A DNA stretch of 64,000 bases, taken from the NCBI RefSeq assembly GCF_006345805.1, contig NC_043007.1:30070001-30134000 (forward strand), given 5' to 3'. Under the pieces are notes generated by a model. It did not search any database. It was not told the origin of the DNA and saw only the letters and a program-made list of their open reading frames with translations. This document shows positions 1 through 64,000 of the stretch, one piece after another; positions within the stretch are counted from its first letter, which is position 1, and each line of letters starts with the position of its first letter. The stretch comes from Octopus sinensis (Eukaryota). The position numbers and the translations under genes are program-made.

Positions 1-385
1 GCTTTCTAATTGATGTATCAATACCGGCTGATGACAACGTGTCTCTAAAAGAAATGGAGAAACTCTCAAAATACAAAGACCTGGAAATAGAGGTAACCAG
101 AATGTGGAATCTGAAAACAGAAACAATTCCTATCATAGTAGGTGCATTAGGCATGATAAAAAAATATTCAGACAAATACATAACAAAAACACCAGGACTT
201 ACAAACACATATAACATACAGAAAATTGCACTACTAGGCACTGCAACACATCCTACGCAGAACACTTTCCATACAATAACCATCAGAGCATCACAACAAA
301 TCACAGCACATACCCAAGGCACACAGAGCTGCGCTCGGTAGTGAAGTGAAAGCACGCTATAAAAATAAAAATAAAACTACTGAAT
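1..385 (+). mobile_element. 3' end of R4/Dong-type (restriction-like endonuclease) non-LTR retrotransposon
   Basis: ORF 39-341 (KYKDLEIEVTRMW...PIIVGALG...IQKIALLGTA) is the REL-endonuclease C-terminus. It is near-identical to the reverse complement of 52690-53050. Confidence 0.85.
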
Positions 386-448
386 GATAATAATAATAAC
401 ATTGAAAACTACCTTAGGAATGAAAACCCAGGTTCGAAATTTCCCGAA

Positions 449-494
449 GACATCTGATGAAGGCTGGAGGGTGTATCAGCCGAAACGTTGTGTT
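449..494 (+). ncRNA. Minimal type I hammerhead ribozyme motif in a Penelope-like terminal fragment (about 390-575)
   Basis: CTGATGA (454-460), stem II GGCTG/CAGCC, GAAAC (482-486), palindromic ACGT stem III, GUU triplet, stem I GACAT/GTGTT. Confidence 0.65.
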
Positions 495-1867
495 AACAAC
501 AAACAAGATGAGGACAAATATCCGTCAAATATAAATAATGTAAATAATGTACATTATTCCTCATCTCTTAAATATGGTACTGTATTATCGGGTTGATTTA
601 TTCTACCGAACCCTTCTGGCGGTGCTCCAGCATGGCCACCGTTTAATGACCGAAACAAGTCAAAGAGAACAGAATTCTAAGATTAGCAGAAGCTTACGAA
701 TTTCGCGGGAGGAATTCTTGTCAATGCTATCGATGACAGTCTTTGAGTGGCCCTTATTTATTGACCCCCACAAGAATGAAAGACTAAGTCAAGCAAGATT
801 TGACTTCAGAACGTTTTGTAATTAAATACCAAGAGGTATTTCTTTTTCATCCGCCTCTGTTGATGCGGTCATGCTATGATAAAGAAACATGATACAAAGA
901 CTGGTTGGCGCACAAGTCGCTCGATGGAATCTGAAATAAAAGCTTTAATAAAAAGAAAATAGTAAGAAATTTTTTTCTTTTTTATTATTTTGGAACTTGG
1001 GAATTACTATGAACTAATTGAAGAATATAACATCCTGGAAATGCCTTCCATTTTCAGCTTCAAAGAGTGGAACTCCTTCAAAGCATTGTACCATGACAAG
1101 TCAGAATCTTTTTGGCTCCAAAAATCTAAATTTTTTGTCGAATATTATTATTTATCCTTTCATGGAATGGTTATTTCCTTTTCTTTTATCAACACATAAA
1201 CAAAAAGAATGCTATCAAAATCCATTTTAAGATTATTTTAAGTTTAAATATCAAAAATGACTTTTGCTTCACCTTCTATAAATTAAAATATAGATTATTG
1301 ATCTTTGCTTCTAATTGATGTTGTTTAACCCAAGTTTGTCATGATCAAAATCTATAAATAATTCTGTTCTTTCTTTAAATGTTAGGGTATATTCGGGGGA
1401 ATTTAGCTGCCGGTCAACTACATACAGGATCTCTCATCGGTTGCAGTGTGAAAATGCATACAGTTAATGTGTCCTGTTAAGGGAAAGTTGGCGACTGATA
1501 TTAAAACAAGACAGGTTTTTGTTTTTTACGATTACCCATTGTGTATCAATTGCAGTTGATTGGAAATGTAACAGACGAAATATATTCGCAATTGAAATTT
1601 GCAGTGATGACATATCGTTACACAAGAAACATCATTTATTAGAGATGAGTGAAAGGCTGAGGCAGATCAAATAGAAAAGTATGGCTAATAACCGATGATA
1701 TGGGCTGCAGTCCAACGACTGGAACAAATAAAAGATAATAGATGGATCAGGTTAGAAACGGAAGTTTGTAAAATATAGCCACACACACATACGAATATAT
1801 GCACACACACATTCACACACATATATTATAAATAGAAATGTATGTGTTTGTGTGTGTGTGTGTGTGT

Positions 1868-1907
<40 letters not shown>

Positions 1908-2235
1908 GCGCTTGTGCATGTGTGCGTATGAGGGTATATAGGTTCTGAAATTGTGCGGAAGCATTTGTCTGTTCCACACTAATTTTCAGGTGTGTGTATG
2001 TAATGACTCGGTTTTATGTGTGCTGTGTTTTATAGTTTGAAAAGCTGCATACATGCACATACAGGCTCATACGTATGTGTGTATGTATATGAGTATGTAT
2101 GTATATACTTATGTATATGTGTATTATGAATGTATATAAATGTATGCATGTTATGCTCGTATGCATTTATATGTGTCAATGTATTTATGTATGTTTGTAT
2201 GCATGCAAGTTTCTATGTGTCTTGTATATGTATGC

Positions 2236-2277
<42 letters not shown>

Positions 2278-2537
2278 CTGTGCATATATGTGTGTAAATT
2301 TGTATGTAATGCATGTAAATATGAATGTATGCATGCGCGTCTACATGTATGTATATGCATGTACATATGTATGTATGTGTGTGTACATGTATGTGTGTGT
2401 GCATGTATGTATGTATGTATGTATGTATGTATGCATGTATGTATGTATAACTGGACACCAGCCGGTGCGAACTCTGTGATGTGGAATCTAATGGTGATAA
2501 TGGATCAGTTACTATGCTATAAACACGCAAACACACA

Positions 2538-2610
<73 letters not shown>

Positions 2611-3160
2611 ACACTCACACAGACACACCTCAAAATTATATATATATGCATTATATATACACACCGCAAACACAAACTTAATGACGCATTATATATTTTA
2701 TAATTTCTATCCCAGACTGTTAGAAAAGTTATTTTTGATTTTTCAAAGCCGCTGCCCCCACCGAACGCTGCCTTCATCTTCGCCATATCTACCGACCTCA
2801 TGGATTTCCTTATATTAAAGATGCCGAACTACCTTATTGCCACATTGAGCAGCGAAGCGTGGAAATTTGGACAATTCCGTTCTTGTTTCGAAATTGTTCA
2901 AAACTTTCTTTGTTTTCTTCTTCCGCTTTCTTTTCCTGCCTTTTTTTTTTTTTCGTTTGTTGTCTTTATAATCCCTGAGGTGATGACAGTAAAATCATAA
3001 TAATAATAATAATAACAATAATAATAATAATAATAAAATAATAACAACAACAACAACAACAATAGTAATGGTCTCTAACATAGGTACAACACACACACAC
3101 ACGCACGTACACATACGCACAAACACAAGCGTGTTTGCATATATGTGTGTGTGTATGTGC

Positions 3161-3202
<42 letters not shown>

Positions 3203-3363
3203 CCTTATATACACACTTATATACATGCATATATTATATATACAAATGTATGTATAAATATATATAGGATGTATATTTTTTATACATACATATATACACC
3301 AGTACACACAACACTCACATACACGCATACACACACACACACACGCACACACACACACACACA

Positions 3364-3405
<42 letters not shown>

Positions 3406-3848
3406 TATATATATATACGTACGTAAATCCAGGCATAGAACAACAACAACAACAACAACAACAGCACTGATCTGAAGAAATATAAATTAACAATAATAAT
3501 ATTTTTAATGGAGTCCATGATGGTGGCGGCGGCGGGGGTGGGGGGGAGAGGCAGTGCCTAATGGCTCATTGTTAAAATAATGTCTTTACTCAGCATATAG
3601 CGACTGTCCACTCATCTGTAATGGCCGACTGGATAATAACAGCGATATATATATATGATTTTACAAGAATATCGAATATAAAAATGTATATATATGTGTA
3701 TAGTAAAGAAGAAAAGGAGAGAATAGGAAAGAAATATGGCGGTTGTTGTGGTGGTTGTGTGTGAAAAGCTGTTTGATTTAAATAACAAGGCCACTACACG
3801 TGTTCAAACTCCGTCTAAAGACGCATCAACACCGACCCTCACACAAGC

Positions 3849-3881
<33 letters not shown>

Positions 3882-4061
3882 TGCACGTGCGCACATAGCC
3901 ATGTTTTGTATATAAATAAATGCATATATATATAAACATATAAACATATACTTACATGCATACGTACATACATACATACATACAGACAAATATAGTTTGT
4001 TAAAGAAATGTGCTCGCCGTACATATATATGGTGTGTATGTATATATATATATATATATAT

Positions 4062-4115
<54 letters not shown>

Positions 4116-4795
4116 GTATATATATATATATGTATGTATATATATATATGTATATATATATGTATGTATATATATATATGTATATGTATGAATATATATA
4201 TATATATATATGTGTGTATGCATATATATATATATGTATGTATATATATGTATATATATCTATATATATATCTATATGTATGTATATAATGTTGGATATC
4301 CTTAACGCAGTAACGTTTTGTATATTTTTTATTCAATGAAATAACTTAATTTTTAATTTTTTAAATTGCAATTCACACCCCCCTGCGTGAATATATATGT
4401 ATGTACATGTACACATGTGTATATTTATATATATATATATATACACACATATATGCATATATTCACATATGTATATCTGTATACATTTTTAAGTACGTAT
4501 AAATATGCATATATGTGTGTATGTCGTGCAGGCGTATGTGTGTGTATATATATATATTCACATACAGACATACAAACTTTCGGATAAACATACATTCATA
4601 TAATAAATACATTCCCTTTGGCATATATATATATATCTGCACACAGATATATACACATACATACATACAAACACACACATACACACACACGCATGCATAA
4701 GACATACATACAAACACACATACATGCATACATACACACACACGTACATACATACTTACATACACACACACGTACATACATACTTACATACATAC

Positions 4796-4826
<31 letters not shown>

Positions 4827-5014
4827 CATACATACATACATACATACATACACACATACATACATATCTGCATACCTGACTTCCTTCTAGAAGAGAAGAC
4901 CGTTCTTCTATGTTCCTCTATTGGCATCGTTACATATCTTTTGATTTATAAAATCTTTTGCTTACTTTTGAAATAGAGCTATGAAAATATCAGAAGGGCA
5001 TACACCAAGGAGCG

Positions 5015-5075
<61 letters not shown>

Positions 5076-5335
5076 CGGCATACGTATACAGGCTCATATA
5101 TATATGCATGTAGCCAACCATGTATAAATGTTCGCATGTCTAGACATGGTTTTAGAGAAAATAAAGGAAACACCTCCTTTTATTTAACTATTATTTTTCT
5201 ATTGGCCATTTGCCAAATCCAAATCTCTTTTACTCTCTCCGCGTGGGTTCCTGTGCATTGTGCATCCTTGCACTTTATGATATCGCCAATCTGTTTTGCT
5301 ATTTTGTGGGATTTGTATTTAAATAGCTTAAAATA

Positions 5336-6170
5336 CGTGACTTATTTGGTTTCCAAAGAGGACAGATTGTTGCAGCGCGGATGGTTGGAGCTTCAGTCTC
5401 TAAATCTGCTGAATTGCTTACTGTTCCGAGAAGTGAAGTCTTTAAAATCATGTGGGTATTCCAAAACCAGGGTAGAACCAGTTCCGGGAAGCGTAATTCT
5501 GGACGGAAAGCAGACGCCATTGAGGGACGGCAGAAGAGTGAATGCATTGCGTCTGAAAAGCGATCGAACAACAGCAGCGAAGGTGACAGATGGGCCAAAG
5601 CACCGTCTTACAGGGCGTCGAACTGGCAGAAACGTTAGCACGCTGGACGAAATGCTTAGTGGTATTTCGTCTGCCGTTACGTTCTGAATTCAAATTCCAC
5701 TGAGGTCGACTTTACCTTTCATCCTTTCGGGATCAATAAATAAAGTACCAGTTTCGCACCAGTAATCGACTTAATCCCTTTGTCTGTCCTTGTTTGTCCC
5801 TTCTGTGTTTAGCCCCTTGTGGGCAGTAAAGAAATAGGTAAAGCACCATCTTGCTGCTCCTGTGTGAAACTAAAGAGTTCGTTGTGAGCCCCATAAAGCT
5901 AGACAAGATGGGAGCATTCCAACTGGTAAACCTCTTCTGTCTCTCATCAACATTAGGAAAGCAGAATAAATGGTGTTTAGACTCTCAGAACAGACCACTG
6001 GCTCAATGGAATAATGTCATGTCTGATTAATCATCTTTCTCCCTTTCTTTCATTCCGCGGCGAGATTATGTCTGGAGATATATCAAAGAAGCCTTGAATC
6101 CAGACGGTTTGGTCCTTTCCATGAACCGTGGAGGTGACTTTGTGATGATTTGGGCAGCCATATACATTTC
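5336..6170 (+). mobile_element. Degenerate Tc1-like transposase, interrupted by a SINE
   Basis: FQRGQIVAARMVGASVSKSAELL...GRTSSGKRNSGRK (N-terminal HTH region), RTTAAKVT, then after the SINE W..VM.SD*SSF...YVWR...NRGGDFVMIWAAI (catalytic-domain start). Contains frameshifts and stops. Confidence 0.8.
5617..5840 (+). mobile_element. tRNA-derived SINE (dominant family A)
   Basis: Matches the window consensus ctggcagaaacgttagcacg...gttctgagttcaaattcc...aaagaaataggta, which is present more than 10 times in the window. Confidence 0.8.
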
Positions 6171-6190
6171 TCTTGGTGCTTATGTTGTAC

Positions 6191-6531
6191 TAGTTAGTTA
6201 GTTAGTTAGTTAGTTAATTTGGCTCAAAAGCAAATAGCAAGGCCATGTAGGGGGACATGGAGTTAAGTACAGGGTGGTGTTCATGTAAAGAGTTCAGGCC
6301 ACTTGAGGTCAAGGGAGGCTTTGAACAAAGCGGTCGTCGGCATCTTCACCATCTCGTCTGGCAGCTTGTTCCACGGATCCGCAACCCGGACGGAGAAAGC
6401 TCCTCTCCTTCGATTGAGATGAAATGTCGCAGGTAGAGCTTTTCGGAATGACCCCGCAGCCGACGCTCTGGAGCAGGAGTGAAGAACAGCTCTTTCGAGA
6501 GGTTACACTTTCCGCTTATGATGTTGTGGGC
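6191..6531 (-). mobile_element. CR1-like LINE 3' end with (TAAC)n tail
   Basis: Near-identical to 48096-48430 and 62951-63280, and ends in the same tetranucleotide tail. Confidence 0.85.
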
Positions 6532-7049
6532 TATATAACAAAATTAACGCTAAGGATTATCTGAGTATTTTTGCTGATCCCGACCATCCTTTGTGTGTTG
6601 TGGGTTTATTCCTCTTACACTTAATAATGGCATTAAATTCCGCTGTCCGGCGGCACAAACCCTTTATGCTTTCCCCAACTATCGTCAGCAATCCGGGTTA
6701 CTTATCATTAATTATTCTAATGCTACTTGCTCTTCTCAGCTTTTCTTAATATCCGGGCCTGGTCCAAAGCCAGGATCTTTTTAGGGGCTCGCACCAAATA
6801 AGTAAAACACAACTCAAAGAAAAATGTATTATATTTATAGACAGAAGACCGTTAGTGACCCCCGGAAAGGGGCTTAAGGCTGCATGCGGCCCTAAGAGCT
6901 GTAGCTGAGAACCACTGCATTAGGTACTCGTTATTAACTAATATTTGTTTTATTTATGAGTCTTCTTTATTTAAAGCTTTGACGAAAATGTGTAGGATCG
7001 TCTTAGAAAGCTGTTCCCTCATCTCCTTGTTTTTTCTCCTTCTTCTTTT

Positions 7050-8162
7050 GTGTTGGATGAGATGTGAAAGAGTTAGAAGGGTTAGAAGGAGTGGAAGGAA
7101 GAGATGGAATCATTACAGCAGGCGAAAATGATATACAGAATGAGGAGGAGGACGAGGAGGAGGAGGAGAAAGCCGGAATGAAGTGATTAAAGCAGAGAAT
7201 AATAATATAGTAGAGTGGGAGGAACCAGAAGTGAGAGGAGGATGAGGAAGAGGAGGAGGCGAGGGAATGAAGTGATTAAAGCAGGGGGAAAAATCATTAA
7301 AGCAGACGACAGCGTTACAAAGAAGTCGGAGAGGAGAGATATAGGGAAGAAGAAAAGAGAAAGAAAGGGAGAGAGAATAAGAGGAAGAGTGTGAGGTGGA
7401 GTAAAGTTCAATGAAATAAAAAGGGTGGGAGGACGAAAAGAGACAAAGAAAAGGAAAGGATAGAGAGGGGGAAATGGGGAGGGGGAGTAGAGAGGGAAAC
7501 ATTAATGAAGGGAGAGGGAGGAGGTGAAAAGGAAAAGGAAATTAACGGACGAAGATAAAGAAATGGAGGATTGGAAAGAGAAGGGTGAAGGGAGAGGAGG
7601 GAGAGAGAGAGATGAAGTATTGTGGGTGGAGGGAAGAGTGGGAGAAAGACGACAAAGGAAACAAAGGAGGGAAGAGTAAGAAGGTGGAGGGAGAAGGGGA
7701 GGAGGATGTGGTGGAGGAGGAAGAGAAAGACTTTCGGGTTTTAGCAGAAGGGACATAAATGGACGACAAGAAACAATGAAGTCTGTAAACAAAGAAAGGA
7801 GGAGAGATAGAAAAAGAGAAAGAAGGAAGCATTAGTGATGAAGAAGAAGAGGAAAAGGAGGAGGAGGAGGAAAAAAAGGAGAAGAAGAAGAAGAAGAAGA
7901 AGAAGAAGAAGAAGAGGACGGGGAGGACGGGGAGGAGGTTTTGGAGGAAGAGGGGTAAAAGAAAATAACGACGCAAGGGTAGAAGTGAGAGGGATGAGGT
8001 AGAGTAAGAGAATGGAGTAAGAGAAGGGAGAAGAAGAGGGAGAAGAAGAGGGATAGAGTGAAAGAGAGAGGGAGGGAGGGAGAGAAAGAAAGGTTTGAGG
8101 TTTTAGTTGAGGGTTGAATAGATATAAGAAAGAAGGGAGCAGAAAAGACAAGAGAGAAGGCG

Positions 8163-8202
<40 letters not shown>

Positions 8203-8450
8203 GGAGAGAGAATGACACGTGAAGAAATAGTAGTAGGAGGAAGAGTGAGAAGAAGCAGAAGCAGCAGAAAGAGAAAAGAAGAAAATGCTTGGGCTGGAAG
8301 GGGAGTAGAAAAGACAAGAGAGAAGGCGAGAGAGAGATAAGGGAGAAGAAGAGGGATAGAGTGAAAGAGAGGGGGGAGGGAGGGAGAGAAGGAGAAAGGA
8401 AGGAAGCTAGAGAGAGAGGTGGGTAAAGCAAGGTAAAAGGTGGTCACAGA
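7050..8450. repeat. Long GA-rich polypurine low-complexity tract with internal duplications
   Basis: The + strand is dominated by G and A. The blocks agaagaagagggatagagtgaaagaga and agaaaagacaagagagaaggcgag each occur twice. Confidence 0.85.
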
Positions 8451-8759
8451 TTCATGAAAGCAGACGACCAGGTTTTATGAAGGTGTTTAATGAAGGGAAA
8501 ATATCATTTAATGTCTTCATTTCTGAATGTCGAAGTTGAAATATAACAACAATGGAGAACGGGAAATGTCTTTTAAGAACTTTGCCAGTTGTTTTTCTGT
8601 GACAAAATTGTTCTCAACATTTCGAAATGAAGTAGGTTTTGCCAGAAGAGAAGAAAATGTCAAAGGAATGTTAAAATGGCCAGGAGGGAGTCAGTGTGTG
8701 TGTGTGTGTTGTGTGTGTGTGCTGCGTATTGTATGTGCGTGAGTTGGCGTACTTATATA

Positions 8760-8826
<67 letters not shown>

Positions 8827-10619
8827 ATCTATATATAATATTATATATACATATATATATATATATAACATATATATGTACATATATATATATGTATATG
8901 TATAAGTATACGTATGTATGCATGTATGCATGTATATATGAATGTATGTATGTGTTGGTGTGTAGAATGTGTGAGACAGAGAGAGAGACTTTTATATGTG
9001 AAGGGGGCAATGAGAGAAATTGAAAAATTCCTGTTGTAAATAAAGTTAAGAGAAAGGAAGGACAGTTAAATTGGTTGGAAATATTGGTGCGGTGGGAGTT
9101 GGGAGTTAGTGCGGTGGGGTTTTGGGGGAGAGAAATACAGAGGGAAAGAAAGAAAGAAAGCAGAGAGAAGAAGAAGAAGAAGAAGAAGAAGAAGAAGGAG
9201 GAGGAGGAGGAAAAGAAGAAGAAGAAGAAGAAGAAGAAGATGGGATAATGATGACAATGATGATAAAGATGAGGATGATGACGACGGTGATGATGATGAG
9301 GACTGAAAGGAGAACATGTGTCCCTAAACTGCAGAGACCCTCCGAGACTGATGTCGACGATTTGGTTAGGGTTCCTGTTCAGTTGTTGCATGTTGAGGTC
9401 TGCGAGAAAACCAAGGACAGAGTAATCCAGGGGACTTGACGTGCAGGGGAGAAAGGACTGGCTGTAATGGTATTAGAATTGGTATGGTGAACGGACAGAA
9501 TAGGAATGGCAAAAAGACACGAGACGAGAGAAGCAGGTGTTTCTGAGGTGAGAAGACTTATTTCGCATGGAGGATTTGAAATCATTGATGGCGTGGAGGA
9601 AAAAGCGGAGACAGGGGTCAGCAAGTTTGAGGGCCAAGTATTGGAAGGGTTTGGTGAGCAACTTCAAGCCAATTTGTGCCTTTTAGGGAATGTGGTCTCA
9701 GAGGTTTGTTGTGGCAGCACCGTTCCAAATGGTATTCCCTGTTGTACTCAATTGTAGGTGTCACTAGTAGTTGGTTCTTTATAAGATAAGCCATGACGGA
9801 ACACACAATTTACTTTTCCCATAGGACATTATTTTCTGGATGTAGAACATAAGCTGTGGGATTCATTGAGAAATACCGCACGACGTTTAGGTCTTCTAAA
9901 TCCTGTTGTTAAGCCATTGGAATCTCTGGCCCCTTCTTCTTCTTCTTCTTCTTCTTCTTCTTCTTCTTCTTCTTCTTCTTCTTCTTCTTCTTCTTCTTCT
10001 TCTCCTCTTCCTCCTCCCCTTCCTCCTCCTCCTCCTCCTCCTCTTCATCTACCTCCGTTTTCTTTTTGTCTTTCTCAAAAAATCTCAGCCCTGACCTACA
10101 ACAATAGTAGATTTAGCGAAATCACAGCATTATTTTTTTTACCTCTTTGAGGCCTCCAACCTTTTCACAACAACACAGACCACGCGAAACACAATATTCA
10201 AATCAAAATCGTCTCAAGAACGCGTAAGGAGCCCAGATTCGTGTTGCAGCATGTAACTTGCGATACCCCCAGAACACTACTATAGCAAAAAGCTGGCAGA
10301 ATCGGTAACGTGCAGAGCAAAATGCTTTGCAGCTCTTCGCCAGTTTTCACGTTCTGGGTTCACATTCGGCCGAGGTTGACTTTGCCTTTCATCTTTTCAG
10401 CTTCTTCCTAGAATCTAAAACTAGAAGACGGGTCGAGGAAGTTGCTTTAGCATTTGTGAGGTTAAGTTGGAAAGTCTGGGAGATCAGTAAGATAATGAGG
10501 CAGACCACAGTTGCGATCTCAGCTCCTGCTTCCTTGGCAGAGAGCTGGTCGGCTGTGAGACCCGGAGACAAGAACAATATCTGAATACCTTCCACTTTCG
10601 CAGTCTGTGCATCAGCTGA

Positions 10620-10860
10620 GCCGTCTGGGTTATCATGGATAAATAAAGATCTGGGATATTAAATGAACTGACCTGGTCACCAACAAGGAGGTTCTGGACT
10701 GCGCTTCGATAGCCAGCATCTTCATCGTACTACAACTGCGACATCTCCGTTGACTGAGTAACGTACATCGTATGTTAGATGAACGGATTCAGAAAGACAT
10801 GCTGCAGAAGGAGATGGCTTCCGGAGACAGAGCACAACGGTGGAGGTCTGAATCTGTTTC
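10620..10860 (+). mobile_element. Degenerate RTE-clade LINE C-terminal remnant
   Basis: Translates to ...VTNKEVLDCASIAS...LRHLR*LSNVHRMLDERIQKDML..E.MASGDR, resembling the RTE motif VTN.EVL...LRWLGHV.RM.D.RIPK..LYGEL..G.R. Confidence 0.6.
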
Positions 10861-11468
10861 GGAACACTCATGAGGTGACAGAACCCTGGAAGGTGGGAGG
10901 ACATTGCAAGGGATCGCTTCCATTGGAGCCTGTAAGTAGGAAGAACTTTAGGAAGAGGTGAAGAATTTGAGGCTTGGTGTTAAAGGAAAGGATACTCGAA
11001 AAAAAAAAAAAGGACAGCACCAGAACGACACAGATATGCCAACCGGGACTATCACTCCTGTATGGACCCCGAATGGTTCCGTAGATGCCGTTCCACGAAT
11101 CAAATTAAACCAAAATTTCCCAGGATCTCACAAGACTAACTTTATACACAAACACAACCATATTGTTGTTGCTGCTGCTGCTGTTGTTGTTGTTGTTGTT
11201 GTTGTGTTGTTCTCGCTGCCGTTGCTTCCGATGTTCTTTTGGTGGTCTTCACAGTCCGGCCAACATCGGTGAGTTCCAGGTGCAAAATGGCGTCTGGCGG
11301 ATCTATGACCAAAGAGGCCTTCCATCAGTGACCATCCAACTTTATTTAAGACAGCAGGGCAGCAGGATTTAAGGGAGATTCGACTCTTCTTTAACAGCAA
11401 AGATCGAGAAACCGGGTTCAGGTTTCTGCGTTTCGGTCGATGTAAATACAATGACAACAGTGACAGTA

Positions 11469-11534
<66 letters not shown>

Positions 11535-11954
11535 TAGTAGTAGTAGTAGTTGTTGTTGTTGCTGACAGCAATCAGTCAAAGTTGCTGTTTAATTACAACC
11601 ACCAGAAACAATGAGAAAAATGTGTAGAGTCGACACACAGACAGACAGAGAGGCAGTATGGCCAAGGTGTGTCCCCCAACGGCACCATGGCTACCTTCTC
11701 GGCTCTCCTGACACCAGACAGACATAGCCGAAGGGACGCAGTGCAACGGCACAGCGTGGCAAGAAGGTGTAGGGGGGGCAGAGGGGGTGGAGGGAAGGGG
11801 CCGATGTGGAGCAGTCTGTGTGCACCGACATGCATATACACGCGCAGCGAACCGTGAATGTCGTCACTCGAGCGTGATTTACGTATCGCGCAAACACATA
11901 CATGCATACATATACAAACATATCGTGCGCGTATGTGTGTGTGTGTGTGTCTGT

Positions 11955-11998
<44 letters not shown>

Positions 11999-12401
11999 TT
12001 TGTGTCTGTGTGTATATATATTATACACACACACACATGTGTGTGTAGGGAAGAGGACACAGACAGATAGATAGGTTTAACCCCTACACTAAACGCATTG
12101 TTTTCCAGTAGCAAATTAGTGACGTCAGCAGTGAGGGAAATATTAATTGGTAATTAGTGACTTAGAGAATATGGGTTGGGCGGTGTTGAAACAGAGAGAG
12201 AGAGAGAGAGAGGGAGGGAGATTGGTGGTGAATGGTCGTGGAAGGTGGTGGTGATTGTGTAGAGGGCGGAGCCGATGGTTGTGGTGGTAATTCGTCGGTA
12301 ACTTGGGCCAAAGAAACGTTATTAAAATTTGATGTAAAGAGAGAAAGCTTGATAAATAAATAAATAAACACATAACCGGATAAAAAAAACTACTGCAATA
12401 A

Positions 12402-12442
<41 letters not shown>

Positions 12443-12453
12443 TAATAATCATC

Positions 12454-12490
<37 letters not shown>

Positions 12491-12590
12491 CAACAACAAC
12501 AACAACAACAACAATAATAATAATAAAAACAACAACAACAACAACAACAACAATAATAATAATAATAACAACAACAACAACAACAACAAC

Positions 12591-12628
<38 letters not shown>

Positions 12629-13344
12629 TAGTGAGAATCCTAAAACAAATTAGGCACAGAGAAAAATTAAACGAAATAAAATCTAAAAAGAAATATAAAA
12701 TAATAAATATATAAATATATGAATATAAATATATCTTCTCCCGCACCACCCCCGTCCTTGGTCACCACCCAGACACTATCATCATCATCATCACCATCAT
12801 CATCACCATTTTGTCTCTCGCTCGTCCTCAACTCTAATCACCACTCGAACTCGCCATCCACCCTACCGTCTTCCACCAGTAAAGTAGCACCAGAGGCAAT
12901 TTCAGGCAAACTAACGAAGAATCGACACAAACAATCCAAAATCCTGGTTTTCTTAATAAACCAACGACGAATGAATTTTATTTTTTCTCTTTTTTTTTGT
13001 CTGTTGCGAGTTCCCCTTCTTTATTTGTTTGTTTATTTCACCGAGACGCCATTTTCGTTAACAGAAATAAAAGAAAAAAAGAAATAAGGAATAAGAAGAG
13101 GGAGAGAAAACAAACAAACCAACAAACAGACAGCCAAGCAAATGGCTGGTCCGCCTGTTGTTTACAATGGCAGCAGTTTCCATTCTTTAAATCCATCGCT
13201 TCGTTATTTTGGCCGTGGGACAATAAAACCAAATTTACGCGCTTCTATTAGAGAATACAACTGAATGCTTAACTCTTAATCTTAAATTTCCATTCATCCA
13301 TTTCTTTCTTCCTTCCTTTCTTTCACTCTCTCCTTCTTTCTCCT

Positions 13345-13390
<46 letters not shown>

Positions 13391-14204
13391 TTTCTTTCTT
13401 TTTGTTTTCCAAAATAAAGTTCCTTTCATGAGTTAAATGTGAACCTTATTACTATCGCTGCTGTTTAGCCCGAGAGCGACGACCCTGATGAAGAAAGCCC
13501 AAATAATCAAAGACATTCTAATCATGATCATCCCGTCGAGCGAGAAACCCTCGACCACTTTATCTAACTTGTCCGTTCTAACACGGTAGGCCGAGATGGG
13601 AGGAGAGGGACATTTCACTGTTATTTCAAGCGAGTCATCACAGAAACATTGTCCTTGATTCATAATTACGAATGTTTTTGGTGTTGTAATTCTTGTTATT
13701 GTTTTCCATGGTACATGTGAAGCTGATGTTGTTGTTATTGTTAATGTGTGGTGGTGGTGGTGTGGTGGTGGTGGTGGTGGTGGTGATGGTGGTGGTGGTG
13801 GTGGTGGTAACAGTGTGCGTCTCTGTTGTATGTGACTGGTAGTACTCGCGTGCATTGTCTGTTTCTCTGTGGGTACTTTCTGAAGTTTATATTTCAGTGA
13901 TGGCGTGTTCGAGTCCTGGAGTCGATGTGATCGACTTATCACCTCCGTCCCCACAATTGCTGGCCTTGTGCCATATTTCGAAACCAATGTTTAAATTCAC
14001 AGATAAATGTGTTTCTGTATTTCGTCGTTCAAAAACAAAAACAAATGCTGTTTCTGCAACAACAAATGTGCCATATCGACTTCGGGATTCTTTCATTTCT
14101 ACTTGGCCTATGGTTCAAATGACGAGGTCATAATCATACAGGAACACGCCCAGTGTAGTCTCCCTTTACTTGCTTAAATCGGTAAATAATATTATTTTCT
14201 ACAA

Positions 14205-14745
14205 TAGGCACAAGGCTAGCAATTTCAGCGAAGGGAATAAGTCGATCACATCGACCCTAATGTTCAACTGGTATTTGTTTTATCGACCCTGAAAAAATAA
14301 AAGGTAAAGTATCGACCACTGCGAAATTTGAACCTAGAATGTAAAGACGGATGAAGTGTTGCTAAGCACTTTGCCTGGCTCGCTAACGATTCTGCCAACT
14401 TGCTGTCTACTCTAGGCACAAGGCCCGAAATTTTTTTTGGGGGGACCAGTCGATTAGATCGACCCCAGTACGCAACTGGTTCTTAATTTATCGACCCCGA
14501 AAGGATGAAAAGCAAAGTCGACCCCAGCGGAATTTGAACTCAGACCATAAAGACAGACGAAATACCACCAAGCATTTCGCCCGGTGTGCTAACGATTCTG
14601 CCAGTTCATCGCCTTAAAGCATTTCCTTTATTGCTAACCCAGAGGGGTTATCTCCTAGCTACCATATTTGATGGCATATATGAAGAGATACCGCTAAGCA
14701 TTTCGCCCGGTGTGCTAACGTCTCTGCCAGCTCGCCGCCTTAGCG
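14205..14745 (-). mobile_element. Cluster of family A SINE copies
   Basis: Repeated gaaaggatgaaa..caaagtcgac...gaactcaga...gctaacgattctgccag blocks. Confidence 0.8.
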
Positions 14746-15226
14746 AGAAATGGGAGAGAAATGTTCAAGATGGAGGATGGTGAAGATCCATCATCAAAGG
14801 CAGGGAGTTATCAACTTTAGAGACCAATAGGACTCTCGGACAAGAGGAGTCGCAGAAAAAAATAGACAAGAACTAAGCGAAAAGCGCCTTTCCATCTAGA
14901 ACCCCTTGTCCCGCTTGTGGAAGGAAATTCCGAGCAAGAATTGGACTCATCACTCCCCCCAGACTCCATCAATAACTACAAATAAGTAAATAAATGAATA
15001 AACGGAAAACAAACAACAAAAACAAAAACCATCATGTTGATCTCAAAGGGGTAACCATGACGACGATAACCTCAACGATGGTTATGATACTGACAGTGGT
15101 GGTGGTGGTGGTAGTTGTGATGGTTGTAGTAGTCGAAGGTGTGGACGACAGCTGTTGTCTTTTAAGTTGAGAGTCATTTTAAAAACACTACAACAGCAGC
15201 AACAATATGAACTGCTGCTGCTGCTG

Positions 15227-15279
<53 letters not shown>

Positions 15280-15585
15280 GCTACTACTACTTCGTTGTGA
15301 AACTAATCGAAAATCTCATTGTCCCTCTAGCACTACCACTTCAACCACCACAAACCATTACATCACCACCATTATCGCAAGCATTACCGCCATCACTCCT
15401 ACCACTACAACCATAGCCGCTACCATTTCATCTACCACCACCACCACCACCACCACCACCACCACCACCACCTACACCACCACCACCACCACCACCACAG
15501 ACTACCTTTAGGCCAACAATTATATATATTGGCAAATATACATTATGTTCTATCATCACCATAGATATTTAGTACCACCATTACT

Positions 15586-15622
<37 letters not shown>

Positions 15623-17235
15623 CCAACAAATAAAGCGAACAATGTGTCTCTAAGATGGCGACTTGGAAACGAGACTTCGCCACACCTTGAGGTGCCAATA
15701 ACATTAGATGATGTCTATAACGGCAATACAACACGAAAATATATACACTGCTCTTTTAATAAGGCACAGATGTGGTGTATATATGATGATATATAAAATG
15801 GTATAATGACATATTATCAATACACATATTTTCTATGTTTGCACAACACACACGCGCGCACACACAAACACTCCCTCCCGTTCATAGATGAAAAATTAAG
15901 ATAAACATCGGTTTATATGATTTGTTCCATACGTACGTTTCATCGTTGTGACTCTTTAGAATTTCTGCTATACAGCAATAGATCAGTGCTGGATATAATG
16001 TATTGAATTAAATTACAAAGACCAAATCTTAGTTGAGACATGAAAGATGACGGTTTTCAAACAATCATAATGGCGAAACATATTTTAGGAAAGAAATTAT
16101 GCAGATTTGTGTTTATTGTAATTTCTCTTACATTTTCTCTGCATATCTTAACTAGTAAATCTGCTAAAAATAGTTGTAGCTAAATCACAGGAAGCCGACA
16201 AGACGATGATAGTCTACGTGGCACTCTAAGTGCGACAGTAGTAGTCATACATTTAACTGTAAGATACACTATATATATATATATAATATATATATATATT
16301 ATACATACATGCCTATATATATATACATACATACATATATATATTCATAGATAGATATATACATACATGCATTATTATACGACTAAACGCACGCACCCTA
16401 TTAAGTAAGATTGTTCTGTTTATCAAGTTAGCCTTGATATTAACTCTCACGCGACTCTGCATCTTTCTTTCTTTCTCTCCCATTCCCTTTTTCGTCTTTT
16501 TTCCCTCACTTAACTTGTCTCTTCCTCTCTCTCTCATTCTTCATTCTCTCTCTCCCTTTCACCATTCTTCATGGTCTCCTCGCACCATTCCCCTTCTTCT
16601 CTCTCTCCTCTTGCTCCTCCTCCCCCATTCCCGTCGTCCATCTGCGACGATACTTCCGTCGTAACTGCTATCCTGTCTTTTCTCGCCCGCCTTCTAAGGC
16701 TACTGGTCGACATTTTTCTCTCTCGTCGTCCACTTTAATCCAGCCTTTGCAATACTTTTTTCGTCTGGCGTTAACAGCCCTTCTTACCTTGTTCTCCTTG
16801 TCCTGTCTCTCACTGTTATATATTTATTTTTCCACTGTTTATATATATATTTTTTACTGTTTATATGTTTGTACTGTCGTTACCGTCTTGCTTTTTTTTA
16901 CCCCTCTGCGAAAAGATCTCAGAATTTTAATTGATTTGCTTTTCGTAGGAAGGAAGTTTTCTTCGAAGTATACGTCTCGCTTTTATCCTTCGAAACGTTT
17001 AGTAGATGAAACCTTAGCGACTGAAGAAGGGGATTTTTCGTTGTGCTTATTGTCCTGTATCTCTTATTTTGCTTGTCTTGTTCCTTGGTTTGTGTCTATG
17101 TTTTTCGTCTCTCTATGTGTTCGACGTCTTTTTGGTGTCCTGTACACATATATGCGTGTATATGTACATGTAGAGGTAGGTACGTACATATATGTTTATA
17201 TATATGCATATGTTCTATTTTATTAACATATATAT

Positions 17236-17292
<57 letters not shown>

Positions 17293-17640
17293 TTTGATAC
17301 TTTGATAGGTTTCGGCCATTATTGGCCCAGGCCATATCTTCACAATAATAACCCATCTCATCCCTTCAACTCCGCCCTTCGACTCTCTGACTCACTACAT
17401 TTACTTCTGTTACTCCTCTTTCTCCCTCTTACCGTTTTTTACTCCTCTTCCTCTTTTCCCATTCAAACCTTAAATTTCTCACACCACGATGTGAACTGCT
17501 ATTTGTCAATCTTCCCCTCCTGACGAAGGAAGCCAGTATTAAGGTATGTTTTTATCCATTCATCTACTGATTGCATATCTATGACTTTTTGCACTCTCCC
17601 CTTAATTTTCTGTAGATATTTGCTTGTGCATAAGTGTTCG

Positions 17641-17689
<49 letters not shown>

Positions 17690-19524
17690 CACTATATATG
17701 TATGTGTATATGCGTCTATATTACACCAAGACTAATCATGTTTATTTGAATCAAATTTGCAACGATATATTTAACATACAGACACACACACACACATAAT
17801 CTTATCGTTAAATGACAGATTATTGTTTTGCAATTTCTTGCCGAACAACTTAGCTCACTCCTTCCAATCAAACTGACGTTACCTGGACAGGTGCACAATT
17901 GTGCCGCGCGTCACATGACGAAGTGATCAGAGAGCAACGTGAAATGAAGTGCTTTTATTTAAGAATACAACGCGCCACCCGGTCCGAGAACCGAACCCAC
18001 AATTTAGCGATCTTGAGTGCAAAACTCTATTCATTCGGCCACGTGCCTTCCCCACGTGTGTGTGTGTGTGACCAAACGGCTGAGTATTCCGCAGACACGT
18101 AATTCTCAAGAAGAATCAACGTAAACTTATGTAACGAGGCTGGACTCGAACTCCGGATGCAAAACTCGATCCTACAGTTTCCATTTCCTTGAATATACTC
18201 ACAAAGTTTAAGCGGACCAGGGCCTGTGGTAAAAGGAATTTGTCCAAGATGCTTTACAGCGGGATCGAACCCGGGTCCTATCAATGAGAAGCGAACACAA
18301 CCATGTGTGTTCATCATTACACGCAGAAAAATAATATACATACATAAACACGCACTAGCGCGTGCAATGTTTATGCGTGCATATCTACATGTTTATAGTA
18401 ACATTATATTTGTGTATATATATACATATGTATGTGTGTATGTATGCGAATGTATGTATGTGTGTGTATATGTGAGTGTGCGTATATATATGCGTGTGTG
18501 TGTGTATGTGTGTATGTGTGTACATATATGTGTGTGTGTGTGTGTGTGTGGTGTGTGTGTGTGTGTGTGTGTGTGGTGTTAAATTCGAACGCCGCTTGCT
18601 CAGTTATTTCTTCTTCCCTCGCCTTGGTCCGGATAAAACACTTCCCGACCGGAAAATCCTTCACCCTATTCCGCAACAGATTTTTCATCGTTGTACTTGA
18701 AATAAACAAAAACGTGGGCAAAGCCAGCGACATTGCGTCGCCTTAGTATATACGTGCATCGTGGCTCCGTGTGACACAGTATTTACTTAATATCGCAGAC
18801 TGACTTTTTTCTAGATAGACTGCGAATCGGACGAATTAAAAAGGGAAACATTTGTCAAACCGGAAGTGAGTCTCAAGTGGACAACAAACAACTCCATTAA
18901 ACTAAAACAAAAAATGTGTTTGTTTACAGACGATTGTGGAAACTTAAACCATTTATTTCTCTCTCTCTTAAAACTTTATTCGTGTCAAATCGTGTTTTTC
19001 TGATTTGTCCGGAAACAGAAACATCTTAATTTGTCTATCGCTCTTATTTCTCCAATACATTAAAGAGTAGGAGGTTTGATACCAGAAATGTATTCCAATG
19101 TATCACATCTTGTGTAAATTTAATGGTGTGATTCCCGTGTTCAAATCTTGACACTATCGGGTGAGCTTTGATACCGAGTGGATAATAAAACCAAGAAGGA
19201 TATCGACGTTTATTGAATGAAAGTTGATGTGATTAGGAATCAATAAAAGTTTTTAAATTTGGCAGAAGACCACATTTTAAGGGCGGGAATAATTTATTAT
19301 ATCGGCTTCAGTACTTGACTAGTACTTTATTTTATCGAAACCCTAAAGATGAAAAGTACATTGTGCTCTGTTGAACTTTAAGCATTGAATATCAACAGAC
19401 GGAACTAATTGTAGCGAAGCAGTTTGCTCCAAGTGAATAAAACGTAACAGTGAAGGCGATTTTATATGACTGCTCTATCCACTTGAAATAGCAGCCATAA
19501 CTTATAATAATAATAAATGCACCC

Positions 19525-19760
19525 TTTAAAAGTCTAGCCAGGCTCATGGGCCCGGTTTCCCAGTTTCAATGGCGTATGTGTTCCCCAACTGGACGGGACG
19601 CCAGTCCATCGCAGCGTTACTCATTTTGCCATCTGATTGGACTGTAGCAACGTGAAATGAAGTGTTTTGCTCAAGAACACAACGCGTCGCCCGGTCCAGG
19701 AATCGAAACCACAATCTTACGATCATGATGCTGACACCCTAACCACTAAGCCACGCGCTC
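19525..19760 (-). mobile_element. tRNA-derived SINE (family B)
   Basis: The reverse strand starts gcgcgtggcttagtggttagg (A box) ... ggtttcgattcc (B-box-like). A related decayed copy lies at about 17920-18050. Confidence 0.7.
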
Positions 19761-20214
19761 TACAACAGCCATAATAACTTACTCTTTTAAAAACAAATGC
19801 AAGGTACACATGCAGTTCTGTCATATATAAATGACAAGAGAGTCATTGTTAGAACGTCTATGATCATAGATCTTCTGGATTCTACTTGGGAAATACTTAA
19901 ATTTTAAACAATTCTGTCTTTAGACCCACAAATATCAGTTTCTGTGTCGGCTGGTTTAATAACACCTTCATCGCCATTCATTTGGTTCTGGTGTGTCTTT
20001 GGTGCAGCCCACAGAGGTGCAGGCATCCATGTCTTTAATTTAAGGATAATTTCCTTCACACCTTAAAAAAATGGCATAGGGGTTGCCCTGTCTCTTCTGG
20101 TGGCTAAAATGATCAACTGATTAATAACGCAGCATTTTTGGCTGAAATATTCGGCGTTGTTATTCTTGCAAAGGAAAAAAAAAAAAAAGTAGAGTTAGTT
20201 ATCGTGCAGAATAT

Positions 20215-20385
20215 ATAGGCGTGGCTGTGTGGTAAGAAGCTTGCTTCCCAACCACAAGGAACCGAGTTCAGTCAGTCCCGATGCGTGGTACCTTGGGCAA
20301 GTGTCTTCTACTATATCTCCAAGCCAACCAAAGCCTTGTGAGTGGATTTGGTTGGCGGAAACTGAAAGAAGCCCGTCGTATATAT
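20215..20385 (+). mobile_element. tRNA-derived SINE (family C)
   Basis: ggcgtggctgtgtggtaagaagcttgcttccc...ccttgtgagtggatttgg...gaagcccgtcg. Further copies at 26057-26170 (-) and 38705-38860 (+). Confidence 0.7.
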
Positions 20386-20990
20386 ACATGTATGTATATG
20401 TGTGTTTATGTGCGTGTATGTGTGTGTGTGTGTGTGTGTGAGTGTGTGTGTGTGTGTGTGATCAATGTTTGAGTATCGGTATTGGTTTGCCCTTCCACAC
20501 GCTAAATACGTAGGAATCGCCCAGTCTGGGAGGAAGACGAGGCATACAGTTGTTATTTCATTGGATTTCAGAAAGGAATACACGGATACAAGTTTCACAC
20601 CACCAGAGCTTTATGTCCTCGTCGAGGTTCTGATGACTGCCTTCCGTAGTCAATACACACGCGCGCGCGCGTGCGTGAACACACACCCACACGCACGCAC
20701 AAGCACGCACACACACACATACATACATACATACATACAAATACACGCTTTCACTCATCAAGATGGCTTGTGTTTGCCAAATCCCCCTCGCAAGGAATTA
20801 GGTTATGAGAGAAAAAAACTTGTCCAAGGTACCTCGTGCTGAGATCAAACCCGGGACGACATGGTTACCTGGTTGCGTTGCTAACCTGGTAAGCATTCAA
20901 ATTTGCGCTCAAAATAAACAGAATTTCAAAAGGGCGTACTGCACGCAGCATTATGGAAAAATTATCATAAAAACCTAGGAAAACAAACAA

Positions 20991-21021
<31 letters not shown>

Positions 21022-21914
21022 TCATAATCATCATCATCATCGTCATAGCGAAAAAAGCACGGAGCAATATCAACATAAACCCTAAAACCCCAAGAGAATG
21101 TGTACTTTGGATTTTATGCATAAGAGGTACACATTGGTGGAGCGCAAAAAAATGCTTCGCCGACGGAAACGAATATGAGGGTAAGAGATAAAAATGATTA
21201 GAACGTGCGAAAAAAAATGACAGCCCTCACTTCTGAAGATCTGCAGATAAACGGGGGAAAAAAAGACATAAACGGTCCCGAGAGAAATAGGAGATACCTT
21301 ACACAATCAGTGTAGTCACGAAATGAAACTAGCACCACACGAATGGATGAGATAAGCAGATAAAAGAAAATAACTCGGATCTCGAAATAACTTTGGATCC
21401 CGACAGGCAACGCAACAATTTATGAAGGTATTTACCTAAAATGAAAGTGATATGAGACATGGAGATAGAGCTGTTAAAATAAAGAATACCCGATGAATAT
21501 ATAAACAATGAATATAAGTCCATAGCAAACAACGGAAATAAAATATAAGAGCTTAAAACGATAAATATTGAAAAAAACGAAACCGAGAGACATTAAGAGT
21601 TTCGCAGAAGCAAAATAAAGAGGATAAATAGACAGGTAGGGCTAAGTGAAAGCGCAGGGGCCGCTCTCTAGAATATCAATATGCGAAAACAAAAACAAAA
21701 TAAGGGACATATATACATACAGCATATATACAGAAATAACACTAAAAGGCGGTGGAATAATAGACAGACACGCACGCACGCACGCACGCACGCACAAACA
21801 CACACACATCGTGTGTGTGTATATATATATATATATATATGTACATATATACATACGTGTATATACATACATACATACATATATATATAAATATATATAT
21901 ATATATACATACAT

Positions 21915-21974
<60 letters not shown>

Positions 21975-22439
21975 GCAGAAATAACAGTAGCAGCTTAAAC
22001 CAAACCACTGAAAGTACCCAAGACACACAGAAGTGCAAAGCGTTGCAGAGGAACAATTTCTAAAAATGTTTACAGAAATATTGGATGGAGGGGAGGGGGT
22101 CTCTTTCAATCTGGGCGATGACTTTTATTATTTCAGTGAAGTGAACTAACAAGCCCCTAAATGAATGTGGCCGAGTGTTCCACAGATATGTCTGCCTTTA
22201 ATAGATTTCTCTGGCCGAATCAGCAATGTAGGGTATGACAAAGCTGCACCTTTGAATTAGAAGAAAATAACATCTGAGGGGCTTCCGCACAATTTCCATT
22301 GTCGACTCCCAATTCTTGAGTCGACCGAAGCTATAATGAAAGTTACTAATCCAAATGCCACACATCTGTGTCGAACCCGGAACCTCGTAACTGCAAATAG
22401 AGTCTCCTTACTACTTGACCACGGCTATAATAAACCTTT

Positions 22440-22656
22440 CCGTTCGAGGCACAAGATGTGAAATTTTGCACGGGTCGGGTGGGGATCTAGTCGAATACAT
22501 CGACTTCTTTTCTCAGCTCCTACTTGTTTTATCAACCCTGAAAGGATGAAGGGTAAAGTGGACCTCGGCGGCATTTGATCTCAGAACGTGAAGACGGACG
22601 AAATGCCGCTAACCACTTTGTCTGGCGTGCTAACGATTCTGCCAGCTCATCGCCTT
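22440..22656 (-). mobile_element. Family A SINE
   Basis: Same consensus blocks as the other family A copies. Confidence 0.75.
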
Positions 22657-23076
22657 ACAACAAGAACAGCAACAACAACAACAATAATAATAATATCAAT
22701 ACCACAGATTGTCAGTTGAGTATGTCCCTTAGTAGCTGACAATATGTGCATCTTTGATCACGAGCAGACATTGTGTGGGAGCATCATAGCCATGTGTTCA
22801 GAGGAATTCTTTGGGGTTAGATACATTCTTTGGAAACATAGGTGTTTCGTTCATCATCCTTAAACAACCTTTATTCAGGGACATTTTGAGCGGGATGGGA
22901 TACTCGACCTGAAGAAAATTCTAACTGGGCCCCACCTGCAAGGTCATGTGCTGTTAATATTGATATGAGATCACCATGTCGCGCACATATGGTTGTGATG
23001 CATGTGCCTCGTATACCCTTATCAATCGGGTAGTCATGATGAGAACACTGGGCTTCGTATATTTTACCCTAGTGCC

Positions 23077-23839
<763 letters not shown>

Positions 23840-23857
23840 TTGATGATGATGATGATG

Positions 23858-23891
<34 letters not shown>

Positions 23892-24295
23892 TAGGAATGA
23901 TAGCAAAAGGGGCTGATTGCTACGTAGCTCACATACCAGAAAATGCCAAAATGGCAGAAATTCAAAAAAATAGTGCTCATGGGAACTGCCCATATCCTAC
24001 ACAAAATACTTTCTATGTAATCTCAAATTTTAAAACAAACACAATTTTCTTATGGTTTCTTAAACATTCACTAGTACAACACTATGTACAAAACCAAATA
24101 TATGGCACCCTAGTCATAACACCAACATGAACTTCCAACTTGTTGTCTCTTGAGGTCTCTGGGTAAGACTTGCACAAAGCAAAAGTCATGATGGGTATTC
24201 TGGGCTTCGTATATTTGTACCCCAGTGTCACTTTGATGGCATACACTGCTCTCTCACTCAATAGTAATAATAATAATAATATAATAATAATAATA

Positions 24296-24339
<44 letters not shown>

Positions 24340-24371
24340 TAATAATAATAATAATGATGATAATGATGATG

Positions 24372-24429
<58 letters not shown>

Positions 24430-24451
24430 TGATGATGATGATAATAATAAA

Positions 24452-24496
<45 letters not shown>

Positions 24497-24516
24497 TGAT
24501 GATGATGATGATGATG

Positions 24517-24550
<34 letters not shown>

Positions 24551-24569
24551 TGATGATGATGATGATGAT

Positions 24570-24601
<32 letters not shown>

Positions 24602-24768
24602 ATTTTTTTATTTATTTATTATTTCTTTTATGTATTAGACATTCACTAGTACAACACCAAAAAAAAAACTCAAATATATGGCACAGAACTTCCAACCTGT
24701 TGTCTCTTGAGGTCTCTGGGTGAGACTTGGAGCCAACTTGTACAGACATAAAGCAAAAGTCAAACATA

Positions 24769-24858
<90 letters not shown>

Positions 24859-24879
24859 TAATAATAATAATAATAAACC

Positions 24880-25262
24880 ACCATAGGACTACAGAAATAC
24901 CTACTTCCGAAGCAAGGAAAACTAATACAAATAACCACAAAACACGAACAAATAAAAAAAACTGTTTTCTGTCTTTAAGGAAGCTGATAAATACAAACAA
25001 GAAGTCATTAGTACCTAACGGCTATGAAGAAAAAGAAGAAACAACAAAAGCTGGAAAACAAATGAAATGCAAACTAAAACTAGAACAGCAACGGATCATG
25101 ATAAAACGATGGCAAGAAAAGCTCATTCATGGCAAATACTAGGCTAAAACTAAACGCAAAAGAAATGGACAAAGCAAAATCCCAGCAATGGTTGAGAAGC
25201 TCAGGACTCAAAGCAGAGACTGAAGGATTTTAAATAGCAGCACAGGACCAAAGCCTCCCCAA
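24880..25262 (+). mobile_element. Internal fragment of the R4/Dong-type LINE
   Basis: ...RWQEKLIHGKY...QWLRSSGLKAETEGFLIAAQDQSLP; homologous to 53380-53800 (-). Confidence 0.8.
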
Positions 25263-25669
25263 AACCATATTTATAGATATAACAGGTTAGCTTGAGAGGT
25301 TAAGCAGTTATGGTCGTTGAAAGGATGAAAGGCAAAAGTCAATTTCGGCGGAATTCGAACTCAGAACGTAGCGAAAGGGGCGAAATGCAGCTAAGCACTT
25401 ATCCAAACTCCAAATAACTCCTCTGAACACATGGCTATGATGGTCCCCCACTACTTCTGCTCATGATCAGAGGTGCACATATCGTCAGCCACTAAGGGAC
25501 ATGCTCAACTGGTTATGGTCAAACAACGGACAAGCAAATCTGTGGTATTGAGCAGAATATTTGCTGTAGCCCATCTTTTTATACCAAGACAAAACAATGT
25601 ACATGATAACACTTCCAATCAGTTAAGATCAGAAGCCATGAAAGCCAGTGCCTGGTACTGCATCAGGGC

Positions 25670-25722
<53 letters not shown>

Positions 25723-26217
25723 GTATTATTGGCGCTCAAAACCCTCTACCAGTCGGGCAATGGGATCGGTGGATGTTCCGCTTAAGAAATTTATACTGGA
25801 CTAGCAGTAATATCCGTCGTTGATCTGGTAATTACTTTTACTCTTTCTCGGGAGCTACATTCAAAGTATTATTATATATAGAGAGACTTACTCCTCCTCT
25901 ATGTGTGTATTTTATAAGAAAAAAGCATGTCATAATTGAAGTAGAAAGAAGATCAATTTCATACAGGAACTTCTGTTTGTTTATTATATGATAATAATAA
26001 GTGAGTTGTATGTGTTATTATATATATCAATACAGTCATGGCAATTATATAATACATAAGGCTTTGGTCGGGACGGAGCTGTAATGAAAGGGAATTTCCC
26101 AACGTGCCGCACAGTGGGACTGAACCCAAGGCAACATGGTTGGAAAGCAAGCTTCTCAACCACACGGCCATTCTTATAAAGGAGAGATGCATTTTGGACA
26201 ATATACTCCTTGATACA

Positions 26218-26599
26218 TGGAAGCACTCCGTCGGTTACGACGACGAGGGTTCCGGTTGATCCGATCAACGGAACAGCCTGCTCGTGAAATTAACGTGTAA
26301 GTGGCTGAGCACTCCACAGACACGTGTACCCTTAACGTAGTTCTCGGGGATATTCAGCGTGACACAGAGTGACAAGGCCGGCCCTTTGAAATACAGGTAC
26401 AACAGAAACAGGAAGTAAGAGTGAGAGAAAGTTGTGGTGAAAGAGTACAGCAGGGATCACCACCATCCCCTGCCGGAGCGTCGTGGAGCTTTTAGGTGTT
26501 TTCGCTCAATAAACACTCACAACGCCCGGTCTGGGAATCGAAACCGCGATCCTACGACCGCGAGTCCGCTGCCCTAACCACTGGGCCATTGCGCCTCCT
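26218..26599 (-). mobile_element. Full-length tRNA-derived SINE with 11-bp target-site duplication
   Basis: Head ggaggcgcaatggcccagtggttagggc...ggtttcgattccc. TCCTTGATACA at 26207-26217 and 26600-26610. Confidence 0.85.
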
Positions 26600-27254
26600 T
26601 CCTTGATACAATATGCTTAACAAAAAGATGGGATGTTTACGGCGAGAAGACCTTCGATTCTAATATTTACTCGAGCAACGCAACAACTACCAACGCTGCA
26701 CCATTCAGGGTGTTCCAGAATTAATTATGTTTCTATGAAGTTGAGCAAATTTTTAAAAAAAACTGACAAAATTTGATTATTACCAAAAGAAATCGAGTTA
26801 CAACAGCAGCTTGTTTTTTTTTTGTGCGAACATTTTGCATTATTTTGTTCAGACATGGATGACATAGAAAGCAGACGATGCTGCCGGACCACGTTGCGTT
26901 GCGCAGGATTGGAAACGTGAAACATCAACAGGACACTTCTGGAGAATAGATGAATGGGTTTGTTGTGCCTTTGCCCAGCCCCCTTCCTACTCATGGCCCG
27001 GTAGTGCACGGGATGGTCACTTGAAGCATCAACAAGGCGCCGACAAAAATTTTAATGTTCTTCTCGTTTCCTCTGCCAAATTGGACAAAAAGGTTTTCAT
27101 GAAATATTATTCGCTACTTATAATGCATAAGTAGTGTCAATATTTCATCATCGGAAAATGGCTTAAAACAAAGATAAAACCTCGTACAGTCTACTCAAAT
27201 CTGATTAATCGGCATTTTTTGTGGGGCCCATAGTCGGCATTGGAAATTTTTTTT

Positions 27255-27540
27255 TTTTTTTAGTCAACAGCAGTTCTGGAGAATTCTAGAAAGGCTTGTA
27301 CCAGACTTTGGCATTGAAAGTTACACCAACAGCAAAATGGGGCACCAGTATGTAGCGCCATAGATTCCAACATCGCCATCAGGATACAAGACCAGATTCT
27401 ACAAGGTTTCAAGGGCCCATGACTCTTCAGTATCCTCCCCCACCCCACCCGAGAGACCTACCTGGAGTAGTGGATGTCAACGTCATCAAAACAGCAACAT
27501 CATACACCCTCATTCTCCAAATACCACATATCAAAACAAG
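27255..27540 (+). mobile_element. Degenerate non-LTR retrotransposon C-terminal remnant (clade not resolved)
   Basis: WRILERLVPDFGIESYTN...IPT.PS..KTRF...then DLPGVVDV..IK-like residues; frameshifted. Confidence 0.45.
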
Positions 27541-27719
27541 TTTCAGGTAGTTAAGGTGTGGCAAAGCTGATAGCGGTGCCCCAGCATGACCGCAGTTCTC
27601 GAGTTAAAGCTAAAAAAATAATTTGAAAAAAAAGAAGAAAGAAGAAAATTCCTATAACTCTACTGCATCGACCAGTGATTGAACCTGGAGCAACAACCTC
27701 ATTGTCTCTTTCAAATTTC

Positions 27720-27860
27720 AGGCGGCGAGCTGGCAGAACCGTTAGCACGCCGGGCGAAATGTTTATCGGTATTTCGTCTGCCATTACGTTCTGAGTTCAA
27801 ATTCCGCCGAGGTCAACTTTGCCTTTCATCCTTTCGAGGTCGATAAATTAAGTACCAAAT
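27720..27860 (+). mobile_element. Family A SINE
   Basis: ggcggcgagctggcagaaccgttagcacgccgggcgaaatg... consensus. Confidence 0.8.
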
Positions 27861-29228
27861 CGACAGCCCCGCAAAAAAAAAAAAAGAAAATTTCGGGCAT
27901 ATTCTTTGAAATTTCGATTCAAAGTCAGCAATTTAGGGGAAAAAATTTAGTCGATTTGTCAATTCTAGACACTTTTTTGCATGTAACCAATGAGGATGGA
28001 GAGCAAAGATGACGTTGGTGGGTCCGGCCAGTCCAACGCTCTTTTTTTGTTTTTACAGTAAAAAAACAAAAAAACAAAAAAGCCCGATCTGTAAATAAGT
28101 GATGCAAGGGAGATAATTCGTGCTTTTCATTAGAGAGTTATTTCCCTGGAAAATATTTTCGTTAAATTTAGTTTTGTAAAGTGTTTTCGCAGATGACTTA
28201 TGGCAATGAAACGTACAATCGTTTATTCAGGAATGTTGTACCTTGGATTGCTTTATAAATGTGTCCGTTTTTGTTTAAACATTGTAGGGTATATTCTGAG
28301 GATGTGGCTGCTATTTTTTTACACTCCGAATGACCGCTAAAGTCCACTGTATTTCTTTGGGATAGCAGTTTAGCCGTTGTTCAGCCTTACTTGAGGGATT
28401 TTATAAACGAAAATGTTTTACCCCCGACCGTTGGCCTATCTCTATATAAATAGTTGTTGAAGTGTATTTAGAGATGAGGATAGCAGAAGTCAGGCTAGCT
28501 ATCAATAATTCTGCTTTTTTTTTCTCCCTTTTATTATAGAGTATGGTGTTGTGGTTGTTATTGTTGTGATAATGGTGGTAGCGAATGATGTAACTCCAGC
28601 TTTATCAAGTCTCTTAAAAGTATGAACATGATTGTATAATCTGTGTTTAAATATATCACCGGTTGCGCATTGGTTCGCACATTTCATCTATATACAATAT
28701 TTTGGGTGAGGCATAAGCTATTAAGATGGCATCGAAGTTTATTTCTACACTTACATAACTCGGATCGTGGATGGATATTAATATTACAGGTATCGCTTCA
28801 GGCACAACTATACTGGAGTCTACCATTATTCTAATTAATGTGGATGTCTCTACAGTTATTGCTAGTACAAGTGCTGCCACCTAGACTACTGGTACTATTA
28901 AGCACACTTAAATGGTAGTTAAGGGATGTACCAGCCGATGTATGTATGTATGAATATATATCTGTGTGTTTTTGTGTCTGTGTTAGACCCGTCCACTACC
29001 AACCACTTGACAACCGGTGTCGGTTTGTTTACACCTCCGTAACTAAGCTGTTCGGTAAAAAGCCGATCGAATAAGTACCAGACTTGAAACAGTATGTTGT
29101 GGGGCCGATTCATTCGACTAAAATCTTTCAATGTGAGGACGAAACATGGTTGCGGTCCTTTGACTGAAACAATTCAGAGACAAAAGGTAAGGGGAATCTC
29201 TCTCTCTCTCTTTCCATACGCGCGCGCG

Positions 29229-29263
<35 letters not shown>

Positions 29264-29713
29264 CTAGCTCTGACGATGCTCTAGTGTGATGTACAAACAT
29301 GGTTAGAAGCAGCTGTAAGCTAATGAAGTCCACTACACAATTTCTTATTCTTCTATCATTCTAATTTCTTATATATACACGTATCTGTGCGTGTGCGTGT
29401 GTGTTTGTGTGTTTGTGCTCTGTGTTGGTGTGCATGTACATGCGCAGACATATGTTTAAACTTATACATACAAAAGCACCCGCGCACACACGTGTATGTA
29501 TGTACGTATATATATATATCTGTATGCATGTATTTTTGTGTGTACGTATGTGTGTGTATATGTATGTTTGTATGTATGTGTGTGCCTGAATGTATGTATA
29601 TAAGTATGTATGTATTTATGTATATATGTATATATGTATGTATGCATGTGTAAGTGTGTAAGTGTATATATGTATGTAATGAGAGTTGGTCGTGTGCTGA
29701 TCCTTCTGCTATC

Positions 29714-29996
29714 CTCATGCTCACTAAAGTTCCAGAAAGCGTGGTGGTTTTAGGAGAGATTAGTAACGAAAGCCATGTCAAGCCACCTCCCATCTTTCCG
29801 CAGAGTCTTAGAATTAATACTGCTGGATATACTGAGGTGCTAAGCCCAGAAAGGATGAAGTACGCATTGGAAGGCAACACGGTCTTTCAGCAATGCTCAG
29901 CATTTCCTTACAAAACCCACGTAGCCCAAGAATGGGTGTCAGACAATTCTTACGATCACAGAACACCAAAACTGTGGCCTCGAAACTCGCCTGATT
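29714..29996 (+). mobile_element. Tc1/mariner-superfamily transposase catalytic-domain remnant
   Basis: TKVPESVVVLGEISNESHVKPP.IFPQSLRIN...VFQQCSA..YK...QEW...WPRNSPD resembles the ...FQQD.AP.H...WP..SPDLNP.D motifs. Confidence 0.75.
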
Positions 29997-30059
29997 AAAA
30001 TGCCACGCACTAACACGTTTGGAGAGTTATTGAAAGGGAGACTAATCGACAGCCTCACA

Positions 30060-30466
30060 GTACCTATTTCTTTACTACTCACAAGGACAAACAAGGACAG
30101 ACAAACGAATGAAGTCGATTACATCGACCCAGTGCGTAACTGGTACTTATTTAATCGACCCCGAAAGGATGAAAGGCAAAGTCGACCTCGGTGGAATTTG
30201 AACTCAGAACGTAACGGCAGACGAAATACCTATTTCTTTACTGCCCACAAGGGGCTAAACACAGAGAGGACAAACAAGAACAGACAAACGGATTAAGTCG
30301 ATTATATCGATCCCAGTGCGTAACTGGTACTTAATTTATTGACCCCGAAAGGATGAAAGGCCAAGTCGACCTCGGCGAAATTTGTACTGAGAACGTAGCG
30401 GCAGACGAAATACGGCTACGCATTTCGCCCGGCGTGCTAACAACGTCTCTGTCAGCTCACCGCCTT
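30060..30466 (-). mobile_element. Family A SINE head-to-tail dimer (184-bp period)
   Basis: cgacctcgg at 30183 and 30367. Confidence 0.8.
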
Positions 30467-31508
30467 CAGCCTCACAATACCATAGCTTCACCGAAGGCCT
30501 TCATTGCCCTGGTGATGTCCGAGATAAATTAAGATCATTTAACACAGGCATGTCAAACATTCCTATCCCGCATTGAAGTAGACATCGAAGCCGAAGGCGG
30601 ATTCACGGAATAATCTTATAAGAAAGGTTGTCGTGAATACATGCACAAACTTTATTTAAACCTACATTTCATTTTTGGTAGATTAGAGCCATTTTATTAA
30701 ATTATCAAGCATGTCCTCAAATACATATCGCTTGCTCCGTGCATGCGCGCGCGTCTCATACTAGTTCGGAAATGGAACAGACTGCGCTAAGCAAAACGGC
30801 CAAACCGAAGCGGGAGATCATCCATTGCGCTGCCTCGTCTACCGAACCAAATTTAGAGAGTCCTATTTTCCCTTTAAGAGTCTTAATCCGACCATGAAAT
30901 CCTTCATGTTCTCAATTGTCTTCCTTTCTAAGTCACAGTTCCCTACAAATTATTGCAGTTTTCCTTTTCTGGTCGACAGGGAAATATTAATAAATTAAGA
31001 ATTTTGATACTCAGAATTCAATAAAAAACACGTCGACTAATGCACAAAACACACACACACACACCACACACACACACACACACACATACACACACACACA
31101 CATACACACACACACACGCACACACAAAGACGTATACCTATATAGAAATGTATATATATGTATGTGTGCATATATGTGTGATAATACACACACACACACA
31201 CACATATATATATGCATGTATATATATATATATATACAAGTATGTGTGTGTGTTTATATATAAAAGCATAGATTGTTTGATTCGCGTGTTTATAATGTTT
31301 GCGTAGATGTCTACCCGGCTGCATGTGCGTGCGAGTGTGCGGAGGCGCGTCTGATAAATTCCAAAACGTTATTTCTTACGTTGTGAAGTCGATGGAATTC
31401 TTAGGGATAGCTTGCTGGAATTTACTTTTGACGCGTTGGTGTATGTCGTGAACTTCAACGACACGACCTACTACCCTTTTTTAAACAAACCTGAGCTGAT
31501 GTATAAGC

Positions 31509-31591
<83 letters not shown>

Positions 31592-31670
31592 CACGCACAC
31601 ACACACATACACACGCACACACACCACACACACACATATACATACATACATACATACATACATACATACA

Positions 31671-31737
<67 letters not shown>

Positions 31738-31778
31738 ATACACACATGATGCTTGCAAGTGTGTGTGCGTGTATGTAA

Positions 31779-31813
<35 letters not shown>

Positions 31814-32056
31814 AACCGGGGTGGGGTGAGATGGGAATGTATATACGTACAGGTGCATATGTAAACGAAGAAGGAAGGCCCTTTAACATGTATTTTAAGG
31901 TGTGTGCATAATTGACCTTTTAAATTACAAACACAAGACTTTTCTTGCAAAAAATTACCTTAATTTGTTTGTCGCAGGACAATACCTGGATAACCTTTCA
32001 TAGGACTCCATCTTAAAGAATATAGACAAACATAGCGATGAGTGTGTATGTGTGTG

Positions 32057-32095
<39 letters not shown>

Positions 32096-32253
32096 ATGTG
32101 TTATTATGGTTTCACAGTGGTGTTGATTGAAATTAAATTAAAAATGTACTCAAAGCTGTTTGCAAAAATGGAATAACGTAACATTGCTAACTCTAAGTAA
32201 GAAGATACAGAGTTTTAAACGTGTGTGTGTGTATATCCGTATGTATATGTATG

Positions 32254-32288
<35 letters not shown>

Positions 32289-32449
32289 ATTAAAGAAATC
32301 CGTCCAGAAATTTAACCTCGGGTTCTCCCGTGTCTCACAACACGTAATTGTTTTAAGAACACTCCAAATCCTTCTGACCTGTTTCTCTTACGAACTAGTT
32401 TTTAACGGGTTACTAACTGACAATAAAATACGTAACCGAGAATCTTTTC

Positions 32450-32990
32450 TACTCTAGGCACAATACCCGAAATTTAAGTGGTACTTAATTTATCGACACC
32501 GAAAGGATGAAAGGCAAAGTCGACCTCGGCAGAATTTGAACTCAGAACGTAGGGGCAGACGAAATACCTATTTCTTTACTACCCACAAGGGGCTAAACAG
32601 AGCGGGGACAAACAAGGACAGACAAACGGATTAAGTCGATTGTATCGACCCCAGTGAGTAACTGGTACTTATCTAATCGACCACGAAATGATGAAAGGCA
32701 AAGTCGACCTCGGCAGAATTTGAACTCAGAACATAGCGGCAGACAAAATACCTATTTCTTTACTACCCACAAGGGGCTAAACACAGAGGGAACAAACAAG
32801 GACAGACATAGGTATTAAGTCGATTACATCGACCCCAGTGCGTAACTGGTATTTAATTTATCGACCCCGAAAGGATGAAAGGCAAAGTCGACCTCGGCGG
32901 AATTTGAACTCAGAACGTAGCGGCAGACAAAATACCGATAGGCATTTCGCCCGGCGCGCTAACGTTTCTGCCAGCTCCTCGCTGCCTTAA
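32450..32990 (-). mobile_element. Family A SINE trimer (184-bp period)
   Basis: cgacctcggc at 32521, 32705 and 32889. The full head is present only on the last unit. Confidence 0.85.
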
Positions 32991-33625
32991 CAATGACAGG
33001 AGCTGCAATAGATATGAAACCTCCTTCCAATCACACCCTCCCGGCTCATGATAGGAAGGACGAAGGGCGCACGATAATGTTAATGTATTAGTCATAGCGC
33101 TCAGTAAGAACGGGAAGGTCACGGCTAGAGCGTCGTTAATCAGGGATTCACTCAATCAAAGCTGACTTTGTGCTAATCAACGGTGACAATAACAGCGACA
33201 ACAACGACGACGACGACGTGAACATCAAGAACAACAGCAACAACAAGACCAAGTAAACTGAGTCAAGCACTGATCCTCCCTCCCTCCCTCCCCAGCATAC
33301 GACGAGGCAACCTTACTCTCGACGTCCTGATATCTGAACCTGACTGAGACGTGACTTTGGATGTAAGGAGGTTCTTACAGCCGAGATGATTATGGCGGCA
33401 TTGAGGACGGATATATTTTAATAAGGGGAGATGACACGTCTAACACCGTGTAAAAATATTAACTTGTCTTCTGGTGTTTAGTACAAGGTCACTTCTGTTC
33501 CAGCAGAGCAATGATCAAAGCTGTTCCAGCCATGACCCTGCTGCCTTTTTGTATATCTGGGGCTACATCTAATGTGTCCTTCAATCACACAGTCGGTTAA
33601 TGCAAAAGTGCTGTTGTTGTTTGTT

Positions 33626-33677
<52 letters not shown>

Positions 33678-34453
33678 CTTATCTTCTTTTGCCACCTCCC
33701 ACTTGGTAACTGTCTCTCACCGTAAACTCAGCCAAACATTAGTGAAATCAGCTTCAATCAACGGCGCTCCTTCCGTGATTACCCACTTTCCGTATGTAAA
33801 AACAACCCACAAAACTCTCTAAAACCCCCAAAAGAGTATTTCAATCCTTTAGGCCACTCCTGGAATATCTCATAAGTTGTTTGAGTCACTTTATGTTTTT
33901 GTTTTCCCTCGCTTGCAAGCATAAAGAAGAATACCACATCTTTACCCTAGGAACTTCCTCACTCTCGGACACTAATGAATGTTTCTTGCTCTCCAAGCTG
34001 ATTTCTCTCTCCTCAGCATATTTACAGTTTGGCAAACCCCGTTAATACAATTTATCCCAAATATCCCCTGTAGACGCCTAACCTGTTGGCTTGGGTGTTA
34101 CGGTCACGACCGCAAGGTAGTTTCTCCAATTCTTTGACCATGTGTGTTCTTGAATAATTCTTTTTCATTTCATGTTGTCCCTGTCCAGTCAGCTGTAAAT
34201 GAGTAACTCTGTCACAGACTGAATTCCCTTTCCAGGGCGAATATTGTGATTTCGGTCACTTGTACTCCCTGAAAACCAAGTATGGGAATCCTAGGATTCA
34301 AGACAGTACTTACCTATTCGTTTCTTCCTGTATAATAGGGGGGTGTTTTTGTTTGTTTAAAAATTCCCACCCTTGCTTAGTTGTTTTAAAATTTACCAGC
34401 GTTCGCGTTAAACCCCACCTATCTGTCTTCCTTTCTCCTGATTTTTACCTCTT

Positions 34454-34507
<54 letters not shown>

Positions 34508-34767
34508 TTTTTCTTTCTTTCTCTCTCTATCCCTAATGCCAATCTATTTAATCAAAACCATCAGATCATTCATTGATTTCTCTCATTGATGAAGGTTTAA
34601 ACCTGAAACGTTAAACTTCTGAACTTCCACTTGATACATTTGATAAACTAATTTCACTTTGAATTCCCCACCTATCTGTTTTGTTGGGAACAGCTGATAT
34701 CTAAGGAAACTGGTTGTAACCTGTATGAAGGGCATTGATTCCGAATGTAAAACATTCGTGCACAGCA

Positions 34768-34858
<91 letters not shown>

Positions 34859-34859
34859 A

Positions 34860-35055
34860 TTCTACTAAAGGCATAAAACCTGAAATTTTGTGGGAGGGGA
34901 CTAGTCGATTGCATCGACCTCAATTTTTCAGTGGAACTTAATTTATCGACCCCGAAAGGCAAAGTCGACCTCGGCAGAATTTGAGCTCAGAGCGTAACGA
35001 CGGGCGAAATACCGTTAAGTATTTTGCCAATCCCGCTAGCGATTCTGTTAGCTCA
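34860..35055 (-). mobile_element. Family A SINE
   Basis: Consensus blocks, adjacent to (TAA)n. Confidence 0.7.
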
Positions 35056-35064
35056 ACAAACTGG

Positions 35065-35270
35065 AGATGCTGGAAATAAAGAACGTTTGCTATGGCTGAT
35101 GGAGAGAAACCTGAAATGAGAGAACGAAGCACTAATTATAGCCGTTCAGAATGAAGACATTAGGACGAATCTGATAAAGACAAAAGATCGACAAAGCTCA
35201 GTCAGACAGCAAATGTAGATACTGCTGAGAATGAGACGAAAGTATCGATCGTATCTTGAGTGAAGGTTGG
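35065..35270 (+). mobile_element. Old, degenerate R4/Dong-type LINE fragment
   Basis: WLM..NLK*ENEALIIAVQNEDIRTN.IK parallels WL..G.LK.ETE.LI.AAQ.Q...TN. Confidence 0.5.
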
Positions 35271-35785
35271 TTAGATGAATTTCCTTTGATATGGCCATAA
35301 AGAAACCAGCTTAATGTCGAAGGTATGTCAAACTAAAGTACTTTCCAGATAAACGAAAGCGACCACTTTTATAAGAAGGTAAAATGGTAATTATCGATCA
35401 CCTAATATGGGAGCTCAAGATGCATTAATTTTTCAAATTCCAGATATACTCGGAGAGCAGTGTAGTGTTTCTTCAGTCTTTATACCTGAATGAAAAAGGT
35501 TGCTGGTTGTAAGTAGATTATTGGCATCGAGGTGTATAAAGCATTTGGTGCACCCTCCTGTTGTAATAGAGGACGTTTCCCTGTACTATGGTCTATTGAA
35601 TAATGGATTCTTGTCACAAATGGGACGTGAGGGCCTCGATAGCCGCGATGGTAAGTTTCCAGGCGAGATAATTCTGCCTGTCCAAAGTGGGAAAATTATC
35701 TCATCAAGGATACCATACAATGACTCACTCTCTTCAGCGCCAAGCTTTTTCGGCCATAAACTCGGGAGCTGAACTGCTGTCCACT

Positions 35786-35849
<64 letters not shown>

Positions 35850-36185
35850 AATATCATAAAATGCCAGTCATTGTAGGATATAATCCTTTACACGTTGGTG
35901 GTTGTTATTGTTGAGATCACAAGGGACCTTTGCCCCCCACCCAGACTGGCTCTCTCCTCTGCGTTCATTGCAATGAAGACATAACACCCGAGGAAAGCTC
36001 CCTGACAGGTGAAGTGGAAAATGTCGCCGATATAGTTGGCGCCCTTCGTGGCAATGATTTCCCTGTTTTATTCATTAGGTGTTCATGACACTAGTTAGTC
36101 ATACGTACATACATACATGTATGTATGTATGTATGTATGTATGTATGTATGTATGTATGTATGTATGTATGTATATGTATGTATG

Positions 36186-36217
<32 letters not shown>

Positions 36218-36356
36218 TGTATGTATGTATGAATGTATGTATGTATGTATGTATGTATGTATGCATGTATTGTCATGCATATAGTTGCGTATTTAGACAT
36301 GCTCATATATATTTAAATGATAATATATATGTATATTTGCATGTATTATATGCATA

Positions 36357-36423
<67 letters not shown>

Positions 36424-36643
36424 GTATAATATAATATAAAAAGAGAGAAGTGAGAAGGGGGGAAGAGAGAGATACATTCAGATACTTAGAAATATATGTA
36501 TATATATATATATATATACGCAGACACAAATATACATACATATACATTTACGCACGCGTACACATGCACACACACATACACAAACACACACACACACACA
36601 CGATACAGAACGGTCAATGTCAACAATTTTTCCTTTCTTTTAA

Positions 36644-36681
36644 CCAATGGCCTTTAACGCCGCTTTAGACTTTAAACCAAT
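36644..36681 (+). promoter_or_regulatory. Tandem CCAAT boxes upstream of the candidate first coding exon
   Basis: CCAAT at 36644 and 36677 (33-bp spacing), 130-170 nt before ATG 36811. Confidence 0.35.
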
Positions 36682-36810
36682 GAAATTTCAAGAACCAAAA
36701 CTTGCAGACGACTTCTCTTTTCTAATCAAACTTCGCTGATATAGATGCAAATACACCTCACTGGAACATTTATCCACGAACTCGCCGTCTGGGAAGACTG
36801 AACTTACACA

Positions 36811-36856
36811 ATGAACGAGCAAAGATGGACCTACAAATTCATTTTCCGAGTATTTG
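36811..36856 (+). CDS. Tandem-PEBP gene, candidate coding exon 1 (MNEQRWTYKFIFRVF, signal peptide n/h region)
   Basis: acacaATG context (A at -3) and donor TTG|GTAAGA in phase 1. Joining to exon 2 gives MNEQRWTYKFIFRVFVFIIIMTATTTG, a plausible signal peptide. Confidence 0.55.
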
Positions 36857-37544
36857 GTAAGATAGATTTTAACTTTCAGATTTTTCTACATACAAGTTAT
36901 TATATGCAGTCTGTCATGATAGCCGGTGTTCATCTCCATACCTGTTGGTGTGTTTGTTTTTTTAATCCACCTGTCGGCATGGACATAACTACACGTTTTC
37001 GCCTCCCCATTCACTCACTCCTCCTTTCTCTCTCTCTATATATATATATTAGTGCGAATTTATATTTGTATAAATATCTAATATAGGTTAATACTTAACA
37101 CTCATACACATATACATACATGCATATGTACGTACGTATGTATGTATGTATGTATGTATGTATGTATGTATGTATGTATGTATGTATGTATGTATGCAGG
37201 TGGGTGGTGTATGTGTGTGTCAGTGTATATATATATCTATATACACACACAATGTAGTCATTTGCTGTCATCTTTGATGATATAAAAATATTTTTTTATG
37301 CAAGCATACACGTATGCGGGCATGTCTATGTTTGTGGTGACACACACACACACAAGCAGCATGCACACACACACAAGCAGCATGCACACACACACAAGCA
37401 GCATGCACACACACACGTGTGTATAAATATTTTCTATCCATTTTACTCTTCTTTCTGCATATGACTTGTGTCCCGTTTACAGAAGAGTAGATGCAACAAT
37501 TGTTGTACCGATGACATCTATTGAGGCAGAAACACGTACTCATC

Positions 37545-37745
37545 AAGGCGGCGAGCTGGCAGAAACGTTAGCACGCCGGGCGAAAGGCTTAGCGGTATTT
37601 CGTCTGCGGTTACGTTCTGAGTTCAAATTCCGCCGAGGTCGACTTTGCCTTTCATCCTTTCGGGGTCGATAAAATAAGTACCAGTGAAGCACTGGCGTCG
37701 ATCTAGTCGACTTACTCCTCCCCCGAACTTGCTGGCCTTGTGCCA
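37545..37745 (+). mobile_element. Family A SINE
   Basis: Well-preserved consensus copy. Confidence 0.8.
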
Positions 37746-38489
37746 AAATTCGAAATCATTATTATCATTCAATCAATGCATAAAATACGCTTCCTCAGGT
37801 GATTGTTCAAATAATTCCATTGAATTCTAGCACCATTTCATTCTGCCTGAGTGAAACAACGAAAGGCTCTAAGGAAGGACATATTTAAACAAACACCTGA
37901 GGTGGTGCGTTTTATACGTTGAGTGAAAGATAATGATTACACAACGTCTCACCAATAAACTGAAGGTGTAATAAAATGCCACAAAAATTGTAATAATTTA
38001 AAATAAAGAATGTCATTTATTCTATTTTCTGTCAGTGTCTATCCGTATTTATATAAGCTCTACGGAGGCTACGCAATTCTTGATGTTTATCCAGGAGCAA
38101 CAATAACTCTAGATGAACTTTACACTACAAACTTTTTTACTAAAATCTTATTTAACGAATACATACGTGCATACGTATGTAAATGCATGCATATACATAA
38201 GTATATACATATTATACATGTATGTATATATATATGTTTGTATATATGTATGTGTGTATATATATATATAGTAGGTGGAACAATTGCTGTATCGATGACA
38301 TTTATTGAGGCAGAAACACGTACTCATAACCATCGTCTTGTCTTCAGATAATCAGGCTGTCTTTTCCTTAATGGCGTATCAATTTTGGAGAATACTTGAT
38401 TTTAAAAAATATCATCTCTCCTCATCTGGAGTTCGTACTAATTGCCTCTAAGTGATTGGTCTGCTCAATCTAGAAGCGGAGGTGATATA

Positions 38490-38700
38490 TATTTCTTTAT
38501 TGCCCACACGGGGCTAAACACAGAGGGGACAAACAAAGGGATTAAGTCGATTACATTGACCTCAATGCGTAACTGGTATTTATTTAATCGACCCCGAAAG
38601 AATGAAAGGCAAAGTCGACCTCGGCTGAATATTTACTCAGAACAAAACAGCAGACGAAATACCGGTGAGCATTTTGCCCGCCGTACTAACAATTCTGCCA
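38490..38700 (-). mobile_element. Family A SINE
   Basis: Consensus blocks. Confidence 0.7.
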
Positions 38701-39065
38701 GGAGTAGCTATGTGGTAGGTAGCTTGCTTGCCAACCACACGGTTCTGGGTTCAGTTCTACCGCATGGCACCTTGATCAAGTGTTTTCTATTGTAGCCTCG
38801 GGCCGACCAAGGCCTTGTGAGTGGATTTGGTAGACGGAAGCTGAAGGAGGCCCGTCGTATGTGTGTGTGTGTATGACCACGTGTGTATCGTTGGCGATTT
38901 TCTTTCTCCGTCTTTCCTTCCTTTCTATGTTTTTGACGAAGAGCTCCGCTCGAAACGTTAAATCCCCCATCTTTCTTTCCTTTACTGTGCGTCCAATAAC
39001 ACTATATTTGATCCACGTCCTCGCGTTGTAGTGTTTTCTCTTTGTTCATGTTTGGATTAACTTAC

Positions 39066-39126
<61 letters not shown>

Positions 39127-39259
39127 ATATAATATATATATATATATATTATATATGTATATACATACATATATGTATGTGTGCATATATATATATGTAT
39201 ACACACACACATTCTTGTATAAGCATATATGTATGCGTCTATATATCTACATGTATAAG

Positions 39260-39301
<42 letters not shown>

Positions 39302-39481
39302 CGGGAAGGTTATATATATATATATTATATATATATACATACATATATATATATATATATACATACATACATAAATATATATATATATAGATACATACAT
39401 ATATATTATATATATATTATATATATATACATACATATATATATACATACATACATTATATATATATATACATACATATAT

Positions 39482-39525
<44 letters not shown>

Positions 39526-39829
39526 CTATACTTATATATCTTTGCAAGATGTATATGTATATATATCCATATGTCTATATATGTATATGTATACCTACAC
39601 ATGCACACACGCACACACTCACACACACACACAAATACATGTACATATATGCATTTATGTATGTGTGTGCGAAGCAGGAGAAAAAGAGAATGAGAAAGCG
39701 TGAGTGGGAAGGGGGGAAGGAGGAAAGACAGAAAGAAAGAAAGAACCATTTGATGTGATTTAGTCGATATAAAGGGACTTACAACATTGTTTACACTGGG
39801 AAGAGGTACCGGAGTGTGATTGGACACAC

Positions 39830-39865
<36 letters not shown>

Positions 39866-40002
39866 ACACGTATGTGTGTATATGTATGTATATATGTGTC
39901 TATTTATACATCAATATTTATTTATGTATGTATGTATAAAAATATATATATATATGTATGTATATGTGGTGTATATACATACACACACACACAACACACA
40001 CA

Positions 40003-40057
<55 letters not shown>

Positions 40058-40372
40058 ATATATATATACATACGTATGTAATATATATAATATTATATAT
40101 ATATATATATATACATACGTATGTATATATATATGGCTGGTGTTACGTTTGTCAAGTGTCTTAATATGAAGCGGTCCATGGAAAGTGAATCAATGACATT
40201 GTGGAATCGTGGAAGAGTCAGGGCTTTGGATACACGCCTATGCACACACTTTCATACACATACACACGCAACCATTTCTACCTACCTACCTACCTACCTA
40301 CCTACTACCTACCTACCTATATAGCTACATACATATATATATATATATGTGTGCATGTGTGCGCGCGCGCAT

Positions 40373-40403
<31 letters not shown>

Positions 40404-40482
40404 AATGGCGGTGCCCCAGCATGGCCACAGCTCATAAGCTGAAACTGGAAAATCAAAATCAAAAATCAAAAATCTGTATATA

Positions 40483-40524
<42 letters not shown>

Positions 40525-40619
40525 TTGGATGTATATATATATATATATATGTAGGTCCCGGGTTGATCCGGGGTTAACCACAGTAAGTAAGGTACTCAAT
40601 ACATAGCAGAGTAAAATTA

Positions 40620-40759
40620 ATTTATTATATAGAAGGAGCTTCTACAGGACTAGTACTGTTCATTCAAGAGAAATCTTCAGGAAGCTTCAGGTGCTTCCTG
40701 AAGTTTTCTCTTGAATGAAACAGTACTAGTCCTGTAGAAGCTCCTTCTATATAATAAAT
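40620..40759. repeat. Palindrome (about 66-bp arms, 7-nt spacer) made of two inverted hammerhead-like units
   Basis: Left arm 40620-40685 is the reverse complement of 40693-40759, with one substitution and one indel. Confidence 0.85.
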
Positions 40760-41630
40760 ATATATATATATATATATATTTGTATATATGATATTGTATA
40801 CACAATATAATATATATTATATACAAAATACGAAAGTATGTATAGGTATGTATACATATGTATGTATCTATGCAAATGTATGTATGATGGTAATATTTGA
40901 TTGGGAAATCGAATCTGACGATGGCTTAACTGGCCGAAGCTTCGAAGTCGCTGCCAACAATATTCTTGTTTAACAATAAACTATACATACATACATACAT
41001 ACATACATGCATACATACATACATACACATACATACATACATACATACACATACATACATACATACATACATACATACGTACGTGCATACGTAAATATAT
41101 ACATACATATATACATACACACACAAATATATACATACACATACATATATATATGTATATATATATTATTTTTTTTATATATTTATGTATATATATATAT
41201 ATATATATGCACATATATACATACATCCATACAGATATACTTACACGCACACCTGCATACTCATACAAAAGCGCAACATATACACCCAGATGTGTGTAGA
41301 AGCTCCCATCTGCAATTTCAACCCAGAACCGCCCCCAGTCATTCAGTAACTAATCGTTATGACACCAGGGGGCGGCAGGAAGTTTGGACAAAGGGTAAAT
41401 ATTAAAGATATTTGCGGGGAAACTTCCAAAGAAGACTGCAGGGACTAAAGTGGATTAGGTGGAATTAGAACTCTAATCCTCTCGACTGAAAACCTTCCGT
41501 TGTTTAGGTGTGTTTGTTAACTCGATAGTGTTCGGCAATCAAAAGGCGATGAAGGAAACAGTGTTGAAATGTGTTTCAGGTGTGTTTACCGAAAGATAAG
41601 GCCATGACAGACGAGGGCGGGCGGGGTATT

Positions 41631-41695
<65 letters not shown>

Positions 41696-42696
41696 GTTGG
41701 GGCGGGATTATACCAATATTTATCGGTCAAGGGGGAGATTTAAGAGAGGGTCGATGAAAGTGTCACAGGACCCTGCAGGATTATAGAAGCGTGGACTGTT
41801 GATCCGGGTTCATTTCGGGCCAAGGTCGACTTGGGAACATTCCTTACGGAATCGACCGAGTCTTGCTGCGTGTGTTGGTGTTGCTGCTGTTGCTTGGCCC
41901 CCGGCTCAATATTGACCGTGCAAATCTATGACCAAAGACTTTCCAGATATGACCACCCCATCTATTTAGCTATTAGGGATGTTCCTCTGATTTGGTGATG
42001 CGATTTGAGGTAAACTGAAAATTTGAGGTAAACTGAAAATCTCTTTCGCCCCAGGCCAACTCAAATTGAGCAGATTCATGATCAGACAATCCAACAATAG
42101 CCATCCCTTTTGTTGGGCAAGTGGTGAGGTCAATGCTGGATTAACCATTAAGCAAAATAAGCACGTGTTTAGGGCATCAAGGGAAGGAGGGGGCACCACA
42201 GAAATGGTGAATGGTTTACGGTACAAAAGAAATCACTTAAAACTTGCTAAAATAATATTCGGGATGCCTTTATCTCTACTAGGTATAGATGTAGATGTGT
42301 TTTCTAAGATTAATTTTGAGGATCTGATCAAACCCGCACTATTTATGAGATGACACAATATATACGTGTATGTAATTTTTACAAGAGGAGCGACAGTGAC
42401 TTTGAAGCCTGCTCGCCATTGTCTTATTGTCTGGCGAAGGGTAGCAGTCCGAAACCTCCAAGTCAATGTCACTCCTTTTCTTGAAAAAGTATAATAAATA
42501 TGCACTCGACGAAAAGGATTGACTAATTGTTCAGTTTAATGTTAAATTGCTTTATCACTGGACGTAAAAGCAACCATTACGATATATATTATATAGAGTA
42601 ATTATTAAATAAGTATATTCTCAAACGCAGAATAATGCTAATAAAATAGCATGAACAGGATAAACTATCCATAATTTGCAGCAAAAATCTGTCGCC

Positions 42697-42768
42697 GGCC
42701 AGCTATGAAACTCGAACTCACATCCCTGTGATTACGCGTCAATTGCTTTACCATTAAGCTAAACTGCC
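42697..42768 (-). pseudogene. tRNA-like relic (Thr, CGT-type anticodon), probably a SINE head or tRNA pseudogene
   Basis: GGCAGTTTAGCTTAATGGTAAAGC...GTGAGTTCGAGTTTCAT.AGCTGGCC. A and B boxes are present; the acceptor stem is one base short and the anticodon stem and U33 are defective. Confidence 0.5.
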
Positions 42769-42882
42769 CAGCGAGAAACTCTTCTGCAATTTTAGGATAT
42801 ATAAATCTAGCTTTATAAGATGCTGTATCATTCAATACATCTCAATGCTTCTAAAGCAAACTTTGTTGACTTTCAACGTAGG

Positions 42883-42958
<76 letters not shown>

Positions 42959-42960
42959 CA

Positions 42961-42991
<31 letters not shown>

Positions 42992-43062
42992 GTGTGTGTG
43001 TGTGTCTTTGTGTATACATATCGTATTCGAAGTGCTTGATGTATTTTTGTTTTCTATTTCAG

Positions 43063-43476
43063 TGTTTATAATCATTATGACTGCCACAACAACAGGAATA
43101 GCAAAATCACCATCATCATCATCATCAACATCAACAGCATCAAGAACATTAGCAAACACAACGTGTGGTGGCGATCGTGCCCGCACCATACTCAAATGTC
43201 TCAGTCTCATTCGGACAATCTTTAGCAGCGATGACCTCTTCTGGTTCGGTAAGATCTATTCCTCGTTGTGTCCGTCTTACAAGACCAAAGTGGACATTTC
43301 CTGTTATAAAGACCCAGTGACCACCACCACCGTTGATGCTATCTCCACCTCCACCACCACCATCAGGAAAAAGATCAACAATGACGACAGCCTCTTAACT
43401 TTATTGTTTCGGCCGGGCGAGTTCAACGTGAAACGATTTGACCGCTATTTGAACGTCTCCTACCGATCTCCACAAG
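43063..43476 (+). CDS. Tandem-PEBP gene exon 2 (signal peptide end, 4-Cys region, Thr-rich linker, start of PEBP domain 1)
   Basis: Acceptor ttttgttttctatttcAG, donor CAAG|GTAATG, phase 1 to 1. The frame is open (FIIIMTA...FDRYLNVSYRSPQ) and continuous with exon 3. Confidence 0.75.
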
Positions 43477-44735
43477 GTAATGCCGCTTCCCCCCACTTCT
43501 GCACCTCATTCCTGTCGCCCTTAGCCTGTTGGCAGGATAACCCTAGCCTTACTTTAACCAAAATCGCATTTCAAACACCGGTCCTTTTCTTCTGGTGATC
43601 TCTACACTAGAATATTGTTCCTTCGTCTCAGGGATGCTGCTGCTGTGTCCAGTTATTGTAGACCGCATCTAAAGATGAAGTCTCTCAATTGCGTGATCCT
43701 TTTCCCGAGGTGGGGGAGAAGTTTCGGATAATTCCCACGCCTCAATTTTGTGTCCTCATAACTGTCATATTTTGATGATATAAATTACAATTATGTTGGG
43801 AGAAAAAGAGAGAAAAAACCCTTTGAGGTCTTTTCCTCACTTTCTCGACTGGAATTTGTTAAATGAATCTTTTTTAATTAAATGAACATTTCCAAAGATA
43901 TCGGTTTAATTTGAAGACAACAAATCATCAGTGATGTGTGGCCCTATCTACATATATTCTTGTAACTGTATTGTATTGCTTCCACATGGGTTAATATCGG
44001 TCTGTAAAGCTTCTGGCATTATGCAAATAAGTTTGCATGATAATTCTTGTTTCAAGCATTGTTTTCTAAGTAGTTCTCTACTATTTCTATGAGAAGCAAA
44101 GATAGAGATAAGCGATCCCTGATGAGTTTTAAGAAATACGAAACTGTTCCATTTGACCCTTAATTCGAGTTACCGAATTCCCTGTTATTTACCCAAGAGT
44201 CCTATTTTCACAGCGTGACTTAAAATACACTCTTTAAACAAGAATTTCACTCTTCTTTTTATTTGCTTAGGGTTTCTTGGTTTATTTAGAAAGAGGAACT
44301 GGGCTCGTAGCCTTCGGAGGTTCCCTCCTTGGCCGAGAATAAATATTTATTCCTTAATATTATTTGTACACTATTGTGTCTCGGCACGGTCATTGTGTCA
44401 ATAATAAATACACGCACTAGTTCTATTTCATTTCTTTATTATTATTATATTATTATTTGCCAACTGATTAGCCGTTTAACCAATTAACTAACCGAGACCT
44501 GGTGTAGGGAAGGATGTCATTAATGAAGTAGCGAATGGCAACGAAAGGACTTTAAGAAAATGTAGCCGACTGACCAAAAAATTATTCAAACAATCAATTA
44601 GTTAAATGGTTACCCAACTGATAAATATAACCAGTGCGTGTGTTTATCATTGACCTAATGACCCTCCCGAAATGCATCGGAATATGTTTCAACACACGAG
44701 TTCACCAAATGCAAAACTGTTGTGTTATTTTCCAG

Positions 44736-44971
44736 GTCAGTACAAAGCCTGTGCTAATACATACAAGATGGACGCGTATCCCTATTTAGAGGTGAATCCT
44801 TCAGCAGCCACGTGGCTGACCCCTTGGCAGATGAGAAAGATGCCAGATGTTCACTGGGTTCAATTCAATTCAGACCCACAACACTACACCCTCATGTTTT
44901 ACGACAGCAGCAACAGCAACGTGAAAGGCCTCTACACCAACATCCTGGAGAACAAACTGACCATCTCCACG
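44736..44971 (+). CDS. Tandem-PEBP gene exon 3 (PEBP-like domain 1, N-half)
   Basis: Acceptor gttattttccAG, donor ACG|GTAGGC, phase 1 to 0. WLTPWQMRKMPDVHW...HYTLMFYD...YTNI matches LTP.Q....P.V.W...YTL.M.D...NI. Confidence 0.85.
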
Positions 44972-45010
44972 GTAGGCTCTTGTTTCTGGTGTTGGCGGTG
45001 GCAGCAATGA

Positions 45011-45148
45011 TCTTCTTCTTCTTCTTCTTCTTCTTCTTCTTCTTCTTCTTCTTCTTCTTCTTCTTCTTCTTCTTCTTCTTCTTCTTCTTCTTCTTCTTCT
45101 TCTTCTTCTTCTTCTTCTTCTTCTTCTTCTTCTTCTTCTTCTTCTTCT

Positions 45149-45170
<22 letters not shown>
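45011..45170. repeat. Uninterrupted (TTC)n, about 53 units
   Basis: Read directly from the sequence; starts 40 nt after the exon 3 donor. Confidence 0.95.
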
Positions 45171-45209
<39 letters not shown>

Positions 45210-45213
<4 letters not shown>

Positions 45214-45425
45214 TTGTGTCTGTTTGTCCCCCCAGCATCGCTTGACAACCGATGCTGGTGTGTTTATGTCCCCGTAACTTAGTGGTTCGGCAATAGAGAC
45301 CGATAGAATAAGTACCAGGCTTACAAAGAATAAGTCTTGGGGGGGGGACGATTTGCTCGACTAAAGTCGGTGCTGCAGCATGGCCGCAGTCAAATGACCG
45401 AAACAAGTTAAAGAATAAAAGAATA
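45210..45425 (+). mobile_element. SINE 3' portion (family with gcatggccgcagtcaaatgaccgaaacaag tail)
   Basis: Related to 28960-29180 and 620-670. Confidence 0.6.
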
Positions 45426-46881
45426 AAAGAATATATATATACGTATGTATGCACACACACACTCACACACACACAATCACACACACACATACATACCTAC
45501 AACAGTATCAGTTGCAATGGTTCACACCTAACAACAGACCCTGCTTAGTAAATAGCTACGGGCAAACACCATTACATAAGGTTTTTACACCCTTATTCCA
45601 CCCGATTTTAAGGATTAGGCTTAATCTAAACATTACTTCCTCCAACCCTCACCCCTTTCCTCATCCCACTCCCCATCTTTCACTCTACTGCCCCCCCCCA
45701 CCGTATTGCCACCGTATTTGTTTAATTAACTGGTTTCTATGCATTTTGCAGAATCACAAAACCATCTCAGATGGCGACGGGGGGGGGGGGGTGAGTGAGT
45801 GTCCATTCTTCGTTTAAAGCCACAAAACTTATTTTACTCAGCGGTTCCTTCTGCAGGAACATCAACAGCCAAGTATGGCTGAATCTACTCATTGTAGTAA
45901 ATATCAAACCTCTAATTAAAAATACATCTGTGGTGGGGAAAGAATGACATTGATTGGGCAATGACTGAAATGATTTTAATCCTTTTTCTGTAAGTACAGG
46001 GAGACAACTACGGACAAGTTTCGGTGTTATTATACCTCTTCATTTCTTTGTATTTGACGAAATAACGATGAGGAAACTTCTGAATATATGAATATAGTTA
46101 TAAGATGTGTAGGTGTGGAAATCCGAATAATAGCGTATCTAGTCACCCTTAATTCGTTTTGGCTGAGTATTTGTCAAAATTCATTTGCAAAAATCTTATT
46201 TTTCATTAAACCACCCTTACACACTATTTTTATATTTTTGTTTATCCCTGATCTACTCTGATTGAAGAAACCTAGGCTCAGAGAGTTCCCAGCCATTTCT
46301 AGCATCATTTTCTCACTATTTCTTTTTAAATTTGAAGATGTATTTAATCTATTTAGAACTACTTTATCCAGTATGTCCTTCATTTTTTAAAGACAACTAG
46401 ATGTAATAGTATATATATTTGGTTAGTCTTTCTAGCAGGTTCAGCGATCATGAAGAGCTTTATTCGTTAGACAAACAGACCAACAAAATATGTGTCGTTT
46501 TCTTTTTTAAAATAAAAGTAACCTGACACACCCAAGAAACCATTGGACGCTTTCCTCAGTAGGAATAAAAACTGTGTTCAATAAATGTTTTAAAAAGCTA
46601 AACAAAACTTCTACTCCACGTCAGAAAACTATTTTATTTCAGACAAACATTATTTACCAATTTTCTATGAAAAACTGAAGTCCACTCATTTACCGGATAC
46701 AAGGATTCTAAGTAACACCAGACAGTCGTTAGCCCCAGGACACGCACAAAGTTCTTTTCGTCCTCCATTTCTTAATTTTGATGTTTTTCAAAAAGCTTCC
46801 TGTTTACACTTTGAAGGTTTCTTGTAATTCTTCAAACAAACAGATTTGCCAATGAGGATTTGATTCTTACATAGCCTTCGG

Positions 46882-46964
<83 letters not shown>

Positions 46965-47541
46965 ATCTATCTAACAATCTATCTATCTATACAGACACAC
47001 TACATGTATGTATATGTAATACACACACACACACACACACACACACGCACGCACGCACACACACACAACACACACACACACACACACATAAAAGCAAAAC
47101 ATTCAAATACTAAGCTTTGAAATAAGATATCACTACTGTTAATATCATCTGTGGATAAAATTTAAAATTGATGGTATCAACAGTAGTAGCATGGGTGGTT
47201 CGCAGGAAAATAGCATTATTCAGCTATAAATTATAAATTTGCACCAAGCGCAAGGATGTATAAAAGCATACACCTGCTAGAAATAAGAGTTAAAGTCTTA
47301 ATTAAACCACCGTACAGCACCAAGATAACAGCGAAATAACACTAGGCGAGGAAACGCAAAGAATTAATACATTCAAAAACACAGCCATAAAAGATTATTT
47401 ATATATGTCTATATTTATATATGTAATTAATTAATAAGGGTGAGAGAATTAGATACTATATCTATTCAACACCAAGTGGCCCAGTGCTTCGAGAAACCTG
47501 GATTATTATAATATTTTATTATATATTATAATATTTTATAC

Positions 47542-47901
47542 AAAAATAAATATAAGAGAATGGTCACTATGTGGCTCATTCTAGCACTAGAAAATCCAAA
47601 AAGTTTCAACCACAAAAATACATGTTTCCCGTGAAAGTCAGTACGATTGTTAGCTCACACGAACAGGGCAAATAAAATAACAAAAATACAGATATTAAAT
47701 TACATTTAATTCATTAATAGCGAAACAATGTCCCAAAATAATCTGTATTTTTGTTATTTTTATTTGCCCTGTTCGTGGTGTAGCTAACAATCGTACGTAT
47801 GACTTTCACGGGAAAACATGTATTTTTTGTGGTTGTTGAATTTTTGGATTTTCTAGTGCTAGAATGAGCCACATAGTGACCATTCTCTTATATTTATTTT
47901 T
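47542..47901. repeat. Foldback element, about 155-bp arms and 40-nt spacer
   Basis: 47542-47696 is the reverse complement of 47737-47901, with a few indels. Confidence 0.85.
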
Positions 47902-48095
47902 ATATTTATATTTTATATGTATATATATGTATATATGTGTGTTTGTGTGTATGTATATTTATACAAATGCATATAACCTTATTTTAATACATGCACCCCT
48001 TATTTTTCGAGTACCACCCGGAGTATTCGAGCGGTTCCAATCAGTGCTGTTTTTTGCAAGTGCTCCACCCTTATTCCAGCCCCTATTCGTTTTAT

Positions 48096-48940
48096 GTTAG
48101 TTAGTTAGTTAGTTAGTTAATTTGGCTCAAAAGCAAATAGCAAGGCCATGTAGGGGAACATGGAGTTAAGTACAGGGTGGTGTTCATGTAAAGAGTTCAG
48201 GCCACTTGAGGTCCAGGGAGGCTTTGAACAAAGCGGTCGTCGGCATCTTCACCATCTCGTCTGGCAGCTTGTTCCACGGATCCGCAACCCGGACGGAGAA
48301 AGCTCCTCTCCTTCGATTGAGATGAAATCGTCTCAGGTAGAGCTTTCGGAATGACCCCGCAGCCGACGCTCTGGAGCAGGAGTGAAGAACAGCTCTTTCG
48401 AGAGGTTACACTTTCCGCTTATGATGTTGTGGGCGAGAATGAGATCACCACGGCGGCGGCGTCTTCCAAGAGAATAAAGGTCGAGCGTCCTCACCCTTTC
48501 TTCGTAGGACAAATTTTGAGACCATGAACAAACATGCGGGTAGCCAGCTTCTGGACTCTTTCGAGATGCTGTATGTCTTGAGGGATAAGGAGAAGAGGCT
48601 TGAATCCCATACTCCAATATGGGTCTCACCAGCGTGACATAGAGTGGTAGGAATATGGCTGCTGTGAGCATTCCGAATGACCGTCGAATCAAGAACAGAA
48701 TTCCGCGTGCTTTGTTGCAGCATGGACGCACTGGGCCGAAGGGCGAAAAGGAGGAGGAATCACCAAGATCCCAGGTCCTTTACCTGATCGGTCCTCTCCA
48801 GCAGCAGACGACCCGGCTCGAAATCAAGTTGAGTTGCAGGAAGTAGAGCCGACAGGCAGATGACAGCACTTTGACACGTTCAGACACAGGTCCAATCGTT
48901 AGACACTTCCAAATTTGGTGGAGGCATCGACAAAGATCGA
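48096..48940 (-). mobile_element. CR1-like LINE 3' fragment (post-RT region) with (TAAC)n tail
   Basis: AANKARGILFLIRRSF...LYVTLVRPILEYG...LSYEERVRTLDLYSL.RRR.RGDLI..H.I...RLRGH. Confidence 0.9.
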
Positions 48941-49311
48941 CGAAGATGTATTTCTCGAGATGTTTAATCACTGTTCCCAGGGCTCCTACAATTATTGGTA
49001 CTACTGCTACCTTTTTCAGCGACTACAATTGCTTAACCTCCCAAGCTAATCTGTCATATCTCTCGACTTTTCTTTCTTTCTTATCGCATACCTTGTTGTC
49101 AGCTGGGCATGCCATATTTATGATCAAGCATCGCTTGCTCCCTTTTTAAAAAAAAAATAAATGATAAATAAAAAAAAAAAACTGCAAAACAGAAATGCTA
49201 TTAAAAAAAAATTGAGAAATTATTATTATTATTATTATATTATTATTATTATTAATAGAATATTAAAATTACTAAGTCTCTATAAAAGAGATTACGGCAG
49301 CGTTTACTGGA

Positions 49312-49604
49312 AATTAATGTTATCGCCATATAATATGGCATTCTATAGATATAAGAATAATCGCTGCCGCTGGTCAGCTCCATGAGGCCACCGCCATCAA
49401 GATAGCTATTGATACACGATCTGTATCCATTATAACCTTCGAACAAGGGAGGTCAGCGCTTCACACTGCCAGTTCGAAGGTTATAATGGATACAGATCGT
49501 GTATCAATAGCTATCTTGATGGCGGTTGGCCTCATGGAGCTGACCAGCGGCAGCGATTATTCTTAATCTGTAAGAATGCCATATTAATATGGCGATAACA
49601 ATTA

Positions 49605-49607
<3 letters not shown>
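49312..49607. repeat. Foldback element, about 133-bp arms and 27-nt spacer, near (ATT)n tracts on both sides
   Basis: 49312-49444 is the reverse complement of 49472-49607. Confidence 0.9.
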
Positions 49608-49669
<62 letters not shown>

Positions 49670-49934
49670 GCAAGTGCATGTTAATTTAGTTAGCAGGTAT
49701 CTTATCTTGAGCTTTGGTGACAAGTCTCCTCAAATCTCAAGAATATTTCTTAGGATTCTTAGAATATGGAATGGTACTTTTCTGATGGTTCACAATGCGA
49801 GTTTCAATTCCAATTTCTTTCACTCTTTCAGGCAGCATTTTTGGTTTTGTGCCAATTGCACCAATTACTACAAGAATAAGTGTTATTGTAGTCTTCCTAA
49901 ATTTCGTTTGTTTTCATCACTGCTTCTAGCTACA

Positions 49935-49980
<46 letters not shown>

Positions 49981-50154
49981 ACACTACACCATGCACACAT
50001 ACAGCGTACAGCCACACAAAAAAATATGTACGTGATTATAAATTTTAGTGCAACTCCCACGTTAAAAACTCGCGCAAACGCATTCAGACGTGAATCGCAT
50101 TTCCTTTTGCTCCCATAACAAGTATGATATTGTCAGCATTATGTCTTTCCACAG

Positions 50155-50326
50155 GAAGTGATACGTTATGAAGGCCCCATGAACTTCCGGAACTTCTCGT
50201 CTCCATTCCTTATTTTGTTATTTCTACAAGAATACACAGTAGACATATCTACGGAATGGCGAAGGAGATTCCTGAAGCCAGTCTACCGATTTCTTGGCAA
50301 TTTCACCCGTGAATATAATCTGGATG
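50155..50326 (+). CDS. Tandem-PEBP gene exon 4 (PEBP-like domain 1, C-half)
   Basis: Acceptor gtctttccacAG, donor GATG|GTAAGG, phase 0 to 1. EVIRYEGP...FLILLFLQ...FTREYNLD matches Y.GP.PP...Y.FLL..Q...F...Y.L. Confidence 0.85.
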
Positions 50327-51514
50327 GTAAGGTATACTCCGAGTTGTACTTGGAAGAATCTTTTTTATGCTACGTTTGTTTCTTTTTCCGCTTCTCCCTG
50401 TACTCTCCAATTTCCGCTCTATCTGCTTCTTTCTGTCATTGTGTGTGTGTGTGTTGGTGCACACACACACACACACATACACACACGATTTAAGATATGA
50501 GATACAGAAAATGGAATTCACTGGTCTCTTATTCAGAACCACTACGATCGTTTCGTCTTAGTATGCCCCTGTACCTTACAGGTGAGATGCTGTGCAATCA
50601 ATTGTCATGCATTATATGTGCAGATGCATATCCTCCGGTAACTTTTCAATAAGTATCCCGTTGTTTCTTGCTGTTTCGCTTATTTCTATAACAAAACATA
50701 TTGGTTAGTGTAACAGCCCAGCTGTCTTCACATTGAACTCAAATAGGAGTCTTTCATTCTATATGTGTAATTTAATAAATACAGTTCTGGGCGATCTACT
50801 TCAAGTTTCATGATAGAAAAGTACAGTATTTGTCCACGCTTTTGTAAAGTGTATCATTTGCGAACCTGTAAATTCTTTAAACTTCTGAAGCTTATGAATC
50901 TCAATAATTGCTTGATCGCACCCCTTACACCCCACATGAACATGGCCGAATATTCTACTTTTCAAATTCGAAATTTGAAGTAGTTCACCCATAACTTCTC
51001 TAATAATTAAATGATCTATTTAGTCTTGCTGAAATAAGTCCTGTTTTCTGATCTTATCCACAAAGTAACTTGCAGACTCGGTCAAAAAGAGATGTTGTAC
51101 TAAATTATATTGCTTTGTGTAGCGTGGTTATGATGGCCAATGCAGGCCATCAGTGGTTATCTTGGACTCTAATGTTTAATTTACCACCTATCAACTGGTT
51201 GAGTGGCCAACGGTCCAAGTTCTGTTCAGTGCTGTTTCCCACGGCCAAAGCTCTTAAATTAATTAACGACCACAATTTACTTGGCACCAGAGTGACATTG
51301 TAAAGGTGACGGATGTTTCGTTAGTTTGTAAACAAATGTTCAAGTCTTCTCACAAACTGCGAACCTGGTGGAAGTGTTATCAATGATACTTCTATTCCAA
51401 TTCTGCTCAAACTCGCTCAAACACCCATGGAATGATTAAATTTATTCTTATACTGCCTTGATTATTTATTTTCATTCGTTCATTCACTCTTTCTTTCTCT
51501 CTCGTTATCTCAAG

Positions 51515-51619
51515 GCCCCGTCGCTGTCAACTGGGCCCTAGTGTCAACAGACCTTTATGCAACAGAACAAAACCGCATTTCCAATATCGTAGACAACTGT
51601 CCACACTATATCGCTAGAG
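51515..51619 (+). CDS. Tandem-PEBP gene exon 5 ([16 protein letters not shown]...NCPHYIAR)
   Basis: Long pyrimidine tract then tctcaAG, donor GAG|GTAAGT, phase 1 to 1. PVA.NW matches the PEBP terminal strand PVA.N(F/W). Missed by the ORF track. Confidence 0.85.
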
Positions 51620-51631
51620 GTAAGTAAAATC

Positions 51632-51696
<65 letters not shown>

Positions 51697-51937
51697 CATA
51701 CATACATACATACATACATACATACATACATACATGCATACATACATATATATATATGTCAGCAATCTCGAGTATAACCAGCCGAAATTGCAAAGATAAT
51801 CTGGAACTCGACTGAAGAAGAAACTCCGAATGACCCGTCCTTGTTTTCTTCGTATCGTCTATCTGGATGTTTTGTTGTCCCTTTTTTGTATCACCTAACT
51901 GTCTGAATGTTTTGCGTTCTTGTCCCATTTTGTATTT

Positions 51938-51968
<31 letters not shown>

Positions 51969-52288
51969 ATATATATATATATATTATATATATATAGTGA
52001 GTGAGAAAGAGAGAGAGAAAGGTGTATGTGTGAAATTTACTGCCTCCATCCGACATTTCACCTTCCCATTAAAGGATCAGCTCGTGGTGTTAGACTTACT
52101 TTTACTCCAACCATTTAGCATTTGTAGTTTGTATACGAAGTACACACAGCATTATACAAACTGCAGAAGCTCTAATGACTTCTAAATATTTATTTTTGTC
52201 ACATTTTCTTCCACCTGTCTATAAAAGTGTTTGAACTAAAGTTTTTTTTCTTACATTTCTTATTCCATAATTTCCCACGTGATGGCAG

Positions 52289-52409
52289 CACTTGCAAAAC
52301 ACGAACGCACATTTATCCCACCTAATTTACACCTGTACGTCGGTCTTTACGTCTCCTTCACCTCTGCAAGTATTACCTATCAATCTTGCTGCAATGAGTA
52401 TAAATCCAA
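52289..52409 (+). CDS. Tandem-PEBP gene exon 6 (ALAKHERTFIPPNLHLYVGLYVSF...SCCNEYKS)
   Basis: Acceptor ...gatggcAG, donor CAA|GTATGT, phase 1 to 2. It exactly bridges the phases of exons 5 and 7 and parallels the exon 2/3 junction peptide. Confidence 0.75.
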
Positions 52410-52419
52410 GTATGTACAT

Positions 52420-52648
52420 ATTTATTATTATTTTTGGCTTTTTGCTTTGGTTTTATTCCTGGTAGGATTTATATGGGTAGCGGGTTACTACCTGTAACCT
52501 TAGGTGCACACAAGTTTTCGGCAGCATTTCAAGTGCTTGGGACCAACCTGATAATCCTTACTGTCCCAAAGAAACAATCTTTCTGTAGGAGTCCTACCGG
52601 GCATTCTGTTTCAATCGCCTTCAGTCATTTGTCTTGGCTCACTGTTCA
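52420..52648 (-). mobile_element. 3' end of a second R4/Dong-like family
   Basis: The minus strand reads LKAIETECPVGLLQKDCFFGTVRIIRLV*, the REL-LINE terminal LQK..L.GT..I.R motif; abuts (ATT)n. Confidence 0.65.
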
Positions 52649-52659
52649 TTATTATTATT

Positions 52660-54660
52660 ATTATTCAGTAGTTTTATTTTTATTTTTATAGCGTGCTTTC
52701 ACTTCACTACCGAGCGCAGCTCTGTGTGCCTTGGGTATGTGCTGTGATTTGTTGTGATGCTCTGATGGTTATTGTATGGAAAGTGTTCTGCGTAGGATGT
52801 GTGCAGTGCCTAGTAGTGCAATTTTCTGTATGTTATATGTGTTTGTAAGTCCTGGTGTTTTTGTTATGTATTTGTCTGAATATTTTTTTATCATGCCTAA
52901 TGCACCTACTATGATAGGAATTGTTTCTGTTTTCAGATTCCACATTCTAGTTACCTCTATTTCCAGGTCTTTGTATTTTGAGAGTTTCTCCATTTCTTTT
53001 AGAGACACGTTGTCATCTGCCGTACTGATACATCAATTAGAAAGCATTTTTTTTCTTCATGGTCTCTGACAACTATATCTGGTCTGTTGGCCTTAATTTC
53101 TCTATCTGTGTGTATCGGCATATCCCAGAGTACGGTTGCTTTCTCGTTTTCTGTGACCTTTTCTGGTGTGTGCCTATACCATCTTTTTTCTGTTGTTATT
53201 CCATAATGTTGGCATAGCTTCCAATGTATGTAAGTTCCAACTCTGTCATGTCTGTGAATATATTCCTTCTTAGCCAGGACTGGGCAGCTAGAGATAATAT
53301 GATTTATTGTTTCTTGTCCATCTCCACATATTCTGCAGTTACTTGTAATATTTCTTTTCATTACATGTTTTTGGTAATTTCTGGTGGGGAGGCTTTGGTC
53401 TTGTGCTGCAATTAAAAATCCCTCTGTTTCTGCTTTGAGTCCTGAGCTTCTCAACCATTGCTGGGATTTTTCTTGTCTATTTCTTTTGCGTTTAGTTTAG
53501 TCCAGTATTACCATGAAGGGGCTTTTCTTGCCATCGTTTTATCATGGTTCGTTGCTGTTCTATTTTAGTTTGGATTTCATTTTTTTTATAGCTTTTGTTG
53601 TTTCTTCATCTTCTTCTTCTTCTCTTCTTCTTCATGTTTATTAGGTGGTATGATTTCTTGTTTGTATTTGTCAGCTTCCTTAAATACTGAGAACAGTTTT
53701 TTGTTTTGCTCGTGTTTTGCCGCTATCTGGATCAGTTTTCCTCCTTCTGAAGTAGATATTTTTGCAGTCCTATGTGGTTATTTTATAGTAGTTTTCCAGC
53801 TGTATAAGGCCTCTACCACCTTCTATACGTTGTTATATAGTCTTTCTATGTCAGATTTTGGGTGATGCATCCTAGATCCTGTCATTATTTTTCTTGTTTT
53901 CCTGTCTATTTTGGTCAGTTCATTTCGTGTCCAGTTAAGGATATTGTAGCTGTAACTTATAACTGGGACAGCTAAAGTGGTTGATACCTATTATCTTGTT
54001 TTTAGCATTGAGCTCTGTGTTTAGTATTGATCTAACTCGTCTATAATATTCTTTTTTTTTTCTCTTTCATTTGTGTGTGTTGTGTCTTATCTAGTTCATG
54101 GATTCCTAAGTATTTGTAAGTTTGGCTTTGGTCTAATTCTTTTATTTCATTGCTTCATCTAGTGTGATGTTGTTACTCTTAACTAGTTTTCCTCTTTTCA
54201 TGGTTACTTTGGCGCATTTTTCTAATCCAAATTTCATATCTATTTCTTTGGTAAATCCATGAACTGTCTTTAATAGTGTTTCCAGCTGTTTGTCATTTGC
54301 AGCGTATAGTTTTAGGTCATCCATATGTAAAAGGTGGCTGATCGTTTTGCCGTAACATTTATATCCGCATCCAGTTCTATTTAGCATATCAGATAGAGGT
54401 GACAGTGCCAAGCAGAAAAGGAGTGGAGAGAGCGTATCTCCCTGGAATATTCCTCTTCTAATGGGGATGTCTTTGGTTTTCATGAGTCCCTCTTTTGTTT
54501 GGAGGTGTAGGACTGTTTGCCATTTATTCATAGAGTGCTCTATGAATTTTATGATTGTTGGTGCTACTTTGTTAATGGCTAGTGTTTCGAGGATCCATGT
54601 GTGGGGGATGCTATCAAACGCCTTTTTGTAGTCAATCCAGGCCATACTGAGGCCTTTCTT
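52660..54660 (-). mobile_element. R4/Dong-type LINE, 5'-truncated 2-kb copy (RT, CCHC zinc knuckle, REL endonuclease)
   Basis: WIDYKKAFDSIPH...RGIFQGDTLSPLLF...LHMDDLKL; CRICGDGQETINHIISSC; RHDRV; KANRPDIVV; flanked by (TAA)n on both sides. Confidence 0.92.
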
Positions 54661-54661
54661 C

Positions 54662-54706
<45 letters not shown>

Positions 54707-55246
54707 GTTGTTGTTGTTATTATTATTCACCCCTCGCCTCCGCCATCCTCCCTCGATTGGGCAGGCAAGGCAGTTTTCCTTTGCCTGGTGGCTGTGGCGA
54801 AAGAAGTTGTTTGGTGGACAAGGCTGAAAGGAATGAGGACAGATATATTCTTCACATAGATTCCTTCAAGTTTCACTTGAAAAGGAAATTGAGAGCGGAG
54901 AGAGAAGTGCTGCCCTCGAATGAGTTTATTGAGAGATGAGTGAAAGTTGCGAAAATGGCAAGGGTGGATGGTACCTCTCTAAGTGAAGACCTGTGAGTCG
55001 GAGAGAAGGAATTAGAGAGTGCATTTGCTCCTAGGGTTTCAGGGAAATCTCAGACAGTGGGGTTCCACGATTATTCCTAGAGGCGTTCCTGTATCAGGAG
55101 GGCCACATTTCTATCATCCTCCCGCCTTTATTTTTTTTACCTTTGTATGTCCCTTCTTTTCCGGTGTTTACCGGGTATATATACCTTCTTTTTTTTATCA
55201 TTTCCTTATTTTATGTAACCCCCACCACACTTTATGATGTTTTCAG

Positions 55247-55377
55247 TGCTACAGTCGTTTACTTGAATCCTCTGGCAAATGGAACGGCAAAGGCGGTTGA
55301 CACCCGGTCTGGTGTCATGCCAAACGTTACAATTAGCTTTGTGCCTTTTGACCAACACCAAATGGAAGAATTTCGCC
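55247..55377 (+). CDS. Tandem-PEBP gene exon 7 (ATVVYLNPLANGTAKAVDTRSGVMPNVTISF...EEFR)
   Basis: Acceptor gatgttttcAG, donor GCC|GTAAGT, phase 2 to 1. Confidence 0.8.
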
Positions 55378-56094
55378 GTAAGTAGTTGTCCTTCATAATT
55401 ACACATATAGTAGGATCTCATAATACGCACAACAAATTGTTAAACTTCGAGTAACTGAGAATTAATAGATAAAATCTACCCCCAAGAAGTGTTTAAGATC
55501 TAAAAGGTAACAAACCAAGGGATATAACTCGAATAAGATCAGTTGCTTGAAATTTTTGGACAATATAGATAATCCATATTAGAGTGGAACTGATCTTTAA
55601 ATCTACCTGATGAGAACAAGCGGCATTTTTTGATATTATTATACATTGTGAGCAAAAGATAATCCAGTCAATTGGCAAAGCTACGAGGGATCGAGATACG
55701 TACATGATTTCCGTTAATTTCTCTGCTGTACCCGGGGTATTGTTACACGTAGAATCATTTTACCGGGATATATTTGCTTCACTAGTTTTAACTGTTTATA
55801 GTTCTGAAGTATATGGGTTGATTTTAAGCTCCATTAATATATTTGTTCATTTTATAATTTAAGGGCAGTTTCAGTTGTTGCCAGGTGCCAAGCACATTGG
55901 CCATTTAATTAATAATCGATTATTTAGTCTCGTGGAAGTTAGAAATTTACTGCAAAGCCTGGGACATCAAAAGGATTTGCATAGAACCATCTGTAAATTT
56001 TTCTAGTTAGTCTTTTGGTTTCGGTCGAATTTTTTCCCATCAAAGAACCAAAATTTGCCATGTTCGTGAATGTTTTTAAGTTTGTTTAAGTAAG

Positions 56095-56520
56095 CATTTG
56101 GTAAGTATCAAACGGCTTTTTTGTCTTTCCAGACAATAACTGGCATCTGCTCATTATACTAGGCTTGCATCGAATGCCTTCGTACACTATATTGTCCACT
56201 CCAACACCAAATACTTTTTCAGCGAAGACCCTCATTGATTTTCCGGGATCATCATCGATAATGTTTTGAGTCTTTTCGATGATTTGCAGAGTCATTATAA
56301 TATCCGAACGTCAAGAAAGTCTTTTCTGTCTTTGATATATTTCCCGCTAGAGGTCACCAGTTCCATCCGGGCTTTCTGTACAAAAAATCTTGTAACATTT
56401 AGAAAGTTGGTCATTTCTAAATCGCTGGGTTCCGTACATAGGGCAGCAATAAGGACTTCATCGCTTTTGTGTTCTTCTCTTTGCATTTTATCTGTCATGG
56501 CAGATCTGAGAACAAATAAA
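56095..56520 (-). mobile_element. Tc1/mariner-superfamily transposase N-terminal remnant
   Basis: SDLEMTNFLNVTRFFVQKARMEL...QNIIDDDPGKSMR...VYEGIRCK...CQLLSGKTK. It resembles the N-terminus of the transposase type seen at 29714-29996. Confidence 0.6.
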
Positions 56521-56678
56521 TCGAAAAAAGTATTTTAACTGGTTGGAAGAGAGTAATAAACCGATAATTAAGTCTCATCAAAATACCCCTTTGCGCTCTA
56601 TGTGTGTGTGTGTTTTTCTTCTTTGCCTTCCTTTCAGTAATTAGTCATGTACTAAAGGATTATTTCTTCATTTTCCAG

Positions 56679-56952
56679 ATTCTCTCTTCACGCTTGTTAT
56701 GGTTGACCCAGACATCCCAGAGGTCTACCACTCGTTGGGTAACTCTACCTACCCACTTATCCATTGGATGACCATTAATATCATTGGCAAAGAGTTGTCG
56801 ACTGGTGAGGAGGTACACGCTTATATAGGTCCCCTACCACCTGACGAAAACCCTCATTTCTACTATTTCGTTCTATTGAAACAACCACGGAGACTGAAAA
56901 AAGAAGACCTGGAAGGGTTTTATTCAGACTGTGGGGAGGCGCTTAAAGGAAG
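56679..56952 (+). CDS. Tandem-PEBP gene exon 8 (core of PEBP domain 2)
   Basis: Acceptor ttcattttccAG, donor GAAG|GTAAGG, phase 1 to 2. FTLVMVDPD...LIHWMTINI...YIGPLPP...PHFYYFVLLKQ are PEBP signature motifs. Confidence 0.93.
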
Positions 56953-57566
56953 GTAAGGCCAAAGTCATTTATAAAGTGGAAGCGTGTCTGGGTTTTACAA
57001 AATGGTAAGACTTAGTATCTTGTGATGTTAGGTTCTTTTACGATCTGATTAAAAAATCTTAGGGAGTCAATAAAGATCTTTCTTTTCGAATGACTGGTTT
57101 TGTACCAATATTAGAAATCATTCTCAATAACAAAAAAGTAACAGTTAAAGACAATAAATTAGATGGGGAAACTAATCAGCTAATTAGCTGAAGTGATGTA
57201 AAAAGATATTCCGATCGACATATTTGGAGCTTAAAATGGCGCATGATCCTGTGTTCGATCTGAAAGTTTTGTTGTTGGTGTGATGGTACGTTCAGACACA
57301 AAGGCACACAAGCCTCTGGTGCACCTCTTCTCTGATAAGAGGCAGGAGTCCGAAACGTCGTCATTTACCTTTCCTCACATTAACTGTATCTGTTAAAACT
57401 GCCACACTTCATCTTAGATTAAAATATCTGCAGTTAATCCGGTATTGTTTTGTTTTTCAAATGTTAATCTTCCCCGAAGGTATACACCATTAGTTTCACA
57501 TAGCAACACATTTCCTCTTCTGAGTTTTCCGTTTACCATTGAACTGCTTTCATCTTCTGTCTTTAG

Positions 57567-57831
57567 GTGTCTGTTTCGTATGAGGCAGTTCGTGCAAGCC
57601 AAAGATTTGGTGTTTGCTGGTGCCACGTGGATGGCCATTGAAAACGACAAGTATGTGAGAGGGGTGTATCTGAGGCAAGGAAGCCCACCCGACGAAGTAT
57701 GTAAACAGTCCAAATATTATCAACCAGGATGCCTCGATTCAAGTGAGGCGGTGAGACCCACGTCAGGCCATGGAATCATTTTTGCTTTCTACTATTTCCT
57801 TCTGTTATTGGTAACGGTTGTAACTTGCTAA
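57567..57831 (+). CDS. Tandem-PEBP gene last coding exon 9 (domain 2 end plus GPI-signal-like hydrophobic tail)
   Basis: Acceptor tcttctgtctttAG, phase 2. CLFRMRQFVQAKDLVFAGATWM...GCLDSSEA...IIFAFYYFLLLLVTVVTC*. Confidence 0.88.
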
Positions 57832-57936
57832 ACGTGCATGCTGGTATCTGCATTATATTGAAATATATATTTGCCATGTAACTCACAGAAACATGCACGT
57901 AGTTTACATATATATATATACAAAAATGTATACATG

Positions 57937-57942
57937 AATAAA
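57937..57942 (+). terminator. Candidate polyadenylation signal of the PEBP gene (second AATAAA at 58199-58204)
   Basis: AATAAA 106 nt after the stop codon. Confidence 0.4.
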
Positions 57943-58759
57943 ATATGTTTGTATATATCATGTATAAAAGTGTGTGTGTGTGTGTGTGAATGTTTCAATG
58001 TGAGTATGTATGTGTATGAAAACGTGTTTGAGCCAAGAGAAGACGGAAAGCGTTGAATACCCTGAACACTGAATGTTAAAATATGTTAGGTGCAAATAGG
58101 AAAACCGGCCTTAAAAACATTTATTTATGGTTTTAAAACAAAATTTATTGGAAAAAATTTCTGTAATATACGCATTTCATGTAATTATGCCACGCCAGAA
58201 TAAATATTTGAGAATAAAAACGGTACTTTTAAGATGGAGACTATTTTAAAACCATTTGTTCTTTTTATCATGTTACGCTTTTTTCAATGTCAACCTAGAT
58301 TTAGAATCTTCCATTTCTAAAAGATTCTAACCAAAACTATACATTGTATATAAGTGGCTGTGTGCATGCATATATATATATATATACATACATATATATA
58401 TATATGTGTGTGTGTTATAGATATATATATATACATATTTACATATATATGTGTGTTTGTCCTTCACAACTGCTTGACAACCAGTGTTAGTGTTTTTACG
58501 ATCTCGTAACTTAGTGTTTCGAAAAACGAAGTTGCTAAAATAAGTACTAGGCTTTGGTTAGCCCAAGGCCATAGCAGAAGACTCTTGCTCAAGGTGTAAT
58601 GCAGTGAACCAGGAACCATGAAGTTGGTAAGCTGAAGGGAGAACCACTATTAATTGGTACCACTAAGAGTTAATGAAGAATTTGGTGAACCTTATTCTAT
58701 TTCCTGTGAATCATTGTTTTGGCAAAACCATTGCATAGCATTAAAAATAATGGTTTCAA

Positions 58760-59160
58760 ATTCTGCCACAAGGGCAGTCATTTTGCAGGAGCGGATAAGT
58801 CGATTACATTGAACCCCAATATTCAACTGGTACCTAATTTATCAACCCAGAAAGGCAAAGTTGACTTTGGTGGAATTTGAACTCAGAATATAAAGATGGA
58901 CGAAATGCCACTAAGCATTTGGCCCAGCATGCTAACGATTCTGCCAGTTCATCACCTTAATAATAATAATAAGCCTTTTGTGGGAGGGGTCCAGTCGACT
59001 AGATCGACCCCAGTATGTAACTGGTACTTAATTTATTGACCCCAAAAGGATGAAAGGCAAAGATGACTTCGGTGGAGTTTGAACTCAGAACATAGTGGCA
59101 GATGAAATACCACTTATGCATTTCACCCAGTGTGCTAACAACTCTGCCAGCTTACCACCC
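58760..59160 (-). mobile_element. Two adjacent family A SINE copies
   Basis: Consensus blocks repeated twice. Confidence 0.75.
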
Positions 59161-59211
<51 letters not shown>

Positions 59212-59645
59212 TGATGATGATGAAGATAATAATAATGATTAAAAAAAAGAAATTAGAGAAATGATAATTAGAAGAATAATAATTGGAATTTTCAGAAATT
59301 TTATTGAATTTAAATACAGTAAATATTAACAGGGTATGAAAATATACAATCATTATACACCATAATCCTTGACATCAGATAACACCTGATACTATACATA
59401 TTTTCATCGATACAATATCATACTATATCTGATAAACATTTTCATGACAATGTCCTCACTACCATAAATCATATATCTAATAATTTATACACAATTTACG
59501 ACATTGTCCTGCATACCATATAGTCATATCTGATAATATACACATCCTTCATGATGTTGTGCTAGATTTCATGTTAAACCAAAAATATACACACATTTCA
59601 TGATACTGTCTTTGACATCCTATCATTTTATATCCAAAAATATAC

Positions 59646-59826
59646 ACACATTTCACAATATTATTCTAAATATCTCATCATATTATAAGTAATGATATGC
59701 ATACATTTCACAGTATTATTCTAAATATCTCATCATATTATAAGTAATGATATGCATACATTTCACAGTATTATTCTAAATATCTCATCATATTATAAGT
59801 AATGATATGCATACATTTCACAGTAT
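59646..59826. repeat. 55-bp minisatellite (3+ copies) within a more degenerate array at about 59340-59900
   Basis: a(c/t)acatttca at 59646, 59701, 59756 and 59811. Confidence 0.9.
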
Positions 59827-59971
59827 AGTTCTTGACAGAGCAGTAAATTGTCTGCTAAAATACATACATTTCATGATATTGTCCTGATATATTGCAATAT
59901 ATTTACATTTACAAATATCCTTTGGAAGGTAGACAGCCGTTCTTGCTTCCATGAAAAGGTGTGAGTGTTTG

Positions 59972-60002
<31 letters not shown>

Positions 60003-60570
60003 GTGTTAGTGTTTGTGTATATATATATATATATACACACACACACATATACAGGAGTGTGTTTTGCCTTTAAAAAAGAATGTTTTTAATAGTTCCAATA
60101 TTCTATCATGATGCAAAAGTTTATTATTTTTTGTGTTAGTTCCGAAACACAATCCCAGAACAAATTAGTTGCCATAGAATAAAGCACACAAGAAACTCAG
60201 AGTAACAGCAGAATGGTTCAAATGAATCTCTCACACACACAGATGTAAATCGTGAGTCTTATATGCAACACCATCATATGTAGAATGTGTCCCATGAGCA
60301 AAGTAGCTGACCCAGATTTACTTAGACCTTTATTCGTGTGTGATTACAAGGGGTACATGGACAGTGAAACAACAAGGTATTGAGTCAGAGAGGGTTGAAA
60401 CCAGTACAGCTCATCCTTTGTTCTTCACTTGACAAATATATTGAATACAAAGACGAGGTATATACATCGGTCTATATATACAGTACCGGTTAAAAAAAAG
60501 AAAAAATAATTAATAGGAAAGGCATGCTGTAGAAGAGTATTGAAACAAGAAACGGTTAAAACATGATTAA

Positions 60571-60576
60571 TTTATT
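60571..60576 (-). terminator. Candidate polyadenylation signal of the thioredoxin reductase gene
   Basis: TTTATT on the + strand (AATAAA on -), about 140 nt 3' of the SECIS core. Confidence 0.5.
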
Positions 60577-60692
60577 AATAAATACAAAATATGAAAATAA
60601 ATAATCTTAAAACATAAAAAAATACATTCAGATTGTAAAGCACATTGATTTGAACAACACAAAGTACCCGGTGATTGTTGGTCAGTTGGACA

Positions 60693-60780
60693 CCCTCTTC
60701 AGTTTATATATTCATCAGATTTAATCCACCCAGGTGGATGGGTTATGGATTCAAATCGTCATTAGCAACAAGAAAAGGGG
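60693..60780 (-). promoter_or_regulatory. Type II eukaryotic SECIS element
   Basis: The minus strand reads AUGAC GAUUUGAAUCCA UAA CCCA UCCACC UGGG UGGAUUAAAUC UGAU. It has the U.U/G.A/A.G/C.U quartet, an 11-bp helix II with one bulged G, unpaired AA and an apical mini-stem. Confidence 0.88.
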
Positions 60781-60998
60781 GAGGAAGAAGAAAGCATGTC
60801 ATTGTCAACAATAGCAATAACAGAGAAGATGCTAGAAATGGTTACCATAGCAACAGGAAGATGAGCAGTGGGAGACATTTGCTAGGAATGATGGGAAGAT
60901 CAATGATGGCATTATGGGATGCTTCATCAACAAGTGATCAGCTCTACGCATTACAAACATCAAACTGTACTGCAAATATATATATATATATATATAAC

Positions 60999-61184
60999 TT
61001 ATAAACAAGGGCAAAAGAAAAAAAATCTAATGCCACATATGCCGAAAATAGACTTAAATCGTCAATAACCATATAATTTATCACTATAAGCATGCATCTA
61101 ATGATAAATTATATGGTTATTGATGATTTGTCTATTTTCGGCATATTTGGCATTAGAATTTTTTTCTTTTGCCCTTGTTTATAA
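60999..61184. repeat. Foldback (about 85-bp arms, 18-nt spacer) inside the thioredoxin reductase 3' UTR
   Basis: 60999-61083 is the reverse complement of 61102-61184, with a few mismatches and indels. Confidence 0.9.
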
Positions 61185-61260
61185 ATTTAACCTTTAAAGC
61201 TATTTTTTAATATGCTGGCCATTGATAGAATTTTTTTTGAAAAATTTTATCCTATGTTAG

Positions 61261-61293
<33 letters not shown>

Positions 61294-61751
61294 CATAGTT
61301 TGATGAAATTGTTCCAGCATGGCCAGAGCCAACTGGATGAAACAGTTAGAAAACATACTACAATGCTAACACAAAGTTACACACCTATAAGTACATAAAT
61401 ATACATATTCTTGTATATATATATTATCATCATCGTTCAATATCCGTGTGGGCATGGTTTGCATAGTTAGACATACATACACACACACATATAAACACTA
61501 CATAACCCAAACACATGTATGTGTGTGTATATATATATATATACACACACACATGCTTACACACATAGAGGCAATGAGATGTAACAATCTTCTTCACTCC
61601 ACTGACCGTTAACCCCACCCCGCCCTAAGAAAAAAAAAACGGACAAAAGTCCAAGTTAATCCACGCTCCAATGGTCATACTCCCAGCTCCAGGCCTCATT
61701 AATTTATGATGATGATGGTGATGATGATGGCTCCTTGGAAGTTCTTACAAG

Positions 61752-61782
<31 letters not shown>

Positions 61783-62359
61783 AGTCATCTGGTTGATTTG
61801 CTTTTAAGGCAAATCCTAAGGACAACAAGAATGTTCAGTGATGACACAATGACAATATTTGTCAACAACCGTCATCTAACCATGTTGATGGTCTAACAGG
61901 TTTTCAAATAGAGAGGCCGTATGGTTGATTGAACTGAATCCCAGCATATGACTGGTACCGCCTTAATGCTGCTGGAGGGGATGTCAACTTAGGCAAGATA
62001 TGAACTCAGAACAAACTGTGTGCTTGTTTCTTTTTTTTAATCTGGTGCCCTCAACCATTTCTGCCAGTCCAAATATATTTCGAAAGTTTGTCATATGTAG
62101 TAGAGACGATGGGGGTGTGGAGAAATACAACTGAGTTCTGGGTATGGAAACAGCACTGTTGTTGTCATTAGCAACAGGGACAGGTCCCATACTGTTGTGT
62201 CAGAAATAGAACTAGGCACCATGCTGTTGAGTTATCAACAAGGACAGGTGTGTCATTGCTAAACAATTGAGGTAAATGACAGATATCAGAAGTATAAGAA
62301 GAAGTGGGGGTAACAATTAATGAGTTGCCTGGGGCGAGGGGATGACCAATTGGAGCAAA

Positions 62360-62512
<153 letters not shown>

Positions 62513-62950
62513 TTACATTTACGGTTGATGATAAAAACAATTGGTTAATCAACAGGGACATGAATATACTCCACTACATCCAAAAAATTCAAGAGTAGGA
62601 CCACTTGGACATGTGAGAAGTACAGTTTGACATAAAAGCAAAGGGTCACAGTTGCAAACACCCAGAGCAGTACAACAACAACAACATCCTGTAAAAAAAG
62701 GTTTCTCTCACACAGCTCAGACAAACATAGAAAACCCCATAGAAATAGGAGTCACATTAAATAACCTCATTGGGCCCAAATATTGACCTGGGCCAATATC
62801 ATCATCATCATTTAACGTCTGCTTTCCATGCTAGCATGGGTTGGACGATTTGACTGAGGACTGGTGAACCAGATGGCTGCACCAGGTTCTAATCTGATCT
62901 GGGGAAGTTTCTACAGCTGGATACCCTTCCTAACACCAACCACACTGAGA

Positions 62951-63734
62951 GTTAGTTAGTTAGTTAATTTGGCTCAAAAGCAAATAGCAAGGCCATGTAG
63001 GGGAACATGGAGTTAAGTACAGGGTAGTGTTCATGTAAAGAGTTCAGGCCACTTGAGGTCAAGGGAGGCTTTGAACAAAGCGGTCGTCGACATCTTCACC
63101 ATCTCATCTGGCAGCTTGTTCCACGGATCCGCAACCCGGACGGAGAAAGCTCCTCTCCTTCGATTGAGATGAAATCGTCGCAGGTAGAGCTTTTCGGAAT
63201 GACCCCGCAGCCGACGCTCTGGAGCAGGAGTGAAGAACAGCTCTTTCGAGAGGTTACACTTTCCGCTTATGATGTTGTGGGCGAGAATGAGATCACCACG
63301 GCGGAGGCGTTTTTCTAGAGAATAAAGGTCGAGCGTCCTCAGCCTTCTTCATAGGACAAATTTTTGAGACCATGAACCATGCGGGTAGCCAGCTTCTGGA
63401 CTCTTTCGAGATGCTGTATGTCTTTGAGGAGATAAGGAGAAGAGGCTTGAATCCCGTACTCCAATATGGGTCTCACCAGCGTGACATAGAGTGGTAGGAA
63501 TATGGCTGCTGTGAGCATTCCGAATGACCGTCGAATCAAGAACAGAATTCCGCGTGCTTTGTTGGCAGCATGGACGCACTGGGCGGAAGGCGAAAAGGAG
63601 GAATCCACCAAGATACCCAGGTCCTTTACCTGATCGGTCCTCTCCAGCAGCAGACGACCCGGCTCGAAATCAAGTTGAGTTGCAGGAGGAGAGCCAACAG
63701 GCAGATGACAGCACTTTGACACGTTCAGACACAG
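62951..63734 (-). mobile_element. CR1-like LINE 3' fragment in the last intron of the thioredoxin reductase gene
   Basis: CLNVSKC...VKDLGILVDSSFSPSAQCVHAANKARGIL...RPILEYG...LERVQKLATRMVHGLKNLSYEE; (TAAC)n tail. Confidence 0.9.
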
Positions 63735-63877
63735 AGTGTAGTTGGTGCTTTTATTGTGCCATTGGCATGAGGGCCAGTCAGGTGTTACTTGCAACAACCA
63801 TGTCCAAAAGGTGTTCTTTACGTGCCGAAAACAACAAAATTCCTGTAGATATGGCAACAAGAAGAAAAAGTCCTTAC

Positions 63878-63975
63878 CTGAAAGCTGTGACAAAACCTTG
63901 GATCACTTCTCCGGCATTTGGTCCTAAATAGTGGATTCCGACCAGTTTACCTGCTCCTTCACGCATACAGATTAC
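63878..63975 (-). CDS. TXNRD2: Thioredoxin reductase (TXNRD2-like) penultimate coding exon; the gene continues beyond the window
   Basis: Acceptor ttgtgttgcacccAG, donor CAG|GTAAGG, phase 0 to 2. VICMREGAGKLVGIHYLGPNAGEVIQGFVTAFR carries the interface-domain motif G.H..GPNAGEV.QGF. Confidence 0.92.
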
Positions 63976-64000
63976 CTGGGTGCAACACAAACAAGAACAT

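What the first reader, a model, noticed from the sequence alone, without database searches (positions are those of the whole stretch)
36811..57831. Secreted, probably GPI-anchored, tandem-PEBP protein assembled from 9 exons
Seen in sequence: exons 36811-36856, 43063-43476, 44736-44971, 50155-50326, 51515-51619, 52289-52409, 55247-55377, 56679-56952 and 57567-57831 are all GT-AG and phase-compatible. They total 1764 nt (587 aa plus stop). The product has a signal peptide, a 4-Cys N-terminal segment, a Thr-rich linker, two PEBP-fold repeats and 8 N-glycosylation sequons (NTT, NVS, NFS, NFT, NAT, NGT, NVT, NST). It ends with small residues (DSS), a spacer and a terminal hydrophobic stretch with no cytosolic tail. 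Established: well-studied PEBP/RKIP/FT proteins are single-domain and mostly cytosolic; PEBP4 is secreted, and multi-PEBP invertebrate proteins exist but are largely uncharacterised. Inference: this is a cell-surface, disulfide-stabilised two-domain PEBP, a candidate ligand-capture or protease-modulating surface protein.
Basis: partly seen in the sequence, partly recalled or inferred. Interest (0 to 1): 0.75.

Follow-up and report, generated by a model that had tools for sequence, protein, structure and literature searches.

The report
Octopus surface protein with two PEBP domains
The nine exons are a real octopus gene, already in RefSeq as an "uncharacterized protein C56G2.4-like", that encodes a secreted, probably GPI-anchored glycoprotein with two PEBP-type domains from a family no one has studied.

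Summary
The nine exons are all GT-AG, sum to 1764 nt and give a 587-aa product. That product is 100% identical over its full length to RefSeq XP_036363185.1 (Octopus sinensis, "uncharacterized protein C56G2.4-like").

Pfam detects only the C-terminal PEBP domain. Three further results show the N-terminal half is a diverged PEBP duplicate:
- Profile against profile, N half versus C half: 99.8% probability, E 2e-29.
- N-domain profile against solved PEBPs: Tm16 E 5e-18, PEBP1 about 1e-13.
- A confident AlphaFold model: pLDDT 86, pTM 0.77.

The C domain keeps the PEBP anion-pocket residues. The N domain keeps only the first Asp.

The family occurs in molluscs, an annelid, tardigrades and nematodes. 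Members share a signal peptide, 12 near-invariant cysteines and a short C-terminal hydrophobic tail preceded by small residues, which is a GPI-type signal.

Junctions 2 to 8 are supported by collinear cDNA-derived orthologues. Junction 1, which carries the signal-peptide exon, rests on the RefSeq model and an intact copy in O. vulgaris only.

Function is untested and no literature on the family was found. The gene is already annotated but uncharacterised, so interest is modest.

The parts
36811..36856 (+). Exon 1 (46 nt): start codon and residues 1-15, the first half of the signal peptide (MNEQRWTYKFIFRVF).
   Evidence: ATG with A at -3 and a GTAAGA donor; intact in O. vulgaris (MNEQRWTYKFILRVF, donor kept); the syntenic interval in O. 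bimaculoides is an N-gap, so deeper conservation could not be tested. This is the least certain exon.
43063..43476 (+). Exon 2 (414 nt): the rest of the signal peptide (to about A29), a Ser/Thr-rich stretch, the 4-Cys helical module with the FWFG motif (residues 44-100), the Thr-rich linker (101-116) and the first strands of the N-terminal PEBP-like domain.
   Evidence: splice sites; the acceptor and the first codons are identical in O. bimaculoides. W76, F77, G78, C85 and C96 are invariant or near-invariant; C50 and C61 are present in 34 of 39; helices at 55-69 with pLDDT 81-95; the linker has pLDDT about 50.
44736..44971 (+). Exon 3 (236 nt): N-terminal PEBP-like domain, residues 154-232. 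It includes the invariant C159 and D210, the latter being the equivalent of the first Asp of DPDxP.
50155..50326 (+). Exon 4 (172 nt): N-terminal PEBP-like domain, residues 233-289 (Y237-x-G-P, then FLILLFLQ257).
51515..51619 (+). Exon 5 (105 nt): end of the N-terminal domain, residues 290-324 (GPVAVNW, invariant D302 and C318).
   Evidence: The Argonauta gene model carries a 60-aa insertion exactly at this exon 5/6 junction, as expected of a retained intron.
52289..52409 (+). Exon 6 (121 nt): inter-domain helix and the first strands of the C-terminal PEBP domain, residues 325-364 (invariant C358 and C359).
55247..55377 (+). Exon 7 (131 nt): C-terminal PEBP domain, residues 365-408.
56679..56952 (+). 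Exon 8 (274 nt): core of the C-terminal PEBP domain, residues 409-499. It carries D418-P-D-I-P422, H437, G459-P-L-P-P463, H468 and Y470.
   Evidence: PF01161 at residues 408-496, E 6e-12; residue-by-residue alignment to human PEBP1 and Tm16.
57567..57831 (+). Exon 9 (265 nt): end of the C-terminal PEBP domain (Y534 is equivalent to PEBP1 Y181), the conserved C545...C555 pair, the candidate omega site D559-S-S-E-A, an 8-10 residue spacer, the hydrophobic tail 570-587 and the TAA stop.

Best explanation
This is the Octopus sinensis orthologue of the uncharacterised 'C56G2.4-like' family. It is a single 9-exon gene encoding a 587-aa extracellular glycoprotein. The shown or well-supported parts are, in order: an N-terminal signal peptide; a small helical 4-Cys module (C..C..FWFG..C..C); an octopus-specific Thr-rich linker; a diverged PEBP-fold domain whose ligand-pocket residues are lost; a second PEBP domain that keeps the canonical anion-pocket residues; a Cys-x9-Cys motif; and a C-terminal signal of the GPI-attachment type. 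The two PEBP domains arose by an ancient internal duplication. The inferred mechanism is as follows. The protein enters the secretory pathway, forms up to six disulfides and is N-glycosylated. Its C-terminal propeptide is exchanged for a GPI anchor at D559 or S561, so the protein sits on the outer leaflet of the plasma membrane. There the C-terminal PEBP pocket binds a small anionic or phospho-group-bearing ligand, or docks a partner protein as soluble PEBPs do with proteases and kinases. The degenerate N-terminal domain and the Cys module act as a rigid stalk or second interaction surface. Rough confidences: identity and architecture about 0.9; GPI rather than another membrane or secreted topology about 0.65; pocket-mediated ligand or partner binding about 0.35. 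The confidence figure below applies to the identity, the architecture and extracellular membrane-tethered localisation.
For: Gene model: GT-AG at all junctions and an open frame; identity to XP_036363185.1; exons 2-9 conserved in O. bimaculoides and all nine conserved in O. vulgaris; collinearity with cDNA-derived orthologues across junctions 2-8. Domains: Pfam PBP hit on the C domain. N half versus C half by hhalign gave E 3e-12 with 6 sequences and E 2e-29, 99.8%, with 39 sequences. The N-domain profile hits solved PEBPs: Tm16 5e-18, bovine PEBP 5.4e-14 and human PEBP1 1.5e-13, mL38 1e-9. The AF2 model has pLDDT 86.2 and pTM 0.77, with the same order of strands and helices in both halves. 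All 49 Foldseek PDB matches at E<=0.001 are PEBP-family entries. Pocket: D418/P419/D420/P422, H437, G459/P462/P463, H468, Y470 and Y534 align with PEBP1 D70/P71/D72/P74, H86, G108/P111/P112, H118, Y120 and Y181. The N domain keeps only D210, Y237-x-G-P and Q257. Extracellular: 12 cysteines are invariant or near-invariant in 39 sequences from four phyla; there are 8 sequons here and a family median of 6; leaders and C-terminal tails are family-wide, and a cDNA-derived member has a textbook leader, MGVAVGVFFLSIVGLTLG.
Against: No RNA-seq could be mapped, so junction 1 and the 5' end rest on the RefSeq model and on one very close relative. The O. bimaculoides and O. vulgaris annotations use different first exons. 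No dedicated signal-peptide or GPI predictor was available, so a short C-terminal transmembrane anchor cannot be excluded. PEBP1 R119 is replaced by F469, W84 by L435 and G110 by L461. In gastropod and nematode subfamilies even the C-domain DPD/His motifs decay, and most nematode members lack any Pfam hit. Pocket chemistry may therefore not be the conserved function of the family. There is no experimental or literature information on any member.
Confidence: 0.8

Rival explanations
1. The architecture is the same, but the C-terminal hydrophobic stretch is a true transmembrane anchor (a type I protein with essentially no cytosolic tail) rather than a GPI-attachment signal.
For: The hydrophobic tail is 18-19 residues in octopus, which is borderline long enough to span a membrane. 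A few family members have 4-11 residues, some of them basic, after the hydrophobic run. No GPI predictor was run.
Against: Across the family the hydrophobic run is usually only 10-17 residues and ends 0-4 residues from the C-terminus. It is preceded by small-residue triplets (SGS, DSS, DSA, SGA) at the spacing typical of omega sites in 35 of 38 scored members. No conserved cytosolic motif exists.
Confidence: 0.15
2. The protein is an extracellular structural or adhesive component, for example of an apical matrix, cuticle or shell-forming epithelium, in which both PEBP folds serve only as disulfide-stabilised scaffolds and no small ligand is bound.
For: The N domain has lost the pocket in all members, and the C-domain motifs decay in nematodes and several gastropods. 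What is invariant family-wide is the cysteine framework and fold-core residues, not the pocket. The octopus protein also carries a Thr-rich, mucin-like linker.
Against: In cephalopods, bivalves and the annelid, the full set of pocket residues in the C domain is retained over large evolutionary distances. This argues for selection on the pocket in these lineages.
Confidence: 0.3
3. Exon 1 is mis-predicted, the true protein starts elsewhere (for example at M21 in exon 2) and it is not secreted.
For: Exon 1 is only 46 nt and lies 6.2 kb upstream. It has no detectable counterpart in the available O. bimaculoides sequence. Annotators of O. vulgaris and O. bimaculoides chose other first exons.
Against: The O. 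bimaculoides interval is an assembly gap, which explains those models. The exon 2 acceptor and the hydrophobic codons directly after it are conserved. Exon 1 is intact in O. vulgaris. The family has leaders, 12 conserved cysteines and many sequons, which is incompatible with a cytosolic protein.
Confidence: 0.05
4. Exons 2-5 and 6-9 belong to two adjacent single-PEBP genes that were wrongly fused.
For: Only one Pfam hit is found, and the two halves each fold as a domain.
Against: cDNA-like contigs of about 2-2.5 kb from other species encode both halves in one ORF. More than 50 representatives at 50% identity match across residues ~50-560. No stop, start or leader occurs at the domain boundary. 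AF2 predicts a packed two-domain body with pTM 0.77.
Confidence: 0.01

Closest known systems
C. elegans C56G2.4 and the 'C56G2.4-like' proteins of nematodes, tardigrades, molluscs and annelids (database family, uncharacterised)
   Same: Full-length collinear homology from about residue 50 to 560. The same order of signal peptide, 4-Cys FWFG module, two PEBP-like domains, C-x(9)-C motif and C-terminal hydrophobic tail. The same 12 cysteines. RefSeq names the octopus protein after this family.
   Different: Octopus adds Ser/Thr-rich low-complexity inserts (residues 31-42 and 101-116). Cephalopod, bivalve and annelid members keep the canonical pocket motifs in the C domain, whereas most nematode members have lost them and no longer hit Pfam PF01161. 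The C. elegans protein itself was not retrieved here; only nematode orthologues carrying its name were.
PEBP1/RKIP (human, bovine, rat; PDB 1beh, 1bd9, 1a44, 2iqy)
   Same: The PEBP fold in both halves. The C domain keeps the equivalents of D70, P71, D72, P74, H86, G108, P111, P112, H118, Y120 and Y181.
   Different: PEBP1 is a single-domain, about 187-aa, cytosolic protein without disulfides, a leader or an anchor. In the octopus protein R119 becomes F, W84 becomes L and G110 becomes L. A 3-residue insert bearing an N-glycosylation sequon (N430-S-T) sits next to the pocket. RKIP-type regulation of the Raf kinase is implausible for an extracellular protein (inference).
Secreted nematode PEBPs such as Trichuris muris Tm16 (PDB 5tvd)
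   Same: Tm16 is the best sequence match among solved structures for both the C domain (E 4.5e-9) and the N-domain profile (E 5e-18). These are extracellular invertebrate PEBPs.
   Different: They are single-domain soluble proteins without the Cys framework, the duplication or the C-terminal tail.
Yeast Tfs1p, carboxypeptidase Y inhibitor (PDB 1wpx), and the protease-inhibitor activity reported for PEBP1
   Same: PEBP fold match (rank 25). It is a precedent for a PEBP acting by docking onto a protease, which is one candidate mode of action for an extracellular PEBP (established knowledge plus inference).
   Different: Weak sequence similarity (E 0.019-0.04). Tfs1p is cytosolic and single-domain. 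No protease partner is known or predictable here.
Mitoribosomal protein mL38 (MRPL38)
   Same: Top Foldseek hits. It is a PEBP domain embedded in a larger protein with extensions and used as a structural module with a non-canonical role.
   Different: It is a mitochondrial ribosomal protein with one PEBP domain and no secretory features.

Membership tests
PEBP superfamily (Pfam PF01161 PBP) | Sequence match to the family model above the curated threshold | tested here: met
   the C domain (residues 408-496) scores 46.4 bits against a cut-off of 24, E 6e-12. The N domain alone gives no hit, but its family profile hits solved PEBPs at E 5e-18 to 1e-13.
PEBP superfamily (Pfam PF01161 PBP) | PEBP fold (large central beta-sheet with the C-terminal alpha-beta element) in the predicted structure | tested here: met
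   AF2 model with pLDDT 86.2; all 49 PDB matches at E<=0.001 are PEBP-family chains, with target-normalised TM up to 0.79. The hit table does not say which half of the model is aligned. The N-half assignment rests and on the parallel order of secondary structure elements.
PEBP superfamily (Pfam PF01161 PBP) | Ligand-pocket motifs DPDxP and the His of GxHR, plus the His after the DPDxP loop | tested here: met
   C domain: D418-P-D-I-P422, H437 and H468 are all present. The Arg of GxHR is replaced by F469. N domain: only D210 is retained and the motifs are otherwise absent, so this feature is met for one of the two domains.
C56G2.4-like tandem-PEBP family | Full-length collinear homology to members from other phyla | tested here: met
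   30 representatives at E<1e-30, most matching about residues 50-560; members in bivalves, gastropods, an annelid, tardigrades and nematodes, several named C56G2.4 or C56G2.4-like by their sources.
C56G2.4-like tandem-PEBP family | Conserved 12-cysteine framework and the FWFG motif | tested here: met
   C85, C96, C159, C318, C358, C359 and C545 are invariant. C50, C61, C493, C501 and C555 are present in 29-38 of 39. W76, F77 and G78 are at least 90% conserved.
C56G2.4-like tandem-PEBP family | Direct comparison with the C. elegans namesake protein | not tested
   The C. elegans sequence was not among the proteins returned. Membership is inferred through nematode orthologues (Aphelenchus 'Protein C56G2.4', Caenorhabditis auriculariae, Haemonchus 'CBG19696').
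GPI-anchored proteins | Cleavable N-terminal signal peptide | tested here: inconclusive
   Heuristic only. Charged n-region (R5, K9, R13), hydrophobic core 14-28 (KD9 3.2) and G-I-A29|K cleavage context. Leaders are present in 38 of 55 family sequences. SignalP was not available, and exon 1 is not verified by transcripts.
GPI-anchored proteins | C-terminal signal: small omega, omega+2 residues, a polar spacer of about 5-10 residues, a hydrophobic tail of 10-20 residues and no cytosolic tail | tested here: met
   candidate omega sites DSS or SEA with spacers of 9 and 7 residues, a 19-residue hydrophobic tail and 0 residues after it. The same pattern is seen in 35 of 38 scored family members. 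This is a rule-based script of my own, not NetGPI or PredGPI.
GPI-anchored proteins | Biochemical evidence of the anchor (PI-PLC release, anchor mass spectrometry) | not testable with these tools
   Requires experiments.

The most novel reading that the evidence does not exclude
The C56G2.4-like proteins are a protostome-wide class of GPI-anchored 'PEBP plus pseudo-PEBP' surface receptors or ligand traps. In this reading, the intact C-terminal pocket captures an extracellular phospho- or lipid-modified signal, while the degenerate N-terminal domain presents it to, or sequesters it from, a signalling partner. The oyster variant that carries a Frizzled-type cysteine-rich domain in front of the same body hints at a link to lipid-modified morphogens. 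This would be the first extracellular signalling role for the PEBP fold.
Probability: 0.12. Interest if true: 0.6.

Novelty: already known. Interest (0 to 1): 0.3.

Why it matters
As a gene call it adds nothing new, because the identical protein is already in RefSeq. Its value is descriptive. Automatic annotation records one PEBP domain and the label "uncharacterized". The analysis here shows that the family has a fixed architecture: leader, 4-Cys module, pocket-less PEBP, pocket-bearing PEBP and a GPI-type tail. This architecture is conserved from tardigrades and nematodes to cephalopods, with twelve conserved cysteines. PEBPs are studied almost only as cytosolic regulators (RKIP, FT/TFL1). 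A conserved, membrane-tethered extracellular tandem version with a genetically tractable C. elegans member is a reasonable but not urgent target for functional work.

Tried and rejected
1. AF2 with only the six cephalopod-level sequences gave an unusable model (pLDDT 42). It was rerun with 39 family members.
2. A second word-indexed homologue search with the cephalopod alignment found nothing new.
3. I tried to test conservation of exon 1 in O. bimaculoides. There was no blastn or Smith-Waterman match because the syntenic interval is a 775-N assembly gap, so the test is uninformative.
4. The Sepia cDNA-like contig L001 does not reach the leader. Its 5' end has an in-frame stop and no in-frame ATG upstream of the conserved region, which I read as unspliced intron.
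5. My 'canonical PEBP' control set for hhalign was seeded by a sequence that is probably a fragment of this same family. That N-versus-canonical result is therefore not used as independent evidence, and the comparison with PDB sequences replaces it.
7. An Rfam E-value scan of 30-64 kb returned only sub-threshold, microsatellite-driven miRNA-like hits and one tRNA-like hit. It found no SECIS element for the neighbouring selenoprotein exon. ARAGORN found no tRNA.
8. Four literature searches for the family, its accession numbers or GPI-anchored or tandem PEBPs found nothing relevant.
9. I compared intron positions between the two PEBP halves by eye. They do not coincide, so the gene structure gives no trace of a recent exon-block duplication.

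Full report
**1. The observation**

- Every internal boundary is AG|exon|GT.
- Exon 1 begins with ATG in an A(-3) context.
- The exons sum to 1764 nt and read as one open frame of 587 codons ending in TAA at 57829-57831.

The product has the eight N-x-S/T sequons listed, at N47, N146, N245, N281, N365, N376, N391 and N430. It has cysteines at 50, 61, 85, 96, 159, 318, 358, 359, 493, 501, 545, 555 and 587. It has exactly two hydrophobic segments, residues 10-28 and the extreme C-terminus 566-587. tblastn of the product back on the window finds only these exons and no second copy.

**2. Identity**

A search of 5.8 billion proteins returned a protein 100% identical over 100% of the length: XP_036363185.1, "uncharacterized protein C56G2.4-like [Octopus sinensis]", carried on a 77.5-Mb chromosome record. 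Orthologues are present in O. bimaculoides (90% identity), O. vulgaris, Argonauta hians and Sepia (Acanthosepion) pharaonis.

**3. Support for the splice junctions**

- Two relatives are encoded on short contigs that must be cDNA-derived, since the octopus gene spans 21 kb. These are L001 (2458 nt, Sepia-like, 49% identity) and L002 (1998 nt, 30% identity). In the 39-sequence alignment the octopus protein runs through junctions 2 to 8 without any indel relative to them. A mis-placed splice site would show as an indel.
- The Argonauta gene model has a 60-residue insertion exactly at the exon 5/6 junction. This is what a retained intron looks like and marks the same intron position.
- Exons 2-9 with their flanks align to O. 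bimaculoides at 85-94%, and all nine align to O. vulgaris at 93-99%.

Junction 1 is weaker.
- The exon 2 acceptor and its first codons are identical in O. bimaculoides.
- The interval syntenic to exon 1 in that assembly is a run of 775 N. This also explains why the O. bimaculoides models carry odd, leaderless 5' ends.
- In O. vulgaris exon 1 is intact (MNEQRWTYKFILRVF, GT donor kept), but that species is too close for this to weigh much.
- The Sepia contig's 5' end has an in-frame stop and no in-frame ATG upstream of the conserved region, which I read as unspliced intron, so it does not reach the leader.

**4. Two PEBP domains**

Pfam finds one PBP domain (residues 408-496, 46.4 bits against a cut-off of 24) and nothing else, even at E<=10. 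phmmer against PDB sequences sees only the C-terminal half, with Tm16 of Trichuris muris the best match.

The N-terminal half is nevertheless homologous.
- A profile of residues 118-330 aligned to a profile of residues 331-548 gives 97.6% probability, E 3e-12, with six sequences.
- With 39 sequences the result is 99.8%, E 2e-29 over 173 columns.
- Independently of the protein's own C domain, a 28-sequence profile of the N domain hits solved PEBPs directly: Tm16 at E 5e-18, bovine PEBP 5.4e-14, human PEBP1 1.5e-13, Drosophila CG7054 2.6e-13, mL38 about 1e-9 and FT/Hd3a about 1e-6.
- Two of the 28 N domains even reach Pfam PF01161 on their own.

An AlphaFold2 model built on the 39-sequence alignment is confident (mean pLDDT 86.2, pTM 0.77). 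It shows the same succession of strands and helices in residues 146-327 and 343-544. All 49 PDB matches at Foldseek E<=0.001 are PEBP-family chains. The six-sequence model had been useless (pLDDT 42).

**5. What is conserved in each domain**

Aligned to human PEBP1, the C domain keeps these equivalents:

| Octopus C domain | Human PEBP1 |
|---|---|
| D418-P-D-I-P422 | D70-P-D-A-P74 |
| H437 | H86 |
| G459, P462, P463 | G108, P111, P112 |
| H468 | H118 |
| Y470 | Y120 |
| Y534 | Y181 |

The differences are R119 to F469, W84 to L435, G110 to L461, and a three-residue insert carrying the N430-S-T sequon beside the pocket.

The N domain keeps an invariant Asp (D210, the first Asp of DPDxP), Y237-x-G-P and Q257. 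It has no second Asp or Pro, has Lys where most relatives have His, and has nothing at the H118 and Y120 positions. So one domain is pocket-competent and the other is a pseudo-PEBP. In gastropod and nematode branches the C-domain motifs also erode, and most nematode members have no precomputed Pfam hit at all.

**6. The family**

The exhaustive HMMER search found 398 representatives at E<=0.001 and 30 at E<=1e-30. About 50 representatives of 480-630 aa match from about residue 50 to 560. Source names place them in:
- bivalves (Mercenaria, Dreissena, Potamilus, Saccostrea);
- gastropods (Lottia, Littorina, Haliotis, Lymnaea);
- an annelid (Owenia);
- tardigrades (Ramazzottius, Hypsibius, Paramacrobiotus);
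- nematodes from Trichuris to Steinernema, Pristionchus, Haemonchus and Caenorhabditis.

All are labelled hypothetical or uncharacterised. Twelve cysteines are invariant or nearly so, and the FWFG motif of the N-terminal module is more than 90% conserved. By internal symmetry, C159...C318 in the N domain corresponds to C358/359...C545 in the C domain (inference).

Intron positions do not coincide between the two halves (by eye). Together with the phyletic spread, this dates the duplication to before the protostome radiation.

**7. Topology**

There is no SignalP or NetGPI here, so I used rules.
- The octopus N-terminus has a charged n-region, a hydrophobic core and a G-I-A|K cleavage context.
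- Of 55 family sequences, 38 have an N-terminal leader and 42 have a C-terminal hydrophobic tail. Those without are mostly visibly truncated models.
- A cDNA-derived member starts MGVAVGVFFLSIVGLTLG.
- In a second set of 48, 38 have an uncharged hydrophobic run of 10-22 residues ending within 18 residues of the C-terminus (31 of them within 4). Thirty-five of these have a small-residue triplet 3-11 residues upstream.
- In octopus the pattern is D559-S-S-E-A, a spacer of 7-9 residues, a 19-residue tail and no residues after it.

Short tails, the absence of a cytosolic segment and small omega-type residues make up the classical GPI-attachment signal (established knowledge). A short transmembrane anchor remains the main rival. 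The conserved cysteines and frequent sequons (family median 6) agree with an extracellular protein.

**8. Mechanism**

Shown: the gene model, the two-domain PEBP architecture, the conserved cysteine framework, and retention of the pocket residues in the C domain.

Inferred: secretion, N-glycosylation, disulfide formation, GPI attachment near D559-S561 and display on the outer leaflet.

Further inferred, with roughly one-in-three confidence: the C-terminal pocket binds an anionic or phospho-bearing ligand, or docks a partner such as a protease, as known PEBPs do (PEBP1 with phospho-ligands, PDB 2qyq and 2iqx; Tfs1p with carboxypeptidase Y, PDB 1wpx; all among the fold matches). The N-terminal pseudo-PEBP and the 4-Cys module would serve as stalk or second surface. 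A purely structural role is the main functional rival, because pocket residues are not conserved family-wide.

**9. Comparison and novelty**

The protein is a member of the PEBP superfamily by score, fold and motifs, at least in the C domain. It is also a member of the database family named after C. elegans C56G2.4. It differs from every studied PEBP (PEBP1/RKIP, FT/TFL1, Tfs1p, Tm16, mL38) in being tandem, disulfide-rich, glycosylated and membrane-tethered outside the cell.

Four full-text searches found no paper on the family. Because the identical protein is already deposited and named, I rate it "already known" as a sequence feature. What is not in the annotation is the second PEBP domain and the GPI-type architecture. 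Interest is modest at 0.3.

**10. Other things seen**

These are listed in the noticed-in-passing field: a selenoprotein thioredoxin-reductase terminal exon downstream on the minus strand, retroelement fragments in introns, a Frizzled-domain fusion in oysters, and four-domain models in two molluscs.

Noticed in passing
window 62360-62490 (-): This is the terminal coding exon of a neighbouring gene. After an acceptor (ttttgcag|GG) it reads ...[40 protein letters not shown], a Cys-Sec-Gly-stop ending typical of selenoprotein thioredoxin reductase. The orthologous loci in O. bimaculoides and O. vulgaris have a minus-strand Pyr_redox_2/Pyr_redox_dim gene at the same relative place. No SECIS element was detected by Rfam at E<=0.1.
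   Followed up: partly
window 52999-53454 (-), 54142-54645 (-), 48333-48731 (-), 63339-63893 (-): These ORFs look like reverse-transcriptase/LINE-type fragments by eye. They lie in introns 3 and 6 of the PEBP gene and downstream of it, and the copies at 48333 and 63339 share near-identical peptide stretches. They were not run against Pfam.
   Followed up: no
window 42697-42768 (-), intron 1: A tRNA-like sequence scores 32.7 bits against Rfam RF00005 (gathering score 29), but ARAGORN does not call it. It is probably a tRNA-derived repeat.
   Followed up: partly
window-wide, e.g. 45011-45182, 39066-39593, 24260-24603: The window is very dense in microsatellites ((TCT)57, (AT)270, (AAT)116, ACAT/GTAT arrays). 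These generate long spurious ORFs and dozens of sub-threshold miRNA-like Rfam hits. A 184-bp tandem repeat of 2.5 copies lies at 32475-32936.
   Followed up: no
window 45449-45817 (+), intron 3: The peptide NHKTISDGDGGGG in the O. vulgaris gene model (P0002) comes from an ORF in the region orthologous to this intron. That model also skips half of exon 2 and uses a different last exon. It appears to be a mis-annotation rather than an isoform.
   Followed up: partly
L003 42710-43484 and about 20 other N-runs (O. bimaculoides GCA_001194135.2): The O. bimaculoides locus is riddled with assembly gaps, and one gap removes the interval orthologous to exon 1. The RefSeq models of that species therefore start with unrelated, leaderless exons up to 37 kb upstream.
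   Followed up: yes
P0027 / P0171 (Saccostrea echinata, S. cucullata): These oyster family members carry a Frizzled-type cysteine-rich domain (Pfam Fz, E 1.4e-20, residues 32-133) in front of the tandem-PEBP body, and P0027 lacks the C-terminal tail (the P0171 sequence was not examined). The fusion is predicted in two species, but transcript support was not checked.
   Followed up: partly
P0012 (Mercenaria, 950 aa), P0162 (Littorina, 1004 aa): The Mercenaria model (P0012) contains two complete copies of the whole architecture, giving four PEBP-like domains, and the Littorina model (P0162) has the length expected of the same, although its sequence was not read. They could be tandem gene duplicates fused by the annotator or real four-domain proteins.
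   Followed up: no
window 4001-12000: There is a strong positive GC skew (0.18-0.26) and raised GC (up to 0.435) over 8 kb far upstream of the gene. It coincides with purine/pyrimidine-biased low-complexity repeats (AGA, CTT arrays).
   Followed up: no
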